The position numbers were made by a program, and so were the translations under genes. A DNA stretch of 64,000 nt from an uncultured bacterium (lineage in GTDB: Bacteria > Babelota > Babeliae > Babelales > Vermiphilaceae), in the NCBI GenBank assembly GCA_963702025.1, contig OY969699.1, positions 128,001 through 192,000 on the forward strand, given 5' to 3'. The notes under the pieces were generated by a model. The model did no database searches and was not told the DNA's origin. It was given only the letters and a program-made list of their open reading frames with translations. Shown piece after piece: positions 1 through 64,000 of the stretch (positions are counted from its first letter, which is position 1; each line of letters starts with the position of its first letter).

Positions 1-324
1 TCCATAAGGATTTTTTAAATCAACCCGTGCCCCAGCTTTCAAAAGAAGTTCAGCAATTGGCAGATTTCCATAAAATGCTGCCCACATAAGAGGAGTTAAA
101 GCATAGTATAAATTTCCTGCCGCATCTTTCGATCCAAAAGGTTCAGAAAAATTTACATCGAGTTGACCTTCAAGTAGAATTTTTTCAACCTCTCCCAAAT
201 CATTTTTTCTAACAGCGGCACCAAGAGCGCTTTGTCTAGTGTTTATATTATTTTGGGGTAATTCCATTGCATCAATAAATGAAAAGCTTATCAACATTGT
301 TGCGAAAATCATTTTCTTATTCAT
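1..324 (-). CDS. Secreted ankyrin-repeat protein (5' part; runs off the window)
   Basis: Manual translation from ATG at 324 (RBS AAGGAG upstream): MNKKMIFATMLISFSFIDAMELPQ...SALGAAVRKNDLGEVEKILL...LTPLMWAAFYGNLPIAELLLKAGARVDLKNPYG, i.e. signal peptide plus ankyrin consensus TPLxxAAxxGxxxxxxxLLxxGA. Confidence 0.85.
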   Translation of the reverse strand, partial: MNKKMIFATMLISFSFIDAMELPQNNINTRQSALGAAVRKNDLGEVEKILLEGQLDVNFSEPFGSKDAAGNLYYALTPLMWAAFYGNLPIAELLLKAGARVDLKNPYG

Positions 325-606
325 AAATACTCCTTTTAATGAAATAGTAGTATAAGCCAACTATTTGACTTATTTCTAATTGTAATTATACCAATAGATT
401 AGAATAGTAGTCAATGGTTTAAACAAACAATCTATATATTCAGAATAGATTAAAAGGTGCTCTTTAGATCTTGTATCGCATAACAAAATTTTCTAAAGGC
501 CTAAAGAACAACTTCTATCACCTTTACTTTTTTCTTTACTTCAAAATACAATTTGTGCTACTTTAAAATCAAATATTAAATTCGCACAAATAAGCAGGTA
601 AACAAT

Positions 607-1818
607 ATGATTTACAAGCGGGATCTAACCAAAAAGCTAAAAAACATGGCCAAATTTCCCGTGGTTGCCCTTTTGGGGCCCCGTCAATCGGGGAAGACCA
701 CGCTTGCAAGGAACCATTTTAAAAAATATGCCTATTTTTCTTTTGAAAATCCGATGACTCGGGAATTTGCCTTTTCTGATCCCGCACGTTTTTTAAGAGA
801 AAGCGAAAATAAGCACGGCATAATTCTTGATGAATTCCAGCATGTTCCTCAAATTCTCTCCTATATCCAAATCATTGTTGATGAAAAAAAACGTCCGGGC
901 TACTTTGTTCTTACCGGTTCTCAAAATTACTTAATGAATCAATCAATAACGCAATCACTTGCCGGCAGAGTTGGCATCCTCACCTTGCTTCCCCTTTCAC
1001 TTCATGAACTTCGCGAAAATAAACTCTGGGACGATAATATTGATTCATTGATGATAAAGGGCTTTTACCCACGTATCTATGCTGAAAAAATCGAGCCAGT
1101 TGATTTGTATCCCGCTTATATTCAAACCTACATAGAAAGAGACGTACGCCAATTAAGTAATATTGGCGATCTGCATACATTTCAAAAATTTATGGCTCTT
1201 TGTGCTGGCCGAATAGCCCAACAATTAAACCTTTCTGATATTGCGGCAAATTGTAGCATTAGTGTTCCAACTGCAACTAAATGGCTCTCTATCTTAGAGG
1301 CGGGCTATATTGTTTATCTCTTACCTCCTTATTTTAACAATTTCAGCAAACGTCTCACAAAAACACCAAAGCTCTATTTTTATGATACCGGTCTCGCTTG
1401 TAGTCTTTTAGGAATCACATCACCCACCATTATTGCGGCGAGCCCTTTCCGTGGTAGTCTTTTTGAAAATTTAGTTATCAGCGACCTATGCAAACAATAT
1501 TTTAACCAAGGTAAACGCCCTCCGCTCTACTTCTGGCGAGATCAAAACGGGAGAATAGAAATTGATTGCATTATAGATCAAGGAATCCAAACGATTCCGG
1601 TAGAAATTAAATCCTCTGAGACTACTACTTCTTCATTCCTTGATAATTTAGAACAATGGAATGAGTTATCAAAGAGCAATCCCGATAATAATTATCTTAT
1701 TTATGCCGGGCAGCGCTCTCAAAAAAGAAGCCGCGGAAACATAATCAGTTGGAATGACATGCCTGAAATAGTAGATAACTTATCAAAAAAACTAGAAAAA
1801 TCATTAAAGAAAAAGTAA
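607..1818 (+). CDS. AAA+ ATPase, AAA_14/DUF4143 family
   Basis: Walker A GPRQSGKT, Walker B IILDEFQ, KLYFYDTG and C-terminal EID...EIK nuclease-like motif. Confidence 0.9.
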   Translation: MIYKRDLTKKLKNMAKFPVVALLGPRQSGKTTLARNHFKKYAYFSFENPMTREFAFSDPARFLRESENKHGIILDEFQHVPQILSYIQIIVDEKKRPGYFVLTGSQNYLMNQSITQSLAGRVGILTLLPLSLHELRENKLWDDNIDSLMIKGFYPRIYAEKIEPVDLYPAYIQTYIERDVRQLSNIGDLHTFQKFMALCAGRIAQQLNLSDIAANCSISVPTATKWLSILEAGYIVYLLPPYFNNFSKRLTKTPKLYFYDTGLACSLLGITSPTIIAASPFRGSLFENLVISDLCKQYFNQGKRPPLYFWRDQNGRIEIDCIIDQGIQTIPVEIKSSETTTSSFLDNLEQWNELSKSNPDNNYLIYAGQRSQKRSRGNIISWNDMPEIVDNLSKKLEKSLKKK

Positions 1819-1861
1819 AAGCTCATAAAAAAATAAGCACGTATAATTTTTAGGAGAACAT

Positions 1862-2545
1862 ATGAAAAAATTTATTGTAATAGCATTGGCATTATTAATA
1901 GCATTCGGTGCGTATCATCTTTATAAAGGCACCAGCACAGAAAAAATTTATTCAGTACCCGAAGCTGTTACCATCCTCAATGACGTTTATAAAGACACGA
2001 GTGGATTTTTAATCGGGACAGATGAGCGCCTGATGATTGAAAATAAGGGTGGCAATGCAACGTATGGCGAAATCTTACCACAATCAGTTGCGGTAATGCT
2101 CGCTGATCATCCGTTAACTAAAAAAGACGTTTTTTACGATTTGGGTTCAGGCACCGGCAAAGTGTGTGTGCAAGTGGCACTAACAACCCCCGCGCGCGCT
2201 GTTGGCGTTGAACTTTCATCATCGCGTCACAAAATAGCCCAAGCGGCACGACAAGAATTGCTTGATAAGAAAATTATGAGTGATCCGCGCAAATTAACAT
2301 TCATTGAAGATGATATTCTTGCTGTTGATCTGAGTGATGCAACCATTATCTTTTTATGTTCAACCTGTTTTTCTGAAGAATTGATGCAAAAATTAGTAGA
2401 AAAGATTGCTGCTATTAAACACCCGGCGAGAGTTTTCACTTTAAAAAAATTACCTCCTCAGGATCTTTTTAAAGAAGGCAAAACATATCATTTGCCAATG
2501 ACCTGGTCGGATAATACTGCCGTTCACAGTTATGAATTACTCTGA
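1862..2545 (+). CDS. DOT1-like class I SAM-dependent methyltransferase with N-terminal signal/anchor
   Basis: TYGEI...FYDLGSGTGKVCVQVAL...GVELSSSR motif order typical of the DOT1 domain; hydrophobic N-terminus MKKFIVIALALLIAFGAY. Confidence 0.75.
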   Translation: MKKFIVIALALLIAFGAYHLYKGTSTEKIYSVPEAVTILNDVYKDTSGFLIGTDERLMIENKGGNATYGEILPQSVAVMLADHPLTKKDVFYDLGSGTGKVCVQVALTTPARAVGVELSSSRHKIAQAARQELLDKKIMSDPRKLTFIEDDILAVDLSDATIIFLCSTCFSEELMQKLVEKIAAIKHPARVFTLKKLPPQDLFKEGKTYHLPMTWSDNTAVHSYELL

Positions 2546-2997
2546 AATTTTTCTTCTAAAATCTGTGCGTGAGCCCTGATAAATTCTTGTTTGCTGATAA
2601 CCGTTTGGCACAGCATCCAACCACTGCTTGTCGCATAAAAATGTGGTGCGTTACATTTTGTATTGGCATCGATTATCACAACGGATTTATTCGATGGGTT
2701 ATAATGCGCGTAAACAGCAAGAATAATTTCTTTTAAGTTTTGCACAGATGCACTATTTTTTTGTTCGGCCCCGCCACATAGTTCCGCGCCACCATCAATA
2801 GTTGTTTCAATTACTGCCATATCGCCTTCTGATTTGCAGTCAAAGCTCACTGAGCTTGCTTCACTAGAATGGTGGATCCCATATCTGTTTTGCCAATATG
2901 CACGGAGAATCTCATGCGAAATATAAGGAAGAGCAACTGAACATTGGACGGTGAAAAGCAAAAGAAAAGCAACAAAAAAATGTTTATTGGTAACCAT
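2530..2997 (-). CDS. Hypothetical exported protein, paralog of the upstream gene
   Basis: Signal-like N-terminus; shares VIETT, SVxxID and GWxxCxT segments with 2984..3601. Confidence 0.6.
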   Translation of the reverse strand: MVTNKHFFVAFLLLFTVQCSVALPYISHEILRAYWQNRYGIHHSSEASSVSFDCKSEGDMAVIETTIDGGAELCGGAEQKNSASVQNLKEIILAVYAHYNPSNKSVVIIDANTKCNAPHFYATSSGWMLCQTVISKQEFIRAHAQILEEKFQSNS

Positions 2998-3601
2998 TTT
3001 TTTCCTTTTTAATTTTTTCTACAAGCTCATTGAACACTGCCTTTGGCATGCGTGTTTCACACATGAGCCAGCCCCGATTTGTATCATATAAGACGCGAGG
3101 AAATGCCACGGTGTAATCATCAATCACAAGGGCCACACTTTTATGATCATATTGTGGCAGTTGATTTGTTAGTTCTCTAAAACGGTTTCCAGCTGTGGTT
3201 AAAAAAGTATCAACAGCATGAACTATTTTGCCGCTTATTAATTTTTTTTCATTTGCGAGCATTACTGCTTTAGTATTATCAAAAGTATCTTTTTGTCCCC
3301 ATACGGTAGTTTCAAGAACAACATAATCATGAGTATTTTCTTTTATTTCGCAATCTACATTTGGCAGTGCGATAAAGGTTGCAAGGCTTGTTGAATGGGG
3401 CGGCTGACCATACTTTTCCAGATATGCTTCAAGGTAGCGGGTCATGATCTTCATGCTGAGCTTATCATTTTTTTCCGGCAGAGCTATTTCTATTCTGCCC
3501 GCTTGGCGATCTAGCCGCGCAAACATTATCGTTGCAGAGTAACACGATGCAAAGATAAATACAGCAGACACGAGAAAAGTTCCGATAAAATACCGATTCA
3601 T
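2984..3601 (-). CDS. Hypothetical exported protein
   Basis: ORF follows nusB; probable start MNRYFIG at 3601; signal-like N-terminus. Confidence 0.6.
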   Translation of the reverse strand: MNRYFIGTFLVSAVFIFASCYSATIMFARLDRQAGRIEIALPEKNDKLSMKIMTRYLEAYLEKYGQPPHSTSLATFIALPNVDCEIKENTHDYVVLETTVWGQKDTFDNTKAVMLANEKKLISGKIVHAVDTFLTTAGNRFRELTNQLPQYDHKSVALVIDDYTVAFPRVLYDTNRGWLMCETRMPKAVFNELVEKIKKEKNGYQ

Positions 3602-3639
3602 TAAAGCCTCACAAGTAAAAAGAAATTTTTTAGAATAAC

Positions 3640-4161
3640 TCAACTAGCTTCTTCAGCGGGAACCTGGGCTGTTTCCATTTCAGCTTCGCGTCCCATTTTT
3701 TTGACTGCTTCATCAAGAATGCCATTCACAAATTTATAGGCATCACGCTCTGCAAAACATTTGGCAAGTTCTATCGCTTCATTTAAGACAATATTTGCCG
3801 ATGTTTTAGTGTTATATAATTCCCACAATGCCAAGCGCAAAATCAATTTGGTGCAGACGCCAATGCGATCGAAGCGCCAGTTATGCAATAATGGTTTAAT
3901 TGCGTCATCAAGCATTTGACGATTTTCAATCACACTCTGCGCAACCTTAAACACTTCACTATCAAATGGTATTGCGATATTAAATCCGCGATTAAAATTA
4001 TCAACAACGCCCTGCAGCGATACATCGTAGTCAAAGGCATCCATCGCATACAATAAATGAAAGATTAACGAACGTACTTCTCGTCGTGACAAATCATTAT
4101 AAGAAAAGGTTTGATCAAGGATATTCGGTTCATCCTGACGCACATCAACACAACCATTCAT
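3640..4161 (-). CDS. nusB: Transcription antitermination factor NusB
   Basis: SRREVR N-terminus, WRFDRI, ILRLALWEL, LNEAIELAK, KFVNGILD motifs. Confidence 0.95.
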   Translation of the reverse strand: MNGCVDVRQDEPNILDQTFSYNDLSRREVRSLIFHLLYAMDAFDYDVSLQGVVDNFNRGFNIAIPFDSEVFKVAQSVIENRQMLDDAIKPLLHNWRFDRIGVCTKLILRLALWELYNTKTSANIVLNEAIELAKCFAERDAYKFVNGILDEAVKKMGREAEMETAQVPAEEAS

Positions 4162-4181
4162 AGCGACCCCATTCGGTAAAT

Positions 4182-4751
4182 TTATTTTTTAACTCGTTCT
4201 AAATATGCTGAGGTGCGTGAATCAATTTTTAATACGTCACCCTCATTAATAAAAAGAGGAACTTGAATCACAAGACCTGTTTCTAGCGTTGCAGGCTTAC
4301 TTCCTGCCCCCTGTGCTGTATCGCCACGAACACCCGGAGGGGTTTCTTTAACTTCTAGTTCCATAAATAGAGGAGGGGTAACCGCGATTGGCTTATCGGA
4401 GAAATATAAGACTGTATAAACAATCTGTTCTTTAAGAAAATCGAGCACTTCTTCAACCTGACTTTCAGTTAGGATAACCTGCTCATAAGACTCTTGATCC
4501 ATGAAGTTATAATCGTTGCCTTCTTTGTATAAATACTGCATTTGGCGGTATTCAAGATTAGGATCGGGGAACTTTTCACCTGAGCGGAAGAGCTCCTCAT
4601 GAACAAGACCGGTTAAAAGGTTTTTCATCTTCGTGCGAACGAAAGCGCCACCTTTTCCCGGCTTTACGTGATGATATTCAATAACCATATATGGAGCGTC
4701 ACGAAATAATATTTTAGCGCCCTTGCGAAAATCAGAAGTAGAAATCACCAT
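4182..4751 (-). CDS. efp: Elongation factor P
   Basis: HVKPGKGGAFVRTK, PGVRGDTA, KPATLETG, VPLFI motifs. Confidence 0.98.
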   Translation of the reverse strand: MVISTSDFRKGAKILFRDAPYMVIEYHHVKPGKGGAFVRTKMKNLLTGLVHEELFRSGEKFPDPNLEYRQMQYLYKEGNDYNFMDQESYEQVILTESQVEEVLDFLKEQIVYTVLYFSDKPIAVTPPLFMELEVKETPPGVRGDTAQGAGSKPATLETGLVIQVPLFINEGDVLKIDSRTSAYLERVKK

Positions 4752-4957
4752 TAATCCTTACTATAAAAGAACAATTTTTTATGGTAATTATCAGTATAGA
4801 AAGCCAAATAAAAATTGCAATTAATTCTTACGCCCGATCCAAGTGGCCAATTCGTTATTTTATTGACAAAGTGAAATAAAAAGAGATAGAAGGGATTTGC
4901 AAGATGCTATAGACTAAGAGATTATCAGAAAATTTAGCTACCAAAAAAATGACTCTC

Positions 4958-5035
4958 CCGCTCGCCCTGAGCTTGTCGAAGGGAGCGAGCTTACCTGATG
5001 CCGCTCGAATGGTTCGACAAGCTCACCACGAGCGG
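4958..5035. repeat. REP-like palindromic doublet
   Basis: ccgctcgccctgagcttgtcgaaggg ... tggttcgacaagctcaccacgagcgg in inverted orientation; same family recurs across the window. Confidence 0.8.
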
Positions 5036-5093
5036 TTTTTTTAGTTTTTGGCTAAACTCTAAAGTAAAAAAACCTTAAAAGTGAGAAGATCCT

Positions 5094-6329
5094 ATGCCAA
5101 CCCTTAATGTAATTGACCCGGAACTCTATAGCATTATTCACCAAGAAGAGTTGCGTCAAAAAAATCAGATAAGCTTAATTGCTTCAGAAAACTATGCGTC
5201 TCAAGCAGTTCTTGATGCATCTGGATCAGTGCTTACCAATAAATATGCCGAAGGATATCCGGGTAAACGATATTATGCAGGCTGCGCCTTGGTTGATCAA
5301 GCAGAACTGGTTGCCATCCATCGCTGCAAACAACTGTTTGGCGCAGAGCACGTTAATGTGCAACCCCATGCCGGGTCTCAAGCAAATATGGCAGTCTACT
5401 TTTCCATACTAAAACCGGGTGACACTATTTTAGGCATGAGTTTGGCAGAAGGAGGACATCTCACGCATGGCCATTCGGTTAACTTTTCAGGATCTTTATA
5501 TAAAGCAGTTTCCTACGGGGTCAACAAAGATACTGAACTGCTCGATTATGATCAGCTGGCAAAACTTGCCCAAGAATATAAACCAAAACTCATTATTGCC
5601 GGCGCTTCAGCTTATTCTCGAATTATCGATTTTACGCGAATCGCGCGCATTGCTCAAGAAAACAATTCTTACTTTATGGCCGACATTGCCCACATTGCCG
5701 GGCTCATTGCGGCTGAGTTGCACCCCAGCCCAATTGCAGAAGCCGATTTTGTTACGAGCACAACGCATAAAACATTGCGTGGGCCACGAGGTGGCCTTAT
5801 CATGTGCAAATCCAAGCACGCGGCATCCATTGATAGAGCAATAATGCCCGGCATGCAAGGCGGACCATTTATGAATATGATTGCCGCCAAAGCCGTTGCA
5901 TTTCAAGAGGCGCTCCAACCAAATTTTATTTCCTACCAAAAACAGACAATTAAAAATGCGCAAGATATGGCCAATGCCTTGCAAGACCTAGGATATCGTA
6001 TTGTTACCGGCGGCACTGATAACCATTTATTTATTGTTGATTTACAGTCAAAAAAAATCACCGGCAAAGCAGCTGAGGCAGCGCTGGAAAAAGCGGGGAT
6101 AATCGTAAGCCGTAGTTGCATTCCCAACGATCCTCAAAAACCGGGAATCACGAGCGGCTTTCGCATCGGGACACCGGCCTTAACCACCCGTGGCGTGGCG
6201 AATAAAGAAGATATCCAATCTGTGGCTCAACTGATTAATGATGTAATAAAAAATCATGACAATGATATGCTCCTCAAATCAATTGAAGAACAGGTGAGCA
6301 TTTTTTGCAGCAAATATCCGATTTATTAA
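5094..6329 (+). CDS. glyA: Serine hydroxymethyltransferase
   Basis: LIASEN, NKYAEGYPGKRYY, GGHLTHG, TSTTHKTLRGPRGG (PLP lysine). Confidence 0.98.
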   Translation: MPTLNVIDPELYSIIHQEELRQKNQISLIASENYASQAVLDASGSVLTNKYAEGYPGKRYYAGCALVDQAELVAIHRCKQLFGAEHVNVQPHAGSQANMAVYFSILKPGDTILGMSLAEGGHLTHGHSVNFSGSLYKAVSYGVNKDTELLDYDQLAKLAQEYKPKLIIAGASAYSRIIDFTRIARIAQENNSYFMADIAHIAGLIAAELHPSPIAEADFVTSTTHKTLRGPRGGLIMCKSKHAASIDRAIMPGMQGGPFMNMIAAKAVAFQEALQPNFISYQKQTIKNAQDMANALQDLGYRIVTGGTDNHLFIVDLQSKKITGKAAEAALEKAGIIVSRSCIPNDPQKPGITSGFRIGTPALTTRGVANKEDIQSVAQLINDVIKNHDNDMLLKSIEEQVSIFCSKYPIY

Positions 6330-7102
6330 AACACGTAGCGGATCGCAGCCGTGATAGGAAATCGTATTTCGGTGCCGATTTTGCCAATCGTAAGCGAAGT
6401 AAAGGTAGAGATAGGGACGCTTAATGCAATGTTATCACCAACTTTGGCACTTTGCGAGACAACAACCTCTGCGGTTACAACAAAGAACCAGTTTCTCCAA
6501 ATATGTATATCAAGCCCACCGTTAATACCGCCGGCAATTGACGTATTCCGTTTAAAAAAATCGATATTATCAACAGTGGTTACCGTTGAACCAACAACTA
6601 TCGCCGCTTCCAAATGGGTGCCACTATGATGCGTTAACCCTATTTTTGCGCCAAAAAACGGGTGGGCCCAATTGCAAAAGCAATAATCCCAATAATACCT
6701 GCCGCCAATATAGGCATCAAATAATCGATAGTTATGCGATGCAATCATGGCAGGCAAACGCGGTACCGATGCGGTTACAATTGCTTCTTGGTCCTTACCA
6801 CGGGCCTGAACATAATTAATTTCGCCATAAAAACGAATAGTGTCCGACCAAGCATATCCCACTTGACCGCCCACGGTCCAAGCAGTATGAAATAAGGTAC
6901 TAAAATGGGGCGATTCGAATAATGCGAGCGCAGATGTTACCGCCGGAAAGGTGAATGGCGCAAGATTCTCTTCATAACCGTGGCGCCACACTATCGGCAC
7001 CACACCGGCTTGGAATTGAACATCCAAGTGTCCGCAATCAAGCGGCCGGCCCAAAACAATTCCGGATATTAGTAACAACAAAGAATATTTTATGATTTTC
7101 AT
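6326..7102 (-). CDS. Cys-containing outer-membrane beta-barrel protein, family A copy 1
   Basis: Signal peptide, alternating amphipathic strands, WxVGGQVGYA motif, C-terminal IRYVF (BAM signal); start MKIIKY at 7102. Confidence 0.75.
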   Translation of the reverse strand: MKIIKYSLLLLISGIVLGRPLDCGHLDVQFQAGVVPIVWRHGYEENLAPFTFPAVTSALALFESPHFSTLFHTAWTVGGQVGYAWSDTIRFYGEINYVQARGKDQEAIVTASVPRLPAMIASHNYRLFDAYIGGRYYWDYCFCNWAHPFFGAKIGLTHHSGTHLEAAIVVGSTVTTVDNIDFFKRNTSIAGGINGGLDIHIWRNWFFVVTAEVVVSQSAKVGDNIALSVPISTFTSLTIGKIGTEIRFPITAAIRYVF

Positions 7103-7191
7103 GAGCCTCTCCTTAGTAGATAACAACCTACTTGTGCTTAAAATACGAAAAGCAGCGCAAGAAAATCAAGAAGAGTTTTTTGCTCAAAAAA

Positions 7192-7217
7192 GAAGGCACC
7201 AAAATTGGTGCCTTCTT
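7192..7217 (-). terminator. Intrinsic terminator
   Basis: gaaggcacc-aaaatt-ggtgccttc hairpin with A tract on + (U tract on -). Confidence 0.7.
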
Positions 7218-7237
7218 GAATAGTTTTTCTAAATTGA

Positions 7238-8098
7238 TTAGAAGCTATATCTTACTGCTGCAGTTACTGGGAAGCGCAACTCAGTACCAATAGCTCCTGG
7301 AAGAACATTGCTAATTGAAGCGAATGAAGTTGTAAGAGGAATGTTGTTCACATTTCTTGGACCACATGAAGCAACTACTTCACCGGTTACAACAAATGAC
7401 CAATTGCCGCAGAAACACACATCAAAACCAACGTTTCCGCCACCGCTTACTACGGTATTACTTCTAAATATATTTGTATCGGCGAGTGGAAGATTTGCAA
7501 CTGTTGGCGCTGCAAGAATAATATCGGCATTTGTTCGTTTGTGATGCGTTAAACCGACTTTTCCACCCAGGAAGAATGAAACACGATCACACCAGCGATC
7601 CCAATAATACCGAGCTCCTACATACGCATCAAATATTTTGTATTTGTGGAATGAGAATGTTCCGGTTACGACACTGTTGAAATCAGTAGGAATTAATACT
7701 GAATCTTTACCTTTAGCTTGTGAATAATTAAATTCTAAATATACACGGGTATTATCTGAAAATGCATAACCAACTTGTCCACCAACAATCCACGGTATTC
7801 TAAACAGCTTGCGGAACTTTGGAACATTGTCGTAAATCACGGCTACAGGGCTAGCGGCAGGAGCCAGACTACAATCTACGCCTAAGATTTGATCCCTGTT
7901 ACGCCAGAGAATTGGATTCACGCCACCCTGCACTTGCAAGTCCCATGCGCCGCAATACAACGGATTGCATCCGCATTCATAGCATGATGATTCACAACAT
8001 CCGCCATCATCAGCATATTCGCGGGTAGCTTGAGCTGTGCCAACCACCGCGGTTGCCAATAAAAGAATTGATAAATATTTTGCAGTAAATAATTTCAT
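7238..8098 (-). CDS. Cys-rich outer-membrane beta-barrel protein, family A copy 2
   Basis: Start MKLFTAK at 8098 after AAGGGAG; CCESSCYECGCNPLYCG N-terminal cluster; ends VRYSF. Confidence 0.8.
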   Translation of the reverse strand: MKLFTAKYLSILLLATAVVGTAQATREYADDGGCCESSCYECGCNPLYCGAWDLQVQGGVNPILWRNRDQILGVDCSLAPAASPVAVIYDNVPKFRKLFRIPWIVGGQVGYAFSDNTRVYLEFNYSQAKGKDSVLIPTDFNSVVTGTFSFHKYKIFDAYVGARYYWDRWCDRVSFFLGGKVGLTHHKRTNADIILAAPTVANLPLADTNIFRSNTVVSGGGNVGFDVCFCGNWSFVVTGEVVASCGPRNVNNIPLTTSFASISNVLPGAIGTELRFPVTAAVRYSF

Positions 8099-8231
8099 AT
8101 TTTCTCCCTTAGAATTGGTTAAATGATACTGCAACCACGCCTAAGATTACCCTGAATTGTCAGAAAAAATCAAGCTTTATTTAAATTCTACCACCGTACT
8201 GGATTTTTTTCTGACAATTTCAGTAGAGAAA

Positions 8232-9110
8232 TTAAAATGTATAACGAGCCCCTACCGTGATTGGGAAGCGCAATTCCGTACCGATAGAACCAAATATGAG
8301 ATTATTAATACCAGGAACCACTAACGGTGCTGGATTGCAACCGGCATTCTGACCAAATGCGATAGTATCGCCACTTCTTGGTCCACAATTTGCAACTACT
8401 TCGCCAACGATCATTAGATTCCAACAATTGCACATGCAAACATCTAAGCCAATGCTTAAACCACCGCTTACTTTAGTATTTTTATCAAAAAAAGGTTGAT
8501 CGGTAACAAACGCAACCGCCGCTGCCGGAGGTATAGCGAGAGTAGAGCTGAATTTTATACGTTGATGATGCATTGCACCAACTTTTGCGCCAAGAAACAC
8601 CGAATATCTGTCGCACCAGCGATCAAAGAAATATTGGAATCCAAGGTAGCCATCGTAGAGCTTATACTTGTGCAGATCAAAGACCAATGTTGATGCCGGT
8701 GATTGAAGAGTTTGGAACGATTCATCATGTTTGCCGCTGGCTTGAACATAATTAAATTCAGCATAAATACGAATATTATCAGAAATTGCATAACCAACTT
8801 GACCACCAATGGTCCATGGCACATGGAATAATTTAAAGAAACGAGGTGTTTTTAAAAATTGAACCACCGGATTAGCGCCGGCAACGTTGGTGCATTGAAT
8901 GGCAGAAATGTAACCACGGTGTTCCCACAATATCGGCACCACACCACCATGAACTTGAAGATCGAAAGCGCCACACGCCAACGGAATCTCAGAACAAGTG
9001 TAGCCACAACAAACCGGTTCACATTCCCGGCAATCAGAATCGGCAAGAAGAGGGGCAGCAAAAAAAAGCGCCAGCGCTAAAATACTGCTTTTATACATTG
9101 CAAACTTCAT
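8232..9110 (-). CDS. Cys-rich outer-membrane beta-barrel protein, family A copy 3
   Basis: Signal peptide, Cys cluster, DRWCDR motif, ends ARYTF. Confidence 0.8.
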   Translation of the reverse strand: MKFAMYKSSILALALFFAAPLLADSDCRECEPVCCGYTCSEIPLACGAFDLQVHGGVVPILWEHRGYISAIQCTNVAGANPVVQFLKTPRFFKLFHVPWTIGGQVGYAISDNIRIYAEFNYVQASGKHDESFQTLQSPASTLVFDLHKYKLYDGYLGFQYFFDRWCDRYSVFLGAKVGAMHHQRIKFSSTLAIPPAAAVAFVTDQPFFDKNTKVSGGLSIGLDVCMCNCWNLMIVGEVVANCGPRSGDTIAFGQNAGCNPAPLVVPGINNLIFGSIGTELRFPITVGARYTF

Positions 9111-9213
9111 ACAATCTCCTTAATAAGGTTTTTATCTCTTTTTGAGTAGCATTTTAATACTAGCTTCATTACCAAAAAAAAATCAAGTCTTAAAAAAATT
9201 TGTTCAAAAACAA

Positions 9214-9246
9214 AAAAAAGGCATTGAATTTCTCAATGCCTTTTTA
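9214..9246 (-). terminator. Intrinsic terminator
   Basis: aaaaaaggcattga-attt-ctcaatgccttttt hairpin with A/T tracts on both sides. Confidence 0.7.
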
Positions 9247-9267
9247 GTTTTTGTTGGCAATTAGATT

Positions 9268-10116
9268 TTAGAAGCTATATCTGATTGCCGCAGTTACCGG
9301 AAAGCGAAGCTCGTTGCCAACGCTACCTACAACCAATTGCGTAATGAGAAGTCCAGTTGCCACGGTAGCCACAGGACCAACAGATCTTGGACCACATGAG
9401 CCAACTACTTCACCAGTTACTACAAATGACCAGTTGCCACAGAAGCAAATATCAAAACCAACGTTAGCGCCGCCGCTGATTACCGTATTGCTACGATATA
9501 CATTTTGGTCTGTGAACGGGGTGGTGTTACCGCTAGCAAAATTGAAATCATAGTTCAATCTTTTGTGATGTGTTAAACCAACTTTACCACCAAGGAAGAA
9601 GGAAACACGATCACACCAGCGATCCCAATAGTAACGAGCACCGGCATATGCATCAAATAATTTATATTTTCTTGCATCACCAAAAGTGAATGTTGAGCCA
9701 TCTTCAGCTAAGATTCCGACATTATTTTTGTGATTTGCTTGTGAGTAGTTAAACTCTAAATACACACGAGTGTTGTCTGACATCGCATAACCAACTTGAC
9801 CACCAACGATCCATGGAATTCTGTATAAGTGGCTGAATTTTGGTGTTTCAAAATAGCTAATCAATGGAGTGGATGCTGAGCAATTCAACGCTAACCAATT
9901 GCCTCTATTGCGCCAGAGAATTGGGTTTACGCCACCTTGCACTTGCAAGTCCCATGCGCCGCAATACAACGGATTGCATCCGCATTCGTAGCACGAAGAT
10001 TCACAACATTGTGAATCACGAGATCCCCCATCATCCTGCCATGCATTCGCCTTGCTACCTAGCAAAGACAAAAGCAGAATAAGTGAGAGATGTTTTGCAG
10101 TAAGAAGTTTTTTCAT
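9268..10116 (-). CDS. Cys-rich outer-membrane beta-barrel protein, family A copy 4
   Basis: CCESSCYECGCNPLYCGAWDLQVQGG identical to copy 2; ends IRYSF. Confidence 0.8.
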   Translation of the reverse strand: MKKLLTAKHLSLILLLSLLGSKANAWQDDGGSRDSQCCESSCYECGCNPLYCGAWDLQVQGGVNPILWRNRGNWLALNCSASTPLISYFETPKFSHLYRIPWIVGGQVGYAMSDNTRVYLEFNYSQANHKNNVGILAEDGSTFTFGDARKYKLFDAYAGARYYWDRWCDRVSFFLGGKVGLTHHKRLNYDFNFASGNTTPFTDQNVYRSNTVISGGANVGFDICFCGNWSFVVTGEVVGSCGPRSVGPVATVATGLLITQLVVGSVGNELRFPVTAAIRYSF

Positions 10117-10264
10117 ATTTACCCTTTTTTTTAAAGTGTTAATACTGCAACCGACTATAGATTACTCCGAAGAATAAAAAAAAATCAAGAGTCAAATTAA
10201 AAAAAAGTAACCCAGATGCTGTTCTTGCCAACATCTGGGTTGTAACAAATACTTTATTTACGCA

Positions 10265-11173
10265 TTAAAAGCTGTATTTCAAGCCTGCGGTAATTGGGAA
10301 GAAAACTTCCGTGCCGATCCGGCCGACAACTAAATTGGTCGGTGAGAAATTTGGCAGAATACTCGCACAAGGATTTAAGTTGCCAATATCTGAATTTGAA
10401 CGCGGTCCACACGTAGCAACCGCTTCAGCGGTAAATACAACTGAAAAATTACAGCCCAAGCACCATTCAAATCCGATATTTGCGCCGCCCGCTACTGAAT
10501 TACTTTTATAGAAGAATGGAACACAATTTAATACAAGCGGAGTTTGTATTGTGCATTTCGTGGATGCTATGTTAATACGCGCATTCGTTTCTTTTCTATG
10601 CAAGAATCCGAATTTGCCGCCAAAGAAAAATGCAAAATCATTGCAACCACAATTTATTTCCCAATAATAGCGTGCACCCAAATACACATCATAAACTTTA
10701 TAGCGACTCGGATGTATATTCACCGTTACAACATCATTTGGTGTTGCCGCAACGCCAAGTAAAGTGAAATTACGGCCCGAGGCTTGTCGGTAATTAAATT
10801 CAATATATGTTTCAAAATCATTCGTTATAGCATAACCAATGTGGCCGCCAACGTACCAAGGGGTCTTGAACAACTTTTTAAATCGAGGCATTTTGAATAA
10901 AGGAATAATTGATTGATTAAAATTAGGAATACTCAGTGCGTTACATGAAATCGCTGAAAAAATTCCGCGATCTGTCCATATAGTAGGGGCTACGCCACCC
11001 TGAATCTGAAAATCAATGGCTCCACAGTTTAACGGATTGCCACAGTCATATGCTTGATCACAGCACTGCTCTTCAGGGCAACAATCATCAGAACTTCTAC
11101 CGAAGGTAAAATAGCTACAACTCGCTAAATAACAGAGTAAAAAAAGACTTTTACGACTCAAAACGTTTCTCAT
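10265..11173 (-). CDS. Cys-rich outer-membrane beta-barrel protein, family A copy 5
   Basis: Probable start MRNVLS at 11173; CCPEEQCCDQAYDCG cluster; ends LKYSF. Confidence 0.8.
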   Translation of the reverse strand: MRNVLSRKSLFLLCYLASCSYFTFGRSSDDCCPEEQCCDQAYDCGNPLNCGAIDFQIQGGVAPTIWTDRGIFSAISCNALSIPNFNQSIIPLFKMPRFKKLFKTPWYVGGHIGYAITNDFETYIEFNYRQASGRNFTLLGVAATPNDVVTVNIHPSRYKVYDVYLGARYYWEINCGCNDFAFFFGGKFGFLHRKETNARINIASTKCTIQTPLVLNCVPFFYKSNSVAGGANIGFEWCLGCNFSVVFTAEAVATCGPRSNSDIGNLNPCASILPNFSPTNLVVGRIGTEVFFPITAGLKYSF

Positions 11174-11303
11174 TGGCAATCCTTTTTTTGAAAACAATAT
11201 TCAACAAAATTAGCCTAGGCATAAAAATATGAAATTTGCAAGATCTTGAAAATTTGCATTAAAAAATTATATTTAAATCCCGCCGTAAAAGGGAAGAATT
11301 TTT

Positions 11304-12035
11304 TCATTTTTTTCGATACCAATGCCACCGCAATGCAAAAAGGGTCCGTATCATGGCAAAACCGGCACTAAAAGTTTGCAACTTACTCCCTTCTTGATCA
11401 TTCCACACCGTTGGAAATTCTTTAATGGTAAAACCAAATTTTTTGCATAGAGAGAGCAACTCAATATCAAATGCCCATTGTTTCACTGATAAATAAGGAA
11501 CAATTCTTTCAACCACTTTTCTTTTAAACAATTTTGCACCGCACTGCGTATCATCATAAGTGAGCCCAAATAAAATTCTCACCAAACTCCCAAAAAAGAG
11601 TTTGCTTCCCCATCGTTTAATAAAAGGACGGGGTGGCGTCACCACGGCACCCAGCATGTAGCGGCTGGCAATAATGCCGTCATAACCATTTATATGTGAT
11701 ATTAAATCATAAAATGCCCGGGGTGATGTTGCCATATCAGCATCTACAAAACCTATAAGATCGTTGGGCCGCGTCAGCGCATCAGCAAAACCAACGTTAA
11801 CTGCAAGCCCCTTGCCGCCTTCTTTGATCTCTTGCGACAACAAGTATGGCATCTCTTTTTGCAAATCAGCTACAATTGCCGGCGTTGTATCCCGAGTTCC
11901 ATTAATTACCACGAGAATTTCATATTCTAGGTTTTCGGCAATTTTTTTATCGGAGAAAAACTGATTATACGCTTTGAGGGTAGCTTTGATACGCTTTTCC
12001 TCGTTATAGGCAGGAATTACTATGCAAACTTTCAT
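11304..12035 (-). CDS. GT2 glycosyltransferase (dolichyl-phosphate beta-glucosyltransferase-like)
   Basis: IVIPAYNEEKRI, GGKGLAV, FVDAD, DTQCGAKLF, WAFDIELL. Confidence 0.9.
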   Translation of the reverse strand: MKVCIVIPAYNEEKRIKATLKAYNQFFSDKKIAENLEYEILVVINGTRDTTPAIVADLQKEMPYLLSQEIKEGGKGLAVNVGFADALTRPNDLIGFVDADMATSPRAFYDLISHINGYDGIIASRYMLGAVVTPPRPFIKRWGSKLFFGSLVRILFGLTYDDTQCGAKLFKRKVVERIVPYLSVKQWAFDIELLSLCKKFGFTIKEFPTVWNDQEGSKLQTFSAGFAMIRTLFALRWHWYRKK

Positions 12036-12120
12036 ATAAACTCATTCCTTTTTGGCATTACTTTCTTTTTTTATTCAATCCAATCTTTATTTTGATAAAA
12101 AAATGAGTAATATTAACGCA

Positions 12121-12370
12121 AACTCGAGCTAAAAAACTAGAGATACAATTGAAAGGCTGCTCGTGGTGAGTGATTGCGAAGCAATCGTATCGAACCATGC
12201 GGCCTAAAAATCATAAGATATTATGAATTACTTTTATATATTTTAAAAGGATGCCCTTATTAAAAATGATTGAAACCCTCTGATAAGCCCGCATGGTTCG
12301 ATACGCAGCCTGCGGCTGCACTCACCACGAGCGGGCTTTATGATTAACTTTCACAATTCTTAGCTCGAAT
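12121..12370 (+). mobile_element. Non-autonomous REP-flanked element with an internally deleted GIY-YIG gene remnant
   Basis: Outer inverted repeats aactcgagctaa/ttagctcgaatt; inner inverted REPs 12157-12202 and 12289-12335; between them ATG AAT TAC TTT..TAT ATT TTA AAA joined to K-D-A-L-I-K-N-D-stop, matching KEALIENDW of the 36.8-37.05 kb remnant. Confidence 0.7.
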
Positions 12371-12404
12371 TAGAGTAATATGAATATACTTAATTTAAAA
12401 GATC

Positions 12405-13082
12405 ATGATACAAATAACCTCAAGAGAAATCCTTTTCGCTCTTCTCAAAAAGCATCTTCCAGAAGATCCCATAATTATTGAAGCGGGTTCATTCAATGGT
12501 AAAGATACCCTGCGCTTGGCCGCTTTTTGGCCCACATCAATAATTCACGCATTCGAACCGGTGCCAGAAATCTTTGATGAATTGGTGCGCACTACCCGTT
12601 TAAATAACAATATCATTAGATATCCGGTAGCACTCAGTGATACAAATGGTGAAAAAGCCTTTTTTGTTGCAGAACATCCCAAAAGACCGGGAAAAATATG
12701 CCAGGCAGGGAGTCTACTCAAACCAAAAGATCGATTAAACGTTTCGCCTATAACTTATCCCAAAACCATGCTAGTAAAAACATTAACTCTTGATACCTGG
12801 GCTAAGCAGTATGGAGTTGATCATGTCGATTTTATCTGGCTCGATTTACAAGGGCATGAATTGGCAGTTTTGAAAAACGGACATCATACTTTATCAACAA
12901 CAAAAGCTCTCTATCTTGAAGTGAATTTTATTGAAGCCTATGAAAATCAAACAAATTATCTTCAATGTACTGATTGGTTATATCAAAACAACTTTATTCC
13001 CGTTGCAAAAGATTTCATCGATGAAAACAAGTGGTTTTTTGGCAATATTTTATGGATAAATACTCAACTTCTGTACAAATGA
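12405..13082 (+). CDS. FkbM-family methyltransferase
   Basis: IIEAGSFNG, HAFEP, TLDTW, DFIWLDLQGHELAVLKNG, LYLEV motifs. Confidence 0.88.
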   Translation: MIQITSREILFALLKKHLPEDPIIIEAGSFNGKDTLRLAAFWPTSIIHAFEPVPEIFDELVRTTRLNNNIIRYPVALSDTNGEKAFFVAEHPKRPGKICQAGSLLKPKDRLNVSPITYPKTMLVKTLTLDTWAKQYGVDHVDFIWLDLQGHELAVLKNGHHTLSTTKALYLEVNFIEAYENQTNYLQCTDWLYQNNFIPVAKDFIDENKWFFGNILWINTQLLYK

Positions 13083-13151
13083 AGCACCCAACCGCTCAAA
13101 AGCAGTTGTATCGCATTGGTATTCCGCAAAGAAAAAAAGCTTCATTCCTTA

Positions 13152-13335
13152 TCGCCGTTCGTTTCCCAGCCTTCGCTAATTCCGTTCGTGCTGACCTCTC
13201 GACTACGCTCAAGACTAAAGGCCCTTAGCTTCCTGTGCCCGGCGTCCTTCGACAAGCTCAGGATGAGCGGAAGGATGCGTTTACTCCCGAGTGAAAGTCG
13301 AGGGACTTGGCGAAGACGGGTCGAAGGATCGAAAC
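13152..13335. repeat. REP-like palindrome cluster (second copy at ~16943-17126)
   Basis: gtccttcgacaagctcaggatgagcgg and related ctcgactacgctcaag and gtcgaaggatcgaa units. Confidence 0.75.
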
Positions 13336-13548
13336 GAGCAATAATAATTTTCGGATAAGTTTTTCCTGCCAGAACGTGCATAAATACACGAAAAAACTCA
13401 TTTTTTTGTTTTTTTTGTTGCATCCATTATCCAAAATCTTGTATATACATAGTATCTGAAATTTTGTATATACATTTTATATGATTAATTTTTAAAAAAA
13501 GAATGGTAATGGATCAACAAAATGAATAAAAACATAAACGATAGGAGC

Positions 13549-13570
13549 CACACACACACACACACACACA
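13549..13570 (+). repeat. (CA)11 microsatellite; (CA)8 in the duplicate at 17340-17355
   Basis: Directly counted. Confidence 0.95.
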
Positions 13571-13695
13571 AAGGCTTTTTCAATGTCCCATAATCTCTAT
13601 AAACACTATAATACCACTTGTTTTGATATTATCTGCGACCAACAACTACTACTACTCATTAATTATTTTTCTAACCTCATAAAAAAGGATTGTAT

Positions 13696-15150
13696 ATGAA
13701 TATACAATGTAGGTTTTTAATAAAACCTTTTTCTCTTTCGCTGTTATTGATTGCATCAAGTTATGCCGATGAAATTGATTTACGTGCAGTAGATCAATTT
13801 AGAAAGTGCCAGAAGGATAACTGTTCAAGAGTTGCACTAAGCGCTCAGCTCACGTTTGGTAGTAATTATCCTTCAGCACAAACCTTTCCATCTATTTCAG
13901 CAACCGGAGACCAAGTATATGTGGTATATAATAATAATGGACTTTATACCCCTACATTACTTGCTGCACAACTATTTGATAATGTTAACGGACAATTAGT
14001 TTCTGCGCAAACACTCCTGTGTGACCCAAACTATCCCAATCCATGGATGGGGTTCGCATCAGCAGATTTTAGCCTATTTTCTGTCCTTGATGGTAGTCTC
14101 GGGACAACATCGCTTCCGGCACGAATTCGTATTCTTGATTCAAACTTTAATCAAGTAGGTCAACGGATTTTTTCATCTTATCAAGGCGACTTTTTGGGTG
14201 TGAATCCTGCTGGTGGATTTTTTGCGGGTGGATCATTTTCAGAAGATAACCATTATGTTGTGATATCTACCAGTATTTCTAATACGCCTCCAAACGCACA
14301 AAGTATGTTAGTGGTAATGGATGCTACTAATCCTTCACTTCCCACTGTAGCGCAAACTGTAATCACCGGATTTCCAGTTTTTTTCGGCCCATATCTGTTT
14401 ACTCTGACTGATAACAATGGCAATAAGAATCTGTATATTCAATATACTGTCTCCAATGGGACACCCACGCGAAATTTTATCCTATTCAATTTTTATGAAC
14501 CACCCTTTTATAGCCAAGTGTATCAAGTTAATCTGACTGCGGGCACCATTACTTTAGTTGCTCAACAGCCATTGCCTAAATTTGCTGGACCCGCTGTCCA
14601 AGTACGCGCTGGCGGCAAAGACGCACTCATTTGCCATGGCGGGTACTGCGCCCTAAACCCGAGTGCACCATCTTTTTATGCTAATCCTATTCCTTTTCAA
14701 GAATCAGTTTTACCCGGTGATTACGCCGAATCACGCGTATTTCTCTTTAATGGCACTGCCTTAAACTTAGTGGTTAAGGAAGCGGTAAATTGCTGTAATC
14801 GAACTCTCCCTTATCCCCCAAGCAATGGCTGCTCATATCTGATTGGGCAAAATCAAGATCTTCTAGTAGCGGGTTTCCCAAATGTAACCTCAGATAATCA
14901 GGAATTTTGGTGCTTTGCTGATCTTCGCCAAGGTCCAAATGGGCTTGAGTTCCGAGGAGTTAATTTGCCTAACCAAGATATGATAACCGCCATTTCAGTA
15001 TTCAGCCAAGATGGCAATTGGCTCTTTCGTGCAGGATACTTTGGATATGGCAATCAAAATCCAGAAACACCATTTGATGATATATATGGCCTTAACAATC
15101 TCTTGCTCTTTAAAGTATACTCAGCACCATACACCCCAATTTGTAACTAA
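13696..15150 (+). CDS. Exported beta-rich (possibly beta-propeller) Cys-containing protein, allele 1
   Basis: ATG at 13696 after AAGGA; signal peptide ending SSYA; repeated xFSxDxxxxxV-type blade-like segments. Confidence 0.7.
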   Translation: MNIQCRFLIKPFSLSLLLIASSYADEIDLRAVDQFRKCQKDNCSRVALSAQLTFGSNYPSAQTFPSISATGDQVYVVYNNNGLYTPTLLAAQLFDNVNGQLVSAQTLLCDPNYPNPWMGFASADFSLFSVLDGSLGTTSLPARIRILDSNFNQVGQRIFSSYQGDFLGVNPAGGFFAGGSFSEDNHYVVISTSISNTPPNAQSMLVVMDATNPSLPTVAQTVITGFPVFFGPYLFTLTDNNGNKNLYIQYTVSNGTPTRNFILFNFYEPPFYSQVYQVNLTAGTITLVAQQPLPKFAGPAVQVRAGGKDALICHGGYCALNPSAPSFYANPIPFQESVLPGDYAESRVFLFNGTALNLVVKEAVNCCNRTLPYPPSNGCSYLIGQNQDLLVAGFPNVTSDNQEFWCFADLRQGPNGLEFRGVNLPNQDMITAISVFSQDGNWLFRAGYFGYGNQNPETPFDDIYGLNNLLLFKVYSAPYTPICN

Positions 15151-15207
15151 TAAAAAATAATTGATACCTGGCGCCTGAAAAAGGCGCCAATTTAATCAGG
15201 AGATTAT

Positions 15208-16056
15208 ATGAAATCGTTAAATCTACGTTATCTATTTTTGACACTTGCTCTTGCTTCATTCGGCTCAGCACAGGCAGATTATGATGATGGTCGCAATGCA
15301 GATTGTTGCAAAATAGATAATTGCTATGAATGTGGATGCAATCCACTCTATAGTTGCGCGTGGGATATTGCAGTGCAAGCGGGCGTTTGCCCAATCAGAT
15401 GGACAGGTCGCGGCCACTGGAGTGTGCTTGAAAATGGTGCCGATGTTAATCTTTTCAGAACACCAAATTTTAGCCACTTGTATCGCCTTCCTTGGATAGT
15501 TGGCGGCCAAGTTGGCTACGCTTGGAGCGATAACGTTCGTCTTTATTTAGAATTTGATTATTTGCAAGCAAGCCGTAAAAACCGTAACAACGCTTTTAAT
15601 GAATCTGCTTCATCAACAGTGCTTGATATTTGCGTTGGAAAATATAAAGCATTTGAATTTTATGTTGGTGGTCGATATTACTTTGATCGTTGGTGCGATC
15701 GTTATTCGTTCTTCTTAGGCGGTAAAATTGGGTTAATTAGTCATCGTAAAGTTCATTTTACGGGCACAATAACTTACAACTCATATATTTTGGCACCGTC
15801 ATTAGTAGATACTGAAACACCCCTCTTTAGAAGCAAAACGCAGGTGAGCGGCGGCGTTAATGGTGGCATTGATATCTGCTTTGGTGGTAATTGGTCCTTT
15901 GTGATTACTGGTGAAGTAGTGGCCAATAGAGGGCCTCGTGGTCACTCAATTCCGTTAACGGGAAATCCTTTAGTTACTGCAACGAGCCTTTCAATCGGCA
16001 AAGCAGGCACGGAATTGCTTTTTCCAGTTACCGCCGGCATCAGATATAGCTTTTAA
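15208..16056 (+). CDS. Cys-rich outer-membrane beta-barrel protein, family A copy 6
   Basis: CCKIDNCYECGCNPLYSC, WIVGGQVGYA, DRWCDR, ends IRYSF. Confidence 0.8.
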   Translation: MKSLNLRYLFLTLALASFGSAQADYDDGRNADCCKIDNCYECGCNPLYSCAWDIAVQAGVCPIRWTGRGHWSVLENGADVNLFRTPNFSHLYRLPWIVGGQVGYAWSDNVRLYLEFDYLQASRKNRNNAFNESASSTVLDICVGKYKAFEFYVGGRYYFDRWCDRYSFFLGGKIGLISHRKVHFTGTITYNSYILAPSLVDTETPLFRSKTQVSGGVNGGIDICFGGNWSFVITGEVVANRGPRGHSIPLTGNPLVTATSLSIGKAGTELLFPVTAGIRYSF

Positions 16057-16078
16057 AAATATGCTGGTTTAAAGGTAA

Positions 16079-16129
16079 ATTAATCCGTTGATTGATACTC
16101 TTGTAGCATCTTACGGCAACCGCAATTGA
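16079..16129 (+). pseudogene. 3'-terminal remnant of a GMC oxidoreductase gene (duplicate at 19857-19907)
   Basis: Reads INPLIDTLVASYGNRN-stop versus INPLVDALVASYGSGS-stop of the GMC at 29612-31921, followed by the same 3' UTR and terminator. Confidence 0.8.
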
Positions 16130-16155
16130 ACGTAATTTCATTTTTATTATCCCAA

Positions 16156-16184
16156 AAAAGGCCTTGTTAACAACAAGGCCTTTT
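16156..16184 (+). terminator. Intrinsic terminator of the GMC-gene type (also ~19934-19962, ~29500-29537, ~31947-31977, ~35998-36023)
   Basis: aaggccttg...caaggcctttt hairpin plus T tract. Confidence 0.8.
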
Positions 16185-16272
16185 GATTTATAAAAGTGCA
16201 GAACTTTTCTTTACTTTTTTTCCAAATAATCCTAGTATCCCTTCATTCAGGAGTAAAGAAAAAGGGTGTGAT

Positions 16273-16923
16273 ATGGATCATGCATATTACATGAAAAAAG
16301 TTTTTGAGCTTGCCAAACAAGGAATCGGGTTAGTGAGCCCTAATCCACTTGTTGGTTCGCTGATCGTTAAAGATAGCCAAATAATTGGTGCAGGATTTCA
16401 TGAGCGATATGGTCAATTTCATGCAGAGTTGAATGCAATTGTATCTGCAAAGCAACCACTAAAAGGTGCAACCCTTTATTGCAATCTTGAGCCCTGTTGC
16501 CATACTAATAAGCAAACGCCACCGTGCGCGCAACGTATAATTAAAGAAGGCATTTCACGAGTGGTGATTGCCAATAGAGATCCCAATCCAGAAGTAAATG
16601 GCGGAGGCATCGCCCTGCTCAAACAAATGGGCATAGAAGTGATCGAGAATATTTGCCAGGAGGAAGGGGAATTGCTCAATGAAGTTTTTTTTACTTTTCA
16701 CCGCAAAAAAAGACCATTTATTCATCTTAAATATGCACAGACTCTAGATGGTAATATTGCCTGCTCAAGTGGTGATTCAAAGTGGATCACTCATGAAAAT
16801 GCGCGCAAAAAAGCACATGAGATGCGATTAAAATATGATGCAATTTTGATCGGTGCGGGAACTTTAGTTGCCGATAATCCTGCGCTTACTATCCGCTTTA
16901 TTGAATCAGAAAAAAAATGCCCG
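16273..16923 (+). pseudogene. ribD: Truncated ribD copy (deaminase domain plus start of reductase domain) cut by the duplication junction; reads through into REP sequence to 17019
   Basis: Matches 20051-20701 up to EKKCP, then diverges into the REP cluster. Confidence 0.9.
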
Positions 16924-17480
16924 AAAAAAGCTTCATTCCTTATCGCCGTTCGTTTCCCAGCCTTCGCTAATTCCGTTCGTGCTGACCTCTCGACTACGCT
17001 CAAGACTAAAGGCCCTTAGCTTCCTGTGCCCGGCGTCCTTCGACAAGCTCAGGATGAGCGGAAGGATGCGTTTACTCCCGAGTGAAAGTCGAGGGACTTG
17101 GCGAAGACGGGTCGAAGGATCGAAACGAGCAATAATAATTTTCGGATAAGTTTTTCCTGCCAGAACGTGCATAAATACACGAAAAAACTCATTTTTTTGT
17201 TTTTTTTGTTGCATCCATTATCCAAAATCTTGTATATACATAGTATCTGAAATTTTGTATATACATTTTATATGATTAATTTTTAAAAAAAGAATGGTAA
17301 TGGATCAACAAAATGAATAAAAACATAAACGATAGGAGCCACACACACACACACAAAGGCTTTTTCAATGTCCCATAATCTCTATAAACACTATAATACC
17401 ACTTGTTTTGATATTATCTGCGACCAACAACTACTACTACTCATTAATTATTTTTCTAACCTCATAAAAAAGGATTGTAT

Positions 17481-18932
17481 ATGAATATACAATGTAGGTT
17501 TTTAATAAAACCTTTTTCTCTTTCGCTGTTATTGATTGCATCAAGTTATGCCGATGAAATTGATCCAGTCGCGTTAAACCAATTTAGAAAATGCCAGACG
17601 AATAACTGTTCAAGAGTTGCACTAGACAGTGAACTCACATTTAGTCTTTCTCGACCTTCTTTCATATCCTATCCGTCTATTTCAGCAAATGGGGACCAAG
17701 TATTCATACAATATGCTAATAATGCTTTTTATACCCCTACATTACTACTTGCAGAATTATTTGATAATGTTGACGGACAATTAGTTTCCGCTCAAACACT
17801 CAACATCGACCCAAATTATCCCAATCCATGGATTGGGTATGCATCGCCAGATTTTACACGTTTCTCCGTCATTGATGGTAGTATCGGTACTGGATTGCTT
17901 CCGGCACGTATTCGTATTTTTGATTCAAACTTTAATCAAGTGGGCGAACGAATCTTCTCGGCTCTTCAATCATATCTTAGTGGCGTTACTTCCGGTGGAC
18001 TTGTTTGGGGTGGGGAATTTTCAGAAGATAATCATTATGTTGTAGTAACTTATAGTGTTGCCGTTTCCGGTCCAACAGTAACAAGTATGATAGTGGTGCT
18101 GGATGCTACTGATCCTTCACTTCCTATTGTAGCGCAAACCCAAATTACCGGATTTCAAAATGTTTATTCTCCGTTTCTGTTTACTCTGACTGATAACAAT
18201 GGCAACCAGAATCTATACATTCAATTTTGTCTCTGCAATGGAGTGCCTCAGCGAATTGAATATTTCTTCGATACCGCATATATACCGCCATTTGCTAGCC
18301 AAGTTTATCAAGTTAATCTGAATGCTGGCACAATTACTTTAGTTGCCCAACAGCCATTACCTAAATTTGCCGAAGCAGATATCCTCGTACGTCCTGGCGG
18401 CAAAGATGTGATCATTGCCCATGGTGGATGGTGCTGCTTATTCCCGAATCAAATAAGTATTTATGATACTATTCCCCCTCTCACCTCATTTTTACCTAAT
18501 GATAACAGCGAAGCACGCGTATTTCTGTTTGATGGAAGTAACTTAAACTTAGTGGTTAAGGAATCAGTAAATTGTTGTAATTGCACTTGCATTTATCCGC
18601 CAGGCAATGGCTGCTCATATTGTTTTGCACAAAATACAGTATTTGAACTAAATGGTAACCCAGCGGAGCGCTACACTCAGCCGGAATTTTGGCTCTTTGC
18701 AGATCTTCGTCAAGGTCCAAATGGCCTTGAGTTCCGAGGAATGAATTTGCCTAAGTCGGATATGTATACCGCCGTTCGGAGATTCAGCCAGGATGGCAAT
18801 TGGTTTCTTCGCGCGGGAGCACATGGATACATCAATCAGGACCCAACAATGCCATATGTTGATGCCAATGGTATTCGCAATATCTTGCTCTACCAAGTAT
18901 CCTCAGCAGCGTATACCCCAATTTGTAATTAG
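17481..18932 (+). CDS. Exported beta-rich Cys-containing protein, allele 2
   Basis: Identical signal peptide to 13696 gene, divergent mature part. Confidence 0.7.
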   Translation: MNIQCRFLIKPFSLSLLLIASSYADEIDPVALNQFRKCQTNNCSRVALDSELTFSLSRPSFISYPSISANGDQVFIQYANNAFYTPTLLLAELFDNVDGQLVSAQTLNIDPNYPNPWIGYASPDFTRFSVIDGSIGTGLLPARIRIFDSNFNQVGERIFSALQSYLSGVTSGGLVWGGEFSEDNHYVVVTYSVAVSGPTVTSMIVVLDATDPSLPIVAQTQITGFQNVYSPFLFTLTDNNGNQNLYIQFCLCNGVPQRIEYFFDTAYIPPFASQVYQVNLNAGTITLVAQQPLPKFAEADILVRPGGKDVIIAHGGWCCLFPNQISIYDTIPPLTSFLPNDNSEARVFLFDGSNLNLVVKESVNCCNCTCIYPPGNGCSYCFAQNTVFELNGNPAERYTQPEFWLFADLRQGPNGLEFRGMNLPKSDMYTAVRRFSQDGNWFLRAGAHGYINQDPTMPYVDANGIRNILLYQVSSAAYTPICN

Positions 18933-18985
18933 TAATAATTGATACCTGGCGCCTGAAAAAGGCGCCAACCTAATCAGGAGATCAT

Positions 18986-19834
18986 ATGAAATCGTTAAAT
19001 CTACGTTATCTATTTTTGACACTTGCTCTTGCTTCATTCGGGTCAGCACAGGCAAATTATGATGATGATCGCAGTGCCGATTGTTGCAAAATGGATAATT
19101 GCTATGAATGTGGATGCAATCCACTCTATAGTTGCGCGTGGGATATTGCAGTGCAAGCGGGCGTTTGCCCAATCAGATGGACAGGTCGCGGCCACTGGAG
19201 TGTGCTTGAAAATGGTGCCGATGTTAATCTTTTCAGAACACCAAATTTTAGCCACTTGTATCGCCTTCCTTGGATAGTTGGCGGCCAAGTTGGCTACGCT
19301 TGGAGCGATAACGTTCGTCTTTATTTAGAATTTGATTATTTGCAAGCAAGCCGTAAAAACCGTAACAACGCTTTTAATGAATCTGCTTCATCAACAGTGC
19401 TTGATATTTGCGTTGGAAAATATAAAGCATTTGAATTTTATGTTGGTGGTCGATATTACTTTGATCGTTGGTGCGATCGTTATTCGTTCTTCTTAGGCGG
19501 TAAAATTGGGTTAATTAGTCATCGTAAAGTTCATTTTACGGGCACAATAACTTACAACTCATATATTTTGGCACCGTCATTAGTAGATACTGAAACACCC
19601 CTCTTTAGAAGCAAAACGCAGGTGAGCGGCGGCGTTAATGGTGGCATTGATATCTGCTTTGGTGGTAATTGGTCCTTTGTGATTACTGGTGAAGTAGTGG
19701 CCAATAGAGGGCCTCGTGGTCACTCAATTCCGTTAACGGGAAATCCTTTAGTTACTGCAACGAGCCTTTCAATCGGCAAAGCAGGCACGGAATTGCTTTT
19801 TCCAGTTACCGCCGGCATCAGATATAGCTTTTAA
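18986..19834 (+). CDS. Cys-rich outer-membrane beta-barrel protein, family A copy 7
   Basis: Differs from copy 6 at only 4 residues near the N-terminus. Confidence 0.8.
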   Translation: MKSLNLRYLFLTLALASFGSAQANYDDDRSADCCKMDNCYECGCNPLYSCAWDIAVQAGVCPIRWTGRGHWSVLENGADVNLFRTPNFSHLYRLPWIVGGQVGYAWSDNVRLYLEFDYLQASRKNRNNAFNESASSTVLDICVGKYKAFEFYVGGRYYFDRWCDRYSFFLGGKIGLISHRKVHFTGTITYNSYILAPSLVDTETPLFRSKTQVSGGVNGGIDICFGGNWSFVITGEVVANRGPRGHSIPLTGNPLVTATSLSIGKAGTELLFPVTAGIRYSF

Positions 19835-20050
19835 AAATATGCTGGTTTAAAGGTAAATTAATCCGTTGATTGATACTCTTGTAGCATCTTACGGCAACCG
19901 CAATTGAACGTAATTTCATTTTTATTATCCCAAAAAAGGCCTTGTTAACAACAAGGCCTTTTGATTTATAAAAGTGCAGAACTTTTCTTTACTTTTTTTC
20001 CAAATAATCCTAGTATCCCTTCATTCAGGAGTAAAGAAAAAGGGTGTGAT

Positions 20051-21193
20051 ATGGATCATGCATATTACATGAAAAAAGTTTTTGAGCTTGCCAAACAAGG
20101 AATCGGGTTAGTGAGCCCTAATCCACTTGTTGGTTCGCTGATCGTTAAAGATAGCCAAATAATTGGTGCAGGATTTCATGAGCGATATGGTCAATTTCAT
20201 GCAGAGTTGAATGCAATTGTATCTGCAAAGCAACCACTAAAAGGTGCAACCCTTTATTGCAATCTTGAGCCCTGTTGCCATACTAATAAGCAAACGCCAC
20301 CGTGCGCGCAACGTATAATTAAAGAAGGCATTTCACGAGTGGTGATTGCCAATAGAGATCCCAATCCAGAAGTAAATGGCGGAGGCATCGCCCTGCTCAA
20401 ACAAATGGGCATAGAAGTGATCGAGAATATTTGCCAGGAGGAAGGGGAATTGCTCAATGAAGTTTTTTTTACTTTTCACCGCAAAAAAAGACCATTTATT
20501 CATCTTAAATATGCACAGACTCTAGATGGTAATATTGCCTGCTCAAGTGGTGATTCAAAGTGGATCACTCATGAAAATGCGCGCAAAAAAGCACATGAGA
20601 TGCGATTAAAATATGATGCAATTTTGATCGGTGCGGGAACTTTAGTTGCCGATAATCCTGCGCTTACTATCCGCTTTATTGAATCAGAAAAAAAATGCCC
20701 GCGGCGCATAGTGCTGGGATCACTGGGATTTATTGAACCACATAATCTCGCAGTCACTGATGAATATCGGCACAAAACAATTTTAGTGACCAGTGACTCT
20801 GATTATTGGTATCATGAAAAAAAAGCTGAAAAATTCCAAAAAGATGGCATTACCATTGTGCGCGTTGATGTTGATAATGGACTTCTTAATTTGTCTCAAG
20901 TTTGCCAAAAAATGGCAGAATTAAAAATCACATCAATACTGGTTGAAGGCGGCAGCAAGATTCTTACCTCTTTTATACTAGAAAAATTATTTGATCGTAT
21001 TTCCATTTTTATTGCGCCCAAAATAATTGGCTCGGGTATAAATGCCATTGATGAGCTTGGCATTCAAAAAATGGCTGATGCATTTACTTTTGAGAAAACA
21101 AGTTTTGAAATTATTGATGATGTAATTCATTTTTCAGGAAAGCCTGCTTACGACCGGCTCGGGATGAGAAACAATGTTCACCGGATTAATTAG
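20051..21193 (+). CDS. ribD: Riboflavin biosynthesis deaminase/reductase RibD
   Basis: SPNPLVG, HAE, LEPCCH...PPC, SKWIT, ILVEGG motifs; start MDHAYYM at 20051. Confidence 0.96.
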   Translation: MDHAYYMKKVFELAKQGIGLVSPNPLVGSLIVKDSQIIGAGFHERYGQFHAELNAIVSAKQPLKGATLYCNLEPCCHTNKQTPPCAQRIIKEGISRVVIANRDPNPEVNGGGIALLKQMGIEVIENICQEEGELLNEVFFTFHRKKRPFIHLKYAQTLDGNIACSSGDSKWITHENARKKAHEMRLKYDAILIGAGTLVADNPALTIRFIESEKKCPRRIVLGSLGFIEPHNLAVTDEYRHKTILVTSDSDYWYHEKKAEKFQKDGITIVRVDVDNGLLNLSQVCQKMAELKITSILVEGGSKILTSFILEKLFDRISIFIAPKIIGSGINAIDELGIQKMADAFTFEKTSFEIIDDVIHFSGKPAYDRLGMRNNVHRIN

Positions 21194-21815
21194 CGAGATT
21201 GGAACCATAACCACTATTTATGCCAATCAGGAAGGCAAAGTTTTCACCATTCATGCGAAAAAAACGGCTCGCGAGCTTGCTTTGGGTGATTCAGTCGCAA
21301 TCAACGGCACGTGCTTAACTGCAATTGATATCAAAGAAGATCAGTTCACATTGCAAGCGGTGCATGTCACCCTGCAAAAAACTAATCTAGGAGCATTAAA
21401 TATCGGATCACCGGTAAATTTGGAATTGGCACTGAAAGCATCCGATAGATTAGGCGGCCATTTTGTGCAAGGGCATGTGAATGGCATAGGCTCAATTAAT
21501 CACATTACCGCTTCCGGTAATAATTATGAGATATTAATTACTATTCCGGAACATTTACAAAAATATATGGTAAATGAAGGCTCTATCACACTAGACGGCA
21601 TTAGTCTAACTATTGCCAACGTAACTGAGCTGGGGATCATGGTATCAATTATTCCGCATACCTGGCAAGCAACAACACTTAACACAAAAAAAATTGGCGA
21701 CCCGTTAAACATCGAAGTTGATATTATTGCAAAATATGTGGAGCAATTTATCCGAAAGGGGGAAGTAAAAAATTCTGTGATTAATCGTGATTGGTTGCAG
21801 ATGCATGGATTTTGA
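21174..21815 (+). CDS. ribE: Riboflavin synthase alpha chain
   Basis: MFTGLI N-terminus, GDSVAINGTCLT, RLGGHFVQGHV. Confidence 0.97.
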   Translation: MFTGLISEIGTITTIYANQEGKVFTIHAKKTARELALGDSVAINGTCLTAIDIKEDQFTLQAVHVTLQKTNLGALNIGSPVNLELALKASDRLGGHFVQGHVNGIGSINHITASGNNYEILITIPEHLQKYMVNEGSITLDGISLTIANVTELGIMVSIIPHTWQATTLNTKKIGDPLNIEVDIIAKYVEQFIRKGEVKNSVINRDWLQMHGF

Positions 21816-21895
21816 ATGCTTCGGCTCAGCATGAACGGACCTTCTTTTAGTTCGTTTCAAGTAAGCGCGAAGTGAGAATCGAGAAAGGAAAAGAG

Positions 21896-23098
21896 ATGAT
21901 GAAGCTAAATACCATTGAAGAAGCACTGGCCGATCTTGCGCGAGGCAAAATGGTCATCGTGGTTGATGATGAAAAAAGAGAAAATGAAGGGGATATTGTT
22001 ATTGGCGCGCAGTCGGTGACTCCGGAAATAATTAATACCATGATAAAAATGAGCAGCGGATTAATTTGTGTGCCACTTGCGCAAGAAATTGCTCAAAAAA
22101 TTGGATTAGAGCTCATGGTGCACCATAATACTGCTCATTTTGGGGTAAATTTCTCTATTTCCATCGATGCGGCTCAAGGAATCACTACCGGAGCATCTGC
22201 AGCAGATAAAGTAGTTACTATTAAAGCAATGACACATCCGGATGTATCTGCCAAAGATTTTGTGCGGCCCGGCCATATTTTCCCCCTCATTGCAAAAAAA
22301 GGCGGCGTGCTCAAACGTGCAGGGCACACCGAGGCTGCAGTAGATTTAGCACGCTTGGCGGGACTCATGCCGATTGCAGTAATTTCAGAAATTACCAATG
22401 AGGATGGGAGCATGGCGCGATTGCCACAACTTTTTCAAATCGCTCAAAAAATGGATCTAAAAGTTGTAAGTATTGAAGATCTTATTAACTATCGCCATCG
22501 CAAAGAACAAATAATTTACGAAACCACCCAAGTTTCTTTACCAACCAATCAGGGAAATTTTACCCTTCATATGTTTGAGAATACCATTGATGAACCGGTC
22601 TGCTTCGCATTAACAAAAGGAACGCTCACCACCGGTCCGGTGCTTACTCGAATTCATTCAGAATGTTTTACCGGCGATGTTTTTGGATCTCTTCGCTGCG
22701 ATTGTGGCAATCAACTTGAAATGGCAATGGGATTATTAGAACAAGAAAAATCGGGAGTTCTCATTTATTTAAAACAAGAGGGCAGAGGGATTGGTTTATT
22801 AAATAAGATTAAAGCGTATAAAATTCAGGAACAAGGCTTTGATACGGTTGAAGCAAATCATCAATTAGGATTTACCAATGATTTGCGCAATTATGCGATG
22901 GCTTCACACGTTTTGCGTTATTTGCAAATTAAAAGTGTAAAACTGCTCACTAATAATCCGCATAAAATGAGCAATTTAGAATCATATGGTATTCACGTTA
23001 CAGATCGAGTGCCTCTTGAAGGTGCAGTGCAAAAAAATAATTATGACTATTTAAAAGCAAAAAAACAGAAAATGGGCCATATTTTAACTAATGTTTAG
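21896..23098 (+). CDS. ribBA: Bifunctional DHBP synthase / GTP cyclohydrolase II
   Basis: [54 protein letters not shown]; start MMKLNT at 21896. Confidence 0.97.
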
Positions 23099-23106
23099 GA
23101 AAAATT

Positions 23107-23634
23107 ATGTCACACGTAATTAGTGCACAATTAGTTGCGCATAAAAAAAAAGTAGCTATTGTTGTAAGCCGTTTTAATGATTTTGTAACAGTAAAACTTT
23201 TGGATGGGGCAAAAGACGGTTTATTGCGCCATGGCATAACAGAGCAAGAGATCACTATCGCTTGGGTGCCCGGTGCATTTGAACTCCCTTTGATTGCCCA
23301 GAAACTTGCTGAAACAAAACAGTTTGATTCAGTAATTTGTTTAGGCGCGGTAATTCGCGGAAGCACGCCACATTTTGATTATGTTGCTGGGGAAGCGGCC
23401 AAAGGTATTGCCAATGTTGGTTTAAAATATGGAATACCGGTTATTTTTGGCGTAATTACTACCAATACCGTTGAACAAGCAATAGAGCGTGCCGGAATTC
23501 GCGTTGGCAATAAAGGATGGGAAGCCGCTATTGCTGCTATTGAAATGATGAATGTGGTTGAAGAAATTGAACAAGTTTCTTTACTGTCGGAACCATTTGC
23601 AACTAATCAGCGAACTGTTCAAAAACAATTGTAA
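23107..23634 (+). CDS. ribH: 6,7-dimethyl-8-ribityllumazine synthase
   Basis: [38 protein letters not shown]. Confidence 0.97.
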
Positions 23635-23644
23635 GAACAAACTC

Positions 23645-24304
23645 ATGTACTCAGCACTTATTTTTGATCTTGATGGCACAATCATTAATACAGAAAATAT
23701 GTGGGCAGACGCCACCAAACAAATGCTAACTATGCGGGGAATTAATTATACAAACGAGCTGCGGCATAACATTCACAATAAAGTGCATGGGTTGCCCCCA
23801 ATAACAGCATGCGCTCTGCTAAAAGAGATGTTGGCCTTACCCGAATCTCCCGAAGAGCTTGCCAAAGAAAAAGCAGAGCAGGCGTATAAGTTGTTTGTAG
23901 GGAATATTCATTTAATTTCCGGTTTTACCGAATGTTATAAACAAGCTCAACAGCTGCAGTTTAAAATGGCCATAGCAACTAATTGCCATTTACGCTTTGT
24001 GGAACTTGCCGATAGTCAAGTTCAATTACGCTCATATTTTAATGAACATATTTACTGTCCTGATCATGTTAATGATATTTCAAAACCGGATCCAACACTC
24101 TATCTGCATGCAGCGCAACAGTTAGAGGTAAATCCCGCACAGTGCATTGCTATCGAAGATTCAGCGGCAGGTATACAAGCAGCGAAAAAAGCCGGCATGT
24201 ATTGCATCGGCATTAATACCGCACAGAATCGTATGAATCTTGCGGATGCCGATGAAATTGTTGAAAATTATGCGGAGATACATTTACAGAAGTTTTTAAT
24301 TTGA
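23645..24304 (+). CDS. HAD-superfamily phosphatase (candidate ARPP/FMN phosphatase of the rib operon)
   Basis: IFDLDGT, IATN, SKPDP, IEDSAAG motifs; 10 nt downstream of ribH. Confidence 0.85.
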   Translation: MYSALIFDLDGTIINTENMWADATKQMLTMRGINYTNELRHNIHNKVHGLPPITACALLKEMLALPESPEELAKEKAEQAYKLFVGNIHLISGFTECYKQAQQLQFKMAIATNCHLRFVELADSQVQLRSYFNEHIYCPDHVNDISKPDPTLYLHAAQQLEVNPAQCIAIEDSAAGIQAAKKAGMYCIGINTAQNRMNLADADEIVENYAEIHLQKFLI

Positions 24305-24450
24305 AGACAGCTTCTAATACTTCCAGAAATAAAAAAAATTTATTGTATGCTAATCATATTGTTGATTCTTACGAGCAAATAAGTATGCAAAACCACTCTG
24401 AAATTAATTTTTTCGATTTATGGATTGACATTATGAGAAAATCATAGTTA

Positions 24451-25407
24451 TAGCAAACTTCTTTAAATAACAAACAGATATGCTAAGATTTCTTCAAACT
24501 TAAGGAGAAAGTATGGCACTTGGCATAGATTTAAGAAAACGAGTAATAGCTGCAGTAGATGATGGAATGCGTATAACTGATGTGGCTAAATTATTCAAAG
24601 TTGGGCGAAACGCAATTTATAACTGGCTTAAGTTGCGCCAAGAAGTGAATAGCCTTGCGCCAAAATCCGGCTATCAGAATGGACACAGTCATAAAATTAC
24701 TGATTGGGAAAAATTTAAAGAATTTGCAAAAGAAAACCAACATTTTACTTCATTAAAAATGGCGATTGAGTGGGAAAAAATTACAAATGTTTGCATATCG
24801 GATATCACGATACAACGAGCACTTAAAAAAATTGGTTACACATCAAAAAAAAACTTTTGGTTACATCGAAGCGAATGCAGATAAACGCAAACAATTTTTA
24901 GAAGAAATAGAAAATATCGATCCTGCGCTCATTGTCTATTCTGATGAAACGGGAATCGACGATAATGAAGTGCCAAATGCTGGCTGGGCGCCAGAGGGCG
25001 AGCGATGCCACGCAATAAAAAAAGCTGAGAGAATAACGCGCTATAATATCACCGCTGCGCTGAATTTAAATTTATTATTTGCGCCATTTTTATTTGAAGG
25101 ATATTCAACTGCTGATACTTATGAAACTTACGTGGAACAAGTTTTAGCTCCTGCATTAAAGCCTGGAATGGTTGTTGTAATCGATAATGCCAGCTTCCAC
25201 AAATCTAAAAAAGTAGTTGAACTCATTGAAGCAGTTGGTTGTAGAATCATTTTTTTACCACCATATTCTCCAGATTTTAACCCAATAGAACATCGATGGG
25301 CTACTGTCAAAAATGCGATTCGAAAGGCCGCAGAGGGAATAAAAGATTTTTATGAGGCCGCAGTCAAAACATTGGGAGAAATGTGTGAGGCCTAGTGAAG
25401 CTCGCTA
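24451..25407 (+). mobile_element. IS630-family insertion sequence
   Basis: Terminal IRs TAGCaaaCTTC / GAAGctcGCTA flanked by TA dinucleotides (24449-50, 25408-09); HTH ORF plus DDE ORF (DETG, IDNASFH, LPPYSPDFNPIE). Confidence 0.93.
24513..25395 (+). CDS. IS630 transposase in two overlapping frames (24513-24884 HTH; DDE frame to 25395) joined at an A9 tract
   Basis: ORF track; frames overlap at tcAAAAAAAAActttt (24845-24853). Confidence 0.85.
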
Positions 25408-25603
25408 TAGGTTAATTTTATAAATTTAATAAAGGAGTTGCAACGTGAAAAAAATAATGATATCACTCACTCACTAGTGGTATCCTTTCTGATTGTTTTT
25501 CTTTCTTTGTGTTCACATCTGCATTCAAAAATAATGATTTTATAAATCCAACAAACAACTAATAACTATTTAAATAACAATAACCCTTTTTTAAAGGAGA
25601 GGT

Positions 25604-27130
25604 ATGCTAAAAATACCAATACCAAAAAAAATATGCCTTAGCTTGGCGCTTTTGCTTTCAAGCGCTTTAGCTCTGGCCGATTATTGTCCGGATTACGAGT
25701 GCTGCGCACCAGACGAAATTCAATGCCCGAGCAACATTGTTCACCCCAAAACATTTTTCAGTCCACGCCAAATCACCTTTGATGCAACATACGAGCTTGC
25801 GCTTACCAACTATGATGTTTACCATCCCTTAGATTGTGGTGAATGCGGTTATGGATTGCATCTTTATGCAACGCCTTTTTATGAGCAATCAAAAAAATCA
25901 TGTCGCCTTGCTCGTTATTTCTTGCCGGATGGCAAATGCGCAATTAACGTGAAACAAGATGGCACCGGTGACGTTGATCCATTATGGCTCGGTTTGGTGG
26001 GAGTTCCGGGAAGTCCGTACAGTTCAATTTTTGGTCTAAAGCCACAACGCAAAGCATACGGCGCTGTTTTTAATGCACGTATTGATTTAGGCGCTTGGTC
26101 GGATTGCCTGTGCAATTATTGGATTTGGATCAATACTGCAGTTGTGCAGGCCAAACACAATATGCATGTGTGTGAAGTTCCGGCAACCCAAGATACGTGT
26201 GTTGCTGGTGCTGACATGTGTACGGCACTTAATAACCCTTCCTGGACCGCAGGAAAAATTGCTTGTGAATCAAGAAAAAGAACGGGCCTTGACGATATAC
26301 AAATAAAACTTGGTTACGATTGGTATTATTGCGGATGCGATCAAGATAGCCACATTGCTCCCTACCTTATTGGCGGAATTCCGACCGGAAAACGACCAAA
26401 ATCAGAATATTTATTTGAACCGTTAGTTGGCAGCAAGCATGGTAGCTTTGGCGCCGGTCTGAATGCTGACGCAAACATTTGGGCATGCAATGATGCATCA
26501 ATTGTTTGGATGATGGATTTTAAATATCGGTATATTTTCAAAGCCCGTGAACGGCGCTCATTTGATCTATGCGCCAATGGAGATTGGTCACGGTATTTAT
26601 TGCTGGCAAGTAGCACCGATCCAATAACACCGATTCCGGCGATTAATATTCTCACTACTGAGGTGCATGTTACGCCACGCAGCGAAGTAAACTTCTGGAC
26701 CGCGTTACATTACGCATACTGCAATTATGGCTTTGAATTTGGCTACAATCTCTGGTACCGTCAACGTGAAAAAGTACGATTAGATGTCCCTCCTGCAATT
26801 GCCAATCTGGGAATTTATGATCTTGCCGGTGCAGCAGTACTTAATCCCGTTTCAGCAAGCACGGCAAATATTTCCCAATCAATCGGTGGCAGCAATCCGG
26901 TGGTCAGCGATCCAACGTTTGTAACACTTACTCTGGCAAATCTCAATCTGGAATCCGCGGAACATCCCCGCGCGGTAACGCACAAAGTTTATGCGGGCGG
27001 AGATTATCGCTGCTGCTGGTGCCAAAACGAAGTATTGCTCGGCCTGGTTGGATCCTATGAATTTACCGGCACTAAGCGCACTGCGCTGCAACAATGGGCA
27101 ATCTTTGGAAAATTGGGCATTTCTTTTTAA
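25604..27130 (+). CDS. Large Cys-rich outer-membrane beta-barrel-like protein, family B copy 1
   Basis: Signal peptide ending ALA, many Cys, GLDDIQIKLGY strand motif, C-terminal KLGISF. Confidence 0.7.
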   Translation: MLKIPIPKKICLSLALLLSSALALADYCPDYECCAPDEIQCPSNIVHPKTFFSPRQITFDATYELALTNYDVYHPLDCGECGYGLHLYATPFYEQSKKSCRLARYFLPDGKCAINVKQDGTGDVDPLWLGLVGVPGSPYSSIFGLKPQRKAYGAVFNARIDLGAWSDCLCNYWIWINTAVVQAKHNMHVCEVPATQDTCVAGADMCTALNNPSWTAGKIACESRKRTGLDDIQIKLGYDWYYCGCDQDSHIAPYLIGGIPTGKRPKSEYLFEPLVGSKHGSFGAGLNADANIWACNDASIVWMMDFKYRYIFKARERRSFDLCANGDWSRYLLLASSTDPITPIPAINILTTEVHVTPRSEVNFWTALHYAYCNYGFEFGYNLWYRQREKVRLDVPPAIANLGIYDLAGAAVLNPVSASTANISQSIGGSNPVVSDPTFVTLTLANLNLESAEHPRAVTHKVYAGGDYRCCWCQNEVLLGLVGSYEFTGTKRTALQQWAIFGKLGISF

Positions 27131-27148
27131 CCTGAAAAGGACTGAGAT

Positions 27149-29479
27149 ATGAGCATACTTAATCGAAGGGCATTTACATTTCTATTTATTTTAGCGACAG
27201 GGCTTGATTTAATTACCGCAAAAATAGAAGCAGTGTCACCATGTTTTGGAAATCTATATGATGTAATTATCGTTGGTGCAGGGAATGCTGGATCTGTACT
27301 TGCAAATCGTTTAACGGAAGATCCTACTGTCAATGTGCTTGTTATTGAAGCCGGCCGTGACGACACTCGAAAAGCTCCGCTCCTTCCTATTGATTTGCCT
27401 AATCCTATGCCAAATAAGGCAAATAATTTGTGGTCAAGTTTACCGCGTTTCGGGGCTGCCCTTTATGGCGCTAACATAGCGCAAGCTTTTGATGGTTGGC
27501 AATTTACTCCACTGCTTCGCGATGATCCAACCAGTAGATATATTTTTTACCCGCGGGGATCCTCATGGGGCGGATGTACAATACATAATGCAGATATTGC
27601 GCTGCGCGGGCATTTTTACGTTTACGATGAATGGGATGCTCTCGTGGGCAATCCTGGCATATGGACCTACGATGATCTGATTCCCTATTTTCAAAAACTG
27701 GAAAACCGTGGCCAGCACCGTGCTCCTTTTGATGCATTGAATCCTGGCGGTCTTTATTTCAATCCTGCGCAGCCGCCCAATACCCTTGGTGACTTTGATC
27801 CGGCTACTCAAGGGATTGGAGGACCCGTATCATTACTTTGGTTCACTTTCACCATTGATCCATTGTCTACCGCTTTACAACAGTCATTAGCTTTAAATAC
27901 CTATCCTGGATCTCCAATACCTATTAATGTGGATCCTGATAACCAAACCAATACACAATGGATGACAGGAGCCCCATTTACCTTTTATGATCAGTACGGT
28001 TCAGATTTTTCATCGCTCAACCCATATAACTCATATTTGGCATTTCCCCCAGGGTTTGGTCCGCTTACTGGTTCCATTCCGCGTCTCCAGCGTGTGCATG
28101 CAGCTGCTTCATATTTATATCCTATTCTTCCGGGTGGTGCAACGCCGCGCTCTAATCTCACTATTATTTCCGAAGCATTGGTTACTAAGATTATTTTTGA
28201 TGAGCAAAACAGAGCGATTGGTGTCCAGTATCTAGAAAGTAATACGGGAACGCCAACGGGCACATGGAATGTTTATCAAACCGGCCGACAAATGAATACC
28301 TCTCGCGCGGGTGTCGGTGGCACTCCACCAGATGCAACAGCAAATGCAGCAGTTGCATTAAAAGCAGGACCAAAAATTGCCCGCGCAACAAAAGAGGTAA
28401 TTCTGTGCGGTGGAACATTTAATTCTCCCCAAATATTATTACTTTCTGGTGTTGGCCCTGCGGCTGATTTAGAAGCTTTAGGAATTCCCGTTGTTGCAGA
28501 TTTGCCTGGGGTAGGACAACATCTTATCGATCACCCGGGGATAGATATTGTGTGGAATCATAATACCCCTTATGATTCTCTTGCCGATGTTAATCTTGGT
28601 CAATTACCACTCATTCTTAATTATTTTCTTGATTTTAAATCAACCGCTGCGCAGCCATTTGGTGACTTTGTTGCCGATTTCTACCCAGGGGGAGTAACTT
28701 CATCATGGAGTGGAATAAGTGACTTTATGGATACTTTTTCCCCAACACTTTCCCCGAATTCAGCTCCTGGAAATGCGCGGTATGATGGTCCACCGCAATT
28801 TATTTATCCATGGGTATTTAGTAATGAAGATGGCACTAACTCAAATCAACGGTATGATCCGCCACTGCTTGCAACTATTAATGCCGCCATTCTTTTAGAA
28901 ATGAGGGGCAATATTCAATCGACCGGTTTCTTACAATTGCAAAGTGCTGATCCTACCGTTCAGCCGTATATTGTAATGAATTACTTGTTAGAACCTGCAG
29001 ATATGCAAGCCTATATCAATGCCTTTACTGGTACTATTGCTCCATTGGTACAAAATCTTGGCGCTCTCACACCAAGCTACTTTAGCTCATGGGTTGCACC
29101 GGGAACTGCTGATTTCTTAACCCCCGCTACAGATACAACATTGAATGCGGATCTTTCTAATTTCAATCAACCGGCATTTGAATCATGGCTATTAGACCAC
29201 GTTTGGGGTCATCATGCTTCAGGAACGTGCAAGATGGGGCTTTTGTCTTCAGATCCAATGGCAGTTGTCGATGCGGATTTACATGTTTACGGTGTGCAAC
29301 GGGTGCGGGTAGTTGATTGCTCCGTATTCCCTGTTATGCCTACAGCAAATACTCAAATACCTGCCTATGTATTAGCTGAACGCGCTGCAGATCTCATTAA
29401 AGCAGATTTACCATCAATTGTTCCAATAACATCTGTTAATCCTTTGGTTGATGCTCTTATAGCTACTTACGGTAGTTGA
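27149..29479 (+). CDS. Exported GMC-family FAD oxidoreductase 1
   Basis: IIVGAGNAGSVLANRL (GxGxxG), PRGSSWGG, GVGQHLIDH, HHASGTCKMG, VVDADLHVYG, NTQIP; N-terminal NRRAF signal. Confidence 0.92.
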   Translation: MSILNRRAFTFLFILATGLDLITAKIEAVSPCFGNLYDVIIVGAGNAGSVLANRLTEDPTVNVLVIEAGRDDTRKAPLLPIDLPNPMPNKANNLWSSLPRFGAALYGANIAQAFDGWQFTPLLRDDPTSRYIFYPRGSSWGGCTIHNADIALRGHFYVYDEWDALVGNPGIWTYDDLIPYFQKLENRGQHRAPFDALNPGGLYFNPAQPPNTLGDFDPATQGIGGPVSLLWFTFTIDPLSTALQQSLALNTYPGSPIPINVDPDNQTNTQWMTGAPFTFYDQYGSDFSSLNPYNSYLAFPPGFGPLTGSIPRLQRVHAAASYLYPILPGGATPRSNLTIISEALVTKIIFDEQNRAIGVQYLESNTGTPTGTWNVYQTGRQMNTSRAGVGGTPPDATANAAVALKAGPKIARATKEVILCGGTFNSPQILLLSGVGPAADLEALGIPVVADLPGVGQHLIDHPGIDIVWNHNTPYDSLADVNLGQLPLILNYFLDFKSTAAQPFGDFVADFYPGGVTSSWSGISDFMDTFSPTLSPNSAPGNARYDGPPQFIYPWVFSNEDGTNSNQRYDPPLLATINAAILLEMRGNIQSTGFLQLQSADPTVQPYIVMNYLLEPADMQAYINAFTGTIAPLVQNLGALTPSYFSSWVAPGTADFLTPATDTTLNADLSNFNQPAFESWLLDHVWGHHASGTCKMGLLSSDPMAVVDADLHVYGVQRVRVVDCSVFPVMPTANTQIPAYVLAERAADLIKADLPSIVPITSVNPLVDALIATYGS

Positions 29480-29611
29480 AATATTTTCATAGTAAAAAAG
29501 AAGGCCTTACCTTGCAAATCGCAAGGCCTTCTTTTTTATTATGACACACGTTTACAGAATAAATTTTCTTAGTAGCCAGAGAACAATATTAGTTTTAAAA
29601 AAGGATAAGAT

Positions 29612-31921
29612 ATGAGCATATTTAATCGAAAGGCATTTACGTTTCTGCATATTTTAGTAGTAGCTTTTAATCTCGCTACCGCAAGAATAGAGGCAATGTC
29701 ATCGTGTTCTGAAAGTCTATATGATGTTATTATCGTTGGGGCAGGGAATGCGGGATCTGTGCTCGCTAACCGTCTAACTGAAGATCCTACAATCCAAGTA
29801 CTTGTTATTGAAGCCGGACGCGATGACACTCGGGAAGCACCGCTTCTTCCCCTTGATTTGCCCAATCCTATGCCAAATAAATCAAATAATTTATGGTCGA
29901 GCCTTCCTCGGTTTGGGGCTTCGCTTTTCGCCGCTAACCAGGCGCAAGGCTTTGTTGGTTGGCAATTTGCCCCACTTCTGAGGGATGATCCGACCGCCAG
30001 GTATGTTATTTATTTCCGTGGATCTTCATTTGGTGGATGCACAATAAATAATGGCACTATTGCATTGCGTGGACATTCTTATGTGTATGATGAATGGGAT
30101 GCTCTAGTGGGCAATCCTGGCATATGGACCTACAATGATCTGATTCCTTATTTTATAAAAATGGAAAACCGTGGCCAGCATCGTTCTCCCGATGATGCAC
30201 TAAACCCTGGCGGGTTATATTTCAATCCGGCACAGCCACCCAATACACTTGGTGATTTTGATCCCGCTACTCAGGGGATAGGAGGCCCAGTATCTTTACT
30301 TTGGAATACCTTTACCGTTGATCCATTATCCACCGCATTAGCAACTGCGTTGACTAGTAATCTCTACCCTGGATCACCAATACCGGTTAACGTAGATCCC
30401 GATAACCAAACCAATACGCAATATCTTACCGGGGCACCATTTACAAATTATGATCAATATGGTGCAGATTTTCCATCGCTCAATCCATATACAACACTAT
30501 TATCATTCCCTCCCGGGTTTGGTCCATTTACTGGGGAAGTTCCACGCACCGAGCGTATGCATGCGGCTGGTTCATATTTGTATCCGATTCTTCCTGGTGG
30601 TTCAAATCCGCGCCCTAATCTTACTATTATTTCTGAAGCATTGGTCACTAAGATTATTTTTGATAATCAAAACAGAGCGATTGGTGTCCAGTATCTGGAA
30701 AGTAACACCGGAACGCCAACAGGCACTTGGAATATCTATCAGACTGGCCGACAAATGAATACCTCTCGTGCGGGGGTTGGTGGCGCCCCAACTAATGCAA
30801 CAGCAAATGCAGCAGTTGCTCTAGCAGCAGGACCAAAAGTTGCACGGGCGGCAAAAGAGGTAATTTTGTGTGGTGGAACATTTAATTCGCCGCAACTATT
30901 ATTACTTTCTGGTGTCGGTCCAGCGGCTGATTTAGAAGCGCTCAATATTCCGGTAATTGCAGATTTACCTGGCGTGGGCCAGCATCTTATGGACCATCCA
31001 GCAGTAGACATTGTATGGAATCATAACACTCCTTATGACCCCCTTGTTGATATTGGTGCTGGACAATTACCATTAATTGTTAATTATATTCTTGATTTTA
31101 AATCGGATGCTTCTCAGCTATTTGGTAACTTTACCGGTGATTTTTACCCTGGAGGGGCAACTCTAGGATGGAGTGGCGGAAGTGACCTGATGGATGCGTT
31201 TGCTGGCAATGCACGGTATGATGGTCCTCCCCAGTATATTTATCCGTGGGTATTTAGTAATCAAGATGGCACTAACTCAAATCAACGGTATGATCCGCCA
31301 CTTGATGAAACTATTCACGCATCCGTTCTTTTAGAAAAAAGAGGTAATATTCAATCAACGGGCTTCTTAAGATTACAAAGTGCTGATCCAACCGTTCCTC
31401 CCTATATTGTAATGAATCTTCTATTAGACCCTACAGATATGCAGGATTTTATTAATGCATTTACTGGTACTATTGCCCCATTAATACAAAATCTTGGAGC
31501 ATTAACTCCAAGTTACTTTGGATCATGGGTTGCTCCAGATCCTGCTAGTTTCTTAACATCTGGTACAACATTAAATATTCCGAGTCTTTCTAACTTCAAT
31601 CAACCGGTATTTGAACAATGGTTATTGGACCATGTCTGGGGGCACACCCATGCGTGTGGAACATGCAAAATGGGACTTTTGTCTTCAGATCCGATGGCGG
31701 TCGTTGATGCTGACTTGCATGTGTACGGCGTTCAAAGAGTACGAGTAGTTGATTGCTCAATATTCCCTGTTATTCCTACGGGAAATACTCAAATACCTTG
31801 CTATGTAATGGCTGAACGCGCTGCCGATCTGATTAAAGCAGACTTACCAACGATTACTCCAATAACATCAATTAATCCGTTGGTTGATGCATTGGTTGCA
31901 TCATATGGTAGTGGTAGTTGA
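29612..31921 (+). CDS. Exported GMC-family FAD oxidoreductase 2
   Basis: Same motifs; paralog of 27149. Confidence 0.92.
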   Translation: MSIFNRKAFTFLHILVVAFNLATARIEAMSSCSESLYDVIIVGAGNAGSVLANRLTEDPTIQVLVIEAGRDDTREAPLLPLDLPNPMPNKSNNLWSSLPRFGASLFAANQAQGFVGWQFAPLLRDDPTARYVIYFRGSSFGGCTINNGTIALRGHSYVYDEWDALVGNPGIWTYNDLIPYFIKMENRGQHRSPDDALNPGGLYFNPAQPPNTLGDFDPATQGIGGPVSLLWNTFTVDPLSTALATALTSNLYPGSPIPVNVDPDNQTNTQYLTGAPFTNYDQYGADFPSLNPYTTLLSFPPGFGPFTGEVPRTERMHAAGSYLYPILPGGSNPRPNLTIISEALVTKIIFDNQNRAIGVQYLESNTGTPTGTWNIYQTGRQMNTSRAGVGGAPTNATANAAVALAAGPKVARAAKEVILCGGTFNSPQLLLLSGVGPAADLEALNIPVIADLPGVGQHLMDHPAVDIVWNHNTPYDPLVDIGAGQLPLIVNYILDFKSDASQLFGNFTGDFYPGGATLGWSGGSDLMDAFAGNARYDGPPQYIYPWVFSNQDGTNSNQRYDPPLDETIHASVLLEKRGNIQSTGFLRLQSADPTVPPYIVMNLLLDPTDMQDFINAFTGTIAPLIQNLGALTPSYFGSWVAPDPASFLTSGTTLNIPSLSNFNQPVFEQWLLDHVWGHTHACGTCKMGLLSSDPMAVVDADLHVYGVQRVRVVDCSIFPVIPTGNTQIPCYVMAERAADLIKADLPTITPITSINPLVDALVASYGSGS

Positions 31922-32101
31922 ACGTAATTTCATTTTTATTATCCCAAAAAGGCCTTGCTGTTAGCAAGGCCTTTTTTCTTTTAGAAATGAGTCCTGTTCG
32001 CTTCCCAGCCTTCGACTTATTTTAAAATAGAACTTTACAAAAAAAAAAAACAAATAGCCTGCTAAGTGTATTTTGCTTTTTACTTTAAAAAAGGAGATTT
32101 A

Positions 32102-33607
32102 ATGCAAAATTTACATTGGTTACTCTTACTCTCTTTTCTCTTGCCCTGGAAAATGTATAGCGATGAATGCTCACCCGCCAAGGCAAATGAAATTCAGTGC
32201 CCGAGCAATATCATTCACCCCAAAACTTTTTTCAGTCCACGCCAAATTACTTTTGATTCTACGTTCGAACTTGCACTTGCTAATTATGATATATACCATC
32301 CGTTAGACTGCGATGTTTCATGCGGGTACGGATTGCATCTGTATGCCACACCATTTTACGAGCAATCTAGAAAATCTTGTTCTCTTGCCCGTTATTTCTT
32401 ACCCAATGGCAAATGTGCCATTAACGTGAAACAAGATGGAACCGGTGATGTTGATCCATTATGGCTCGGTTTAGTGGGAGTTCCGGGAAGTCCGTATAGC
32501 TCAATTTTTGGTCTAAAGCCACAACGCAAAGCATACGGCGCTGTTTTTAATGCACGAATTGATTTAGGTGCATGGTCGGATTGCCTGTGCAATTATTGGA
32601 TTTGGATCAATACTGCAGTAGTGCAGGCCAAACACAACATGCACGTATGTGAAGTTCCGGCAACCCAAGATACGTGTGTTGTTGGTGCCGACATGTGTAC
32701 GGCACTTAATAACCCTTCCTGGACCGCAGGAAAAATTGCTTGTGAATCAAGAAAAAGAACGGGCCTTGACGATATACAAATAAAACTTGGTTACGATTGG
32801 TATTATTGCGGATGCGATCAAGATAGCCACATTGCTCCCTACCTTATTGGCGGAATTCCGACCGGAAAACGACCAAAATCAGAATATTTATTTGAACCGT
32901 TAGTTGGCAGCAAGCATGGTAGCTTTGGCGCCGGTCTGAATGCTGACGCAAACATTTGGGCATGCAATGATGCATCAATTGTTTGGATGATGGATTTTAA
33001 ATATCGGTATATTTTCAAAGCCCGTGAACGGCGCTCATTTGATCTATGCGCCAATGGAGATTGGTCACGGTATTTATTGCTGGCAAGTAGCACCGATCCA
33101 ATAACACCGATTCCGGCGATTAATATTCTCACTACTGAGGTGCATGTTACGCCACGCAGTGAAATAAACTTTTGGACCGCGTTACATTACGCATACTGCA
33201 ATTATGGCTTTGAATTGGGCTACAATCTCTGGTACCGTCAACGTGAAAAAGTACGATTAGATGTTCCACCTGCAATTGCTAATCTAGGAATTTATGATCT
33301 TGCCGGTGCAGCAGTACTTAATCCGGTTTCAGCAAGCACGGCAAATATTTCTCAATCAATCGGTGGCAGCAATCCGGTGGTCAGCGATCCAACGTTTGTA
33401 ACACTTACTCTGGCAAATCTCAATCTGGAATCCGCGGAACATCCACGCGCGGTAACGCACAAAGTTTATGCGGGCGGAGATTATCGCTGCTGCTGGTGCC
33501 AAAACGAAGTATTGCTCGGCCTAGTTGGATCCTATGAATTTACCGGCACTAAGCGCACTGCGCTGCAACAATGGGCAATCTTTGGAAAGTTGGGCATATC
33601 ATTTTGA
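32102..33607 (+). CDS. Large Cys-rich outer-membrane beta-barrel-like protein, family B copy 2
   Basis: Start MQNLH at 32102 after AAGGAG; nearly identical to copy 1 beyond the N-terminal ~100 aa. Confidence 0.7.
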   Translation: MQNLHWLLLLSFLLPWKMYSDECSPAKANEIQCPSNIIHPKTFFSPRQITFDSTFELALANYDIYHPLDCDVSCGYGLHLYATPFYEQSRKSCSLARYFLPNGKCAINVKQDGTGDVDPLWLGLVGVPGSPYSSIFGLKPQRKAYGAVFNARIDLGAWSDCLCNYWIWINTAVVQAKHNMHVCEVPATQDTCVVGADMCTALNNPSWTAGKIACESRKRTGLDDIQIKLGYDWYYCGCDQDSHIAPYLIGGIPTGKRPKSEYLFEPLVGSKHGSFGAGLNADANIWACNDASIVWMMDFKYRYIFKARERRSFDLCANGDWSRYLLLASSTDPITPIPAINILTTEVHVTPRSEINFWTALHYAYCNYGFELGYNLWYRQREKVRLDVPPAIANLGIYDLAGAAVLNPVSASTANISQSIGGSNPVVSDPTFVTLTLANLNLESAEHPRAVTHKVYAGGDYRCCWCQNEVLLGLVGSYEFTGTKRTALQQWAIFGKLGISF

Positions 33608-33652
33608 GAAGTTGAAAAAGAAAATCACTAAAAAAAGAAGAGTTCAATATAT

Positions 33653-35980
33653 ATGAGAATAATAAACACAAAAATTTTAACTTTATTTTTTGCTCTAGCA
33701 CTGGCCTGGGTGCCGTATGCTGAAGCAAAAATAGAACGAGCGGTTACCCAACCTGCATGTAACCAGTTATATGACGTTATTATTATTGGTGCGGGGAATG
33801 CAGGATCGGTGCTTGCAAACCGCTTAACAGAAGATCCGACCGTCAATGTGCTTCTTATTGAAGCCGGACGCGATGATACCCGTTTAGCACCGCTCCTTCC
33901 TATTGATTTGACTAGCCCTTTGCCGAATAAAACAAACAATCTATGGTCAAGTTTGCCTCGTTTTGGCGCTACCCTTTTCGCCGCTAATCAGGCGCAAGGC
34001 TTTGTTGGTTGGCAATTTACTCCACTTTTGAGGGATGATCCAACCAGCAGATCTACTTTTTATGTACGGGGAGCCACGTTGGGTGGATCCACAATAAATA
34101 ATGGCACTATTGCATTACGTGGGCATTTTTATGTGTATGATGAATGGGATGCGGCAGTGGGTAATCCTGGCATATGGGCCTACAATGATCTGATTCCTTA
34201 TTTTAAAATAATGGAAAATCGTGGTCAGCACCGTGCTCCTTTTGACGCTTTGAGTCCTGGTGGACTTTATTTCAACCCTGCACAGCCGGCTAATACGCTT
34301 GGCGATTTTGATCCGGCTACCCAAGGAATAGGGGGACCGGTAACATTACTTTGGAATACCTTTATAGTTGATCCATTGTCTGGTGCATTAGCAGCTGCAT
34401 TGACGGGCAATACATATCCTGGATCTCCCATACCGGTGAACGTTGATCCTGATAACCAAACCAATACACAATATCTGAGCGGAGCACCATTTACACAATA
34501 TGATCAGTATGGCGCAGATTTTCCATCGCTTAACCCGTATACTGGATTTTTAGAATTCCCTACCGGTTATGGGCCATTTACTGGCATGATTCCACGTACC
34601 GAGCGCATGCATGCCGCTGGTTCATATTTGTATCCTATTCTTCCGGGTGGTTCAACTCCTCGCCCTAATCTCACTCTTCTTTCTGAAGTGCTTGTTACAA
34701 AGATTGTTTTTGACAATCAAAATAGAGCGATTGGTGTTCAGTATTTAGAAAGTAATACTGGCACACCAACCGGCACTTGGAATGTTTATCAAGCCGGCCG
34801 CCAAATGAATACATCTCGTGCCGGTATTGGTGGCACTCCATCTGATGCGAAAGCAAATGCAGCAGTAGCCTTAGAAGCAGGACCAAAAGTTGCGCGAGCA
34901 GCAAAAGAGGTAATTTTGTGCGGTGGAGCATTTAATTCTCCACAACTATTATTACTTTCCGGCGTTGGCCCTGCAGCTGATTTAGAAGCGCTCAATATTC
35001 CGGTAGTTGCAGATTTGCCTGGCGTGGGACAGCATCTTATGGACCATGCAGGGGTTGACATTGTCTGGAATCATAACACCCCTTACAATCCTCTTGTTGA
35101 TATCGGTTTAGGACAATTGCCACTAATTGTTAATTATTTTCTTGATTTTAAATCAACCGCTGCTCAGCCATTTGGGGACTTTGTTGCTGATTTCTATCCG
35201 GGAGGAACAACTCTGGGGTGGAGCGGTGGAAGCGATCTAATGGATGCTGTTAATTTCAATACTGATGTCTTTGGAAATGCGCGATATGATGGACCGCCGC
35301 AATATATCTATCCGTTTATCTTTAGTAATCAAGATGGCACGAGCTCAAACCAACGCTATGATCCGCCACTTGATCAAACCGTTCATGCTGCTATGCTTTT
35401 GGAAAAGCGAGGTAATATTCAATCAACCGGTTTCTTAAAATTGCAAAGTGCTGATCCTACAGTCCCCCCATACATAGTAATGAACTATTTGTTGGATCCT
35501 ACAGATATGCAAGACTATATCAATGCATTTACCGGTACCATTGCGCCATTGATACAAAACCTTGCAGGTGTCGCCCCAGGTTGGTTTGGTTCCTGGGTTG
35601 CACCGGGAATTGACAGCTTCTTACTGCCTAGTACTGGACCAATATTACTTCCCGACAATTCTAATTTCAATCAACCGGCATTTGAACAATGGTTATTAGA
35701 TCACGTTTGGGGTCACCATGCATGCGGAACATGCAAAATGGGACTTTCCACAGATCCTATGGCAGTTGTCGATGCGGATTTGCATGTGTATGGCGTGGAA
35801 CGAGTACGGGTAGTTGATTGCTCAATATTCCCTGTTATTCCTACTGCCAATACTCAAATACCTTGCTATGTAATGGCTGAACGCGCTGCCGATCTGATTA
35901 AAGCAGACTTACCAGCGATTACTCCAATTACTTCTATCAATCCTTTAGTTGATGCTCTTGTAGCCACCTACGGTAATTGA
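33653..35980 (+). CDS. Exported GMC-family FAD oxidoreductase 3
   Basis: Same motifs; signal peptide ending AEA. Confidence 0.92.
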   Translation: MRIINTKILTLFFALALAWVPYAEAKIERAVTQPACNQLYDVIIIGAGNAGSVLANRLTEDPTVNVLLIEAGRDDTRLAPLLPIDLTSPLPNKTNNLWSSLPRFGATLFAANQAQGFVGWQFTPLLRDDPTSRSTFYVRGATLGGSTINNGTIALRGHFYVYDEWDAAVGNPGIWAYNDLIPYFKIMENRGQHRAPFDALSPGGLYFNPAQPANTLGDFDPATQGIGGPVTLLWNTFIVDPLSGALAAALTGNTYPGSPIPVNVDPDNQTNTQYLSGAPFTQYDQYGADFPSLNPYTGFLEFPTGYGPFTGMIPRTERMHAAGSYLYPILPGGSTPRPNLTLLSEVLVTKIVFDNQNRAIGVQYLESNTGTPTGTWNVYQAGRQMNTSRAGIGGTPSDAKANAAVALEAGPKVARAAKEVILCGGAFNSPQLLLLSGVGPAADLEALNIPVVADLPGVGQHLMDHAGVDIVWNHNTPYNPLVDIGLGQLPLIVNYFLDFKSTAAQPFGDFVADFYPGGTTLGWSGGSDLMDAVNFNTDVFGNARYDGPPQYIYPFIFSNQDGTSSNQRYDPPLDQTVHAAMLLEKRGNIQSTGFLKLQSADPTVPPYIVMNYLLDPTDMQDYINAFTGTIAPLIQNLAGVAPGWFGSWVAPGIDSFLLPSTGPILLPDNSNFNQPAFEQWLLDHVWGHHACGTCKMGLSTDPMAVVDADLHVYGVERVRVVDCSIFPVIPTANTQIPCYVMAERAADLIKADLPAITPITSINPLVDALVATYGN

Positions 35981-36275
35981 ACGTATTTTTTTATCCCAAA
36001 AGGCCTTGTTAACAAGGCCTTTTCTCTGAAAAGCATACCTAGGAGACGATTATTTCAATCTGAATTAAAAAAATGCAAAGTCATAAGAATTGCAATTAAT
36101 ATAAAACCGCTTATAATGAAGTTAAATGATTACTTTTAACGCTTCAGTTTTAAATGCATACCAAATCTATATATAATTACACCAACAGTTATTTATCTAG
36201 TTTCGGGAGGACTCCAGCGAGAACAAACTCATTTTTGTTGTTTTTTTTTAATTCTTTTATATAAGCGAATTTATA

Positions 36276-36590
36276 ATGAATATTTATGTTGGAAGACTTC
36301 CACGTACCTTCAATGAAGCAAAACTCAAAGAAATTTTTGAGCAATATGGTGTTGTGACCTCAGTAAAAATGATTAAAGACAAATTTACTGGCGCACTCAA
36401 AGGCTTTGCATTTATCGAAATGCCTGAAGATGAAAGCGCACAAAGCGCCATCGCTGCTTTGAATGGTAAGGAATATGAAGGCCAAAGACTCGTGGTGAGC
36501 GAAGCTCGTCCTCGTGAAGAGCGGCCAATGCGCGAAGGCGGCAGATTCCAAAGTCAACGTCCTCGCTTTGGTGGCAATAACCGCTACTAA
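36276..36590 (+). CDS. RRM RNA-binding protein
   Basis: RNP2 IYVGRL, RNP1 KGFAFIEM, VSEARPRE and R/G-rich tail. Confidence 0.93.
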   Translation: MNIYVGRLPRTFNEAKLKEIFEQYGVVTSVKMIKDKFTGALKGFAFIEMPEDESAQSAIAALNGKEYEGQRLVVSEARPREERPMREGGRFQSQRPRFGGNNRY

Positions 36591-36609
36591 TTTGATTTGA
36601 TTTTCAAGA

Positions 36610-36638
36610 TAAGGCGCCCGTAAAAAGGCGCCTTATTT
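36610..36638 (+). terminator. Intrinsic terminator
   Basis: aaggcgcc-cgtaaaaa-ggcgcctt followed by T-rich tract. Confidence 0.7.
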
Positions 36639-36664
36639 GTTTTATTTCGCTAAACCCTTCACTG

Positions 36665-37161
36665 AACTCTGGCTAAAAAGATGGAAAAAGGCCGCTCGTG
36701 ATGAGTGCGAACGCAGTGAGTCCTTCGACGGTGCTCAGGATAAACTCCATGAGAGCGTACTGGTCCGGCGAAGCTTTAGCGAAGACGGATCGAACCATGC
36801 GGCCTAAAAATCATAAAGATAGTACTGATAGTGTTGAAAAAAGAATTGCAGAGCATGTCTCAGGTTCTTATCCTGGTTATACCAAAACACGTCTACCTGT
36901 AGAACTTGTATATATTCAAGAGTTTGCAAGCCGCGATGAAGCCTTTAATGCAGAACATCAAATAAAGAAATGGAATCGAAAGAAAAAGGAAGCACTCATT
37001 GAAAATGATTGGAACTCTTTAAAATTGTTGGCGAAAAAGAAATTTTATTGATAAATATTTATGAAACCCCGCATGGTTCGATACGATTGCTTCGCAATCA
37101 CTCACCACGAGCGGGGACTAATCCGCTCACCCTGAGTAGCGCCCAAGCGCGTATCGAAGGG
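36665..37161 (+). mobile_element. REP-flanked GIY-YIG element with nested REP insertions
   Basis: Left end aactctggctaaaaa...ccgctcgtgatgag...tcgaaccatgcggcctaaaaatcata matches 12121-12215; right REP 37068-37114 in inverted orientation; extra REP 37122-37161. Confidence 0.7.
36821..37051 (+). pseudogene. 5'-truncated GIY-YIG nuclease (UPF0213/YhbQ-like)
   Basis: STDSVEKRIAEH...GYTKTRLPVELVY...SRDEAFNAEHQIKKWNRKKKEALI is the C-terminal part of a small GIY-YIG protein; start codon and GIY/YIG motifs are missing. Confidence 0.85.
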
Positions 37162-37199
37162 TCGAAGCGAACGGATAATCCAAACAGCGCCTTATTTTT

Positions 37200-38585
37200 T
37201 CATGGTCTGCCCATCATCGCATAGGCAAAAGAATGATCTCTCAGCTGAGCAGGATCTAAAATATTACGCGCATCAACGATAATCTTTTGTTTCATCAGCA
37301 GGGCAGCCTGTGCAAGATCGATATACTTAAATTCATCCCACTCAGTAAGTATAATTGCCGCATCAGCCCCCTTGAGCGCCTCATAAACACTGTTCGTGTA
37401 ACAAAGACGGGGGAACAATTTACGCATGTTGTGCATAGCAGCCGGATCAAATGCTTGAATATTCACACCATTTTTTAATAACAGCTCAATAGTTGTTATC
37501 GCCGGTGAGTAACGGATATCATCGGTATTATTTTTAAAAGCAAGGCCAAGCAATGCAACGGATTTGCCCTCGAGCTCACCGTGCATGAGGGTGCTCAGCT
37601 TTTCAAATGGCTTTCTTTTTTGTTCCTCATTTCGCCTGAGTGCCGCTTCAACAACATGCATGGTTACACCAAAAGACTTGCCCATGTTATTCAGTTCATG
37701 GCAATCTTTGGGAAAGCAGGATCCGCCAAAACCGGGACCCGGTCGTAAAAATGCATTTCCAATTCTTTTATCAAGCCCCATCCCTTTGGCAACATCATCA
37801 ATATCAGCCCCCGAGTTATCACACACATCCGCAATTTCATTAATAAAGCTTAATTTGGTGGCAAGAAAAGCATTCGAAGCATATTTAATTGTTTCCGATG
37901 AAATAATACTGGTGCAAACACAGGGCACCCCGGCATCTAAAGGCGGTGCGTAAAGATTTTTCATATCTTCAATCGCCTGTTGGTTTGAACCACCTATTAC
38001 AATACGATCAGGATACATAAAATCATTAATAGCACTTCCCTCACGCAAAAATTCCGGATTTGAAACGAGATCAAAATTCTTTTGATCCACACCCAATTCG
38101 TTCAAAAACTGAACCATTTTGTTACCCGTACCGATGGGCACCGTACTTTTTATACAAACTATTTTATAGGTATCTAAATGATCAGCAATGCTCGAAAATA
38201 CTTGATAGATAGCAGAAAGATCAGCGCAACCATTCTGGCCCATAGGAGTTCCTACCGCAATTACAATTACATCGGATTTATCAATTGCGCTTGCCATGTC
38301 GGTGGTAAAATAGAGCCGTTGCGCCTCTACATTTTTTACCACCAAAGGAGCAAGCCCCGGTTCATAAATAGGAATATGATTATTATTGAGTTGTTCAATT
38401 TTTGATGCATCATTATCAACACAAAATACCGTATGCCCAAAATCAGCAAAACAAACACCGGTGATTAACCCAACATAACCGGTTCCGATAACCGTGACGG
38501 TTGAATGACCACCCTCACAAGAAATCGATGCTGATCCGAATAAAAAATTTACAATTAAAAATAGAATAATTTTTTTATTTTTCAT
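37200..38585 (-). CDS. ugd: UDP-glucose/GDP-mannose dehydrogenase with N-terminal signal-like extension
   Basis: VIGTGYVG, IKSTVPIG, SNPEFLREG, GFGGSCFPKD, GLAFK...DDIR; probable start MKNKK at 38585. Confidence 0.92.
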   Translation of the reverse strand: MKNKKIILFLIVNFLFGSASISCEGGHSTVTVIGTGYVGLITGVCFADFGHTVFCVDNDASKIEQLNNNHIPIYEPGLAPLVVKNVEAQRLYFTTDMASAIDKSDVIVIAVGTPMGQNGCADLSAIYQVFSSIADHLDTYKIVCIKSTVPIGTGNKMVQFLNELGVDQKNFDLVSNPEFLREGSAINDFMYPDRIVIGGSNQQAIEDMKNLYAPPLDAGVPCVCTSIISSETIKYASNAFLATKLSFINEIADVCDNSGADIDDVAKGMGLDKRIGNAFLRPGPGFGGSCFPKDCHELNNMGKSFGVTMHVVEAALRRNEEQKRKPFEKLSTLMHGELEGKSVALLGLAFKNNTDDIRYSPAITTIELLLKNGVNIQAFDPAAMHNMRKLFPRLCYTNSVYEALKGADAAIILTEWDEFKYIDLAQAALLMKQKIIVDARNILDPAQLRDHSFAYAMMGRP

Positions 38586-38766
38586 AATCAACCTCTTTTG
38601 TTTCTTTATGATAGTACCGCAATGCAAAAGAAAAATTGAAGCATTTTTAAAAAATATTAATTTCAGATTGGAAAATAGCGATCTTTGCTTAAAAAATAAT
38701 CTCTTGTTTGATGCAATTAATTTTTGTTAGAAGAAATAGTAGGGAACAACCAAAAAAGGGGCTGGA

Positions 38767-39573
38767 ATGCGGTATTTATTCTTAGCAACTCAGTTACTTA
38801 CGGCTTGCGCATGCCTTTTTGCTACTGTTCAAAAAGAGATTATTGTTATCACCGCATCATATAATAATATTGAATGGGTTGAAGGGTATTTTAATTCAAT
38901 TGCCGGTCAGCAATACCAAAACTGGACGCTGATTTATATCGACGATGCCTCCACCGATGGCACTTATCAAAAGATGTTTTATCTGAGCAAAGCAAGCGGG
39001 CTTTCGGATAAAATATTTATTTTAAGAAATGATGCGCGACACGGACATTTACATAATCAGTATTATGCCATCCATTCGTGCCGTCCCAATGCGATTATTA
39101 TTATTGTGGATGGTGATGACAAACTTGCCCATGAGCATGTTTTTGAAGTAATTAATGCTGCGTATCAGGATGAAAATATATGGCTCACCTACGGGCAATT
39201 TCTCTATGTTAAAAAAAATAAAAAAGGTTTTTGTCGCCCGATTCCCAAAGAGACAATAGAAAATAATGCTATCCGCGAAATAAGTTGGCGCACATCACAC
39301 TTGCGAACCTTTTACGCTGGGCTTTATCACCAAATCAAATTTGAAGATTTACAATATAATGGCGCATTTTTTCCCAAATGCGCTGACGTTGTCACTATGT
39401 TTCCCATGATAGAAATGGCCGGATTTCACATCAAATTTATCCCCGAAATTCTTTATTTATACAATGACGACAATCCGCTTTCATATCACCACGATCCCGC
39501 GCATCAAAGAGAACTGGAAGCGTGTATTCGTAATATGCCCCGGTATCAGCCGTTAAAGGAAAAAGTATGGTAA
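38767..39573 (+). CDS. GT2 glycosyltransferase with signal peptide
   Basis: ITASYN, IDDASTDGT, VDGDD, HLRTF, LYLYN. Confidence 0.85.
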   Translation: MRYLFLATQLLTACACLFATVQKEIIVITASYNNIEWVEGYFNSIAGQQYQNWTLIYIDDASTDGTYQKMFYLSKASGLSDKIFILRNDARHGHLHNQYYAIHSCRPNAIIIIVDGDDKLAHEHVFEVINAAYQDENIWLTYGQFLYVKKNKKGFCRPIPKETIENNAIREISWRTSHLRTFYAGLYHQIKFEDLQYNGAFFPKCADVVTMFPMIEMAGFHIKFIPEILYLYNDDNPLSYHHDPAHQRELEACIRNMPRYQPLKEKVW

Positions 39574-41081
39574 AAAAGCTTATTTTTATGTTTGCTCTCT
39601 GTTTTAATTTTGTAAACATGCGTGGCATCGAAGAAAAAAAGTTCATTATCGTGATCACGAGTTTTAATAATGCCGAATGGTGTGTAAAAAACCTTGAAAC
39701 AATCTTCTTTCAAAAAAATCCTGATAATACTGGTCTCTATGAAAATTATCGTGTAATAATTGTTGATGACTGCTCGTTAGATGGTAACGCTGAATATATT
39801 GAACGGTATGGCTATGCCTGCAATCAACAACATCGAGTAACCTTAATCAAAAACAAAACACGCAAAAGAGCGCTTGCCAATCTTTATTATGCATTGCAAA
39901 TGTGTGAGCCCGATGCAATTGTCTATAATTATGATGGTGATGACTTTCTGGCGGATGATCAGGTTTTTGCCTTAATTAATACCATTTATGAAGATCCGAA
40001 TGTGTGGATCACCTACGGCTCCTTTATTAATTGGCCAACAAATCAAATGGGATATTGCAAACCATTTCCGGATGAATACTGGCAAAAACAACTGTTTCGC
40101 AAAAAATGGTGGATGCCGGGGCAACTGCGCACGTTTTACGCATCACTGTTTCATCAAGTGAAACTCAAGGATCTCTTTTTTGAAGGGCCCTATTTTCAGG
40201 GCCAATTTTTCCCGGCAAATTCCGATCTTGCCGTTTATTATCCGATGATGGAAATGGCCGGCCCGCATTTCAAATTTATCCCCGATGTTATTTATATTCG
40301 CAATGTGGCCACACCAATTAATGATTTTAAGGCCAACAAAGATGTGCAAGTTCTTGGCAGTAAACTGATTCGTGAAAAGCAGCCCTACTCATATATCGAA
40401 TCACCGCGCTTTGACTATTTCAAACAATTTGAAAATCAAACCGCTGATCTCATTGTTTTCACTGAAAATCCTGATCTCGCGCAAAAACTTATAAGCTCAT
40501 GCGATCGGCTTATGCGCAACTACGCTCATATTCATCTCTTCTATCAGCAGGCGGCGCACACTGAAACTGCCTACCAAAAAATCGCTACGCAAAATGCTAC
40601 GGTGCAGTTGCACCCAATAACCGCCAATACTTGCAAAGATGAACTTCTTGCGACACTTGCTCATGGACAACCGTATATTCTTTTTGCCCATGATGGCGCG
40701 GTGCTCAGCAAATATACCGATTGTGCCGACTGTATTCTTGCGCTGGAAAAGGCATTTGCTTATGGATTTTATTTAAGTCTGGGAACCCAGAATTCAATTT
40801 CAGGCCAAACCGGCATGAAACAACCCATACCGGCACTCAATGAAATAAATAATACTATGTATGCATGGGCATTCCATTATGCCGATTCGGGTGATTGGCG
40901 CTGCTACAATAATTTAGATTTAACGCTCTATCGCACAACTACAGTGCGTGAACAACTGCAAGAATTGCAATTTACCAATCATCATGAGCTTTTTAGAGAG
41001 TGGTCGAAAATACCACTTGACCTTGAACAGGTTGGGCTTTGTTATGAACAGAGCAAAGTTGGCTATATAACGTGGCATTGA
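39567..41081 (+). CDS. GT2 glycosyltransferase with signal peptide and second GT-like domain
   Basis: VITSFN, VDDCSLDG, YDGDD, QLRTF; C-terminal domain with YILFAHD. Confidence 0.8.
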   Translation: MVKKLIFMFALCFNFVNMRGIEEKKFIIVITSFNNAEWCVKNLETIFFQKNPDNTGLYENYRVIIVDDCSLDGNAEYIERYGYACNQQHRVTLIKNKTRKRALANLYYALQMCEPDAIVYNYDGDDFLADDQVFALINTIYEDPNVWITYGSFINWPTNQMGYCKPFPDEYWQKQLFRKKWWMPGQLRTFYASLFHQVKLKDLFFEGPYFQGQFFPANSDLAVYYPMMEMAGPHFKFIPDVIYIRNVATPINDFKANKDVQVLGSKLIREKQPYSYIESPRFDYFKQFENQTADLIVFTENPDLAQKLISSCDRLMRNYAHIHLFYQQAAHTETAYQKIATQNATVQLHPITANTCKDELLATLAHGQPYILFAHDGAVLSKYTDCADCILALEKAFAYGFYLSLGTQNSISGQTGMKQPIPALNEINNTMYAWAFHYADSGDWRCYNNLDLTLYRTTTVREQLQELQFTNHHELFREWSKIPLDLEQVGLCYEQSKVGYITWH

Positions 41082-41167
41082 TTTCTTCAGCCTTTTATAA
41101 TTATGTACTTCGGTTATAGTAATTAAAAAGATGTTGAATTGAGAAATTAATATTAACTAAAAAAAGA

Positions 41168-41258
41168 CCCTTCGATACGCGGAAAACCGCTACTCAGGGC
41201 GAGCGGATCTCTCCCCGTTCGTGGTGAGTGATTGCGTTAGCAATCGTATCGAACCATG
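41168..41258. repeat. REP-like palindromic doublet
   Basis: cccttcgatac-gcgg-aaaa-ccgc-tactcagggcgagcgg and ccgttcgtggtgagt-gattgc-gtta-gcaatc-gtatcgaaccatg. Confidence 0.8.
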
Positions 41259-41326
41259 TTTTGCAATATTTAAAGCATCAATCTCGCAATTCGACTTAAA
41301 AAAAGATAGTTTTATAGGAATCTCAC

Positions 41327-41842
41327 ATGAAAAAGTTATATGCTCCCTGGCGCGATTCATATGCCGGCGCAACAGACAAAACAAAAGAAGAAAATGCTCA
41401 ATCGCATGAATGTGTTTTTTGTGAATTTATTACAGAAAATAACGATGAAAAAAATTTTATATTACAACGCTCCGCGCATTGCTTTGTAATTTTGAACAAG
41501 TATCCCTACAATGCGGGCCATCTCATGGTGTTGCCGCTCAAGCACACAAAAAATCTTGCCGACCTAAGCAAAGAGGCACGGCATGAAATTATTGATGTGA
41601 TAGATCATTGCATGACAAGCGTAGAAAAAGTTTTGAAAGCAGAAGGATTAAACATCGGGTTAAATATCGGCCGCGCTTCTGGTGCCGGAATCCCAAGCCA
41701 TATGCATTGGCATATTTTACCACGTTGGAACGGCGACACTAACTTTTTACCGGCACTGGCCGATGTAAAAGTGGTTTCATTTGATTTAAAAGAAATTTAT
41801 GATTTGCTGAAGCCTGCATTTAAAAATCATACGATAAGTTGA
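41327..41842 (+). CDS. HIT-domain hydrolase (Ap4A phosphorylase-like)
   Basis: LYAPWR, CVFC, LNKYPYNAGHLMV, HMHWHILPRW.GD. Confidence 0.92.
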   Translation: MKKLYAPWRDSYAGATDKTKEENAQSHECVFCEFITENNDEKNFILQRSAHCFVILNKYPYNAGHLMVLPLKHTKNLADLSKEARHEIIDVIDHCMTSVEKVLKAEGLNIGLNIGRASGAGIPSHMHWHILPRWNGDTNFLPALADVKVVSFDLKEIYDLLKPAFKNHTIS

Positions 41843-42114
41843 TCTTCTTCAGTTTGCATTGCTTGAATATTCAGACGAACAAAAAGCACTTTAACCATGC
41901 TTGCAACTCTGAGATATAATTCAGGATTTTGTTCACGAAATTCGTCGTTATTTAACAAAGCAACCAAACGCATCAGTTCATTGCGATCAACCGTTTTTAC
42001 TTGTTCTTGTTGCAGAGCTGCGATTTCTTCTGGAGTTTCTGCAATTTCTAATGCATTAACCTGACTTATGAAAGCTGAGAGTAAAAGAGCCAAAAAAGCA
42101 ATATTTTTCAACAT
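41827..42114 (-). CDS. Small exported hypothetical protein
   Basis: Signal peptide MLKNIAFLALLLSAFISQVNA, RBS AAGG and TTGATT...TAAGCT promoter upstream. Confidence 0.6.
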   Translation of the reverse strand: MLKNIAFLALLLSAFISQVNALEIAETPEEIAALQQEQVKTVDRNELMRLVALLNNDEFREQNPELYLRVASMVKVLFVRLNIQAMQTEEDQLIV

Positions 42115-42280
42115 TTTATACCTTTTGTTTCCTAGGAAAAACTTATGTTCTAATAATAAGCTTACAAGCTATTTTTTAGAAAATCAATAATATTTCAGCC
42201 TGAAAATATCGCGATGTTGAACTTATAGTATTTTAATGTCATATTAATTTCATATCAATGGCAGAAACAAGAGGATTATT

Positions 42281-43360
42281 ATGTTTAAGCCCGTATTTAC
42301 CATAACCCCGGAAATCGCTTTAATTCTTATGCACATTGAAGCAGTCAAGCAAGAAATAAAAACTCTTCCCATCACGCCGCGCATGTTGGAAAGTTTGCGC
42401 GAAAGTGCCCGTTTAGCTTCAACCAGATATTCAACCTATATTGAAGGGAATCGTTTAACACAGGAACAAATAGATCTGGTTATCCATCATGATCAAAAAA
42501 TTCCTGGCAGAGCCCGAGAGGAAAAAGAGGTGTTGGGATATTATGCTGCTCTTGAAGAACTTGAAAAAATATCAGCACAAAAACAGCCGATCACCCAAGA
42601 AACGATTCAATTACTCCATGCATTAGTTATGGGAGGGGGTGCCCTAAAAGTTAAACCTACCCCCTATCGTGAAATGCAGAATGTTATTCGCGATAGTTCA
42701 ACCGGAAAAATCGTATATCTTCCCCCTGAAGCAAAAGATGTGCCTGAACTTATGCAAGATTTAGTAAATTGGCTAAAAACTCAAAAAAAAGATTTATTGC
42801 CAGATCCTTTACGCGCAGCAATTGCCCATTATCAATTTGCTACAATCCATCCTTATATTGACGGCAATGGCAGAACTGCTCGTTTGCTTGCCACCCTTAT
42901 TTTATATAAAGGAGGATATGATTTGAAAGGCATCTATTCTTTGGAAGAATACTATGCAAAAGATCTTGCATCCTATTATCAAGCGCTGGATATAGGCCCC
43001 TCTCATAATTACTATCTTGGGCGCGCCGATGCTGATATTACACCATGGATAACCTATTTTTGCTCTGGAATGCTTGAAAGCTTTCAAAAAGTAAAAGAGC
43101 ATGCTCTTCTTGCGCAGTCGACAAAAGATATAAGTAGGGAGTTAAAATCGCTTGATCCTCGTCAACGCAAAGCTCTTGCGCTATTCAGAAAAAAAACGGC
43201 AATTACCAGCCAAGACATTAAAAAGCTTTTCAAGCTGAAATCCAGAACAGCCAGACAGCTTTGCTCTTCCTGGCTTCAAAAGGGGTTTCTCGTTATCATC
43301 GATCCAGCTAAAAGAACACGTAAATATGGCATAAATCAAACCTATAGAAACTTATTATAA
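42281..43360 (+). CDS. Fic-family protein with C-terminal HTH
   Basis: STYIEGN inhibitory motif and HPYIDGNGRTAR Fic motif. Confidence 0.93.
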   Translation: MFKPVFTITPEIALILMHIEAVKQEIKTLPITPRMLESLRESARLASTRYSTYIEGNRLTQEQIDLVIHHDQKIPGRAREEKEVLGYYAALEELEKISAQKQPITQETIQLLHALVMGGGALKVKPTPYREMQNVIRDSSTGKIVYLPPEAKDVPELMQDLVNWLKTQKKDLLPDPLRAAIAHYQFATIHPYIDGNGRTARLLATLILYKGGYDLKGIYSLEEYYAKDLASYYQALDIGPSHNYYLGRADADITPWITYFCSGMLESFQKVKEHALLAQSTKDISRELKSLDPRQRKALALFRKKTAITSQDIKKLFKLKSRTARQLCSSWLQKGFLVIIDPAKRTRKYGINQTYRNLL

Positions 43361-43440
43361 CCATTTTTAACCTTGACATTGCTCCATTTTATTGTATATT
43401 AGAAAATAATAGATAAAAATAGATCAAAATGGAGTTAATT

Positions 43441-44121
43441 ATGTCACTTTTTAACAAGATCCTTATTGCTAGCTTTGCAGTACTTTGTGCCGTTGGTTCT
43501 CAATCAATTTCTGCCATGGAAACTGATAAAAATGCTCTTGCATTTTCGCATTTAAAACCTTTTTACCAAGAATTAGACAGTTTTAGGAAAGATGAAACAA
43601 AAGTAACATTTTCTATTCATACAATTAATGAAACAATTAATCAAACCGAAATCCTCTATGGTGCCTATCTGCACGATGCACACAATACTAAACTTGGATC
43701 ATGCAAAATAAAATATAACCCCCAAACCCGCGTAGCATTTTGCTATAGTTTATGGGTACATCAAAACGATCGGCAACAAGGGATCGGAACATATCTGGCT
43801 GCGATGGTTGCAAAATTCTTAGCATCATATGATTGCCGGGGCATAGCATGGCATGTTGAGCCACATGATTTGAGAGATGGGGAACAAAAAGATCAGATGA
43901 TGTCTAAATTAATCAAATTCTATGAAGCACTCGGCGCAACATATTACAAAGATTTAAATTGTATGTTTTTTGATATACAACAACAAACAGATATAAAAGC
44001 GCTCATTCGAGCAGTGACCCTTGCAAATCACGTTGCGCAATCCGATCAACCGGATACCGTTATGCCGGAAAAAGCATACGGCAGAATTAATATAGTGTTA
44101 AATCACTTACAAAATAGATAA
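43441..44121 (+). CDS. Secreted GNAT-like acetyltransferase with two C-terminal PTS2-like motifs
   Basis: Signal peptide ending ISA-ME; LWVHQNDRQQGIGTYL (acetyl-CoA motif A), LIKFYEALGA (motif B); RAVTLANHV and RINIVLNHL. Confidence 0.75.
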   Translation: MSLFNKILIASFAVLCAVGSQSISAMETDKNALAFSHLKPFYQELDSFRKDETKVTFSIHTINETINQTEILYGAYLHDAHNTKLGSCKIKYNPQTRVAFCYSLWVHQNDRQQGIGTYLAAMVAKFLASYDCRGIAWHVEPHDLRDGEQKDQMMSKLIKFYEALGATYYKDLNCMFFDIQQQTDIKALIRAVTLANHVAQSDQPDTVMPEKAYGRINIVLNHLQNR

Positions 44122-44139
44122 GGAATTTTGGAGGTTATT

Positions 44140-44789
44140 ATGAAATTAAGAATGATAATTGTAACGCTAACTCTCATTGTCACACAATCCATTTTTGGCA
44201 TGGCGCAGCACCAAGCGCTTAATCGCGCACGCCAGATTGTTGGCCATCTGCAGCAACCAAGGCAGCCAAGTGCACCAGGATATCAGCCACATGAAAAGCT
44301 CATGTTGCCCATGGCATGTGCCGGTAGTATAGAAGGTTGTGTGGAGGGTTGGATACATGAAAAAGTTATCTCCGATAAAAAAACACAACAGCCAATTGCC
44401 TGTATTCACCTTTTTGTTGAAGATGATAATTCATCATCTACCAAATTTACCGCTTCACTTTCAATGCCAACTCAGCATAACATTGGGTCAGCAATGGTTA
44501 CTTATCATAAAAAAAATAACACTTTAGAGCTGGAACTTTTAACGGTAAATACTGATTTTCGTGGCAAAGGTTATGGTAGCATGCTCCTTGCCTCTGTTAA
44601 AAATCTTGCTCGCCATCTTGGCTGTAAAGAAATCACCGGCACCGCAGCTCCGTATGCACTTAAAGAAGGTGAAACAAAAAGCAAAATCTTCCAAAATTGA
44701 TCAAATTATACCGTTCATTCGGCGCCAAACTAGATGGCAAAGCTACTGCGATCGAAGCGCCGATGAAGATCAGTCTGCAAAAGAAATGA
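44140..44789 (+). pseudogene. Secreted GNAT-like acetyltransferase with N-terminal PTS2-like motif, interrupted by a 1-nt frameshift near 44680
   Basis: LTVNTDFRGKGYGSML motif A; motif B (LPKLIKLYRSFGAKL...) continues in another frame to TGA 44787-89, aligning with MSKLIKFYEALGA of the neighbour; could also be a sequencing error. Confidence 0.7.
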
Positions 44790-44905
44790 AGGCTAGTGCC
44801 AAGCCGCTTCATTTGAGCAGCAGCTTAAAAATTGATTGATCCCCAAAAAAGCGGTACTATTTTTGATAATAAATTACAAAAACTGACGCTTTTAAGGGAT
44901 ACTCA

Positions 44906-47509
44906 ATGACATCCGATCAAATACGCCAAAAGTTTTTCGATTTTTTCATCAAACGGGGCCACACTCAGGTTGCCAGCTCGTCATTGATTCCCGCCCAAGA
45001 TCCAAGTTTACTTTTTACCAATGCAGGGATGAATCAGTTCAAAGATGTCTTCTTGGGTAAAGAAAAACGAAGCTATACCCGCGCAGTGTCCATTCAAAAA
45101 TGTGTGCGGGCCGGCGGTAAACACAATGATTTGGAAAACGTTGGCTTTACCAAGCGACATCTAACCTTTTTTGAAATGATGGGCAACTTCTCATTTGGTG
45201 ATTATTTTAAGAAAGATGCCATCCATTTTGCCTGGGATTTTCTGGCCAAAGAGATGAATCTTCCGACTGAAAAATTACATGCCACTGTCTATAAAACTGA
45301 CGATGAAGCATACGATATTTGGCATAAAGAAATTGGTATACCTGCTGATCGTATGCATCGCCTTGGTGAAAAAGACAACTTTTGGCAGATGGGTGAAACC
45401 GGCCCTTGTGGCCCTTGCACCGAAATTCACATTGATCGCGGCCCTGAATTTGGCTGCAAAGAGATTAAAAACTGTGGCCCGGCATGCGATTGCGATCGCT
45501 TCTTGGAAATCTGGAACTTAGTGTTCATGCAATTTGATCGCCAACCGGATGGCGCGGATAAGCCGCTCAAACAGACCGGCGTTGATACGGGTATGGGCAT
45601 TGAACGCTTGTGTGTTGTTGTCCAAAATAAAGACTCGGTATATCAAACTGATCTTTTTACACCAATTATTGAGCGCATAGAAAAACTCTCGGGTAAAAAA
45701 TATGCTGAACAAAATGATCAAACAAAAGCAGCATTTCATGTTCTTGCCGATCACATTCGTTCATCAACCATGATTATTGCCGATGGCGGCGCTCCCTCGA
45801 ATGAAGGGCGCGGCTATGTCTTGCGTAAAATAATCCGCCGCGCAGCATTGTTTGCTCAAAAATTAACCTCCGAGAATATTTTCCCTGAACTTTCACGGGT
45901 AGTTATTGAACAATTGGGGGCTATTTATCCTGAGCTCAATACCAATGCAACGCTCATTTATAAAATTTTAGACAGTGAAATTAGTAAATTCTCGGCAAAC
46001 TTAACTCGGGGGCAAGCTATCTTAGAAAAATATTTCCAAGATCATCCAAAGGAAAAAATTGTCACCGGATCACAAGCATTTAAATTATATGACACCTATG
46101 GCTTCCCTATCGAACTTATTCGCGTAATGGCGCAAGAAAAGGGCTTTACCGTTGATGATGCGGGCTTTGAAATAGAAATGGCAAAACAACAAGAACAATC
46201 AGGTAAAAAAACAACCATTGATGAACTCAATTATCTGCTGCCCGATTCAGTAACCACAGAATTTACCGGTTATCAGGAACTGCAAACAAGTTCACCCATC
46301 ACTCATTTAATTTATGAAGATAAGCTCGTTGATAGTGTGCCGGCCGGCTCGCTATGTTGGGTGATCACACAAAAATCCCCTTATTTTATCGTTGGGGGCG
46401 GGCAAGTGCCCGATCAAGGAACAATCACCATTCAGGGAGTTGAAACTCCTCTCCTGCAAGTCCGCTATATTAATAATGCAATAGGCATACATATTAAAAC
46501 GCCCGTTGCCCTAAAAGTGGGCCAAACAATTACGAGCTCGGTTGATCCGGTATGGCGCACCAATGCGATGAAAAATCATACCGCAACCCACTTACTGCAA
46601 TCAGCGTTAATTACGTTATTTGGCAAACAGATCAAACAATCCGGTTCGTTGGTACATCCTGACTATTTGCGCTTTGATTTTACCTATCATGAAAATTTAA
46701 GCGCAGCAGATTTGCAAAAAGTAGAAGATTTAGTAAATGAAAAAATAAGACAAAATATTCCGCTTAAGATAGAATATCTGCCGCTCACTGAAGCGGTAAA
46801 GCGCGGCGCCTTGGCTTTCTTTGGCGATAAATATAATCCTGAAAAAGTACGTTTGGTGGATGTTCCCGGCTTCTCTCAAGAGCTATGCGGCGGCACTCAC
46901 GTGCGCGCAACAGGAGACATTGGAGTCTTTAAAATTACTGATATGAGTGCTCTCTCAGCAGGACATCGCCGCATTACGGCAATAACGGGGCCACGCGCGC
47001 TTGAACTGTTTCAAGAAACATTTGCCATCGTAAAAAGCCTTAGTCAGGATTTTAAGGTTCAAAAAGAACAGGTTTTAGATGCTGTAGCAAAAGAAAAAGA
47101 GACCTTCAAAAAAATGCAAATGCATCTTAAACACCTCAAAAAACAATTATTTGCATTACAAATACCAGCATGGCTTGAGCAGGTTCAAACAATTAATGGA
47201 TTACCTTTCCTTTATCAATCAATAACTGATGCATCCAATGAAGAAATAAAAGAGATTGCGCAACAATTGAGTCAAAAAAAATCAGGGCTCTATTTCTTGT
47301 CCAGCTGCACGGATGATAAAACTATTTTTGTCGCCCAGCTGAGTCCTACAATTAAAAATATTGATATCAAAAAACTTGCTCATCACTTACAAGAAAAGTA
47401 TGGCATCCGCGGGGGCGGATCGAGCACCTTTTTGCAAGGTGGGGCCAATCAACTGCCACAATCGTTAAAAGAGGATTTAAAAGAATGGTTAGAAAAAATA
47501 TCTGCCTAG
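44906..47509 (+). CDS. alaS: Alanine--tRNA ligase
   Basis: LLFTNAGMNQFK, RHLTFFEMMGNFSFGDYFK, DTGMGIER, HTATHLL, ELCGGTHV, RGGG. Confidence 0.99.
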   Translation: MTSDQIRQKFFDFFIKRGHTQVASSSLIPAQDPSLLFTNAGMNQFKDVFLGKEKRSYTRAVSIQKCVRAGGKHNDLENVGFTKRHLTFFEMMGNFSFGDYFKKDAIHFAWDFLAKEMNLPTEKLHATVYKTDDEAYDIWHKEIGIPADRMHRLGEKDNFWQMGETGPCGPCTEIHIDRGPEFGCKEIKNCGPACDCDRFLEIWNLVFMQFDRQPDGADKPLKQTGVDTGMGIERLCVVVQNKDSVYQTDLFTPIIERIEKLSGKKYAEQNDQTKAAFHVLADHIRSSTMIIADGGAPSNEGRGYVLRKIIRRAALFAQKLTSENIFPELSRVVIEQLGAIYPELNTNATLIYKILDSEISKFSANLTRGQAILEKYFQDHPKEKIVTGSQAFKLYDTYGFPIELIRVMAQEKGFTVDDAGFEIEMAKQQEQSGKKTTIDELNYLLPDSVTTEFTGYQELQTSSPITHLIYEDKLVDSVPAGSLCWVITQKSPYFIVGGGQVPDQGTITIQGVETPLLQVRYINNAIGIHIKTPVALKVGQTITSSVDPVWRTNAMKNHTATHLLQSALITLFGKQIKQSGSLVHPDYLRFDFTYHENLSAADLQKVEDLVNEKIRQNIPLKIEYLPLTEAVKRGALAFFGDKYNPEKVRLVDVPGFSQELCGGTHVRATGDIGVFKITDMSALSAGHRRITAITGPRALELFQETFAIVKSLSQDFKVQKEQVLDAVAKEKETFKKMQMHLKHLKKQLFALQIPAWLEQVQTINGLPFLYQSITDASNEEIKEIAQQLSQKKSGLYFLSSCTDDKTIFVAQLSPTIKNIDIKKLAHHLQEKYGIRGGGSSTFLQGGANQLPQSLKEDLKEWLEKISA

Positions 47510-47763
47510 GACTCATATTAACAACTGCTATAGCCTCAACAACTTTTAGCATGGTTATTGAACGCGAATTGCGTCAACTAAACCGAAAGCGACAAACGGA
47601 AGAAATTGAAAGGAAAATTGCTTTGCAAAATAGAAAAACAACTAACTTTTCAAGCAAAAGAAATCCGTCCAGAAATTGCCTTGCATTATTAGATTGGTTC
47701 ATCTCACATTACACCTACGCAAATATACAGCCCAACGTTCATCCGGTCATGAATGAATGGTAA
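47485..47763 (+). CDS. Small hypothetical exported protein
   Basis: Signal-like N-terminus ending TFS-M; overlaps alaS stop. Confidence 0.45.
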   Translation: MVRKNICLGLILTTAIASTTFSMVIERELRQLNRKRQTEEIERKIALQNRKTTNFSSKRNPSRNCLALLDWFISHYTYANIQPNVHPVMNEW

Positions 47764-47768
47764 CCGTC

Positions 47769-48194
47769 ATGCGCTATATTTTTCTTATATCTGCTCTTTT
47801 TTTTGTGCCGCTATCAGGAATGGAAAATCCTGAGCCTATCTTAAATGAAGCGCTCGAAATTCAAGAATTCACATGGCCGGTACGCAAACAAATAGTATTG
47901 CACACCCAAGACATTAATACATTAATGGACAAATGTGCCGGCAAAAAAAGAGAACCACCTCATACCGCCTGTTGTGATAAACATTCAACAATCTATGCCA
48001 ATGCAAAAGAATATTTACGGGGTATTAAACATCTTTTAGACAGAATAATCCTTGAATGCGATAAAATACGTGCACATCATGGTAACTATCAGGAACATTT
48101 TGAACGCGCACGGCTCTTGTTATGGCAATCGTATGAAAAAGCAGAAAAATATGCCGAAATACAGGATACTTTAAAAGAAAAATTCTCATCATAG
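47769..48194 (+). CDS. Secreted helical protein (GME family; distant paralog of the next two)
   Basis: MRYIFLISALFFVPLSG-MEN; QEFTWPVRK resembles QNFVCPMRK. Confidence 0.6.
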   Translation: MRYIFLISALFFVPLSGMENPEPILNEALEIQEFTWPVRKQIVLHTQDINTLMDKCAGKKREPPHTACCDKHSTIYANAKEYLRGIKHLLDRIILECDKIRAHHGNYQEHFERARLLLWQSYEKAEKYAEIQDTLKEKFSS

Positions 48195-48261
48195 AGCATT
48201 TTTCTTATTGGTCTCACTATTTTTTATGATTTGCAAGAGTGCTGGAGTGTTCATTTCAAGA

Positions 48262-48843
48262 TCAAAGTTTTTTTTGTCCCTCATTAAACTTTTGTTCCTC
48301 AAGGCGGGCATTTATCTCAAGCATTAACGCAATCCGCGCGACCATAAGATCTCGATTACTTTTTTGCAGCTCTTCAATTTGCCGAGAAGATGATTGTGTT
48401 AGTAGTGTTAGATCGGAAATCCCTTGCTGATCTATCGCAAACTCATTAAGAGATTTTTTCATAAATTTTATTAGATTATTACGACACGCCGTTACAGATT
48501 CTAAATCTTTAATCTCGTTCTCAAGCACCGTTTCAAGATCTTTAGATGGTTCTGTATCACATGCTTCAGCTGCCATTGCATGATTAAGTAGACTCATATT
48601 ATATAGATTGGCTAATGTCCCCATGTCTGAACAAACTCTTTCAAAGATCTGGTCTTCACGTTGCTGTATTTGTGGGTTTTTTAGTCCGACAATACGAATT
48701 TTTCTCATTGGACATACAAAATTCTGGGCAGACTCCATAACAATATGAGCAATCTCAGTTTGAGAGTCCTTATCTTTTTCTCCTTCCATGGCATATGCGA
48801 GAGATACTGTTAAAGCAAGCGTTAAGCTCATTAATTTCTTCAT
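48262..48843 (-). CDS. Secreted coiled-coil protein (AME family)
   Basis: MKKLMSLTLALTVSLAYA-MEG; paralog of 49000..49626. Confidence 0.65.
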   Translation of the reverse strand: MKKLMSLTLALTVSLAYAMEGEKDKDSQTEIAHIVMESAQNFVCPMRKIRIVGLKNPQIQQREDQIFERVCSDMGTLANLYNMSLLNHAMAAEACDTEPSKDLETVLENEIKDLESVTACRNNLIKFMKKSLNEFAIDQQGISDLTLLTQSSSRQIEELQKSNRDLMVARIALMLEINARLEEQKFNEGQKKL

Positions 48844-48999
48844 ACAAGCCCCCTTCTGAAATATTTATAAATTATTTTAATTATGATTACTAAATTTATG
48901 AAAAAAAATCAGATTATTTTTTCGATCATTGTAATAGCTTGATCGATTTTTTCAGTAAGTAAAATAGAGGACGACCGATGCCAAATCTTCGAATGATCT

Positions 49000-49626
49000 T
49001 TACGACATCGCTTCTTTTTTGTTTTGTACCTGCTCATCAAATTCGTCAAGAATTGCATGCTCTTCTAGCGTTAAAGCAAGAAGCAGTGTTAGTCGGTTAT
49101 GAATATTTAATCTTTGGTCTTGGATCAATTTGGGAAGTTTACTCAAAGCAGACGACTGAAGTTCTTTACCGAAAAGATCTCCTTCCTCAGGATACAGACT
49201 CTTCATTGTGGCTTCTACAGATATCATACCCTGAAAAATATCCTTTTCAATTTCTTCAGCGTGTTTTGTAAGGATGGTTTTAATATCTTTTGACTTATTA
49301 ATATTATGTTCTGCGATAGCATTCTCATAAGTCATGGTTGCCATGGCAAATAGATTTGTATATAATTTTTTTTCAGTTAAATTTTGCAAAATCTTTTCTT
49401 TTCTTTTTTTTATTTCAGGATCCATTCGATTAAATTCAAAATTAGTTACCGGACATTCGAGTGTTTGCCCGTAGATATGTCCTTGAGAAGTTTTAGTAGA
49501 TTTATTGTCTACTTCAAATTCCCCTTTAGTCGCTTCGATTTTTTTAGAAATCTCGGGATTCTTTTCTTCCATGGCGCAAAGATGAGGGATAATCACTACC
49601 AATCCTATAGTCATTAATTTTTTCAT
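49000..49626 (-). CDS. Secreted coiled-coil protein (AME family)
   Basis: MKKLMTIGLVVIIPHLCA-MEE; CPV...PEIKKRKEKIL...NLFAMA aligns with CPM...PQIQQREDQIF...NLYNMS. Confidence 0.65.
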   Translation of the reverse strand: MKKLMTIGLVVIIPHLCAMEEKNPEISKKIEATKGEFEVDNKSTKTSQGHIYGQTLECPVTNFEFNRMDPEIKKRKEKILQNLTEKKLYTNLFAMATMTYENAIAEHNINKSKDIKTILTKHAEEIEKDIFQGMISVEATMKSLYPEEGDLFGKELQSSALSKLPKLIQDQRLNIHNRLTLLLALTLEEHAILDEFDEQVQNKKEAMS

Positions 49627-49697
49627 AATGGATCCTTTTTAAAACAATATTAAAAAAATTTTGATTAAGATTTACCAAAATTATAAAAAAAAATATA

Positions 49698-50219
49698 TCA
49701 AATTGTTTGCTCAATAAGTGTAACAACCTGATTAATTTTCTCATCCAGCATAGTGGAGTCTTCATTAAATTTTTCAAGCACGTAATTTGGAACATCTTCT
49801 TTTGCCAAAGGACGACCGATGCCAAATCTTAGACGTGCAAATTGATCACCACAAGCAGAAATAATAGATTTCAGACCATTATGACCACGAGCACTGCCGC
49901 CAACGCGCATTTTAACAACGCCAAAAGGCTGCTCCAATTCATCATGCACCACTAAAATATTTTCTGGCTTAATCCCCTGCTTGAGTAATGCGGGAATAAC
50001 TTTGCCCGAATCATTCATGAAAGTTTGGGGCTTTATCAAGAGTATTTGTTTGCCATTAAACGGCATTATTGCCACTTCCATATTACTTTTGGTCTGCCAA
50101 GAAAGATGATGGCGATTGGCAAGGGTATCCAAAATACGAAAGCCAATATTGTGACGGGTATAATAATAACGAGGGCCGGGATTCCCCAGCCCTATAATTA
50201 CTTTAATATCTAAATTCAT
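49698..50219 (-). CDS. pth: Peptidyl-tRNA hydrolase
   Basis: IIGLGNPG..Y..TRHNIGF, KPQTFMNDSG, VVHDEL, GHNGLKSI, RLRFGIGRP. Confidence 0.97.
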   Translation of the reverse strand: MNLDIKVIIGLGNPGPRYYYTRHNIGFRILDTLANRHHLSWQTKSNMEVAIMPFNGKQILLIKPQTFMNDSGKVIPALLKQGIKPENILVVHDELEQPFGVVKMRVGGSARGHNGLKSIISACGDQFARLRFGIGRPLAKEDVPNYVLEKFNEDSTMLDEKINQVVTLIEQTI

Positions 50220-50848
50220 TATGCAGCTTTTGTTGCCGGTTTAGGGGCCGCTACAGCTTTGCTTTTTGCCAGCGTTGTTTTTTGTTCATGCTTTTGATTA
50301 GCGAGTTTCATAACATCAGCAGTTGCATCGAGTCCTGCTTTTTTATAAATAACTCTGCCGCTGCTTTCATCAAGAACCATATAGAGATTTTTCTCTTTTG
50401 CCCAATCAGAAACCACTTGCACAAGATCAGCATACAGAGGTTGCATAAGACGCATCTCTTCCATTTGCAAATCGTTGCGGCCATCTTGCACAATTCGTTG
50501 CAACTTAGCGTTCAACTCACCTTTTTTATATTCAAGATCTCTAATTTTCTTTTCTGAATCCGCTTGTGCTTGGGAACTAGCCACCGCTTTTTGTTTCATA
50601 ATATCGGCGCGAATTCTTTGTTGTTCATCTTCAATATTTTTTAACTCTGCCATAATTTGCTTGGCTTCTGCTTCTAAAGAAGCGGACAATTTTTGCAACT
50701 GACCAATAGCTTCTTGGCCAAGTTTAGATTCCATCACCAAGCTTTGAAGGTTAACAGTACGTACCTTATCTTCCAAATTAAAATCTCCGCGTAATGCTGT
50801 CATGCTGCACAGAACAGTTAATGACAGTAACATATTTTTTAGTTTCAT
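50219..50848 (-). CDS. skp: OmpH/Skp periplasmic chaperone
   Basis: Signal peptide, KVRTVNLQ strand, long coiled coil, AKEKNLYMVLD...DATADV C-terminus. Confidence 0.75.
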   Translation of the reverse strand: MKLKNMLLSLTVLCSMTALRGDFNLEDKVRTVNLQSLVMESKLGQEAIGQLQKLSASLEAEAKQIMAELKNIEDEQQRIRADIMKQKAVASSQAQADSEKKIRDLEYKKGELNAKLQRIVQDGRNDLQMEEMRLMQPLYADLVQVVSDWAKEKNLYMVLDESSGRVIYKKAGLDATADVMKLANQKHEQKTTLAKSKAVAAPKPATKAA

Positions 50849-50925
50849 ATGTGCCTCTTGAAAAAAAAATGGTTTTTAGGATGACTTTTATGCTTACTTT
50901 CACTCTACCCAAAGCTATAAAATAG

Positions 50926-53607
50926 TCAATCAAGCCTTGAACGAACAACCCATTTTCGTGTCTCTTCAGTCCATAATACTGTTGATGCAACCAATACACA
51001 AAAAAGCCATTGATAGATATTGAGCCCGGTAGTCATAAAGATCTTCTGGAAAAAGGGGATATAGAGGACCAAAATCTGCAAAATAAATATCACAAAAGTA
51101 GCAATGATGAGCCAATAATTACCCCTCAGCCCCATGCTAAAAACAGATTTAGTCTCCGATCTACAGTTCCACGCATTAAACCATTGAAATAATACCAGGG
51201 TGGTTAATGTCATTGCCCGGGCAAGAGGTAGATTAATGCCGCTATAAAGAATAAACATACCCAAAGAACCTATGGCCATTGGAAGGGCAGCAAAGAACAT
51301 TTTGCCAACCATTGGCCCATCAATGAGGCTTATTTTTTTTCTTTTGAGCCAACTCTGCTCCGATAAAAGCCCCTTTTCTTGCTGTTCCATGGCAAGAGCG
51401 CTATCCAAAAACCCATCGCTGATAAGATTAAGCCACAAAATCTGTGCCGCAGTAAGTGGAAAAATCAAATGCCAATGGGGATAGATTAGCGCAACAAAAA
51501 ATGCACCAATAATAATAAGAATTTCAGCTACATTAGTTGAAAAGAAATATAAGATAACACGCCGCAACGTGTAGAGAATATGCCTTCCCTCTTGAATGCC
51601 ATTTAAAATATTAGAAACAGAATCATCTAACAAAATAATGTCGGCAGCCTCTTTTGCCACTTGCGTGCCCACTTTTCCCATTGCTATGCCGATATCGGCC
51701 GCAACTAATGAAGGCGCATCATTAACCCCATCACCGGTCATGGCAACTACCAGATCATTTGCATGGAGCGCTTTGATAATGCGTAGTTTTTGATCCGGAT
51801 CAACGCGAGAAAATACCGTAGTGTGCATAATCGCTTCATTTAATTGGTCATCATTCAGAGTAGCAAGTTCTGCGCCATCAATCGCCTCATCACCTTCTGC
51901 ATAAATACCGGCATACTTAGCAGTTGAAAGAGCCGTCCACTGATGGTCACCGGTTGCCATAATAACATGAAACCCGGCATTTCTCGCCTTTTTTATAGTA
52001 TGAATCGCATCCGAACGCAATGAGTCTTCAATACCAAATAAACCTAAAAATCGCAGTCCGTTTTTTACTTCTTGATTAAAATCAAATACTGTTTCTTTTT
52101 CAATTTTTTTTAGTTCAAACTCTTTGGTGGCACAGCAAATTACTCGCAGTCCTTGGGCCAATAGACTGCGTAACGCACTATTGGTTGCTTCATTAATATC
52201 CGACCGTTTGCCTATAAGTTCAGGCGAACCGGTAACAAAAACTATTCCTTTACCCCGATAATTATAAAAAGAAGCATGATACCCATGTGAAGAACCAAAA
52301 GGAATCTCATGGATTTTTTTATAGTCCTGTTCTAATTTTTCGAGGACCACTCCCAATTTTTGCGCAAAAACAAAAAGTGCCGCTTCGGTGGGATCCCCTT
52401 TAATTTCAAATGTTCCTCGCTCAGAAACCAAGGTGATCGTTGCCGTGTTTAAAAGATTTGCGGCAACAGCAAGCTGCCAAAGATCCGAATCGGGCATCAC
52501 CGTGATCGGCTCATTATCATGCAAAAGGTGGCCCTCAGCATAATAGCCCTTGCCGGTTACATGATAGGTTTTTCCACCACCATAGACAGTGCTCACGATC
52601 ATTTCATTGCGTGTTAAAGTACCAGTTTTATCAATAACAAGAGCATGCGCATGACCCAACCCTTCAACTGCTTGCATGTTTTTTATGAGTACCTGCTTTT
52701 TTGCCATCCGATAAACACCGGTAACCAGGACCAATGTTAAAACGACCGGTAATCCTTCAGGAATTACACAAATAAAGAGTGCCGTAAGCATCACGATAAG
52801 CTCTTTGGGAGATTGCCCAATCCACATGCCCAGAGAAAAAAGCATTAAACAAACAACAAAAATAAAAATAATAATCCACCAGGCAATCTTGCGCATCTCG
52901 TGCGCCAAGGGTACCTCCGTTTCAATTTCATGCAATGAACGTTGAATTTTCCCTCTCTGTGTTGCACTACCAATTGCAATAACCAGTGCCTTTGCCCATC
53001 CGCTCACTACCCAGGTTCCGGCATATGCCATATTGTGGCGATCAGCAAGCTGTTTTTTTTCTACTATGAGGTCAGCGCTCTTAAGAGCCGGCTCCGATTC
53101 TCCGGTTAATGATGATTCATCAATGCGCAACTCATACGCCTCTAAAATTCGCACATCGGCAGGCACCTGTTGTCCTTCTTGCAAAAGTATAATGTCGCCC
53201 GGCAGCAGATCTTTTGCCGCAATCAGGATTCTTTTGCCATTCCTGATAACCACACACTCTTGCTCAAAAAAATGTTTAAGGTTCACTAAAATATTCTGCG
53301 TTCTACTTTCCTGAATGGTGCCAATAAAACTATTAAATAATAAAATGCCGGCAATAATATAGGCATCGCGTGGATCATCGCCGAGAAAAAAAATAAGTAA
53401 CGCCGCGATGAGCAATAAATAAATCAATGGGCTTGCAAATTGAGAGAAAAAAATCCAAATCCAGTTTTGCCTTTTTTGATCAGGCACTGTGTTGTTTCCA
53501 AATTTTTTCTTTCGCGCAGCAATCTCTTTTGACGACAAACCATGATAAATATTGCTGGAATATTTATCAATTACTTCTTCTTGGCTCAGCTGATAAGGCT
53601 TTTTCAT
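50926..53607 (-). CDS. Cation-translocating P-type ATPase (type IIA, Ca2+-like)
   Basis: TGES, IPEGLP, DKTGTLT, KGDPTE, TGD, MTGDGVNDAP, QILWLNL motifs. Confidence 0.95.
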   Translation of the reverse strand: MKKPYQLSQEEVIDKYSSNIYHGLSSKEIAARKKKFGNNTVPDQKRQNWIWIFFSQFASPLIYLLLIAALLIFFLGDDPRDAYIIAGILLFNSFIGTIQESRTQNILVNLKHFFEQECVVIRNGKRILIAAKDLLPGDIILLQEGQQVPADVRILEAYELRIDESSLTGESEPALKSADLIVEKKQLADRHNMAYAGTWVVSGWAKALVIAIGSATQRGKIQRSLHEIETEVPLAHEMRKIAWWIIIFIFVVCLMLFSLGMWIGQSPKELIVMLTALFICVIPEGLPVVLTLVLVTGVYRMAKKQVLIKNMQAVEGLGHAHALVIDKTGTLTRNEMIVSTVYGGGKTYHVTGKGYYAEGHLLHDNEPITVMPDSDLWQLAVAANLLNTATITLVSERGTFEIKGDPTEAALFVFAQKLGVVLEKLEQDYKKIHEIPFGSSHGYHASFYNYRGKGIVFVTGSPELIGKRSDINEATNSALRSLLAQGLRVICCATKEFELKKIEKETVFDFNQEVKNGLRFLGLFGIEDSLRSDAIHTIKKARNAGFHVIMATGDHQWTALSTAKYAGIYAEGDEAIDGAELATLNDDQLNEAIMHTTVFSRVDPDQKLRIIKALHANDLVVAMTGDGVNDAPSLVAADIGIAMGKVGTQVAKEAADIILLDDSVSNILNGIQEGRHILYTLRRVILYFFSTNVAEILIIIGAFFVALIYPHWHLIFPLTAAQILWLNLISDGFLDSALAMEQQEKGLLSEQSWLKRKKISLIDGPMVGKMFFAALPMAIGSLGMFILYSGINLPLARAMTLTTLVLFQWFNAWNCRSETKSVFSMGLRGNYWLIIATFVIFILQILVLYIPFFQKIFMTTGLNIYQWLFCVLVASTVLWTEETRKWVVRSRLD

Positions 53608-54040
53608 ACTAATTTTTTATACTTTCTATTACTTTCGTGGCCATGATATAAAAATGCAAAATACATCTCAATGAATCACTAACCGTTACTAATTGAACTG
53701 CATAATGGTATGAAATTTATTGAAGAACATCAATATAGAGAGATAGGACGCGGGAGAAAATGTCCATTTTTTAGTTCACCCCACTCCCCTTCAGAGTCTT
53801 CCATCGCATGTCGCCTCCCGCGTACATAAATTACAGAGTCTCAATTACTTTACGCCAATAGAAGATATTTTTGCAAAGAGTTTAAAAATTTGATGAGATA
53901 TGAAGCAAACAACGGCTATATTGATGATTTTTGCGAAGTAGAATAATTGATAGTAAAGAAAACATCGTTGAAATTTTTCGATAAAATTAATAATACTCAA
54001 GGTGATATTATTAAATTATTTTCCAAAAGAAAGAATTGGT

Positions 54041-54313
54041 ATGAAAAAAATTATCATGTTACTGTCACTTACAATAATTACTACCTCTTTTATGCATGCC
54101 ATTTGTAAAAAACCGGATAAAGGCCATGTTGACCCAAATATTGTCCACTGCCCATATACCCAAGAAGATATAAATCGTTGTTATTGCAAAAAAGGAACTT
54201 GCTATACTGACTTTCAAAAAAGAAATGAATGTTTTTTTTGCAGCTGCCCTAAAAGCGAACATACCACCAAAGAAATCCCAAAAAAACAAAAGAAAAGAAG
54301 ACGCATATATTAA
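54041..54313 (+). CDS. Small secreted Cys/His-rich protein with basic C-terminal tail
   Basis: Start MKKIIMLL at 54041; 8 Cys including CFFCSCPKSEH; ends PKKQKKRRRIY. Confidence 0.65.
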   Translation: MKKIIMLLSLTIITTSFMHAICKKPDKGHVDPNIVHCPYTQEDINRCYCKKGTCYTDFQKRNECFFCSCPKSEHTTKEIPKKQKKRRRIY

Positions 54314-54331
54314 TATTTTATAATGCAATGC

Positions 54332-54481
54332 AGTCCGTCTACGCTTTCACTTCGTTGGTATCAATTACTAAAGAAGCTTCTGCTTCGCCGGACAGCCTAC
54401 GCTTAGTTCTACCAATATCAAATTATATCTATATCAATCCTTTAAAAAAATGGCCGTGCCAGCCGAAGCCTTGGCGTAGGC
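54332..54481. repeat. REP-like cluster abutting the tmRNA 3' end
   Basis: gcctacgccaaggcttcggc (on -) immediately after tmRNA, same as 63898-63917; tccgtctacgct...gcttcgccggac resembles 36762-36789 reversed. Confidence 0.65.
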
Positions 54482-54838
54482 TGGAGGCGATGGGAGTTGA
54501 ACCCATGTCCGTTCTGTATCCTACTAAAAGCCACTACATGCTTAGCCTCTGTTTATACTCTTCTATCATCCCAGAGACAGGGTTTAATAAAAGAGGCCCG
54601 GTGCGTGATACCTCTCAAGCTACTCACTATGCAAAGCCTTACTTGAGTGTTCTATCTTGTTGATACGAGTTAGCGCAACTGATAGACACGTTATGCTAAC
54701 AAGCGCTCTTTGCTTACGCTTGAGCGGCAACTACAGGAGTTGCATTTCTTGTTTTGACCAATTGTTTAACGAGCACTTAGTCAACGCTCGGCATGCTCTT
54801 TTGGTATTCAACAGCTCGTCGAAACCAAATACGCCCCC
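54482..54838 (-). ncRNA. ssrA: tmRNA (SsrA), predicted tag (A)ATPVVAAQA
   Basis: 5' GGGGGCGTATTTGGTTTCGAC; 3' T-arm GGACATGGGTTCAACTCCCATCGCCTCCA with G3.U70 acceptor stem; tag ORF 54743-54714 after AAAT-GCA. Confidence 0.93.
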
Positions 54839-55043
54839 AAAATTTCAAAGAATCGCTATTAAATTATACTATAACAGTAATATTTCCCGTTTGTCAAAAT
54901 TGCGACTAAGAAGGACCCTTTTTTGTGCAAAAGATTTATTAAATCAATGTTATTTTGCTTTTTTTAAATTTGTGATTGCTGTTTTTACAAAAATTCACGT
55001 AATATGATAATAAGATCATCAAATTTCATTAAAAAGTGATGGC

Positions 55044-56186
55044 ATGTTTAACAGAATTTTAAAATTACCTCTTAATGGCACCAGCAGTATTTTCTTATTT
55101 GGCCCCCGAGGAACCGGCAAAACATCATGGATCAAAGCCCATATGCCTGATGCCCTTTATCTTGACCTTCTGGATTTTTCATTATACAGTTCACTTTCAG
55201 CAGCTCCCGATCGGTTAGAAACCCTTATTCCAAAAGGGTTTGATGGCTGGATTGTTCTTGATGAAGTGCAACGGGTGCCTGAACTACTCAACGAGGTTCA
55301 TCGCTTAATTGAAAGCAAAAAACTCCGATTTTTACTCACCGGCTCAAGTGCCCGCAGTCTCAAACGAAAAGGGGTGAACCTTCTTGCGGGTCGAGCATTA
55401 CGATATACCATGCATCCGTTAACGGTACAAGAAATTGGTTCTCATTTTGATTTGGCACATGCGGTGCAATTTGGCATGTTACCAACCGCCGTTACCCATG
55501 AAGATCCCAAAAAATATTTAGAAAGCTATGTGCAAACCTATTTGCGCGAAGAGGTGTTGCAAGAGGGCATTTTGCGCAATGTGGGAACTTTTGCACGATT
55601 TTTAGAAATAGCCAGTTTTTCTCAGGGTAATTTAGTTAATTATTCAGAAATTGGGCGCGAGCTGGGACTTAATCGTCTGAGCGTTGCGAACAATTTTGAA
55701 ATACTTGATGACCTCTTGCTTTCCATCAGAATCGATCCATTCACGCAGCGCGCCAAACGCAAAATGGTTGCTCATCAAAAATTTTATTTCTTTGATGCCG
55801 GGGTTTATAGGGCAATACGCCCCATGGGCCCTCTTGACTCGCCCGAAGAATCTGACGGCGCTGCGCTCGAAACACTCTTTTTGCAGTCGCTTTGCGCGAT
55901 TAATGATTATTATGAGCTGGGATACACTATCTATTTTTGGCGCACCGCAAGCGGCACAGAAGTGGATTTTATTTTGTATGGGCCGCGAGGCATTCATGCT
56001 TTTGAAATCAAACGCTCAAGCACGGTACAAAATAAAGCGCTCAAGGGATTAAAGGATTTCCATGAAGATTACCCGGAAGCAAAATTACACTTTGTATTTG
56101 GCGGTAAAAATAAAGAATATCATGGCGACATTCAAGCCATTCCGTTTGAACAAGCACTAAGAGAATTGCCACAATTGCTTGGATAG
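55044..56186 (+). CDS. AAA+ ATPase, AAA_14/DUF4143 family
   Basis: GPRGTGKT, VLDEVQ, KFYFFDAG, EVDF...AFEIK. Confidence 0.9.
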   Translation: MFNRILKLPLNGTSSIFLFGPRGTGKTSWIKAHMPDALYLDLLDFSLYSSLSAAPDRLETLIPKGFDGWIVLDEVQRVPELLNEVHRLIESKKLRFLLTGSSARSLKRKGVNLLAGRALRYTMHPLTVQEIGSHFDLAHAVQFGMLPTAVTHEDPKKYLESYVQTYLREEVLQEGILRNVGTFARFLEIASFSQGNLVNYSEIGRELGLNRLSVANNFEILDDLLLSIRIDPFTQRAKRKMVAHQKFYFFDAGVYRAIRPMGPLDSPEESDGAALETLFLQSLCAINDYYELGYTIYFWRTASGTEVDFILYGPRGIHAFEIKRSSTVQNKALKGLKDFHEDYPEAKLHFVFGGKNKEYHGDIQAIPFEQALRELPQLLG

Positions 56187-56202
56187 AGATAGTTTTACCG
56201 GA

Positions 56203-56505
56203 TTATTTTGATTTTGAAATCGAACTCAAGCTCATATCAATCTTTTTGCCAATCACCGCAGCAGCTTTATTTAAAGTAAGCAGTGTTACTGAGTAATTTT
56301 TTGGATCCATGAGCCTTTTTAATCCTGATCTGCTTGTCCCTAATTGTTTTGCCATCTCATCTTGAGTAAGGTGTTTTTTCTTCATGTGTTCTTTTAAGTT
56401 GCGCGCTATAACAGTTTTTACAGCGGCAGCATTAACTTCTTCTAAAATTCCTGCTTCCTCAAGAAAACTTTCGAAGCTTGATCCGATATGTTTGCTTTTT
56501 TTCAT
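56203..56505 (-). CDS. XRE/HTH protein, antitoxin-like
   Basis: KHIGSSFESFLEE N-terminus and LTQDEMAKQLGTSRS...VTLLTL HTH. Confidence 0.85.
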   Translation of the reverse strand: MKKSKHIGSSFESFLEEAGILEEVNAAAVKTVIARNLKEHMKKKHLTQDEMAKQLGTSRSGLKRLMDPKNYSVTLLTLNKAAAVIGKKIDMSLSSISKSK

Positions 56506-56520
56506 ATAATCCTATGAAGA

Positions 56521-56829
56521 TTAATTATGCGCAGGATTAACTGAAAGATTTAAATTTAAGGCATGTATAATTGCTTTGATGCTTGACCATCGCGGATTAC
56601 CTTTTAAAGAAAGAATTCTATAAAGATTTACTCGATCGAGTTTAGTCATATCTGCTAGATCAGAGATATCTCCACCTCGAGCATCAAGAACATCTTTTAA
56701 AGCAAGTAAAAAAACGCGATCATCTTCATCCTTAAGAGCCGCATTCAAATAAGCAAGTGCTTCCTTTGGATCTTGAAGTTTTTCGAATAAATATTCTTTA
56801 AAATCTCTGTGTTGTTTTTTTTGTGCCAT
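56521..56829 (-). CDS. Putative addiction-module antidote (HI1420-like HTH)
   Basis: LQDPKEALAYLNAAL...FLLALKDV..ARGG...LYRILS.KGNP. Confidence 0.88.
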   Translation of the reverse strand: MAQKKQHRDFKEYLFEKLQDPKEALAYLNAALKDEDDRVFLLALKDVLDARGGDISDLADMTKLDRVNLYRILSLKGNPRWSSIKAIIHALNLNLSVNPAHN

Positions 56830-56830
56830 A

Positions 56831-57160
56831 TTATTCCTCTTGATACGCTACCCAATATTGTTCTGCTTTTTCTATGTCTCTGCGCTGGGTTCGTTTAGTT
56901 CCCCCATTTAGAAGTATTACAATCATTAATGATTTTTTTCCATAATAAATCCGATAGCCAGGCCTTGGTCTATAACGATCTCACAAATTCCAGATTTGCT
57001 TCCCGTAACTGGTTTGCAACTTTGAAAATTACCAAGCCTCAGCCGCGCAATTCTTGCATTTATGATACTGCGATCTGTAAAATCTAGATCCTCTAATCAT
57101 TCAGCTTAAAGGCTCTTTCCCCGAGTTAGTCTTATAAGTGATTGTTTTTATCATACTCAT
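56831..57160 (-). pseudogene. Frameshifted RelE-like addiction-module killer (HI1419-like)
   Basis: Manual translation across frameshifts: MSMIKTITYKTNSGKEP / ..LEDLDFTDRSIINARIARLRLGNFQSCKPV...EIVID / PGYRIYYG...ILLNGGTKRTQRRDIEKAEQYW. Confidence 0.85.
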
Positions 57161-57502
57161 ATAGATATGGTAGCTTATAAGCAACAATATTGTAAAGGAT
57201 AAAATAAAATTTTTTCTTTTTCGCTCTTTGATCCCTCTACCGGATTTGCCGACGCCGGGTCTACAAGGACGGAAAAGCAAGCGAGCCCTGGGGAAGCTTT
57301 AGCGAAGTAGCAAGTCTCAGCTTTTTTCACCCAAAAGCCAATAATGCGCCAAGCCAATTCCCCTATTGGATTTTCCGATAGCTTAAATCTAAAAAATGAA
57401 CATATAAAGGTTTTTGGGGCATATTGCTCATTGACAAATATGCAATAATGCATATAATTAGGGTATAATATACGTCAAATATATATAAAAATGAAGGTTA
57501 TT

Positions 57503-60500
57503 ATGAAATTTTCTATAAAAATCACCGTTTTCTTGTGCCTTATAGGTTTACAGGCATACGCAAGCGAAAAGCAAAGCAGTATTGCTCTGACCAGAGCACA
57601 GCAATTAATGGGTCACATAGCCCCCTCTGTTGATATTCCGGGAAACCTAAATTCTACTGCGCACCAGAGAATTGACGGGATTTTGGGCCATATTGCGCCT
57701 GAATTGCAAGAATATCCTTTTGACGTTGAATTAAATCAATGTGCCGGCATATCCCAAGATGCGATAGATATTTTTCAAAAAAGGCTCATTGAAAAAAAAG
57801 AAATAAAACTTCCTTTAAATACGATTATTGAATGGAACTTATCAGGAAATCACCAGTTTTTTATAGATTCGCTCAACGGTAAAAGTTCTGAAATCAACCC
57901 AACCCGCACCGCAATGGCTAAAAAATGGGTTCGCAATGCCTCTACTCGTATATTTAATGATCTCAACCGATCCTTCTTGGAGATTGTGGTTAATGCTTTT
58001 GACGCAATGTTACCCGAAGATCAATCGGTGGGCAAATTCGGCATGGGATTTTTCTCATTATTAAGCTTCTTGGATCTCATTGAAACGGATGGCGCAATTA
58101 TAGCCATAGATACCACTGCTTTGGATAAAAATGGAAAACCCTTCACCTTCACGATGCACATTGAAAAAAATACCGCTCAAGATATTTATGTAACTTTCAA
58201 ATTACAAGAAACACCGAACACACAAACAGGCTCTAAAATTGCTATTTTACCTAAAAATACAGCAAAATCCTTTTCCCCCGGAACGATAGAAAATATATAT
58301 CGCTACTTACATTTTTTACAGTTTTATGAAAATGGAACAATTAATCTGACCATTGAAAGAAATGGAACATTACAAAACGAAAAGTTATGCGCAGGAACCA
58401 ACACTACTGCTATTGCTCAAGTTGCACTAAGTTCACAAGAACTATCAGCCACCGATAAAGGAAGTGGTATCACCGTTCCTGTTGCCTTAACAAAACTGCT
58501 TGTTCCCAGCTCATCATCAAAAGGAAATATTAAGATAAAATCTTTAGAAGATGCAAAGAAAGAGGCACTCAATAACATCTCAAAGCCACAGCTGGTAAAC
58601 TTTAAAGGGAAAACGAAAGAAAATCTCAACTACTCACACTTCTTAATTAAAATTAATGGTGTTGTGGTAATTGCCATTCCTAATAAGCAAAAAGAAATAG
58701 AAAATCAGATTGTTGATTCAACCGGGCACATAAAAGATCTATTAATTTCCATGCCGCAAATTACGCAGTTAACCTTGGCACGTAATGAAATTTATATAAA
58801 CCCTGATGGCAAGAGCTTTGAAGAAACGTATTTAAAAAAGGTGATAGAAAACGCCATTAATACTATTTTATTAATTAATGATAGCACCGATCAAAAAACA
58901 TTGGTTGAAAATCAACTTCTCATCTCTGCATTATATAATGCCTTTGATTATTGGGAAAAACAGACGGCGGCCGAACACGTTAATGGGCTCTTTACCAGTT
59001 ATATAAAAGAAGTTCTTGCAAAATTATTAGAAAGCAAAAAAAATATTTTTCCGGTGCACCCGTTATTCTATTCGATGACAAAATCAATTTGTGATACGTT
59101 TTTAGGAACTACCAATCAACAGTGTACTTTGTTACCAATAGATGCCTCTATTGTTTCTTATAGTTATTCAAAATTAGAAAACTTTTTGAAAGCACAATTT
59201 TTAACCAAAGCATCAAAAATAGAAAATCCGACACATAAAAGTTTATTCTTAAAAGGTATTAATCAAGAGTTAATCGCGGGTAAAATTATCTTATTTGTAC
59301 CCGAAGATGTATTAAAAAATAAAACGGGAAAACCAACTATAACTGATGCCGGTTTACGCCAAACGTTATTTATACCAATTTCATTTTTACAACAAAGTAC
59401 AAACGAAGATGCTTTAACTAATAAAATTATTAACTATTTCACTCAAACAATCCTCAGTTCTTATAACAAGAATCCCGAAAATTCACATCAAAAAGTCTTT
59501 TTAATTAATAAAGATAAAGCGGGTGATTTTTACTGTAGCAGGCTCTATGATTTACCGAATGATAAAATTACCTTTTTAACTCAAAATCAATCCCAGCTCG
59601 CTGATGAATTTTTAAACACACATAAAGAACTAATAAAGAATTTGCAATTACCCGACGAAAATAGAAACTCTATACTCAGGTTTATTGAATGTTATGGCAA
59701 AGATTGTAAAGAAGCATTTCATCGGCATTCAGAGGATAATGAGAAGTTTGAATATAATATTGATATTTTTCATCCAGCCATAGCTACCGTTGACCATCTT
59801 GTTGTACAATTTAGGAAATTTTTTACCGCATTTAAAAATATACACAATGGACAAAGAGACGCACTATTAGAAGGCCCGTTTCGAGATGATGAATTTCCTC
59901 ATGTATTTTGTAAGATCTTAGAAAACACCATTTTTTTTGATGAAGCAACGAATACATTTCACAAGTTTGATAATGCAAAAGCAAAAAGACTATTTATTAA
60001 CGAATTCAGAACAAACCAAGCTTTCAAAGAACTAGCTCAGCTCAATGCTCCTGAATATTTTTCCAGAAGATTTGAGGCAGAGGCTAAACCTTTGTTATTG
60101 AAACTGATAAAAGACAATAATTTATTAGGTGAAAAAATTAATTCGTTGAATCTGGTGAATTTTATATTTTATAAGCTGCTTCAGAATAGTGAATTAAGGA
60201 CTCGTGACTATATACTTGAATATAATCATAATATCGAAATATTCCCTAAATTAGATAAAAACCTGATTGCTTTAGAAAATCTATTTCTATCATTAGTATC
60301 AAGAAAAAATTATGAAAACTTTTATTGGCGTAATTATGTAGAACCGATTTTATCTAAAAATATTAGCGTGCAATCGAAGGGGTTAAATAAAGAACTGGTG
60401 CGCAAAGCGATTACAGAAAAATTAGAAGAAATTCCGGTCAGTCTCGAATATCAAAATACATTAACAGCGAGTATCGAGAATTTAAATATTCCTTCCACGT

Positions 60501-63500
60501 TAGTAGACTCATTGGTTGCGTATCTTAATATAAGAGATGAATCAAAATTGACCGAAAGTAATAAAAAATCTTACTTCGAATTCAGAAATTCGATGCTTGG
60601 GATGTATAAGCATTATTTTAAAATTAATGATAATGATATTGCCTATAATTATGGCTATGGCGATCGCGTTAAAGCCATTCATCCGACTAATGATGTCACC
60701 GGTAATGAATTAATAACATTGCTGCAAAAAATTGATCCTAACCCGACTTTATACAATAAGCTTTTAGAATTCCAGATTACTGATTTCATTTTCCAAACTA
60801 ATAGCATGGTAAAATCCCAGGATCTCTTAAATAAAAAATTTTACGTGCCATCGCTGTTCGCAAATACTCCTGTCTCAATACTTGCTTATCTTTTAAAAAG
60901 CGGTGTGCATGAAAATATCATAAAAATTATTCTTCAAGATTCACGCAATAGCGCTGAGTTAATGTACATTTCATATTTAATAGCTTTATTGCATTCTAAT
61001 CCTACTATTAAACTGTTGTTACGGAATGAAAATAAAGAAATAGAAAACAATTTAAAAGTTATTATTAAAACATTGATCCAAGAAAAAGTTGATCAGGATA
61101 GAATTATCAAAATTTATAATGAAAATAGATCAAAAAATTCAATAAAAGAACGACTAGAATCTTTCTCTACTGAACCTATCGCTAAAAACATTCAAAGCTA
61201 TTTAGCCGATTTAGCACAAAATTCAGTCAACTTTGCGCGCAAACAATCGTTTGTCGCATCTAAATTAAAATTACCAGATACAAAAAAATTCACTCTCAAA
61301 CAATTGATTAATGCCCACTGCACCGGCACCGGACTGAGTGCATTGTTACCCATTAATGATCCAAACATTAAAAGAACGCCAGCGCAATTAAACAGCATTA
61401 TTGAACATATAAACAAACAAGAGAATGAATTAGAATTTGGCAAAATCGAACAATCGGTTGAAGCAGGGAGTGAAAAGAGCCCGGTATGCGGCACTATAAC
61501 TGAATGTTTACAAAATTCGATTGACTCGGTAAAACAGTTTATTACATCAATGCAACAGAATAAAACTGAAATAAGAGAATCTTTAAAAGCACGATATAGC
61601 ACCACTTCTAAGGTGCTCGACGCAGTATCTTCAATAGAATTTTCTTTAGCAACGATACCTTCCAAAATCGATAATAATAACCATCTCTCTTTAACAATAA
61701 GGGACCATATCGGTTTTGCAACCTTAAAATCGTTAATTACCGATTTTCTCTTGCCGGATTACAGCAACAAAAGACCTGATTTAGGAAACGTTGGCGATAT
61801 GGGCAATGGTTCATTTAAAATGTATCAACAGGCAGAATTTGTTTCGATTATTACCCGGCCCGTTGAGGACCCAACAAAAGTGTATATGTTAACCATTGTT
61901 CCTTTAAGAAATAAATTAACCAATCGCGTTGAGGATTTATCAATTACTCTCCGTGATATTACCGCTCAAGTTCCTAAAACTCTTTTTGGCACAACGATCC
62001 GCATAGTGTTCTTACCTGAACCAAGTAATAGAAATGATATTAATTTATTGTATGTTAAAGATTTCTTAACCAATACCGTTGGCGCCACCGATATCACATT
62101 GCCCCATGGGAAAAAAATAACTATTTATCTGAAGAATGGAAAAGAAGCAATCTTATTAAATAAACCCACAAAAACTGTTTTCCAAACAGTGTACCCGGAA
62201 ACCGGCAAAGTTAAATTTAAAGTAAATCAGCGCGAGAGTGATTACTTGCAAAGCTTTATAACTACCGGAGGCGTTCCCTTTAGAACCTTGCCTTCTTTAT
62301 GTAAACAGATGAATTTATTGCCAACTAATTTTATTACCGATTTTAGTTTCGGCTACCTTGTGGATTTGGATATAAACAGCTATGAACCGGTTCAAAGTAG
62401 AACATTGCTACAAATGAACAAAGAAAATCATATCCAATTAAAACAGGCGCTCCTTGATGCCTATTTTATCATTGGCTTGCACAAAGGCATCAATAATTCA
62501 AATTATTTTGACAAAGTATTTACCCATTTTGGCAGTTCGTGCCATTCATTAGAACAAGTTAGCTTAAGCTCTCAACTCAATGAGACATGCAATGAGATGA
62601 TAAACAACTTTTTAAATTCCAACTCAGTTACCACGATGGAACCGGAACTCTTCTTTACCTATTACAAACCTTCATGGGCGGACAAGAGTTTTTATCACCA
62701 TATCAAAGAGGTGTATGATACGATTCTGGACAGCGTGAATGCGCAGATAAAAGAAAATAAGAGGCTTATTGAAGAGTGGCACACCAAAAATAAAAATGAC
62801 CTCACCACCATCGCTACCAGCGAAGATAAAGCATTGGCAGAACAATTAAAGGAAAAATTAGCAAATGAGTTTAAGCCATTGAGAGAAAAATGTGCCCACG
62901 CAATTGAGACTATTTTTAACAATTGGAAATTCCAATTTAAAACATCAAAAAATGAAACTGCAAATCTTTTTGAAACAAACGTTGTAATACCATGGGTGTT
63001 TAAAAAGGCTGAGGGAATTAGTACCGGCTTTAAAAATGCACTAATGGAAATACCGACAATAAACAAAGATGGGGGAAAAAATAAATCTTCTTCTGCTGAA
63101 TCCATATATTCTCATAATTTAAACATAGTCTCGTTATTTAACGACTTAATGAAGCATAGTCTTTTGAGTTATTGTAATTTATTTTTAAACAAAATAGGCG
63201 TAACAGATATACAAAACAAACTAAGTAATGCCTCTTTTTATTACAATCCCTACCAATTAACAAGTGGATTTTACGTCCCAAAAACTAAAGAATTAAAAAT
63301 CAATTTAGCATTTGTCTCAGTCGCAGATTATTTTGAGATGTTGATTAGAATATTAGAAAACGATGCTACCGGGATCAGGTTAAATAAAACCTATAATGAG
63401 TTATTTGCAAATAATGCCGGCAATGAGGCAACGTTGACCCATGAGCTTGAGCATGCACGGCGCGAGGATAGCCACAATGGCCCCCACGGCCCTGGATTGG

Positions 63501-63754
63501 ATGCTGAGGGAAATATGTCTAATTTTAGACAATGCGCTAATAGTTTTAGTAGAAAAGCCCAAGAGGCCGGGTTACTGCAAGACTGGATAGCGGATATTCG
63601 GAATTTCTACAATAGTAAAGTTGATGCCCGTAACCGCGATTCTGAAAAGGAAAGTATGAAAAAATACGCTTTAAGCAACGTGAGAAGAGTTGAAGCTGAA
63701 AATAAAATATCTCTCATGCAAGAATTGGGATATTTATTCGGGGCTAAGTTGTAA
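57503..63754 (+). CDS. Giant secreted protein with two GHKL (HSP90/sacsin-like) ATPase modules and a C-terminal HEXXH motif; PTS2-like motifs at N-terminus and PTS1 AKL at C-terminus
   Basis: Signal peptide ending AYA; EIVVNAFDA..GKFGMGFFS; ECLQNSIDS..IRDHIGF..GDMGNGSF; LTHELEH; ends FGAKL; probable start MKFSIK at 57503. Confidence 0.8.
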   Translation: MKFSIKITVFLCLIGLQAYASEKQSSIALTRAQQLMGHIAPSVDIPGNLNSTAHQRIDGILGHIAPELQEYPFDVELNQCAGISQDAIDIFQKRLIEKKEIKLPLNTIIEWNLSGNHQFFIDSLNGKSSEINPTRTAMAKKWVRNASTRIFNDLNRSFLEIVVNAFDAMLPEDQSVGKFGMGFFSLLSFLDLIETDGAIIAIDTTALDKNGKPFTFTMHIEKNTAQDIYVTFKLQETPNTQTGSKIAILPKNTAKSFSPGTIENIYRYLHFLQFYENGTINLTIERNGTLQNEKLCAGTNTTAIAQVALSSQELSATDKGSGITVPVALTKLLVPSSSSKGNIKIKSLEDAKKEALNNISKPQLVNFKGKTKENLNYSHFLIKINGVVVIAIPNKQKEIENQIVDSTGHIKDLLISMPQITQLTLARNEIYINPDGKSFEETYLKKVIENAINTILLINDSTDQKTLVENQLLISALYNAFDYWEKQTAAEHVNGLFTSYIKEVLAKLLESKKNIFPVHPLFYSMTKSICDTFLGTTNQQCTLLPIDASIVSYSYSKLENFLKAQFLTKASKIENPTHKSLFLKGINQELIAGKIILFVPEDVLKNKTGKPTITDAGLRQTLFIPISFLQQSTNEDALTNKIINYFTQTILSSYNKNPENSHQKVFLINKDKAGDFYCSRLYDLPNDKITFLTQNQSQLADEFLNTHKELIKNLQLPDENRNSILRFIECYGKDCKEAFHRHSEDNEKFEYNIDIFHPAIATVDHLVVQFRKFFTAFKNIHNGQRDALLEGPFRDDEFPHVFCKILENTIFFDEATNTFHKFDNAKAKRLFINEFRTNQAFKELAQLNAPEYFSRRFEAEAKPLLLKLIKDNNLLGEKINSLNLVNFIFYKLLQNSELRTRDYILEYNHNIEIFPKLDKNLIALENLFLSLVSRKNYENFYWRNYVEPILSKNISVQSKGLNKELVRKAITEKLEEIPVSLEYQNTLTASIENLNIPSTLVDSLVAYLNIRDESKLTESNKKSYFEFRNSMLGMYKHYFKINDNDIAYNYGYGDRVKAIHPTNDVTGNELITLLQKIDPNPTLYNKLLEFQITDFIFQTNSMVKSQDLLNKKFYVPSLFANTPVSILAYLLKSGVHENIIKIILQDSRNSAELMYISYLIALLHSNPTIKLLLRNENKEIENNLKVIIKTLIQEKVDQDRIIKIYNENRSKNSIKERLESFSTEPIAKNIQSYLADLAQNSVNFARKQSFVASKLKLPDTKKFTLKQLINAHCTGTGLSALLPINDPNIKRTPAQLNSIIEHINKQENELEFGKIEQSVEAGSEKSPVCGTITECLQNSIDSVKQFITSMQQNKTEIRESLKARYSTTSKVLDAVSSIEFSLATIPSKIDNNNHLSLTIRDHIGFATLKSLITDFLLPDYSNKRPDLGNVGDMGNGSFKMYQQAEFVSIITRPVEDPTKVYMLTIVPLRNKLTNRVEDLSITLRDITAQVPKTLFGTTIRIVFLPEPSNRNDINLLYVKDFLTNTVGATDITLPHGKKITIYLKNGKEAILLNKPTKTVFQTVYPETGKVKFKVNQRESDYLQSFITTGGVPFRTLPSLCKQMNLLPTNFITDFSFGYLVDLDINSYEPVQSRTLLQMNKENHIQLKQALLDAYFIIGLHKGINNSNYFDKVFTHFGSSCHSLEQVSLSSQLNETCNEMINNFLNSNSVTTMEPELFFTYYKPSWADKSFYHHIKEVYDTILDSVNAQIKENKRLIEEWHTKNKNDLTTIATSEDKALAEQLKEKLANEFKPLREKCAHAIETIFNNWKFQFKTSKNETANLFETNVVIPWVFKKAEGISTGFKNALMEIPTINKDGGKNKSSSAESIYSHNLNIVSLFNDLMKHSLLSYCNLFLNKIGVTDIQNKLSNASFYYNPYQLTSGFYVPKTKELKINLAFVSVADYFEMLIRILENDATGIRLNKTYNELFANNAGNEATLTHELEHARREDSHNGPHGPGLDAEGNMSNFRQCANSFSRKAQEAGLLQDWIADIRNFYNSKVDARNRDSEKESMKKYALSNVRRVEAENKISLMQELGYLFGAKL

Positions 63755-63787
63755 AATGCTTTTTTCGAACCTAGTTTTGAATATTAA

Positions 63788-64000
63788 ACCCGCATGGTTC
63801 GATACGCTCGCTATGCTCGCACTCACCCGAGCGGTTTTAGTATTATTTTTATTAATCCTTTAAAGAACTGGCTGCGCCAGGCGTCCTTCGAGACCCGGCC
63901 TACGCCAAGGCTTCGGCGGGCATGGCGCAAGCTCCTCAGCTTGTCCGCCATAGCTCCAAAGGAGCGACGGCTGGAGATGACCGGAAGGACGCGTTTACTC
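63788..64000. repeat. REP-like cluster with nested units
   Basis: ccgcatggttcgatac...actcacccgagcgg; then ggcgtccttcga...ggaaggacgcgtttactc homologous to 13241-13287 with inserted hairpins. Confidence 0.75.

Follow-up and report, generated by a model that had tools for sequence, protein, structure and literature searches.

The evidence presented here indicates that a subset of Babeliales lineages puts mimics of both host peroxisomal import signals on Sec-exported proteins, a reading that was given a probability of about 0.7. Judged from sequence, certain bacteria that inhabit single-celled eukaryotes seem to attach both peroxisome tags to part of the proteins they secrete, which suggests a route to the organelle not described before, and the best reading is one of patchy, modular mimicry of PTS1 and PTS2 on candidate effectors that would leave by the Sec pathway. 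From this we infer export to the host cytosol, binding to PEX5 and PEX7, import into peroxisomes, and the purpose that import would serve. If the reading is true, a bacterium would here be putting PTS2 to use for the first time as far as the literature was searched, the precedents found being of PTS1 only.

Three genes of the window, a stretch of 64,000 nucleotides from an uncultured member of the Babelota, carry the motifs:

43441..44121 (+), GNAT-1: GNAT acetyltransferase domain between a signal-peptide-like leader and a C-terminal tail that holds two PTS2-like copies
43441..43515 (+), leader of GNAT-1, predicted as a Sec signal peptide (hydrophobicity heuristic on sequence)
44008..44034 (+), RAVTLANHV, PTS2-like nonapeptide in GNAT-1, the weakest copy
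44083..44109 (+), RINIVLNHL, PTS2-like nonapeptide in GNAT-1, exact fit to the Petriv consensus
44140..44700 (+), GNAT-2: GNAT domain preceded by a signal peptide and an N-terminal PTS2-like motif
44140..44199 (+), leader of GNAT-2, predicted as a Sec signal peptide (heuristic on sequence)
44224..44250 (+), RARQIVGHL, PTS2-like nonapeptide in GNAT-2, about 9 residues past the predicted cleavage site
57503..63754 (+), giant protein, 2083/2087 aa: signal peptide, two PTS2-like copies, C-terminal PTS1
57503..57562 (+), leader of the giant protein, predicted as a Sec signal peptide (heuristic on sequence)
57593..57619 (+), RAQQLMGHI, PTS2-like, RAx5HI type, in the giant protein, about 11 residues past the predicted cleavage site
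57668..57694 (+), RIDGILGHI, PTS2-like, RIx5HI type, in the giant protein, 25 residues past the first copy
57977..58057 (+), first GHKL-like motif set of the giant protein (LEIVVNAFD ... GKFGMGFFS), invariant in alignment A1
61496..61819 (+), second GHKL-like motif set of the giant protein (ITECLQNSID ... GDMGNGSFK), invariant in A1
63440..63454 (+), HELEH, zinc-peptidase-like HExxH motif of the giant protein, invariant in A1
63743..63751 (+), AKL, C-terminal PTS1 tripeptide of the giant protein, from the translated sequence

Alternative starts lie at 43429 (GNAT-1), 44128 (GNAT-2) and 57491 (giant protein). Translation recovered all five nonapeptides of the original prediction, and all three reading frames open, as it had proposed, with n/h/c-type signal-peptide-like leaders; here and throughout, signal peptides were called by a hydrophobicity heuristic and not by SignalP. 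The motifs also lie outside the catalytic domains, as claimed: the Pfam GNAT domain spans residues 70-169 of GNAT-1, with the motifs beyond it at 194 and 219, and residues 96-178 of GNAT-2, with the motif ahead of it at 33. The idea that the whole 20-kb span forms one system had to be given up, because other genes, which we take to be alaS, pth, a Skp/OmpH-like gene and a P-type ATPase, and a tmRNA lie between the three motif genes.

In sister alleles of GNAT-1, RAVTLANHV reads RAGILANQV (H to Q at position 8) and RINIVLNHL reads RINTLLNHL; apart from the H/Q swap, only free motif positions differ. RINIVLNHL ends 3 residues ahead of the stop, and a GNAT-1 homolog of 25% identity, situated upstream of alaS in genome G003, has kept the terminal copy in register. 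The GNAT-2 frame is shortened by an apparent frameshift near 44670-44700, and another assembly carries a 212-aa allele (P0055) with an identical motif. The protein collection held no relatives of GNAT-1 or GNAT-2 beyond near-identical ones.

The first motif set of the giant protein is presumably GHKL-like, and its Bergerat-like motifs were invariant in A1. The protein itself matched nothing in Pfam, HATPase_c and SACS included, or among PDB sequences, and a search for loci related to it found none. For the second motif set, HATPase_c, HATPase_c_3 or SACS were matched weakly by 6 of 18 scanned homologs, one of them over the cut-off, and for the HExxH motif two homologs gave weak SprT-like/DUF6782 matches. 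It terminates GAKL* (63743-63754), with G at -4. A homolog in another genus (38% identity) carries RLNKILGHV behind its leader and ends ISKL, and the three homologs with an N-terminal motif end AKL, AKL and SKL; on a FastTree tree of the family, the PTS2-like and PTS1 signals change together, with 2 changes. A structural helix retained among homologs had been named as an outcome that would speak against targeting. The N-terminal motif was instead missing from all 15 other strong homologs, which rules it out as a structural helix belonging to the fold.

The PTS2 resemblance is one of core pattern rather than of strict consensus. RINIVLNHL matches the Petriv consensus exactly, as had been claimed, but is the sole strict match among the five window motifs; overall, 3 of 32 instances fit Petriv (1/5 in the window) and 5 of 32 fit the Kunze pattern R-[LI]-x2-[LI]-x2-[HQ]-L (0/5 in the window). 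RIDGILGHI also matches the Opperdoes pattern, and three of the five match none of five published PTS2 patterns. With the other anchors fixed, position 8 was H in 16 and Q in 15 of 33 cases (H/Q 31/33), a PTS2-like preference, position 5 was I or L in 31/34 and position 9 was L, V, I or M in 31/34. The same free-position tabulation, which includes model-selected loci and paralogs, gave L, A, V, I or M at position 2 in 31/32 and R at position 1 in 31/48, and these counts conform to the core PTS2 pattern (R1, hydrophobic 2, 5 and 9, H/Q at 8). Position 9 is L in just 12/32 instances. Plant and protist variants cover part of the gap to the strict consensus: RAx5HI occurs in Arabidopsis ACX3/ACX6, which bears out the original mention of RA..HI variants in plants, RIx5HI occurs in Arabidopsis LACS (PMC9328179), and for stramenopiles, M or V at these two hydrophobic positions, 2 and 9, is reported as a probable form of PTS2 (PMC7710942). 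The motif sits near the N-terminus after the predicted cleavage site in GNAT-2, the giant protein and most relatives. The GNAT-1 copies are C-terminal instead, which is atypical for PTS2, since just two internal PTS2 are known to PMC7710942. Copies are often duplicated 24-32 residues apart, with up to three in tandem, and the six copies in this genome are alike at only the 27-44% DNA level, which argues against a recent mobile cassette. RISKLKGHI, at G000 636177, is a doubtful instance.

Counted genome-wide, the pattern of the original prediction gave 9 matches against 3.5+/-2.0 in shuffled sequence, although it had itself been derived from the window matches. The enrichment that had been proposed as a check appeared for PTS1-type ends of signal-peptide proteins, but not for canonical PTS2 patterns across the genome (22 versus 26.8 shuffled; 4 versus 4.4); a PTS2-like excess emerges only once position and signal peptide are considered.

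The C-terminal signal was assessed in unselected sequence from three genomes, where [SA][KR]L ends occurred on 19 of 1406 signal-peptide proteins, against 1.9-3.2 expected under three nulls, and on 2 of 1233 other proteins (signal versus other, p=6e-4). These 19 ends (SKL 5, AKL 6, SRL 6, ARL 2) belong to mostly unrelated proteins, and neighbouring tripeptides showed no enrichment (T[KR]L 1; [^SA][KR]L 13 versus 16-19; [SA][^KR]L 13 versus 14-17). Genome G013 alone contributed 9 of 405 signal-peptide proteins, while the unselected sample of G019 was weak (2/194). Among 35 distinct ends, partly from paralogs, K/R stood at -4 in 71% versus 15% and a hydrophobic residue at -5 in 74% versus 31%. 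No excess was found in G007 (0/176), G006 (0/84), G005 (0/95) or the alaS-flank loci of Babelota (1/158), and signal-peptide proteins in alaS flanks outside the Babelota had no PTS1-type end (0/140). Five AlaS orthologs in those outside flanks end AKL or SKL, a chance family end.

Chance matches, inflated by paralog expansion and motif-guided selection, are a very unlikely source of these patterns. They would fit the missing genome-wide enrichment of the canonical pattern and the 28 of 66 marked proteins that belong to one ankyrin/ART-like cluster, and true false positives do exist: the C-terminal helix motif RLGxILxHV of NADAR (2 proteins) and RLxElydHV in four paralogs at G000 498-503 kb, presumably a glycosyltransferase-like family, were both dropped as fold motifs. 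Silent functional PTS1s also arise by chance in bacterial proteins, according to the available part of PMC545800. Against this, the PTS1 excess is seen in unselected data and falls mostly in singleton clusters, with a Poisson probability of 1.6e-9 for the pooled data and of 0.002-0.009 when this genome is taken alone and its giant protein left out, and motif-negative samples yielded 1 such end among 513 signal-peptide proteins, or 2 if a leader in G006 missed by the heuristic is counted. The silent PTS1s of that source resemble the present ends in that bacterial C-termini fit PTS1, and theirs can bind PEX5, but they are described there as scattered chance cases, whereas the present ends are concentrated on the secreted proteins of particular genomes and go together with a second signal.

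A different host reader is hardly credible: the C-termini would be ligands of PDZ class I or of other TPR proteins, while the nonapeptide would be an amphipathic motif that binds something in the host and has no connection with PTS2. The class I ligand pattern does accommodate SKL and SRL, but AKL and ARL, 8 of the 19 ends, are incompatible with it, and other class-I ends are depleted (18 versus 30-33 expected), and the PDZ class-I reading was dropped on that count.

Under the preferred reading of peroxisomal mimicry, both signals should meet on the same proteins. In loci picked by the PTS2 model only, 13 of 43 signal-peptide proteins, mostly paralogs, end SKL or AKL, against 0.1 expected; this co-occurrence represents about two independent families, with p of 0.03-0.07 at the family level. 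The modular signal that had been proposed recurs on unrelated cargo in other genera, and single proteins can carry PTS1 together with PTS2. Of the 261 genomes of the phylum, 6 use the motif in multiple copies, a distribution that is partly circular because the PTS2 model was trained on these six positive genomes; the first model, A2, matched mainly signal peptides (72/261 genomes), and A3 took its place. Marked cargo comprises GNATs, ankyrin and ART-like proteins, the GHKL/peptidase giant, a GH1 glycosidase and many unknowns. The ART-like domain is the main cargo domain in relatives and is absent from the window. Its model (pLDDT 87.9) returned nothing from Foldseek at E<=0.001, while VIA gave a best Z of 3.8 (rmsd 4.3, 99 aligned), with ART-fold chains the large majority among the 50 matches listed; single-sequence fold prediction gave pLDDT 36.5 and no usable model. 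The suggested role in lipid metabolism and ROS control finds no sign in the cargo domains, which lack recognisable peroxisomal metabolic function.

As to mechanism, the marked proteins would be exported by Sec, with the predicted leader presumably cleaved, and may then cross the outer membrane through a T2SS-like machine, which is present, or in vesicles. In the host cytosol, an exposed N-terminal helix of the form R-[LAVIM]-x2-[IL]-x2-[HQ]-[LVIM]-x-P would bind PEX7, and/or a C-terminal [SA][KR]L would bind PEX5, the sequence mimicry of both signals being shown by statistics; folded cargo could then enter peroxisomes and modify or exploit them. The tags would be small add-on modules, gained and lost independently of cargo. 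This genome encodes two secretins, two PilB/GspE-type ATPases and prepilin-like proteins; VirB4, FlhA-type and TolC families were not found in it, and none of the five genomes searched gave a T3SS export-gate match. PEX5 and PEX7 are present in known amoebal hosts; a kinetoplastid host with glycosomes was considered and rejected as too thin, since it rests on one SSL-ending paralog and one H-initial motif.

It is distinctly improbable that a bacterial factor (a periplasmic chaperone, a T2SS substrate site or a C-terminal protease) reads the motifs and that their likeness to PTS is coincidental. In its favour, both motifs are confined to signal-peptide proteins, most instances miss the strict consensus, and conserved positions exceed textbook PTS2 (A at -2 in 27/32, G at position 7 and P at position 11, each in 19/32). 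However, secretins occur in motif-negative genomes as well, while no more than about 1-3% of the signal-peptide proteins bear the motifs, in 6 of 261 genomes, and two separate coincidences, the H/Q degeneracy and [SA][KR]L, would have to fall on the same proteins.

It is also unlikely that binding of the tags to PEX5 and PEX7 serves to sequester these receptors, or to tether host peroxisomes to the bacterium or to the vacuole around it, with no matrix delivery. Up to three tandem copies and the C-terminal copies would suit avid binding, a cargo of 2087 aa is large, and precedents exist: in the available part of PMC11811301, Salmonella SseI (SrfH) binds PEX5 and acts at the membrane of peroxisomes, into which it is not efficiently imported, and Legionella recruits peroxisomes via MavP-PMP70. 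The PTS1s here are nevertheless of the strong canonical types, with K/R at -4 in 71% versus 15% (partly paralogs), where SseI needs a weak variant, and the cargo consists of enzymes of varied domain content in which no membrane anchor was seen.

SseI is, like the present proteins, a secreted bacterial protein with a C-terminal motif, and it reaches peroxisomes, but as described in that source it is one T3SS effector, with a non-canonical PTS1-like GKM; here many Sec-exported proteins carry canonical SKL, AKL, SRL or ARL and PTS2-like motifs, often both on one protein. Legionella MavP, too, is a secreted protein by which a bacterium living inside cells exploits the peroxisomes of its host, but it acts through PMP70 binding and, as far as the accessible text of PMC12042894 goes, without a PTS. 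Colletotrichum ChEC51a and ChEC96 share a signal peptide and canonical PTS1 and enter the host peroxisome matrix, but are two PTS1-only proteins of a eukaryotic pathogen with peroxisomes of its own (PMC5942036, in the part available). Eukaryotic PTS2 shares R1, hydrophobic 2, 5 and 9, H/Q at 8, the N-terminal vicinity and the RAx5HI, RIx5HI, RVx5HL, RMx5HL, x5HV and x5HM types (PMC9328179, PMC7710942), and Arabidopsis LACS7 and others carry PTS1 and PTS2 on one protein, as here (PMC9328179); the present motifs differ in being bacterial, behind a Sec leader, in tandem copies, sometimes C-terminal, and mostly without L at position 9.

Every computationally testable prediction of the peroxisome-targeting interpretation held. 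That several Babeliales lineages use portable PTS2/PTS1 tags to bring dozens of secreted proteins without relation to one another, enzymes as well as ankyrin proteins, into host peroxisomes is, on balance, probable. How bacterial pathogens target peroxisomes is little studied, and the precedents found were single PTS1-bearing effectors; if true, the two-signal repertoire would mean that an entire bacterial lineage exploits peroxisomal import systematically, and would give a first assignable destination to part of the orphan proteins that Babelota secrete by the hundreds. Short reporter fusions could test the idea without growing the bacteria in culture. About 30 natural PTS2 variants would become available, from which the specificity of PEX7 in protists could be defined. 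The tag grammar, with A/V/M at position 2 and V/I/M at position 9, would serve as the signature of a protist host that has PEX7, and from it the hosts of individual uncultured Babelota could be predicted.

The five PTS2-like nonapeptides of the original prediction are present in the window, outside the Pfam GNAT domains, and the giant protein ends in AKL. They belong to three genes:

43441..44121, GNAT-1
44140..44700, GNAT-2
57503..63754, giant protein of 2087 aa

With housekeeping genes in between, these do not form a locus, and the proposal of a single system across 20 kb was not sustained. GNAT-2 is truncated (apparent frameshift near 44670-44700), and an allele elsewhere (212 aa, 84% identical) also has RARQIVGHL. 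Sister alleles of GNAT-1 (~92% identity; four of seven cluster members) carry RAGILANQV and RINTLLNHL, showing an H-to-Q swap and variation at free positions while the anchors are kept. Located 5' of alaS in G003, another Babelota genome, are a GNAT homolog with three N-terminal copies, 21% identical to GNAT-2, and one 25% identical to GNAT-1, whose single terminal copy aligns with RINIVLNHL. A third tagged GNAT of the source genome (G000), new in this analysis, lies at 1457084, where RINAITNHL follows the leader; it is flanked by two related ORFs ending RARL (L019:132-1139 and 2164-2508; G000 1456031-1458407), in which no leader was detected and which may be 5' truncated. The tail copies of GNAT-1 are the least certain instances, because the available text of PMC7710942 records only two internal PTS2s and that of PMC12264594 describes an internal location as unusual.

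The window also carries:

6326-11197, array of five outer-membrane beta-barrel paralogs with F as the C-terminal residue
13133-20701, unknown secreted protein, outer-membrane beta-barrel gene and ribD, duplicated in tandem as a 3.8-kb unit (90% identity); of the two ribD copies, the first (16183-17019) is truncated
24766-25395, DDE_3 transposase fragment, presumably IS630-type
25604-35989, three signal-peptide GMC oxidoreductases and two unknown beta-barrel-like partners, in a 3.8-kb duplication (84% identity)
54482-54838, minus strand, tmRNA gene (ARAGORN) whose predicted tag peptide is unusual; overlapping listed ORFs are spurious

Enzymes of the GMC oxidoreductase type can make H2O2; those of the window carry no PTS.

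The source genome is a single contig of 1.596 Mb (39% GC), in which our hydrophobicity heuristic called a leader without further membrane segment in 808 of 1666 ORFs, near the 44% given for Chromulinavorax (PMC6561590). Canonical PTS2 patterns were not enriched over all G000 ORFs relative to shuffled sequence (22 vs 26.8; 4 vs 4.4), but an excess appeared close to the leader: split by position, the pattern R-[LIVQAM]-x2-[LIVM]-x2-H-[LIV] had nine matches within residues 16-75 of signal-peptide proteins, where 0.8 were expected, none in the middle parts of these proteins (2.7), three within their 40 C-terminal residues (0.5) and a single one among the N-termini of the 630 other proteins (0.7). 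Since three of the nine represent a conserved glycosyltransferase-like motif and three were those originally predicted, G000 alone is suggestive only.

Beyond G000, a tandem ankyrin array in G013 carries AQRLQRIMGH[IL] directly behind the leader, and a profile from seven leader-plus-motif segments yielded loci in G002, G003, G011 and G019. A refined profile, trained on the six positive genomes, matched 13 of 261 Babelota genomes at E<=0.05, absence elsewhere meaning 'not found with this model'. Six (G000, G002, G003, G011, G013 and G019), from one family and four genera, had 4-20 matches, and seven had one weak match each. With this profile five of seven congeners were negative, a within-genus patchiness that would fit a host-linked trait.

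In 32 aligned instances (positions 1, 5, 8 and 9 imposed by the selection pattern), the motif has A at -2 (27), R at 1, A/L/I/V/M at 2, I/L at 5, G at 7 (19), H/Q at 8, L/V/I/M at 9 and P at 11 (19); tandem copies lie 24-32 residues apart. When one anchor was freed at a time in 1530 leader-proximal regions, position 8 was H in 16 and Q in 15 of 33, and the same scan of negative genomes gave one match in 529 regions. Strict PTS2 consensus patterns, as quoted in PMC9512073, fit only 3-13 of the 32, a deviation for much of which plant variants RAx5HI/RIx5HI (PMC9328179) and the proposed stramenopile variants RMx5HL, RVx5HL, RIx5HM and RLx5HV (PMC7710942) appear to account.

PTS1-type ends ([SA][KR]L) were likewise enriched in secreted proteins, as had been predicted. 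They occur in 8/807 signal-peptide proteins of G000 (1.7 expected; p = 0.002-0.009 without the giant protein) and 2/630 others (1.3 expected), in 5/258 (0.56 expected) and 0/255, respectively, over 620 kb of G013 without the giant gene, and in 4/147 of a further G013 sample. Pooled over unselected sequence only (G000, G013, G019), the count was 19/1406, against 2.8, 3.2 and 1.9 under three nulls and 2/1233 for non-signal proteins (p = 6e-4); all four variants were represented. There was no pooled excess of PDZ class-I ends, of T[KR]L, [^SA][KR]L, [SA][^KR]L or [SA][KR][VIFM], or of the tripeptides in reverse, and motif-negative Babelota samples gave 1/513 (p = 0.02 vs pooled). The bacterial ends, some of them from paralogs, are enriched for K/R at -4, and PTS1 recognition depends in part on residues upstream (PMC9133605). 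PTS1 use might not be confined to the positive family. A signal-peptide ART-like homolog from another family (L087:318-1484, G125) ends SKL and has no N-terminal motif.

Among G019 loci, picked irrespective of C-termini, 13/43 signal-peptide proteins end SKL or AKL (0.1 expected), and motif-picked G011 loci show the same pattern; in both, paralogs from an ankyrin/ART-like superfamily make up most of them. Raw co-occurrence was 15 with both signals, 28 PTS2-only, 23 PTS1-only and 1431 with neither; at family level it was 2 clusters of 19 (p 0.03-0.07). The chief carrier of dual tags is an unnamed ~300-aa domain (L113-L119, L122, L244, L038:1605-2792), expanded in G019 and G011, with no Pfam or PDB sequence match; its model is confident, and the ART-fold likeness of this cargo domain in relatives is weak but consistent.

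The giant protein, which contains HExxH and two sets of GHKL-like motifs, has homologs in 7 of 261 phylum genomes and 52 in databases, one assigned to Candidatus Babeliales. Four family members carry both signals: the window protein, P0003 (motif starting with H; AKL), P0004 (RATRIIDQI and RIQNILGHI; AKL) and the G013 protein (38% identity; RLNKILGHV; ISKL). Neither signal is in the G019 homolog or P0005-P0019, so the fold does not include the motif, and the alternative of a conserved structural helix did not hold. In a FastTree tree of 15 rows (leaving out P0011-13, P0015, P0019 and P0020-52), the tagged G013 protein clusters with the untagged G019 one, giving two changes, both signals together. 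The distant homologs P0017-P0052 lack signal peptides; by sequence impression some resemble chlamydial proteins (hydrophobic N-termini) and many those of giant viruses, and exchange among parasites sharing hosts is possible for them.

Babelota are strictly intracellular, with host range still undefined (PMC12172432), and genes for both PEX5 and PEX7 are present in Acanthamoeba, Balamuthia and Naegleria (PMC7549135). Sec export would lay the motif bare at the mature N-terminus, and tagged proteins would reach the host cytosol, be bound by PEX5/PEX7 and be imported into peroxisomes to serve some purpose there. G000 has two secretins, two PilB/GspE/PilT-type ATPases and prepilin-like proteins; searches of this genome for the VirB4, FlhA-type and TolC families found none. 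A T2SS-like cluster with two large secretins (G000 365535-373997) is present too in 4/4 relatives checked, and the ORFs adjoining the secretins we take, by sequence and order, to be GspC/L/M-like. Vesicle release is reported for Chromulinavorax (PMC6561590). The tagged cargo comprises GNATs, a GH1 glycosidase, an AAA protein, NADAR-free unknowns, ankyrin repeats, an ART-like domain and the giant protein; nothing specific favoured the suggested lipid/ROS role.

Open-licence literature, searched at listing level, gave no report of Babelota peroxisomal signals or bacterial PTS2, and 'peroxisom' is absent from the available text of the Chromulinavorax (PMC6561590) and Babelota (PMC12172432) papers. 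Precedents are Salmonella SseI (PMC11811301), Colletotrichum PTS1 effectors (PMC5942036), Legionella MavP (PMC12042894) and silent PTS1s of bacteria (PMC545800). By pattern, the motifs would belong to functional PTS classes, and the interpretation as secreted effectors hijacking host PEX7/PEX5 is supported at sequence level, with a reach broader than the window. The motifs observed, their positions, enrichment and linkage suggest that the tags very probably engage PEX5/PEX7 in some way, and that they carry cargo into host peroxisomes is probable (roughly 0.7). Such tags would work similarly to PTS1-mimicking effectors, with PTS2, dual tags and a repertoire as the extension here.

Follow-up and report, generated by a model that had tools for sequence, protein, structure and literature searches.

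Peroxisomal-type targeting signals on a giant candidate ATPase-protease and on other secreted proteins of Babelota

Within the window, the 64,000-nucleotide stretch of contig OY969699.1 from an uncultured bacterium of the Babelota that was analysed, a plus-strand ORF (57503–63754) encodes a secreted protein of 2083 aa, or 2087 aa from the first ATG at 57491, that combines ATPase and zinc-protease motifs with sequences resembling the peroxisomal import signals PTS1 and PTS2. This raises the question of whether the protein is addressed to the peroxisomes of a host cell or whether the resemblance is fortuitous. An earlier note on this DNA had listed two copies of R-x6-H-I-A-P, two sets of GHKL motifs, HELEH and a terminal AKL, all of which are present in the ORF where it placed them. 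The public cluster representative of the protein is the 2083-aa form; residue numbers below are those of the 2087-aa form, P0001.

GHKL modules, zincin-like domain and protein family

The ORF begins with a Sec-type signal peptide, MKFSIKITVFLCLIGLQAYA (57503–57562), recognized by eye and with a hydrophobicity script and probably cleaved after A-Y-A. GHKL module 1 (57938–58790; EIVVNAFDA from 57980, GKFGMGFFS from 58031) has a rearranged motif order, in which the N-box (E164/N168/D171) is followed by the G2 box (181), GS (247), the G1 motif DxGxG (322) and the lid PxSxSK (339–344), with R431 as a candidate arginine finger. Weak Hsp90/Grp94 matches share this order, and G1 and lid follow G2 in 89 of 109 family members. 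A presumably helical, poorly conserved linker of ∼760 aa (59168–61450), with no significant match in Pfam, leads to module 2 (61478–62405; ECLQNSIDS from 61502, GDMGNGSF at 61793–61816). Here the order is canonical (E1338/N1342/D1345, D1405xxG, lid P1422–K1427, GDMGNG 1435, GT 1500; candidate arginine finger R1637 in PVQSR), as is the order N-G1-lid-G2 in 80/109 members, and HATPase_c_3 and sacsin-domain matches are found below cut-off in relatives. In both modules the N-box, G1, lid, G2, catalytic Glu and Mg-binding Asn are 99–100% conserved among 79 aligned members, for which the N-box and G2 served as selection anchors while G1 and the lid are independent of selection. The C-terminal zincin-like domain (63260–63540) comprises a GxY...IN strand, HELEH (63440–63454) and a third histidine, H1999 (63485–63487), giving the pattern HExxH-x10-H; HExxH..H occurs in 98/109 members and the third His in 95% of the 79. 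SprT/Wss1-like zincins likewise have HExxH, a nearby third His and a preceding beta-hairpin motif, as do the M85/M26 peptidases, which were leads from the ESM Atlas with scores of 0.90–0.91 on just 114–119 shared features.

Nothing above cut-off was obtained when P0001 was compared with Pfam, NCBIfam, PADLOC and PDB sequences, and the zincin-like domain had no Pfam match even at E 10. A metagenome scan with the single protein as query gave no matches; with the alignment as query, the scan gave 76 loci. The best NCBIfam model was the sacsin ATP-binding domain NF047352, at 13.4–36.6 bits against a cut-off of 50 in 6/6 members (13.4 for P0001). In a preprint, the sacsin/Tiamat/NO VEIN GHL ATPases are described as long proteins that combine a transducer arginine, a core of helices and a metalloprotease fold like that of Wss1, and sacsin as having repeated ATPase modules (bioRxiv 10.64898/2026.09.30.754977). 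Compared with that clade, the present protein has two modules of which the first is permuted. Membership of sacsin was rejected on the sub-threshold NF047352 scores and the lack of a J or HEPN match, and membership of Tiamat on the lack of a Pfam match to DUF3684 or a PD-(D/E)xK nuclease in P0001 and 27 relatives; furthermore HExxH, which Tiamat lacks, is intact here, and PADLOC gave only a TmtA match of E 0.033 over 29 aa in one of 10 proteins tested and none for P0001. The nearest ESM Atlas clusters were phage HATPase_c_3 and 'RIIA' proteins (0.95–0.96, a feature similarity only, with no alignment), which are 570–920 aa long as against 2083 aa with two modules; phage T4 rIIA-like proteins are a further case, in the passages cited, of parasite-encoded GHKL proteins with variable C-terminal parts (PMC7824862).

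P0001 is best read as a member of an unannotated sacsin/Hsp90-like ATPase-zinc-protease family that is also present in giant viruses and in intracellular bacteria, chlamydia-like ones among them. Giant-virus contigs encode members without a signal peptide, consistent with a site of action within eukaryotic cells. The motifs suggest ATPase and protease activity, and the chances that the giant protein is an ATP-coupled protease are judged to be about even.

Targeting-type signals on the giant protein

The terminal codons GCT AAG TTG TAA (63743–63754) specify AKL-stop, which agrees with the PTS1 consensus [SAC][KRH][LM] (PMC9244630) and sits on a short extension past the LG[FY] end common to many relatives. 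A lone AKL is weak evidence, because a set of ∼715 secreted proteins should include ∼1–2 endings of this kind. Silent PTS1 are known to arise by chance in prokaryotes (PMC545800). The two PTS2-like nonapeptides, RAQQLMGHI (57593–57619; 57593–57625 as RAQQLMGHIAP) and RIDGILGHI (57668–57694; 57668–57700 as RIDGILGHIAP), would lie at residues 11 and 36 of the mature protein, assuming cleavage after AYA. Neither matches the strict consensus [RK][LVIQ]x5[HQ][LAF] (PMC9244630): the final residue is I in both, and position 2 of copy 1 is A. However, in the sections cited, RAx5HI, the type of copy 1, is listed as PTS2 for Arabidopsis ACX3/ACX6 and RIx5HI, the type of copy 2, for a long-chain acyl-CoA synthetase, and LACS7 (RLx5HI/SKL) pairs a PTS2 with a PTS1 as the giant protein does (PMC9328179, PMC3355810). 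Copy 2 also fits the glycosomal pattern [RK][LVI]x5[HQ][ILAF] (PMC9512073), and PTS2 requires a hydrophobic position 5 (PMC4585086). Both copies are thus documented variant types, hydrophobic at position 5 and close to the N-terminus of the mature protein; unlike the signals of eukaryotic dual-signal proteins, they belong to a bacterial protein, follow a cleavable signal peptide and occur as a tandem pair. A glycosome-bearing host was also considered; a literature search gave no confirmation of a kinetoplastid hexokinase PTS2 ending in HI.

Signals on other secreted proteins

In four related genomes, pooled, with signal-peptide proteins called by the hydrophobicity script, [SA][KR]L endings were found on 35/1249 signal-peptide proteins (1.7 expected) and on 2/1457 others (2.2 expected), those on secreted proteins falling into 19 families. 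The nonapeptide R-h-x-x-h-x-x-[HQ]-h directly follows the signal peptide in 34 proteins; its position 8 is H/Q in 34/49 N-terminal matches, as against 39/427 elsewhere, with a hydrophobic position 5. PTS1 and PTS2 occur together on 13 proteins (odds ratio 32; counted by family, 2/772, p 0.023) and PTS2 alone on 21. In all, 57/1249 secreted proteins carry such motifs, although many hits are paralogs, with 17 PTS1 hits and 21/34 PTS2 hits in one chained cluster. The earlier note had proposed that dual signals cover hosts lacking PEX7; the 21 PTS2-only proteins would depend on PEX7, and one and the same host can have dual-signal proteins of its own (LACS7), so that the idea is not supported.

The G011 and G019 stretches were picked around motif or family matches, whereas G000 and G013 were not chosen on a motif, and the giant protein was removed from the counts. 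In G013, [SA][KR]L ends 10/391 signal-peptide proteins (0.5 expected) versus 0/486 others, and PTS2 is found on 11/391 (1.0 expected). G000 has 7/714 (0.98 expected, p 7e-5), although the comparison with its non-secreted proteins (2/738) is not significant by itself (Fisher p 0.10). Several of the G000 tails resemble coiled-coil ends. At one G011 locus (C40), nine of 10 secreted genes encode PTS1 and/or PTS2 and the tenth ends SML; G019 heavily tags a paralog family. Within the window, a secreted GNAT protein (44140–44700, plus strand) carries RARQIVGHL directly after its signal peptide, a second PTS2-type cargo, and the adjoining secreted GNAT protein (43429–44121, plus strand) has the PTS2-like RINIVLNHL at an unusual place, 3 residues before its C-terminus. 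No PTS1 excess was seen in samples of G208 (0/136), G233 (0/158), G171 (0/32) and the same-genus G006 (0/32, of little power), and the trait is therefore patchy. A phylum-wide DNA scan, whose counts are noisy, gave 11 PTS2-pattern matches in G013 versus one in the control; among 10 further genomes (52 loci) checked, the pattern followed a signal peptide only in G011, and RIIPVQGHL-type matches were set aside as housekeeping background. KSKL-stop matches were rejected in G015, where a single 15-mer occurring nine times accounts for the excess, and in G059 and G047, where 15/15 checked fall outside genes.

The signals have probably been selected for recognition by PEX5 and PEX7, and delivery into the peroxisome matrix is somewhat more likely than not. 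The proteins could instead be receptor decoys or act at the surface, binding PEX5/PEX7 to block import or to tether peroxisomes to the bacterium without matrix work. Binding to PEX5 does not oblige an effector to enter the matrix: Salmonella SseI binds PEX5 through a PTS1-like GKM and remains on the membrane (PMC11811301). Legionella recruits peroxisomes with MavP, which binds PMP70 (PMC12042894). SseI and MavP are both secreted by intracellular bacteria and engage host peroxisomes, but they are single effectors of type III/IV systems with one non-canonical PTS1 or none, whereas canonical SKL/SRL/AKL on 19 families, PTS2, dual signals and Sec signal peptides are found here. Import might also be stalled by ankyrin scaffolds and by a cargo of 230 kDa. 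Most of the pooled tails, however, belong to the strongest import signals (SKL 21, SRL 7, AKL 5), SseI::SKL entered the matrix (PMC11811301), and the cargoes are diverse enzymes where one protein would suffice as a decoy, which makes this alternative rather unlikely.

Less probable still is that the motifs only resemble PTS and serve the bacterium itself in export, folding or stability, for example as an amphipathic helix for a type II system or chaperone, or as a C-terminal PDZ- or protease-related tag. They are limited to signal-peptide proteins, S-x-L fits the class I PDZ motif, and relatives in other Babelota keep similar helices without R (LVGHIQVLQEL in G006), so that the PTS2 look could sit on a helix with another role. 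Yet just those 57 secreted proteins carry them, and G233 also has secretins but no PTS1 in its sample. The spectrum of endings led to rejection of the PDZ reading: AKL/ARL are enriched (7 versus 0.9), while TxL/V/I (5 versus 15 expected), S[^KR][LVI] (14 versus 14.7), S[KR][VI] (1 versus 0.9) and three scrambles (0–2 versus 1.8–2.4) are not. Moreover, two unrelated motifs each match a peroxisomal signal, co-occur and swap in homologs, as in ankyrin proteins sharing VVISPEV that carry PTS2 in G013 and SKL in G011.

Conservation among orthologs and proposed role

The earlier note had named random terminal tripeptides and missing N-terminal repeats in orthologs as grounds for refutation, and had asked whether a PTS1-type tripeptide persists while its neighbours vary; its reading withstood this test. 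P0003 and P0004 (63–64% identity) keep AKL although the three preceding residues differ (LFG/VSK/LPS), and P0007 (38% identity) ends in FISKL on a longer tail, the clade tails being FG-AKL, SK-AKL, PS-AKL and FI-SKL. P0004 retains both PTS2-like copies (RATRIIDQI, with an H-to-Q change allowed in PTS2, and RIQNILGHI), and P0007 has RLNKILGHV after its signal peptide. In a family tree built from three blocks in 79/109 members, from which the 30 that lacked one or more regex anchors were left out, AKL/SKL ends 4/5 members of a clade with support 1.0, including three of the four closest relatives of P0001. Conservation in orthologs and the genome-wide excess are not at chance level, and the signals recur on unrelated secreted proteins. 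The note's interpretation is thus supported in part, but peroxisomal targeting is not a property of the family as a whole: only 4/109 full-length members end in PTS1 (0/104 outside the clade), as do 0/47 ORFs from the metagenome and genome loci, the sister ortholog P0008 has neither signal though its genome, G019, uses both, and the giant-virus members lack a signal peptide. The least likely alternative is that other proteins may be genuinely targeted but the giant protein's signals are relics or chance, and that it works in the host cytosol as its relatives without PTS do. While 105/109 members lack PTS1, P0008 lacks both signals and 3/4 carriers are 63–65% identical, AKL persists amid changed flanks, P0007 bears SKL on a tail of another length plus PTS2, and the tandem PTS2 survives with an H/Q exchange.

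The motifs, their conservation and their enrichment are the basis for the peroxisome-targeting reading, in which some Babelota (TM6)-like parasites probably direct a share of their secreted proteins to the peroxisomes of the host via PEX5/PEX7. The bacterium, as a member of this group, is presumably an intracellular parasite of protists. The giant protein would leave by Sec and then cross the outer membrane by a type II-like system or vesicles; two secretins and PulE/PilB-type ATPases are present in 5/5 genomes tested, with pilin-type N-termini also in G000. Removal of the signal peptide would expose two PTS2 helices near the new N-terminus, with PTS1 at the C-terminus, and in the host cytosol PEX7 and PEX5 could recognize the ∼230-kDa protein in its folded state and deliver it to a peroxisome or glycosome, peroxisomes being able to take up oligomers in folded form (PMC4585086). 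For a cargo of this size, the two signals most likely provide redundant, high-avidity import. Other, unrelated cargoes would include ankyrin proteins, GNATs, an EEP-domain protein, a hydrolase and unknown families. The giant protein itself is probably a sacsin/Hsp90-type machine, whose two GHKL-plus-transducer modules per chain would close on ATP, take hold of a client, either a protein or a complex, and feed it to the zinc site at the C-terminus, where it would be cut.

The fullest form of this proposal, given an even chance, is that several Babelota genera evolved a peroxisome- or glycosome-directed secretome of dozens of unrelated Sec-exported proteins with interchangeable PTS1 and PTS2, the matrix serving as a parasite work site for lipid supply, peroxide control or ATP, to which a giant ATPase-protease has been re-addressed to remodel or cut matrix complexes. 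A studied Babelota isolate encodes no lipid synthesis (PMC6561590). The peroxisome-linked bacterial effectors found in the literature are isolated examples whose targeting signals are weak or absent. The cargo described here also defines a family of putative ATPase-proteases, so far unannotated, in which one GHKL module is permuted and which giant viruses and intracellular bacteria share. If the reading is true, a parasite that sends many unrelated proteins through both import routes would place the peroxisome matrix among the main targets of intracellular bacteria, and the signals would offer a sequence-readable clue to the lifestyle and the PEX7-bearing host type of uncultured Babelota.

Domain architecture and family of the protein

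The ORF at 57503..63754 on the + strand (2083 aa) was recovered as the earlier note described it, together with the positions of both nonapeptides, both GHKL motif sets, the HELEH sequence and the AKL end. Its second GHKL module has the usual motif order; in the first, the N-box is followed 17 residues later by the G2 box, and the DxGxG box and lid lie ∼140 residues further on (89/109 members), the same swapped order in which weak Hsp90-family matches map to this module. All catalytic motif residues are 99–100% conserved, and 98/109 members have HExxH plus an additional His. A conserved arginine comes after each module (R431 and R1637, numbered on the 2087-aa form), resembling the transducer arginine reported for Hsp90 and Tiamat (bioRxiv 10.64898/2026.09.30.754977, in excerpt). 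From these features we infer the activity and fold of the protein.

Searches of Pfam, NCBIfam, PADLOC and PDB gave no entry above cut-off, the nearest models below it being HATPase_c_3, the sacsin ATP-binding domain, Hsp90/Grp94 and phage rIIA-like clusters. With the first GHKL region as query, a full HMMER scan yielded 217 representatives, 150 of which were listed. The protein is present in 7/261 genomes of the phylum and in 0/7 of its own genus. A tree of 79 of the 109 full-length members has three groups: one without signal peptides, some of whose members are giant-virus-type proteins from viral contigs (one of these a GVMAG); one with starts rich in Ser/Thr/Pro, which we take to be reminiscent of chlamydial type III substrates; and one with signal peptides, a clade to which a protein encoded by a named TM6 record (L083) also belongs. 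Neighbors of the family genes on giant-virus contigs L039, L041 and L042 resemble, by eye, ERV1 thiol oxidase, D5 primase-helicase, capping enzyme and RNA polymerase. Members P0024, P0020 and P0143 are joined to a YopJ-type acetyltransferase or ankyrin repeats, fusions typical of host-directed proteins.

Terminal signals in the clade

The study protein and its relatives P0003, P0004, P0007 and P0008 form a single clade (support 1.0). The proposal that orthologs keep a PTS1-type (C-terminal peroxisomal) tripeptide while neighboring residues vary was borne out by P0003 (SKAKL), P0004 (PSAKL) and P0007 (38% identity; FISKL, on a longer tail). PTS2-type N-terminal nonapeptides are RLNKILGHV after the signal peptide of P0007, and RATRIIDQI and RIQNILGHI in P0004. 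P0003, whose start is uncertain, has only HARVIANHI, and P0008 has neither PTS1 nor PTS2. Because many other signal-peptide members end at an LG[FL] motif or shortly beyond, the tail bearing AKL is an addition. PTS1 was found in 4/109 family members and in 0/47 further family ORFs.

The gene is solitary, flanked by a small antitoxin-like HTH pair and by intergenic repeats, and has no paralog in its own 1.6-Mb genome (G000).

Signal counts across genomes

With genes and signal peptides called by simple scripts, 714/1452 G000 proteins (about half) have a signal-peptide-like start, comparable to the 44% given for Chromulinavorax (PMC6561590, in excerpt). Excluding the study protein, [SA][KR]L ends occur on 7/714 of these secreted proteins vs 0.98 expected from internal tripeptides, and on 2/738 non-secreted ones (secreted vs others, Fisher p 0.10). 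In a second genome (G013, 995 of about 1100 kb), PTS1 was found on 10/391 secreted proteins vs 0.5 expected and on 0/486 others, and PTS2 on 11/391 vs 1.0. SKL ends are carried by 9/122 secreted proteins of G019, most with PTS2 as well (413 kb of about 1.5 Mb, selected around matches of a second family), and in G011 (3 of about 50 contigs, selected by PTS2 pattern) 9/10 secreted genes of a 15-kb island have PTS1 and/or PTS2. PTS1 was absent from the secreted proteins sampled in G208 (0/136) and G233 (0/158, with two PTS2-like matches), and from G171 (0/32), G006 (0/32) and the family-f12 loci (0/23). The numbers pooled over four related genomes, PTS1 on 35/1249 secreted proteins vs 1.7 expected, PTS2 on 34 and both on 13, are inflated by paralogy and choice of regions; the two unbiased genomes (G000 and G013) and the family-level count (PTS1 in 19/772 families) are independent of that inflation.

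The second family (L232:1606-2721 and relatives) comprises secreted proteins of ∼370 aa, frequently in tandem, without Pfam or NCBIfam matches. It occurs in 89/261 phylum genomes and was not found in G000. Among 30 loci read, signals are found chiefly in G011, G013, G019, G232 and G233, with expansion and dual PTS in G019 and G011; some other genomes have R-less helices, and lone PTS1-type ends occur in G235 and G050.

Several further loci were recorded. The G011 island (C40:450-13049, L232) comprises ten secreted genes (ankyrin, EEP-domain, unknown family) beside a transposase-like gene, one copy being broken into two ORFs. G013:C1:195907-202792 encodes six tandem ankyrin-like secreted proteins with starts RLQRIMGH[LI]; the gene after them has RMDRIMSHF and ends in SSL. 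A 559-aa secreted protein (G000:C1:1054466-1056145) ends in QLRAKL, and its motifs, by eye, recall glycoside hydrolase family 1. At G000:C1:1456031-1458407, the two non-secreted proteins counted above, paralogs ending in RARL with damaged 5′ ends, lie either side of a secreted GNAT-like gene with PTS2-type RINAITNHL. In the window, a GNAT (43429-44121) with PTS2-like RINIVLNHL at its C-terminus lies directly upstream of a GNAT gene with the N-terminal motif, and 6326-11173 and 13696-21193 hold a series of paralogous secreted proteins whose starts are Cys-rich and whose ends are aromatic (YSF/YVF/YTF), as well as a three-gene block, including a riboflavin-pathway-like gene, that is duplicated in tandem. 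In G015, one identical 15-mer at nine places, two of them contig ends, is probably a repeated mobile element.

Proposed route into the host peroxisome

The share of signal-peptide-like starts and the TM6 record L083 point to the Babelota (TM6/Dependentiae), parasites that live inside protists, as the source of the window. ATP is present in the peroxisome matrix. The protein would be exported by Sec and then by a type II-like system or vesicles, the latter an exit route described in PMC6561590 (in excerpt), and would then be recognized in the folded state by the receptors PEX5/PEX7, for which import of folded protein is described in PMC4585086 (in excerpt). The suggestion that dual signals serve hosts lacking PEX7 is at odds with 21 secreted proteins with PTS2 only, which point to a PEX7-bearing host.

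Among mostly open-access papers on Babelota, Dependentiae, TM6, Vermiphilus or Babela and peroxisomes, on bacterial effectors with PTS1 and on endosymbionts with PTS2, no report of this trait was found. The peroxisomal-signal feature is real and is probably under selection. Mimicry of host targeting signals is a known trick; here it takes a new and much larger form, with an unannotated family of putative ATPase-proteases as its carrier.
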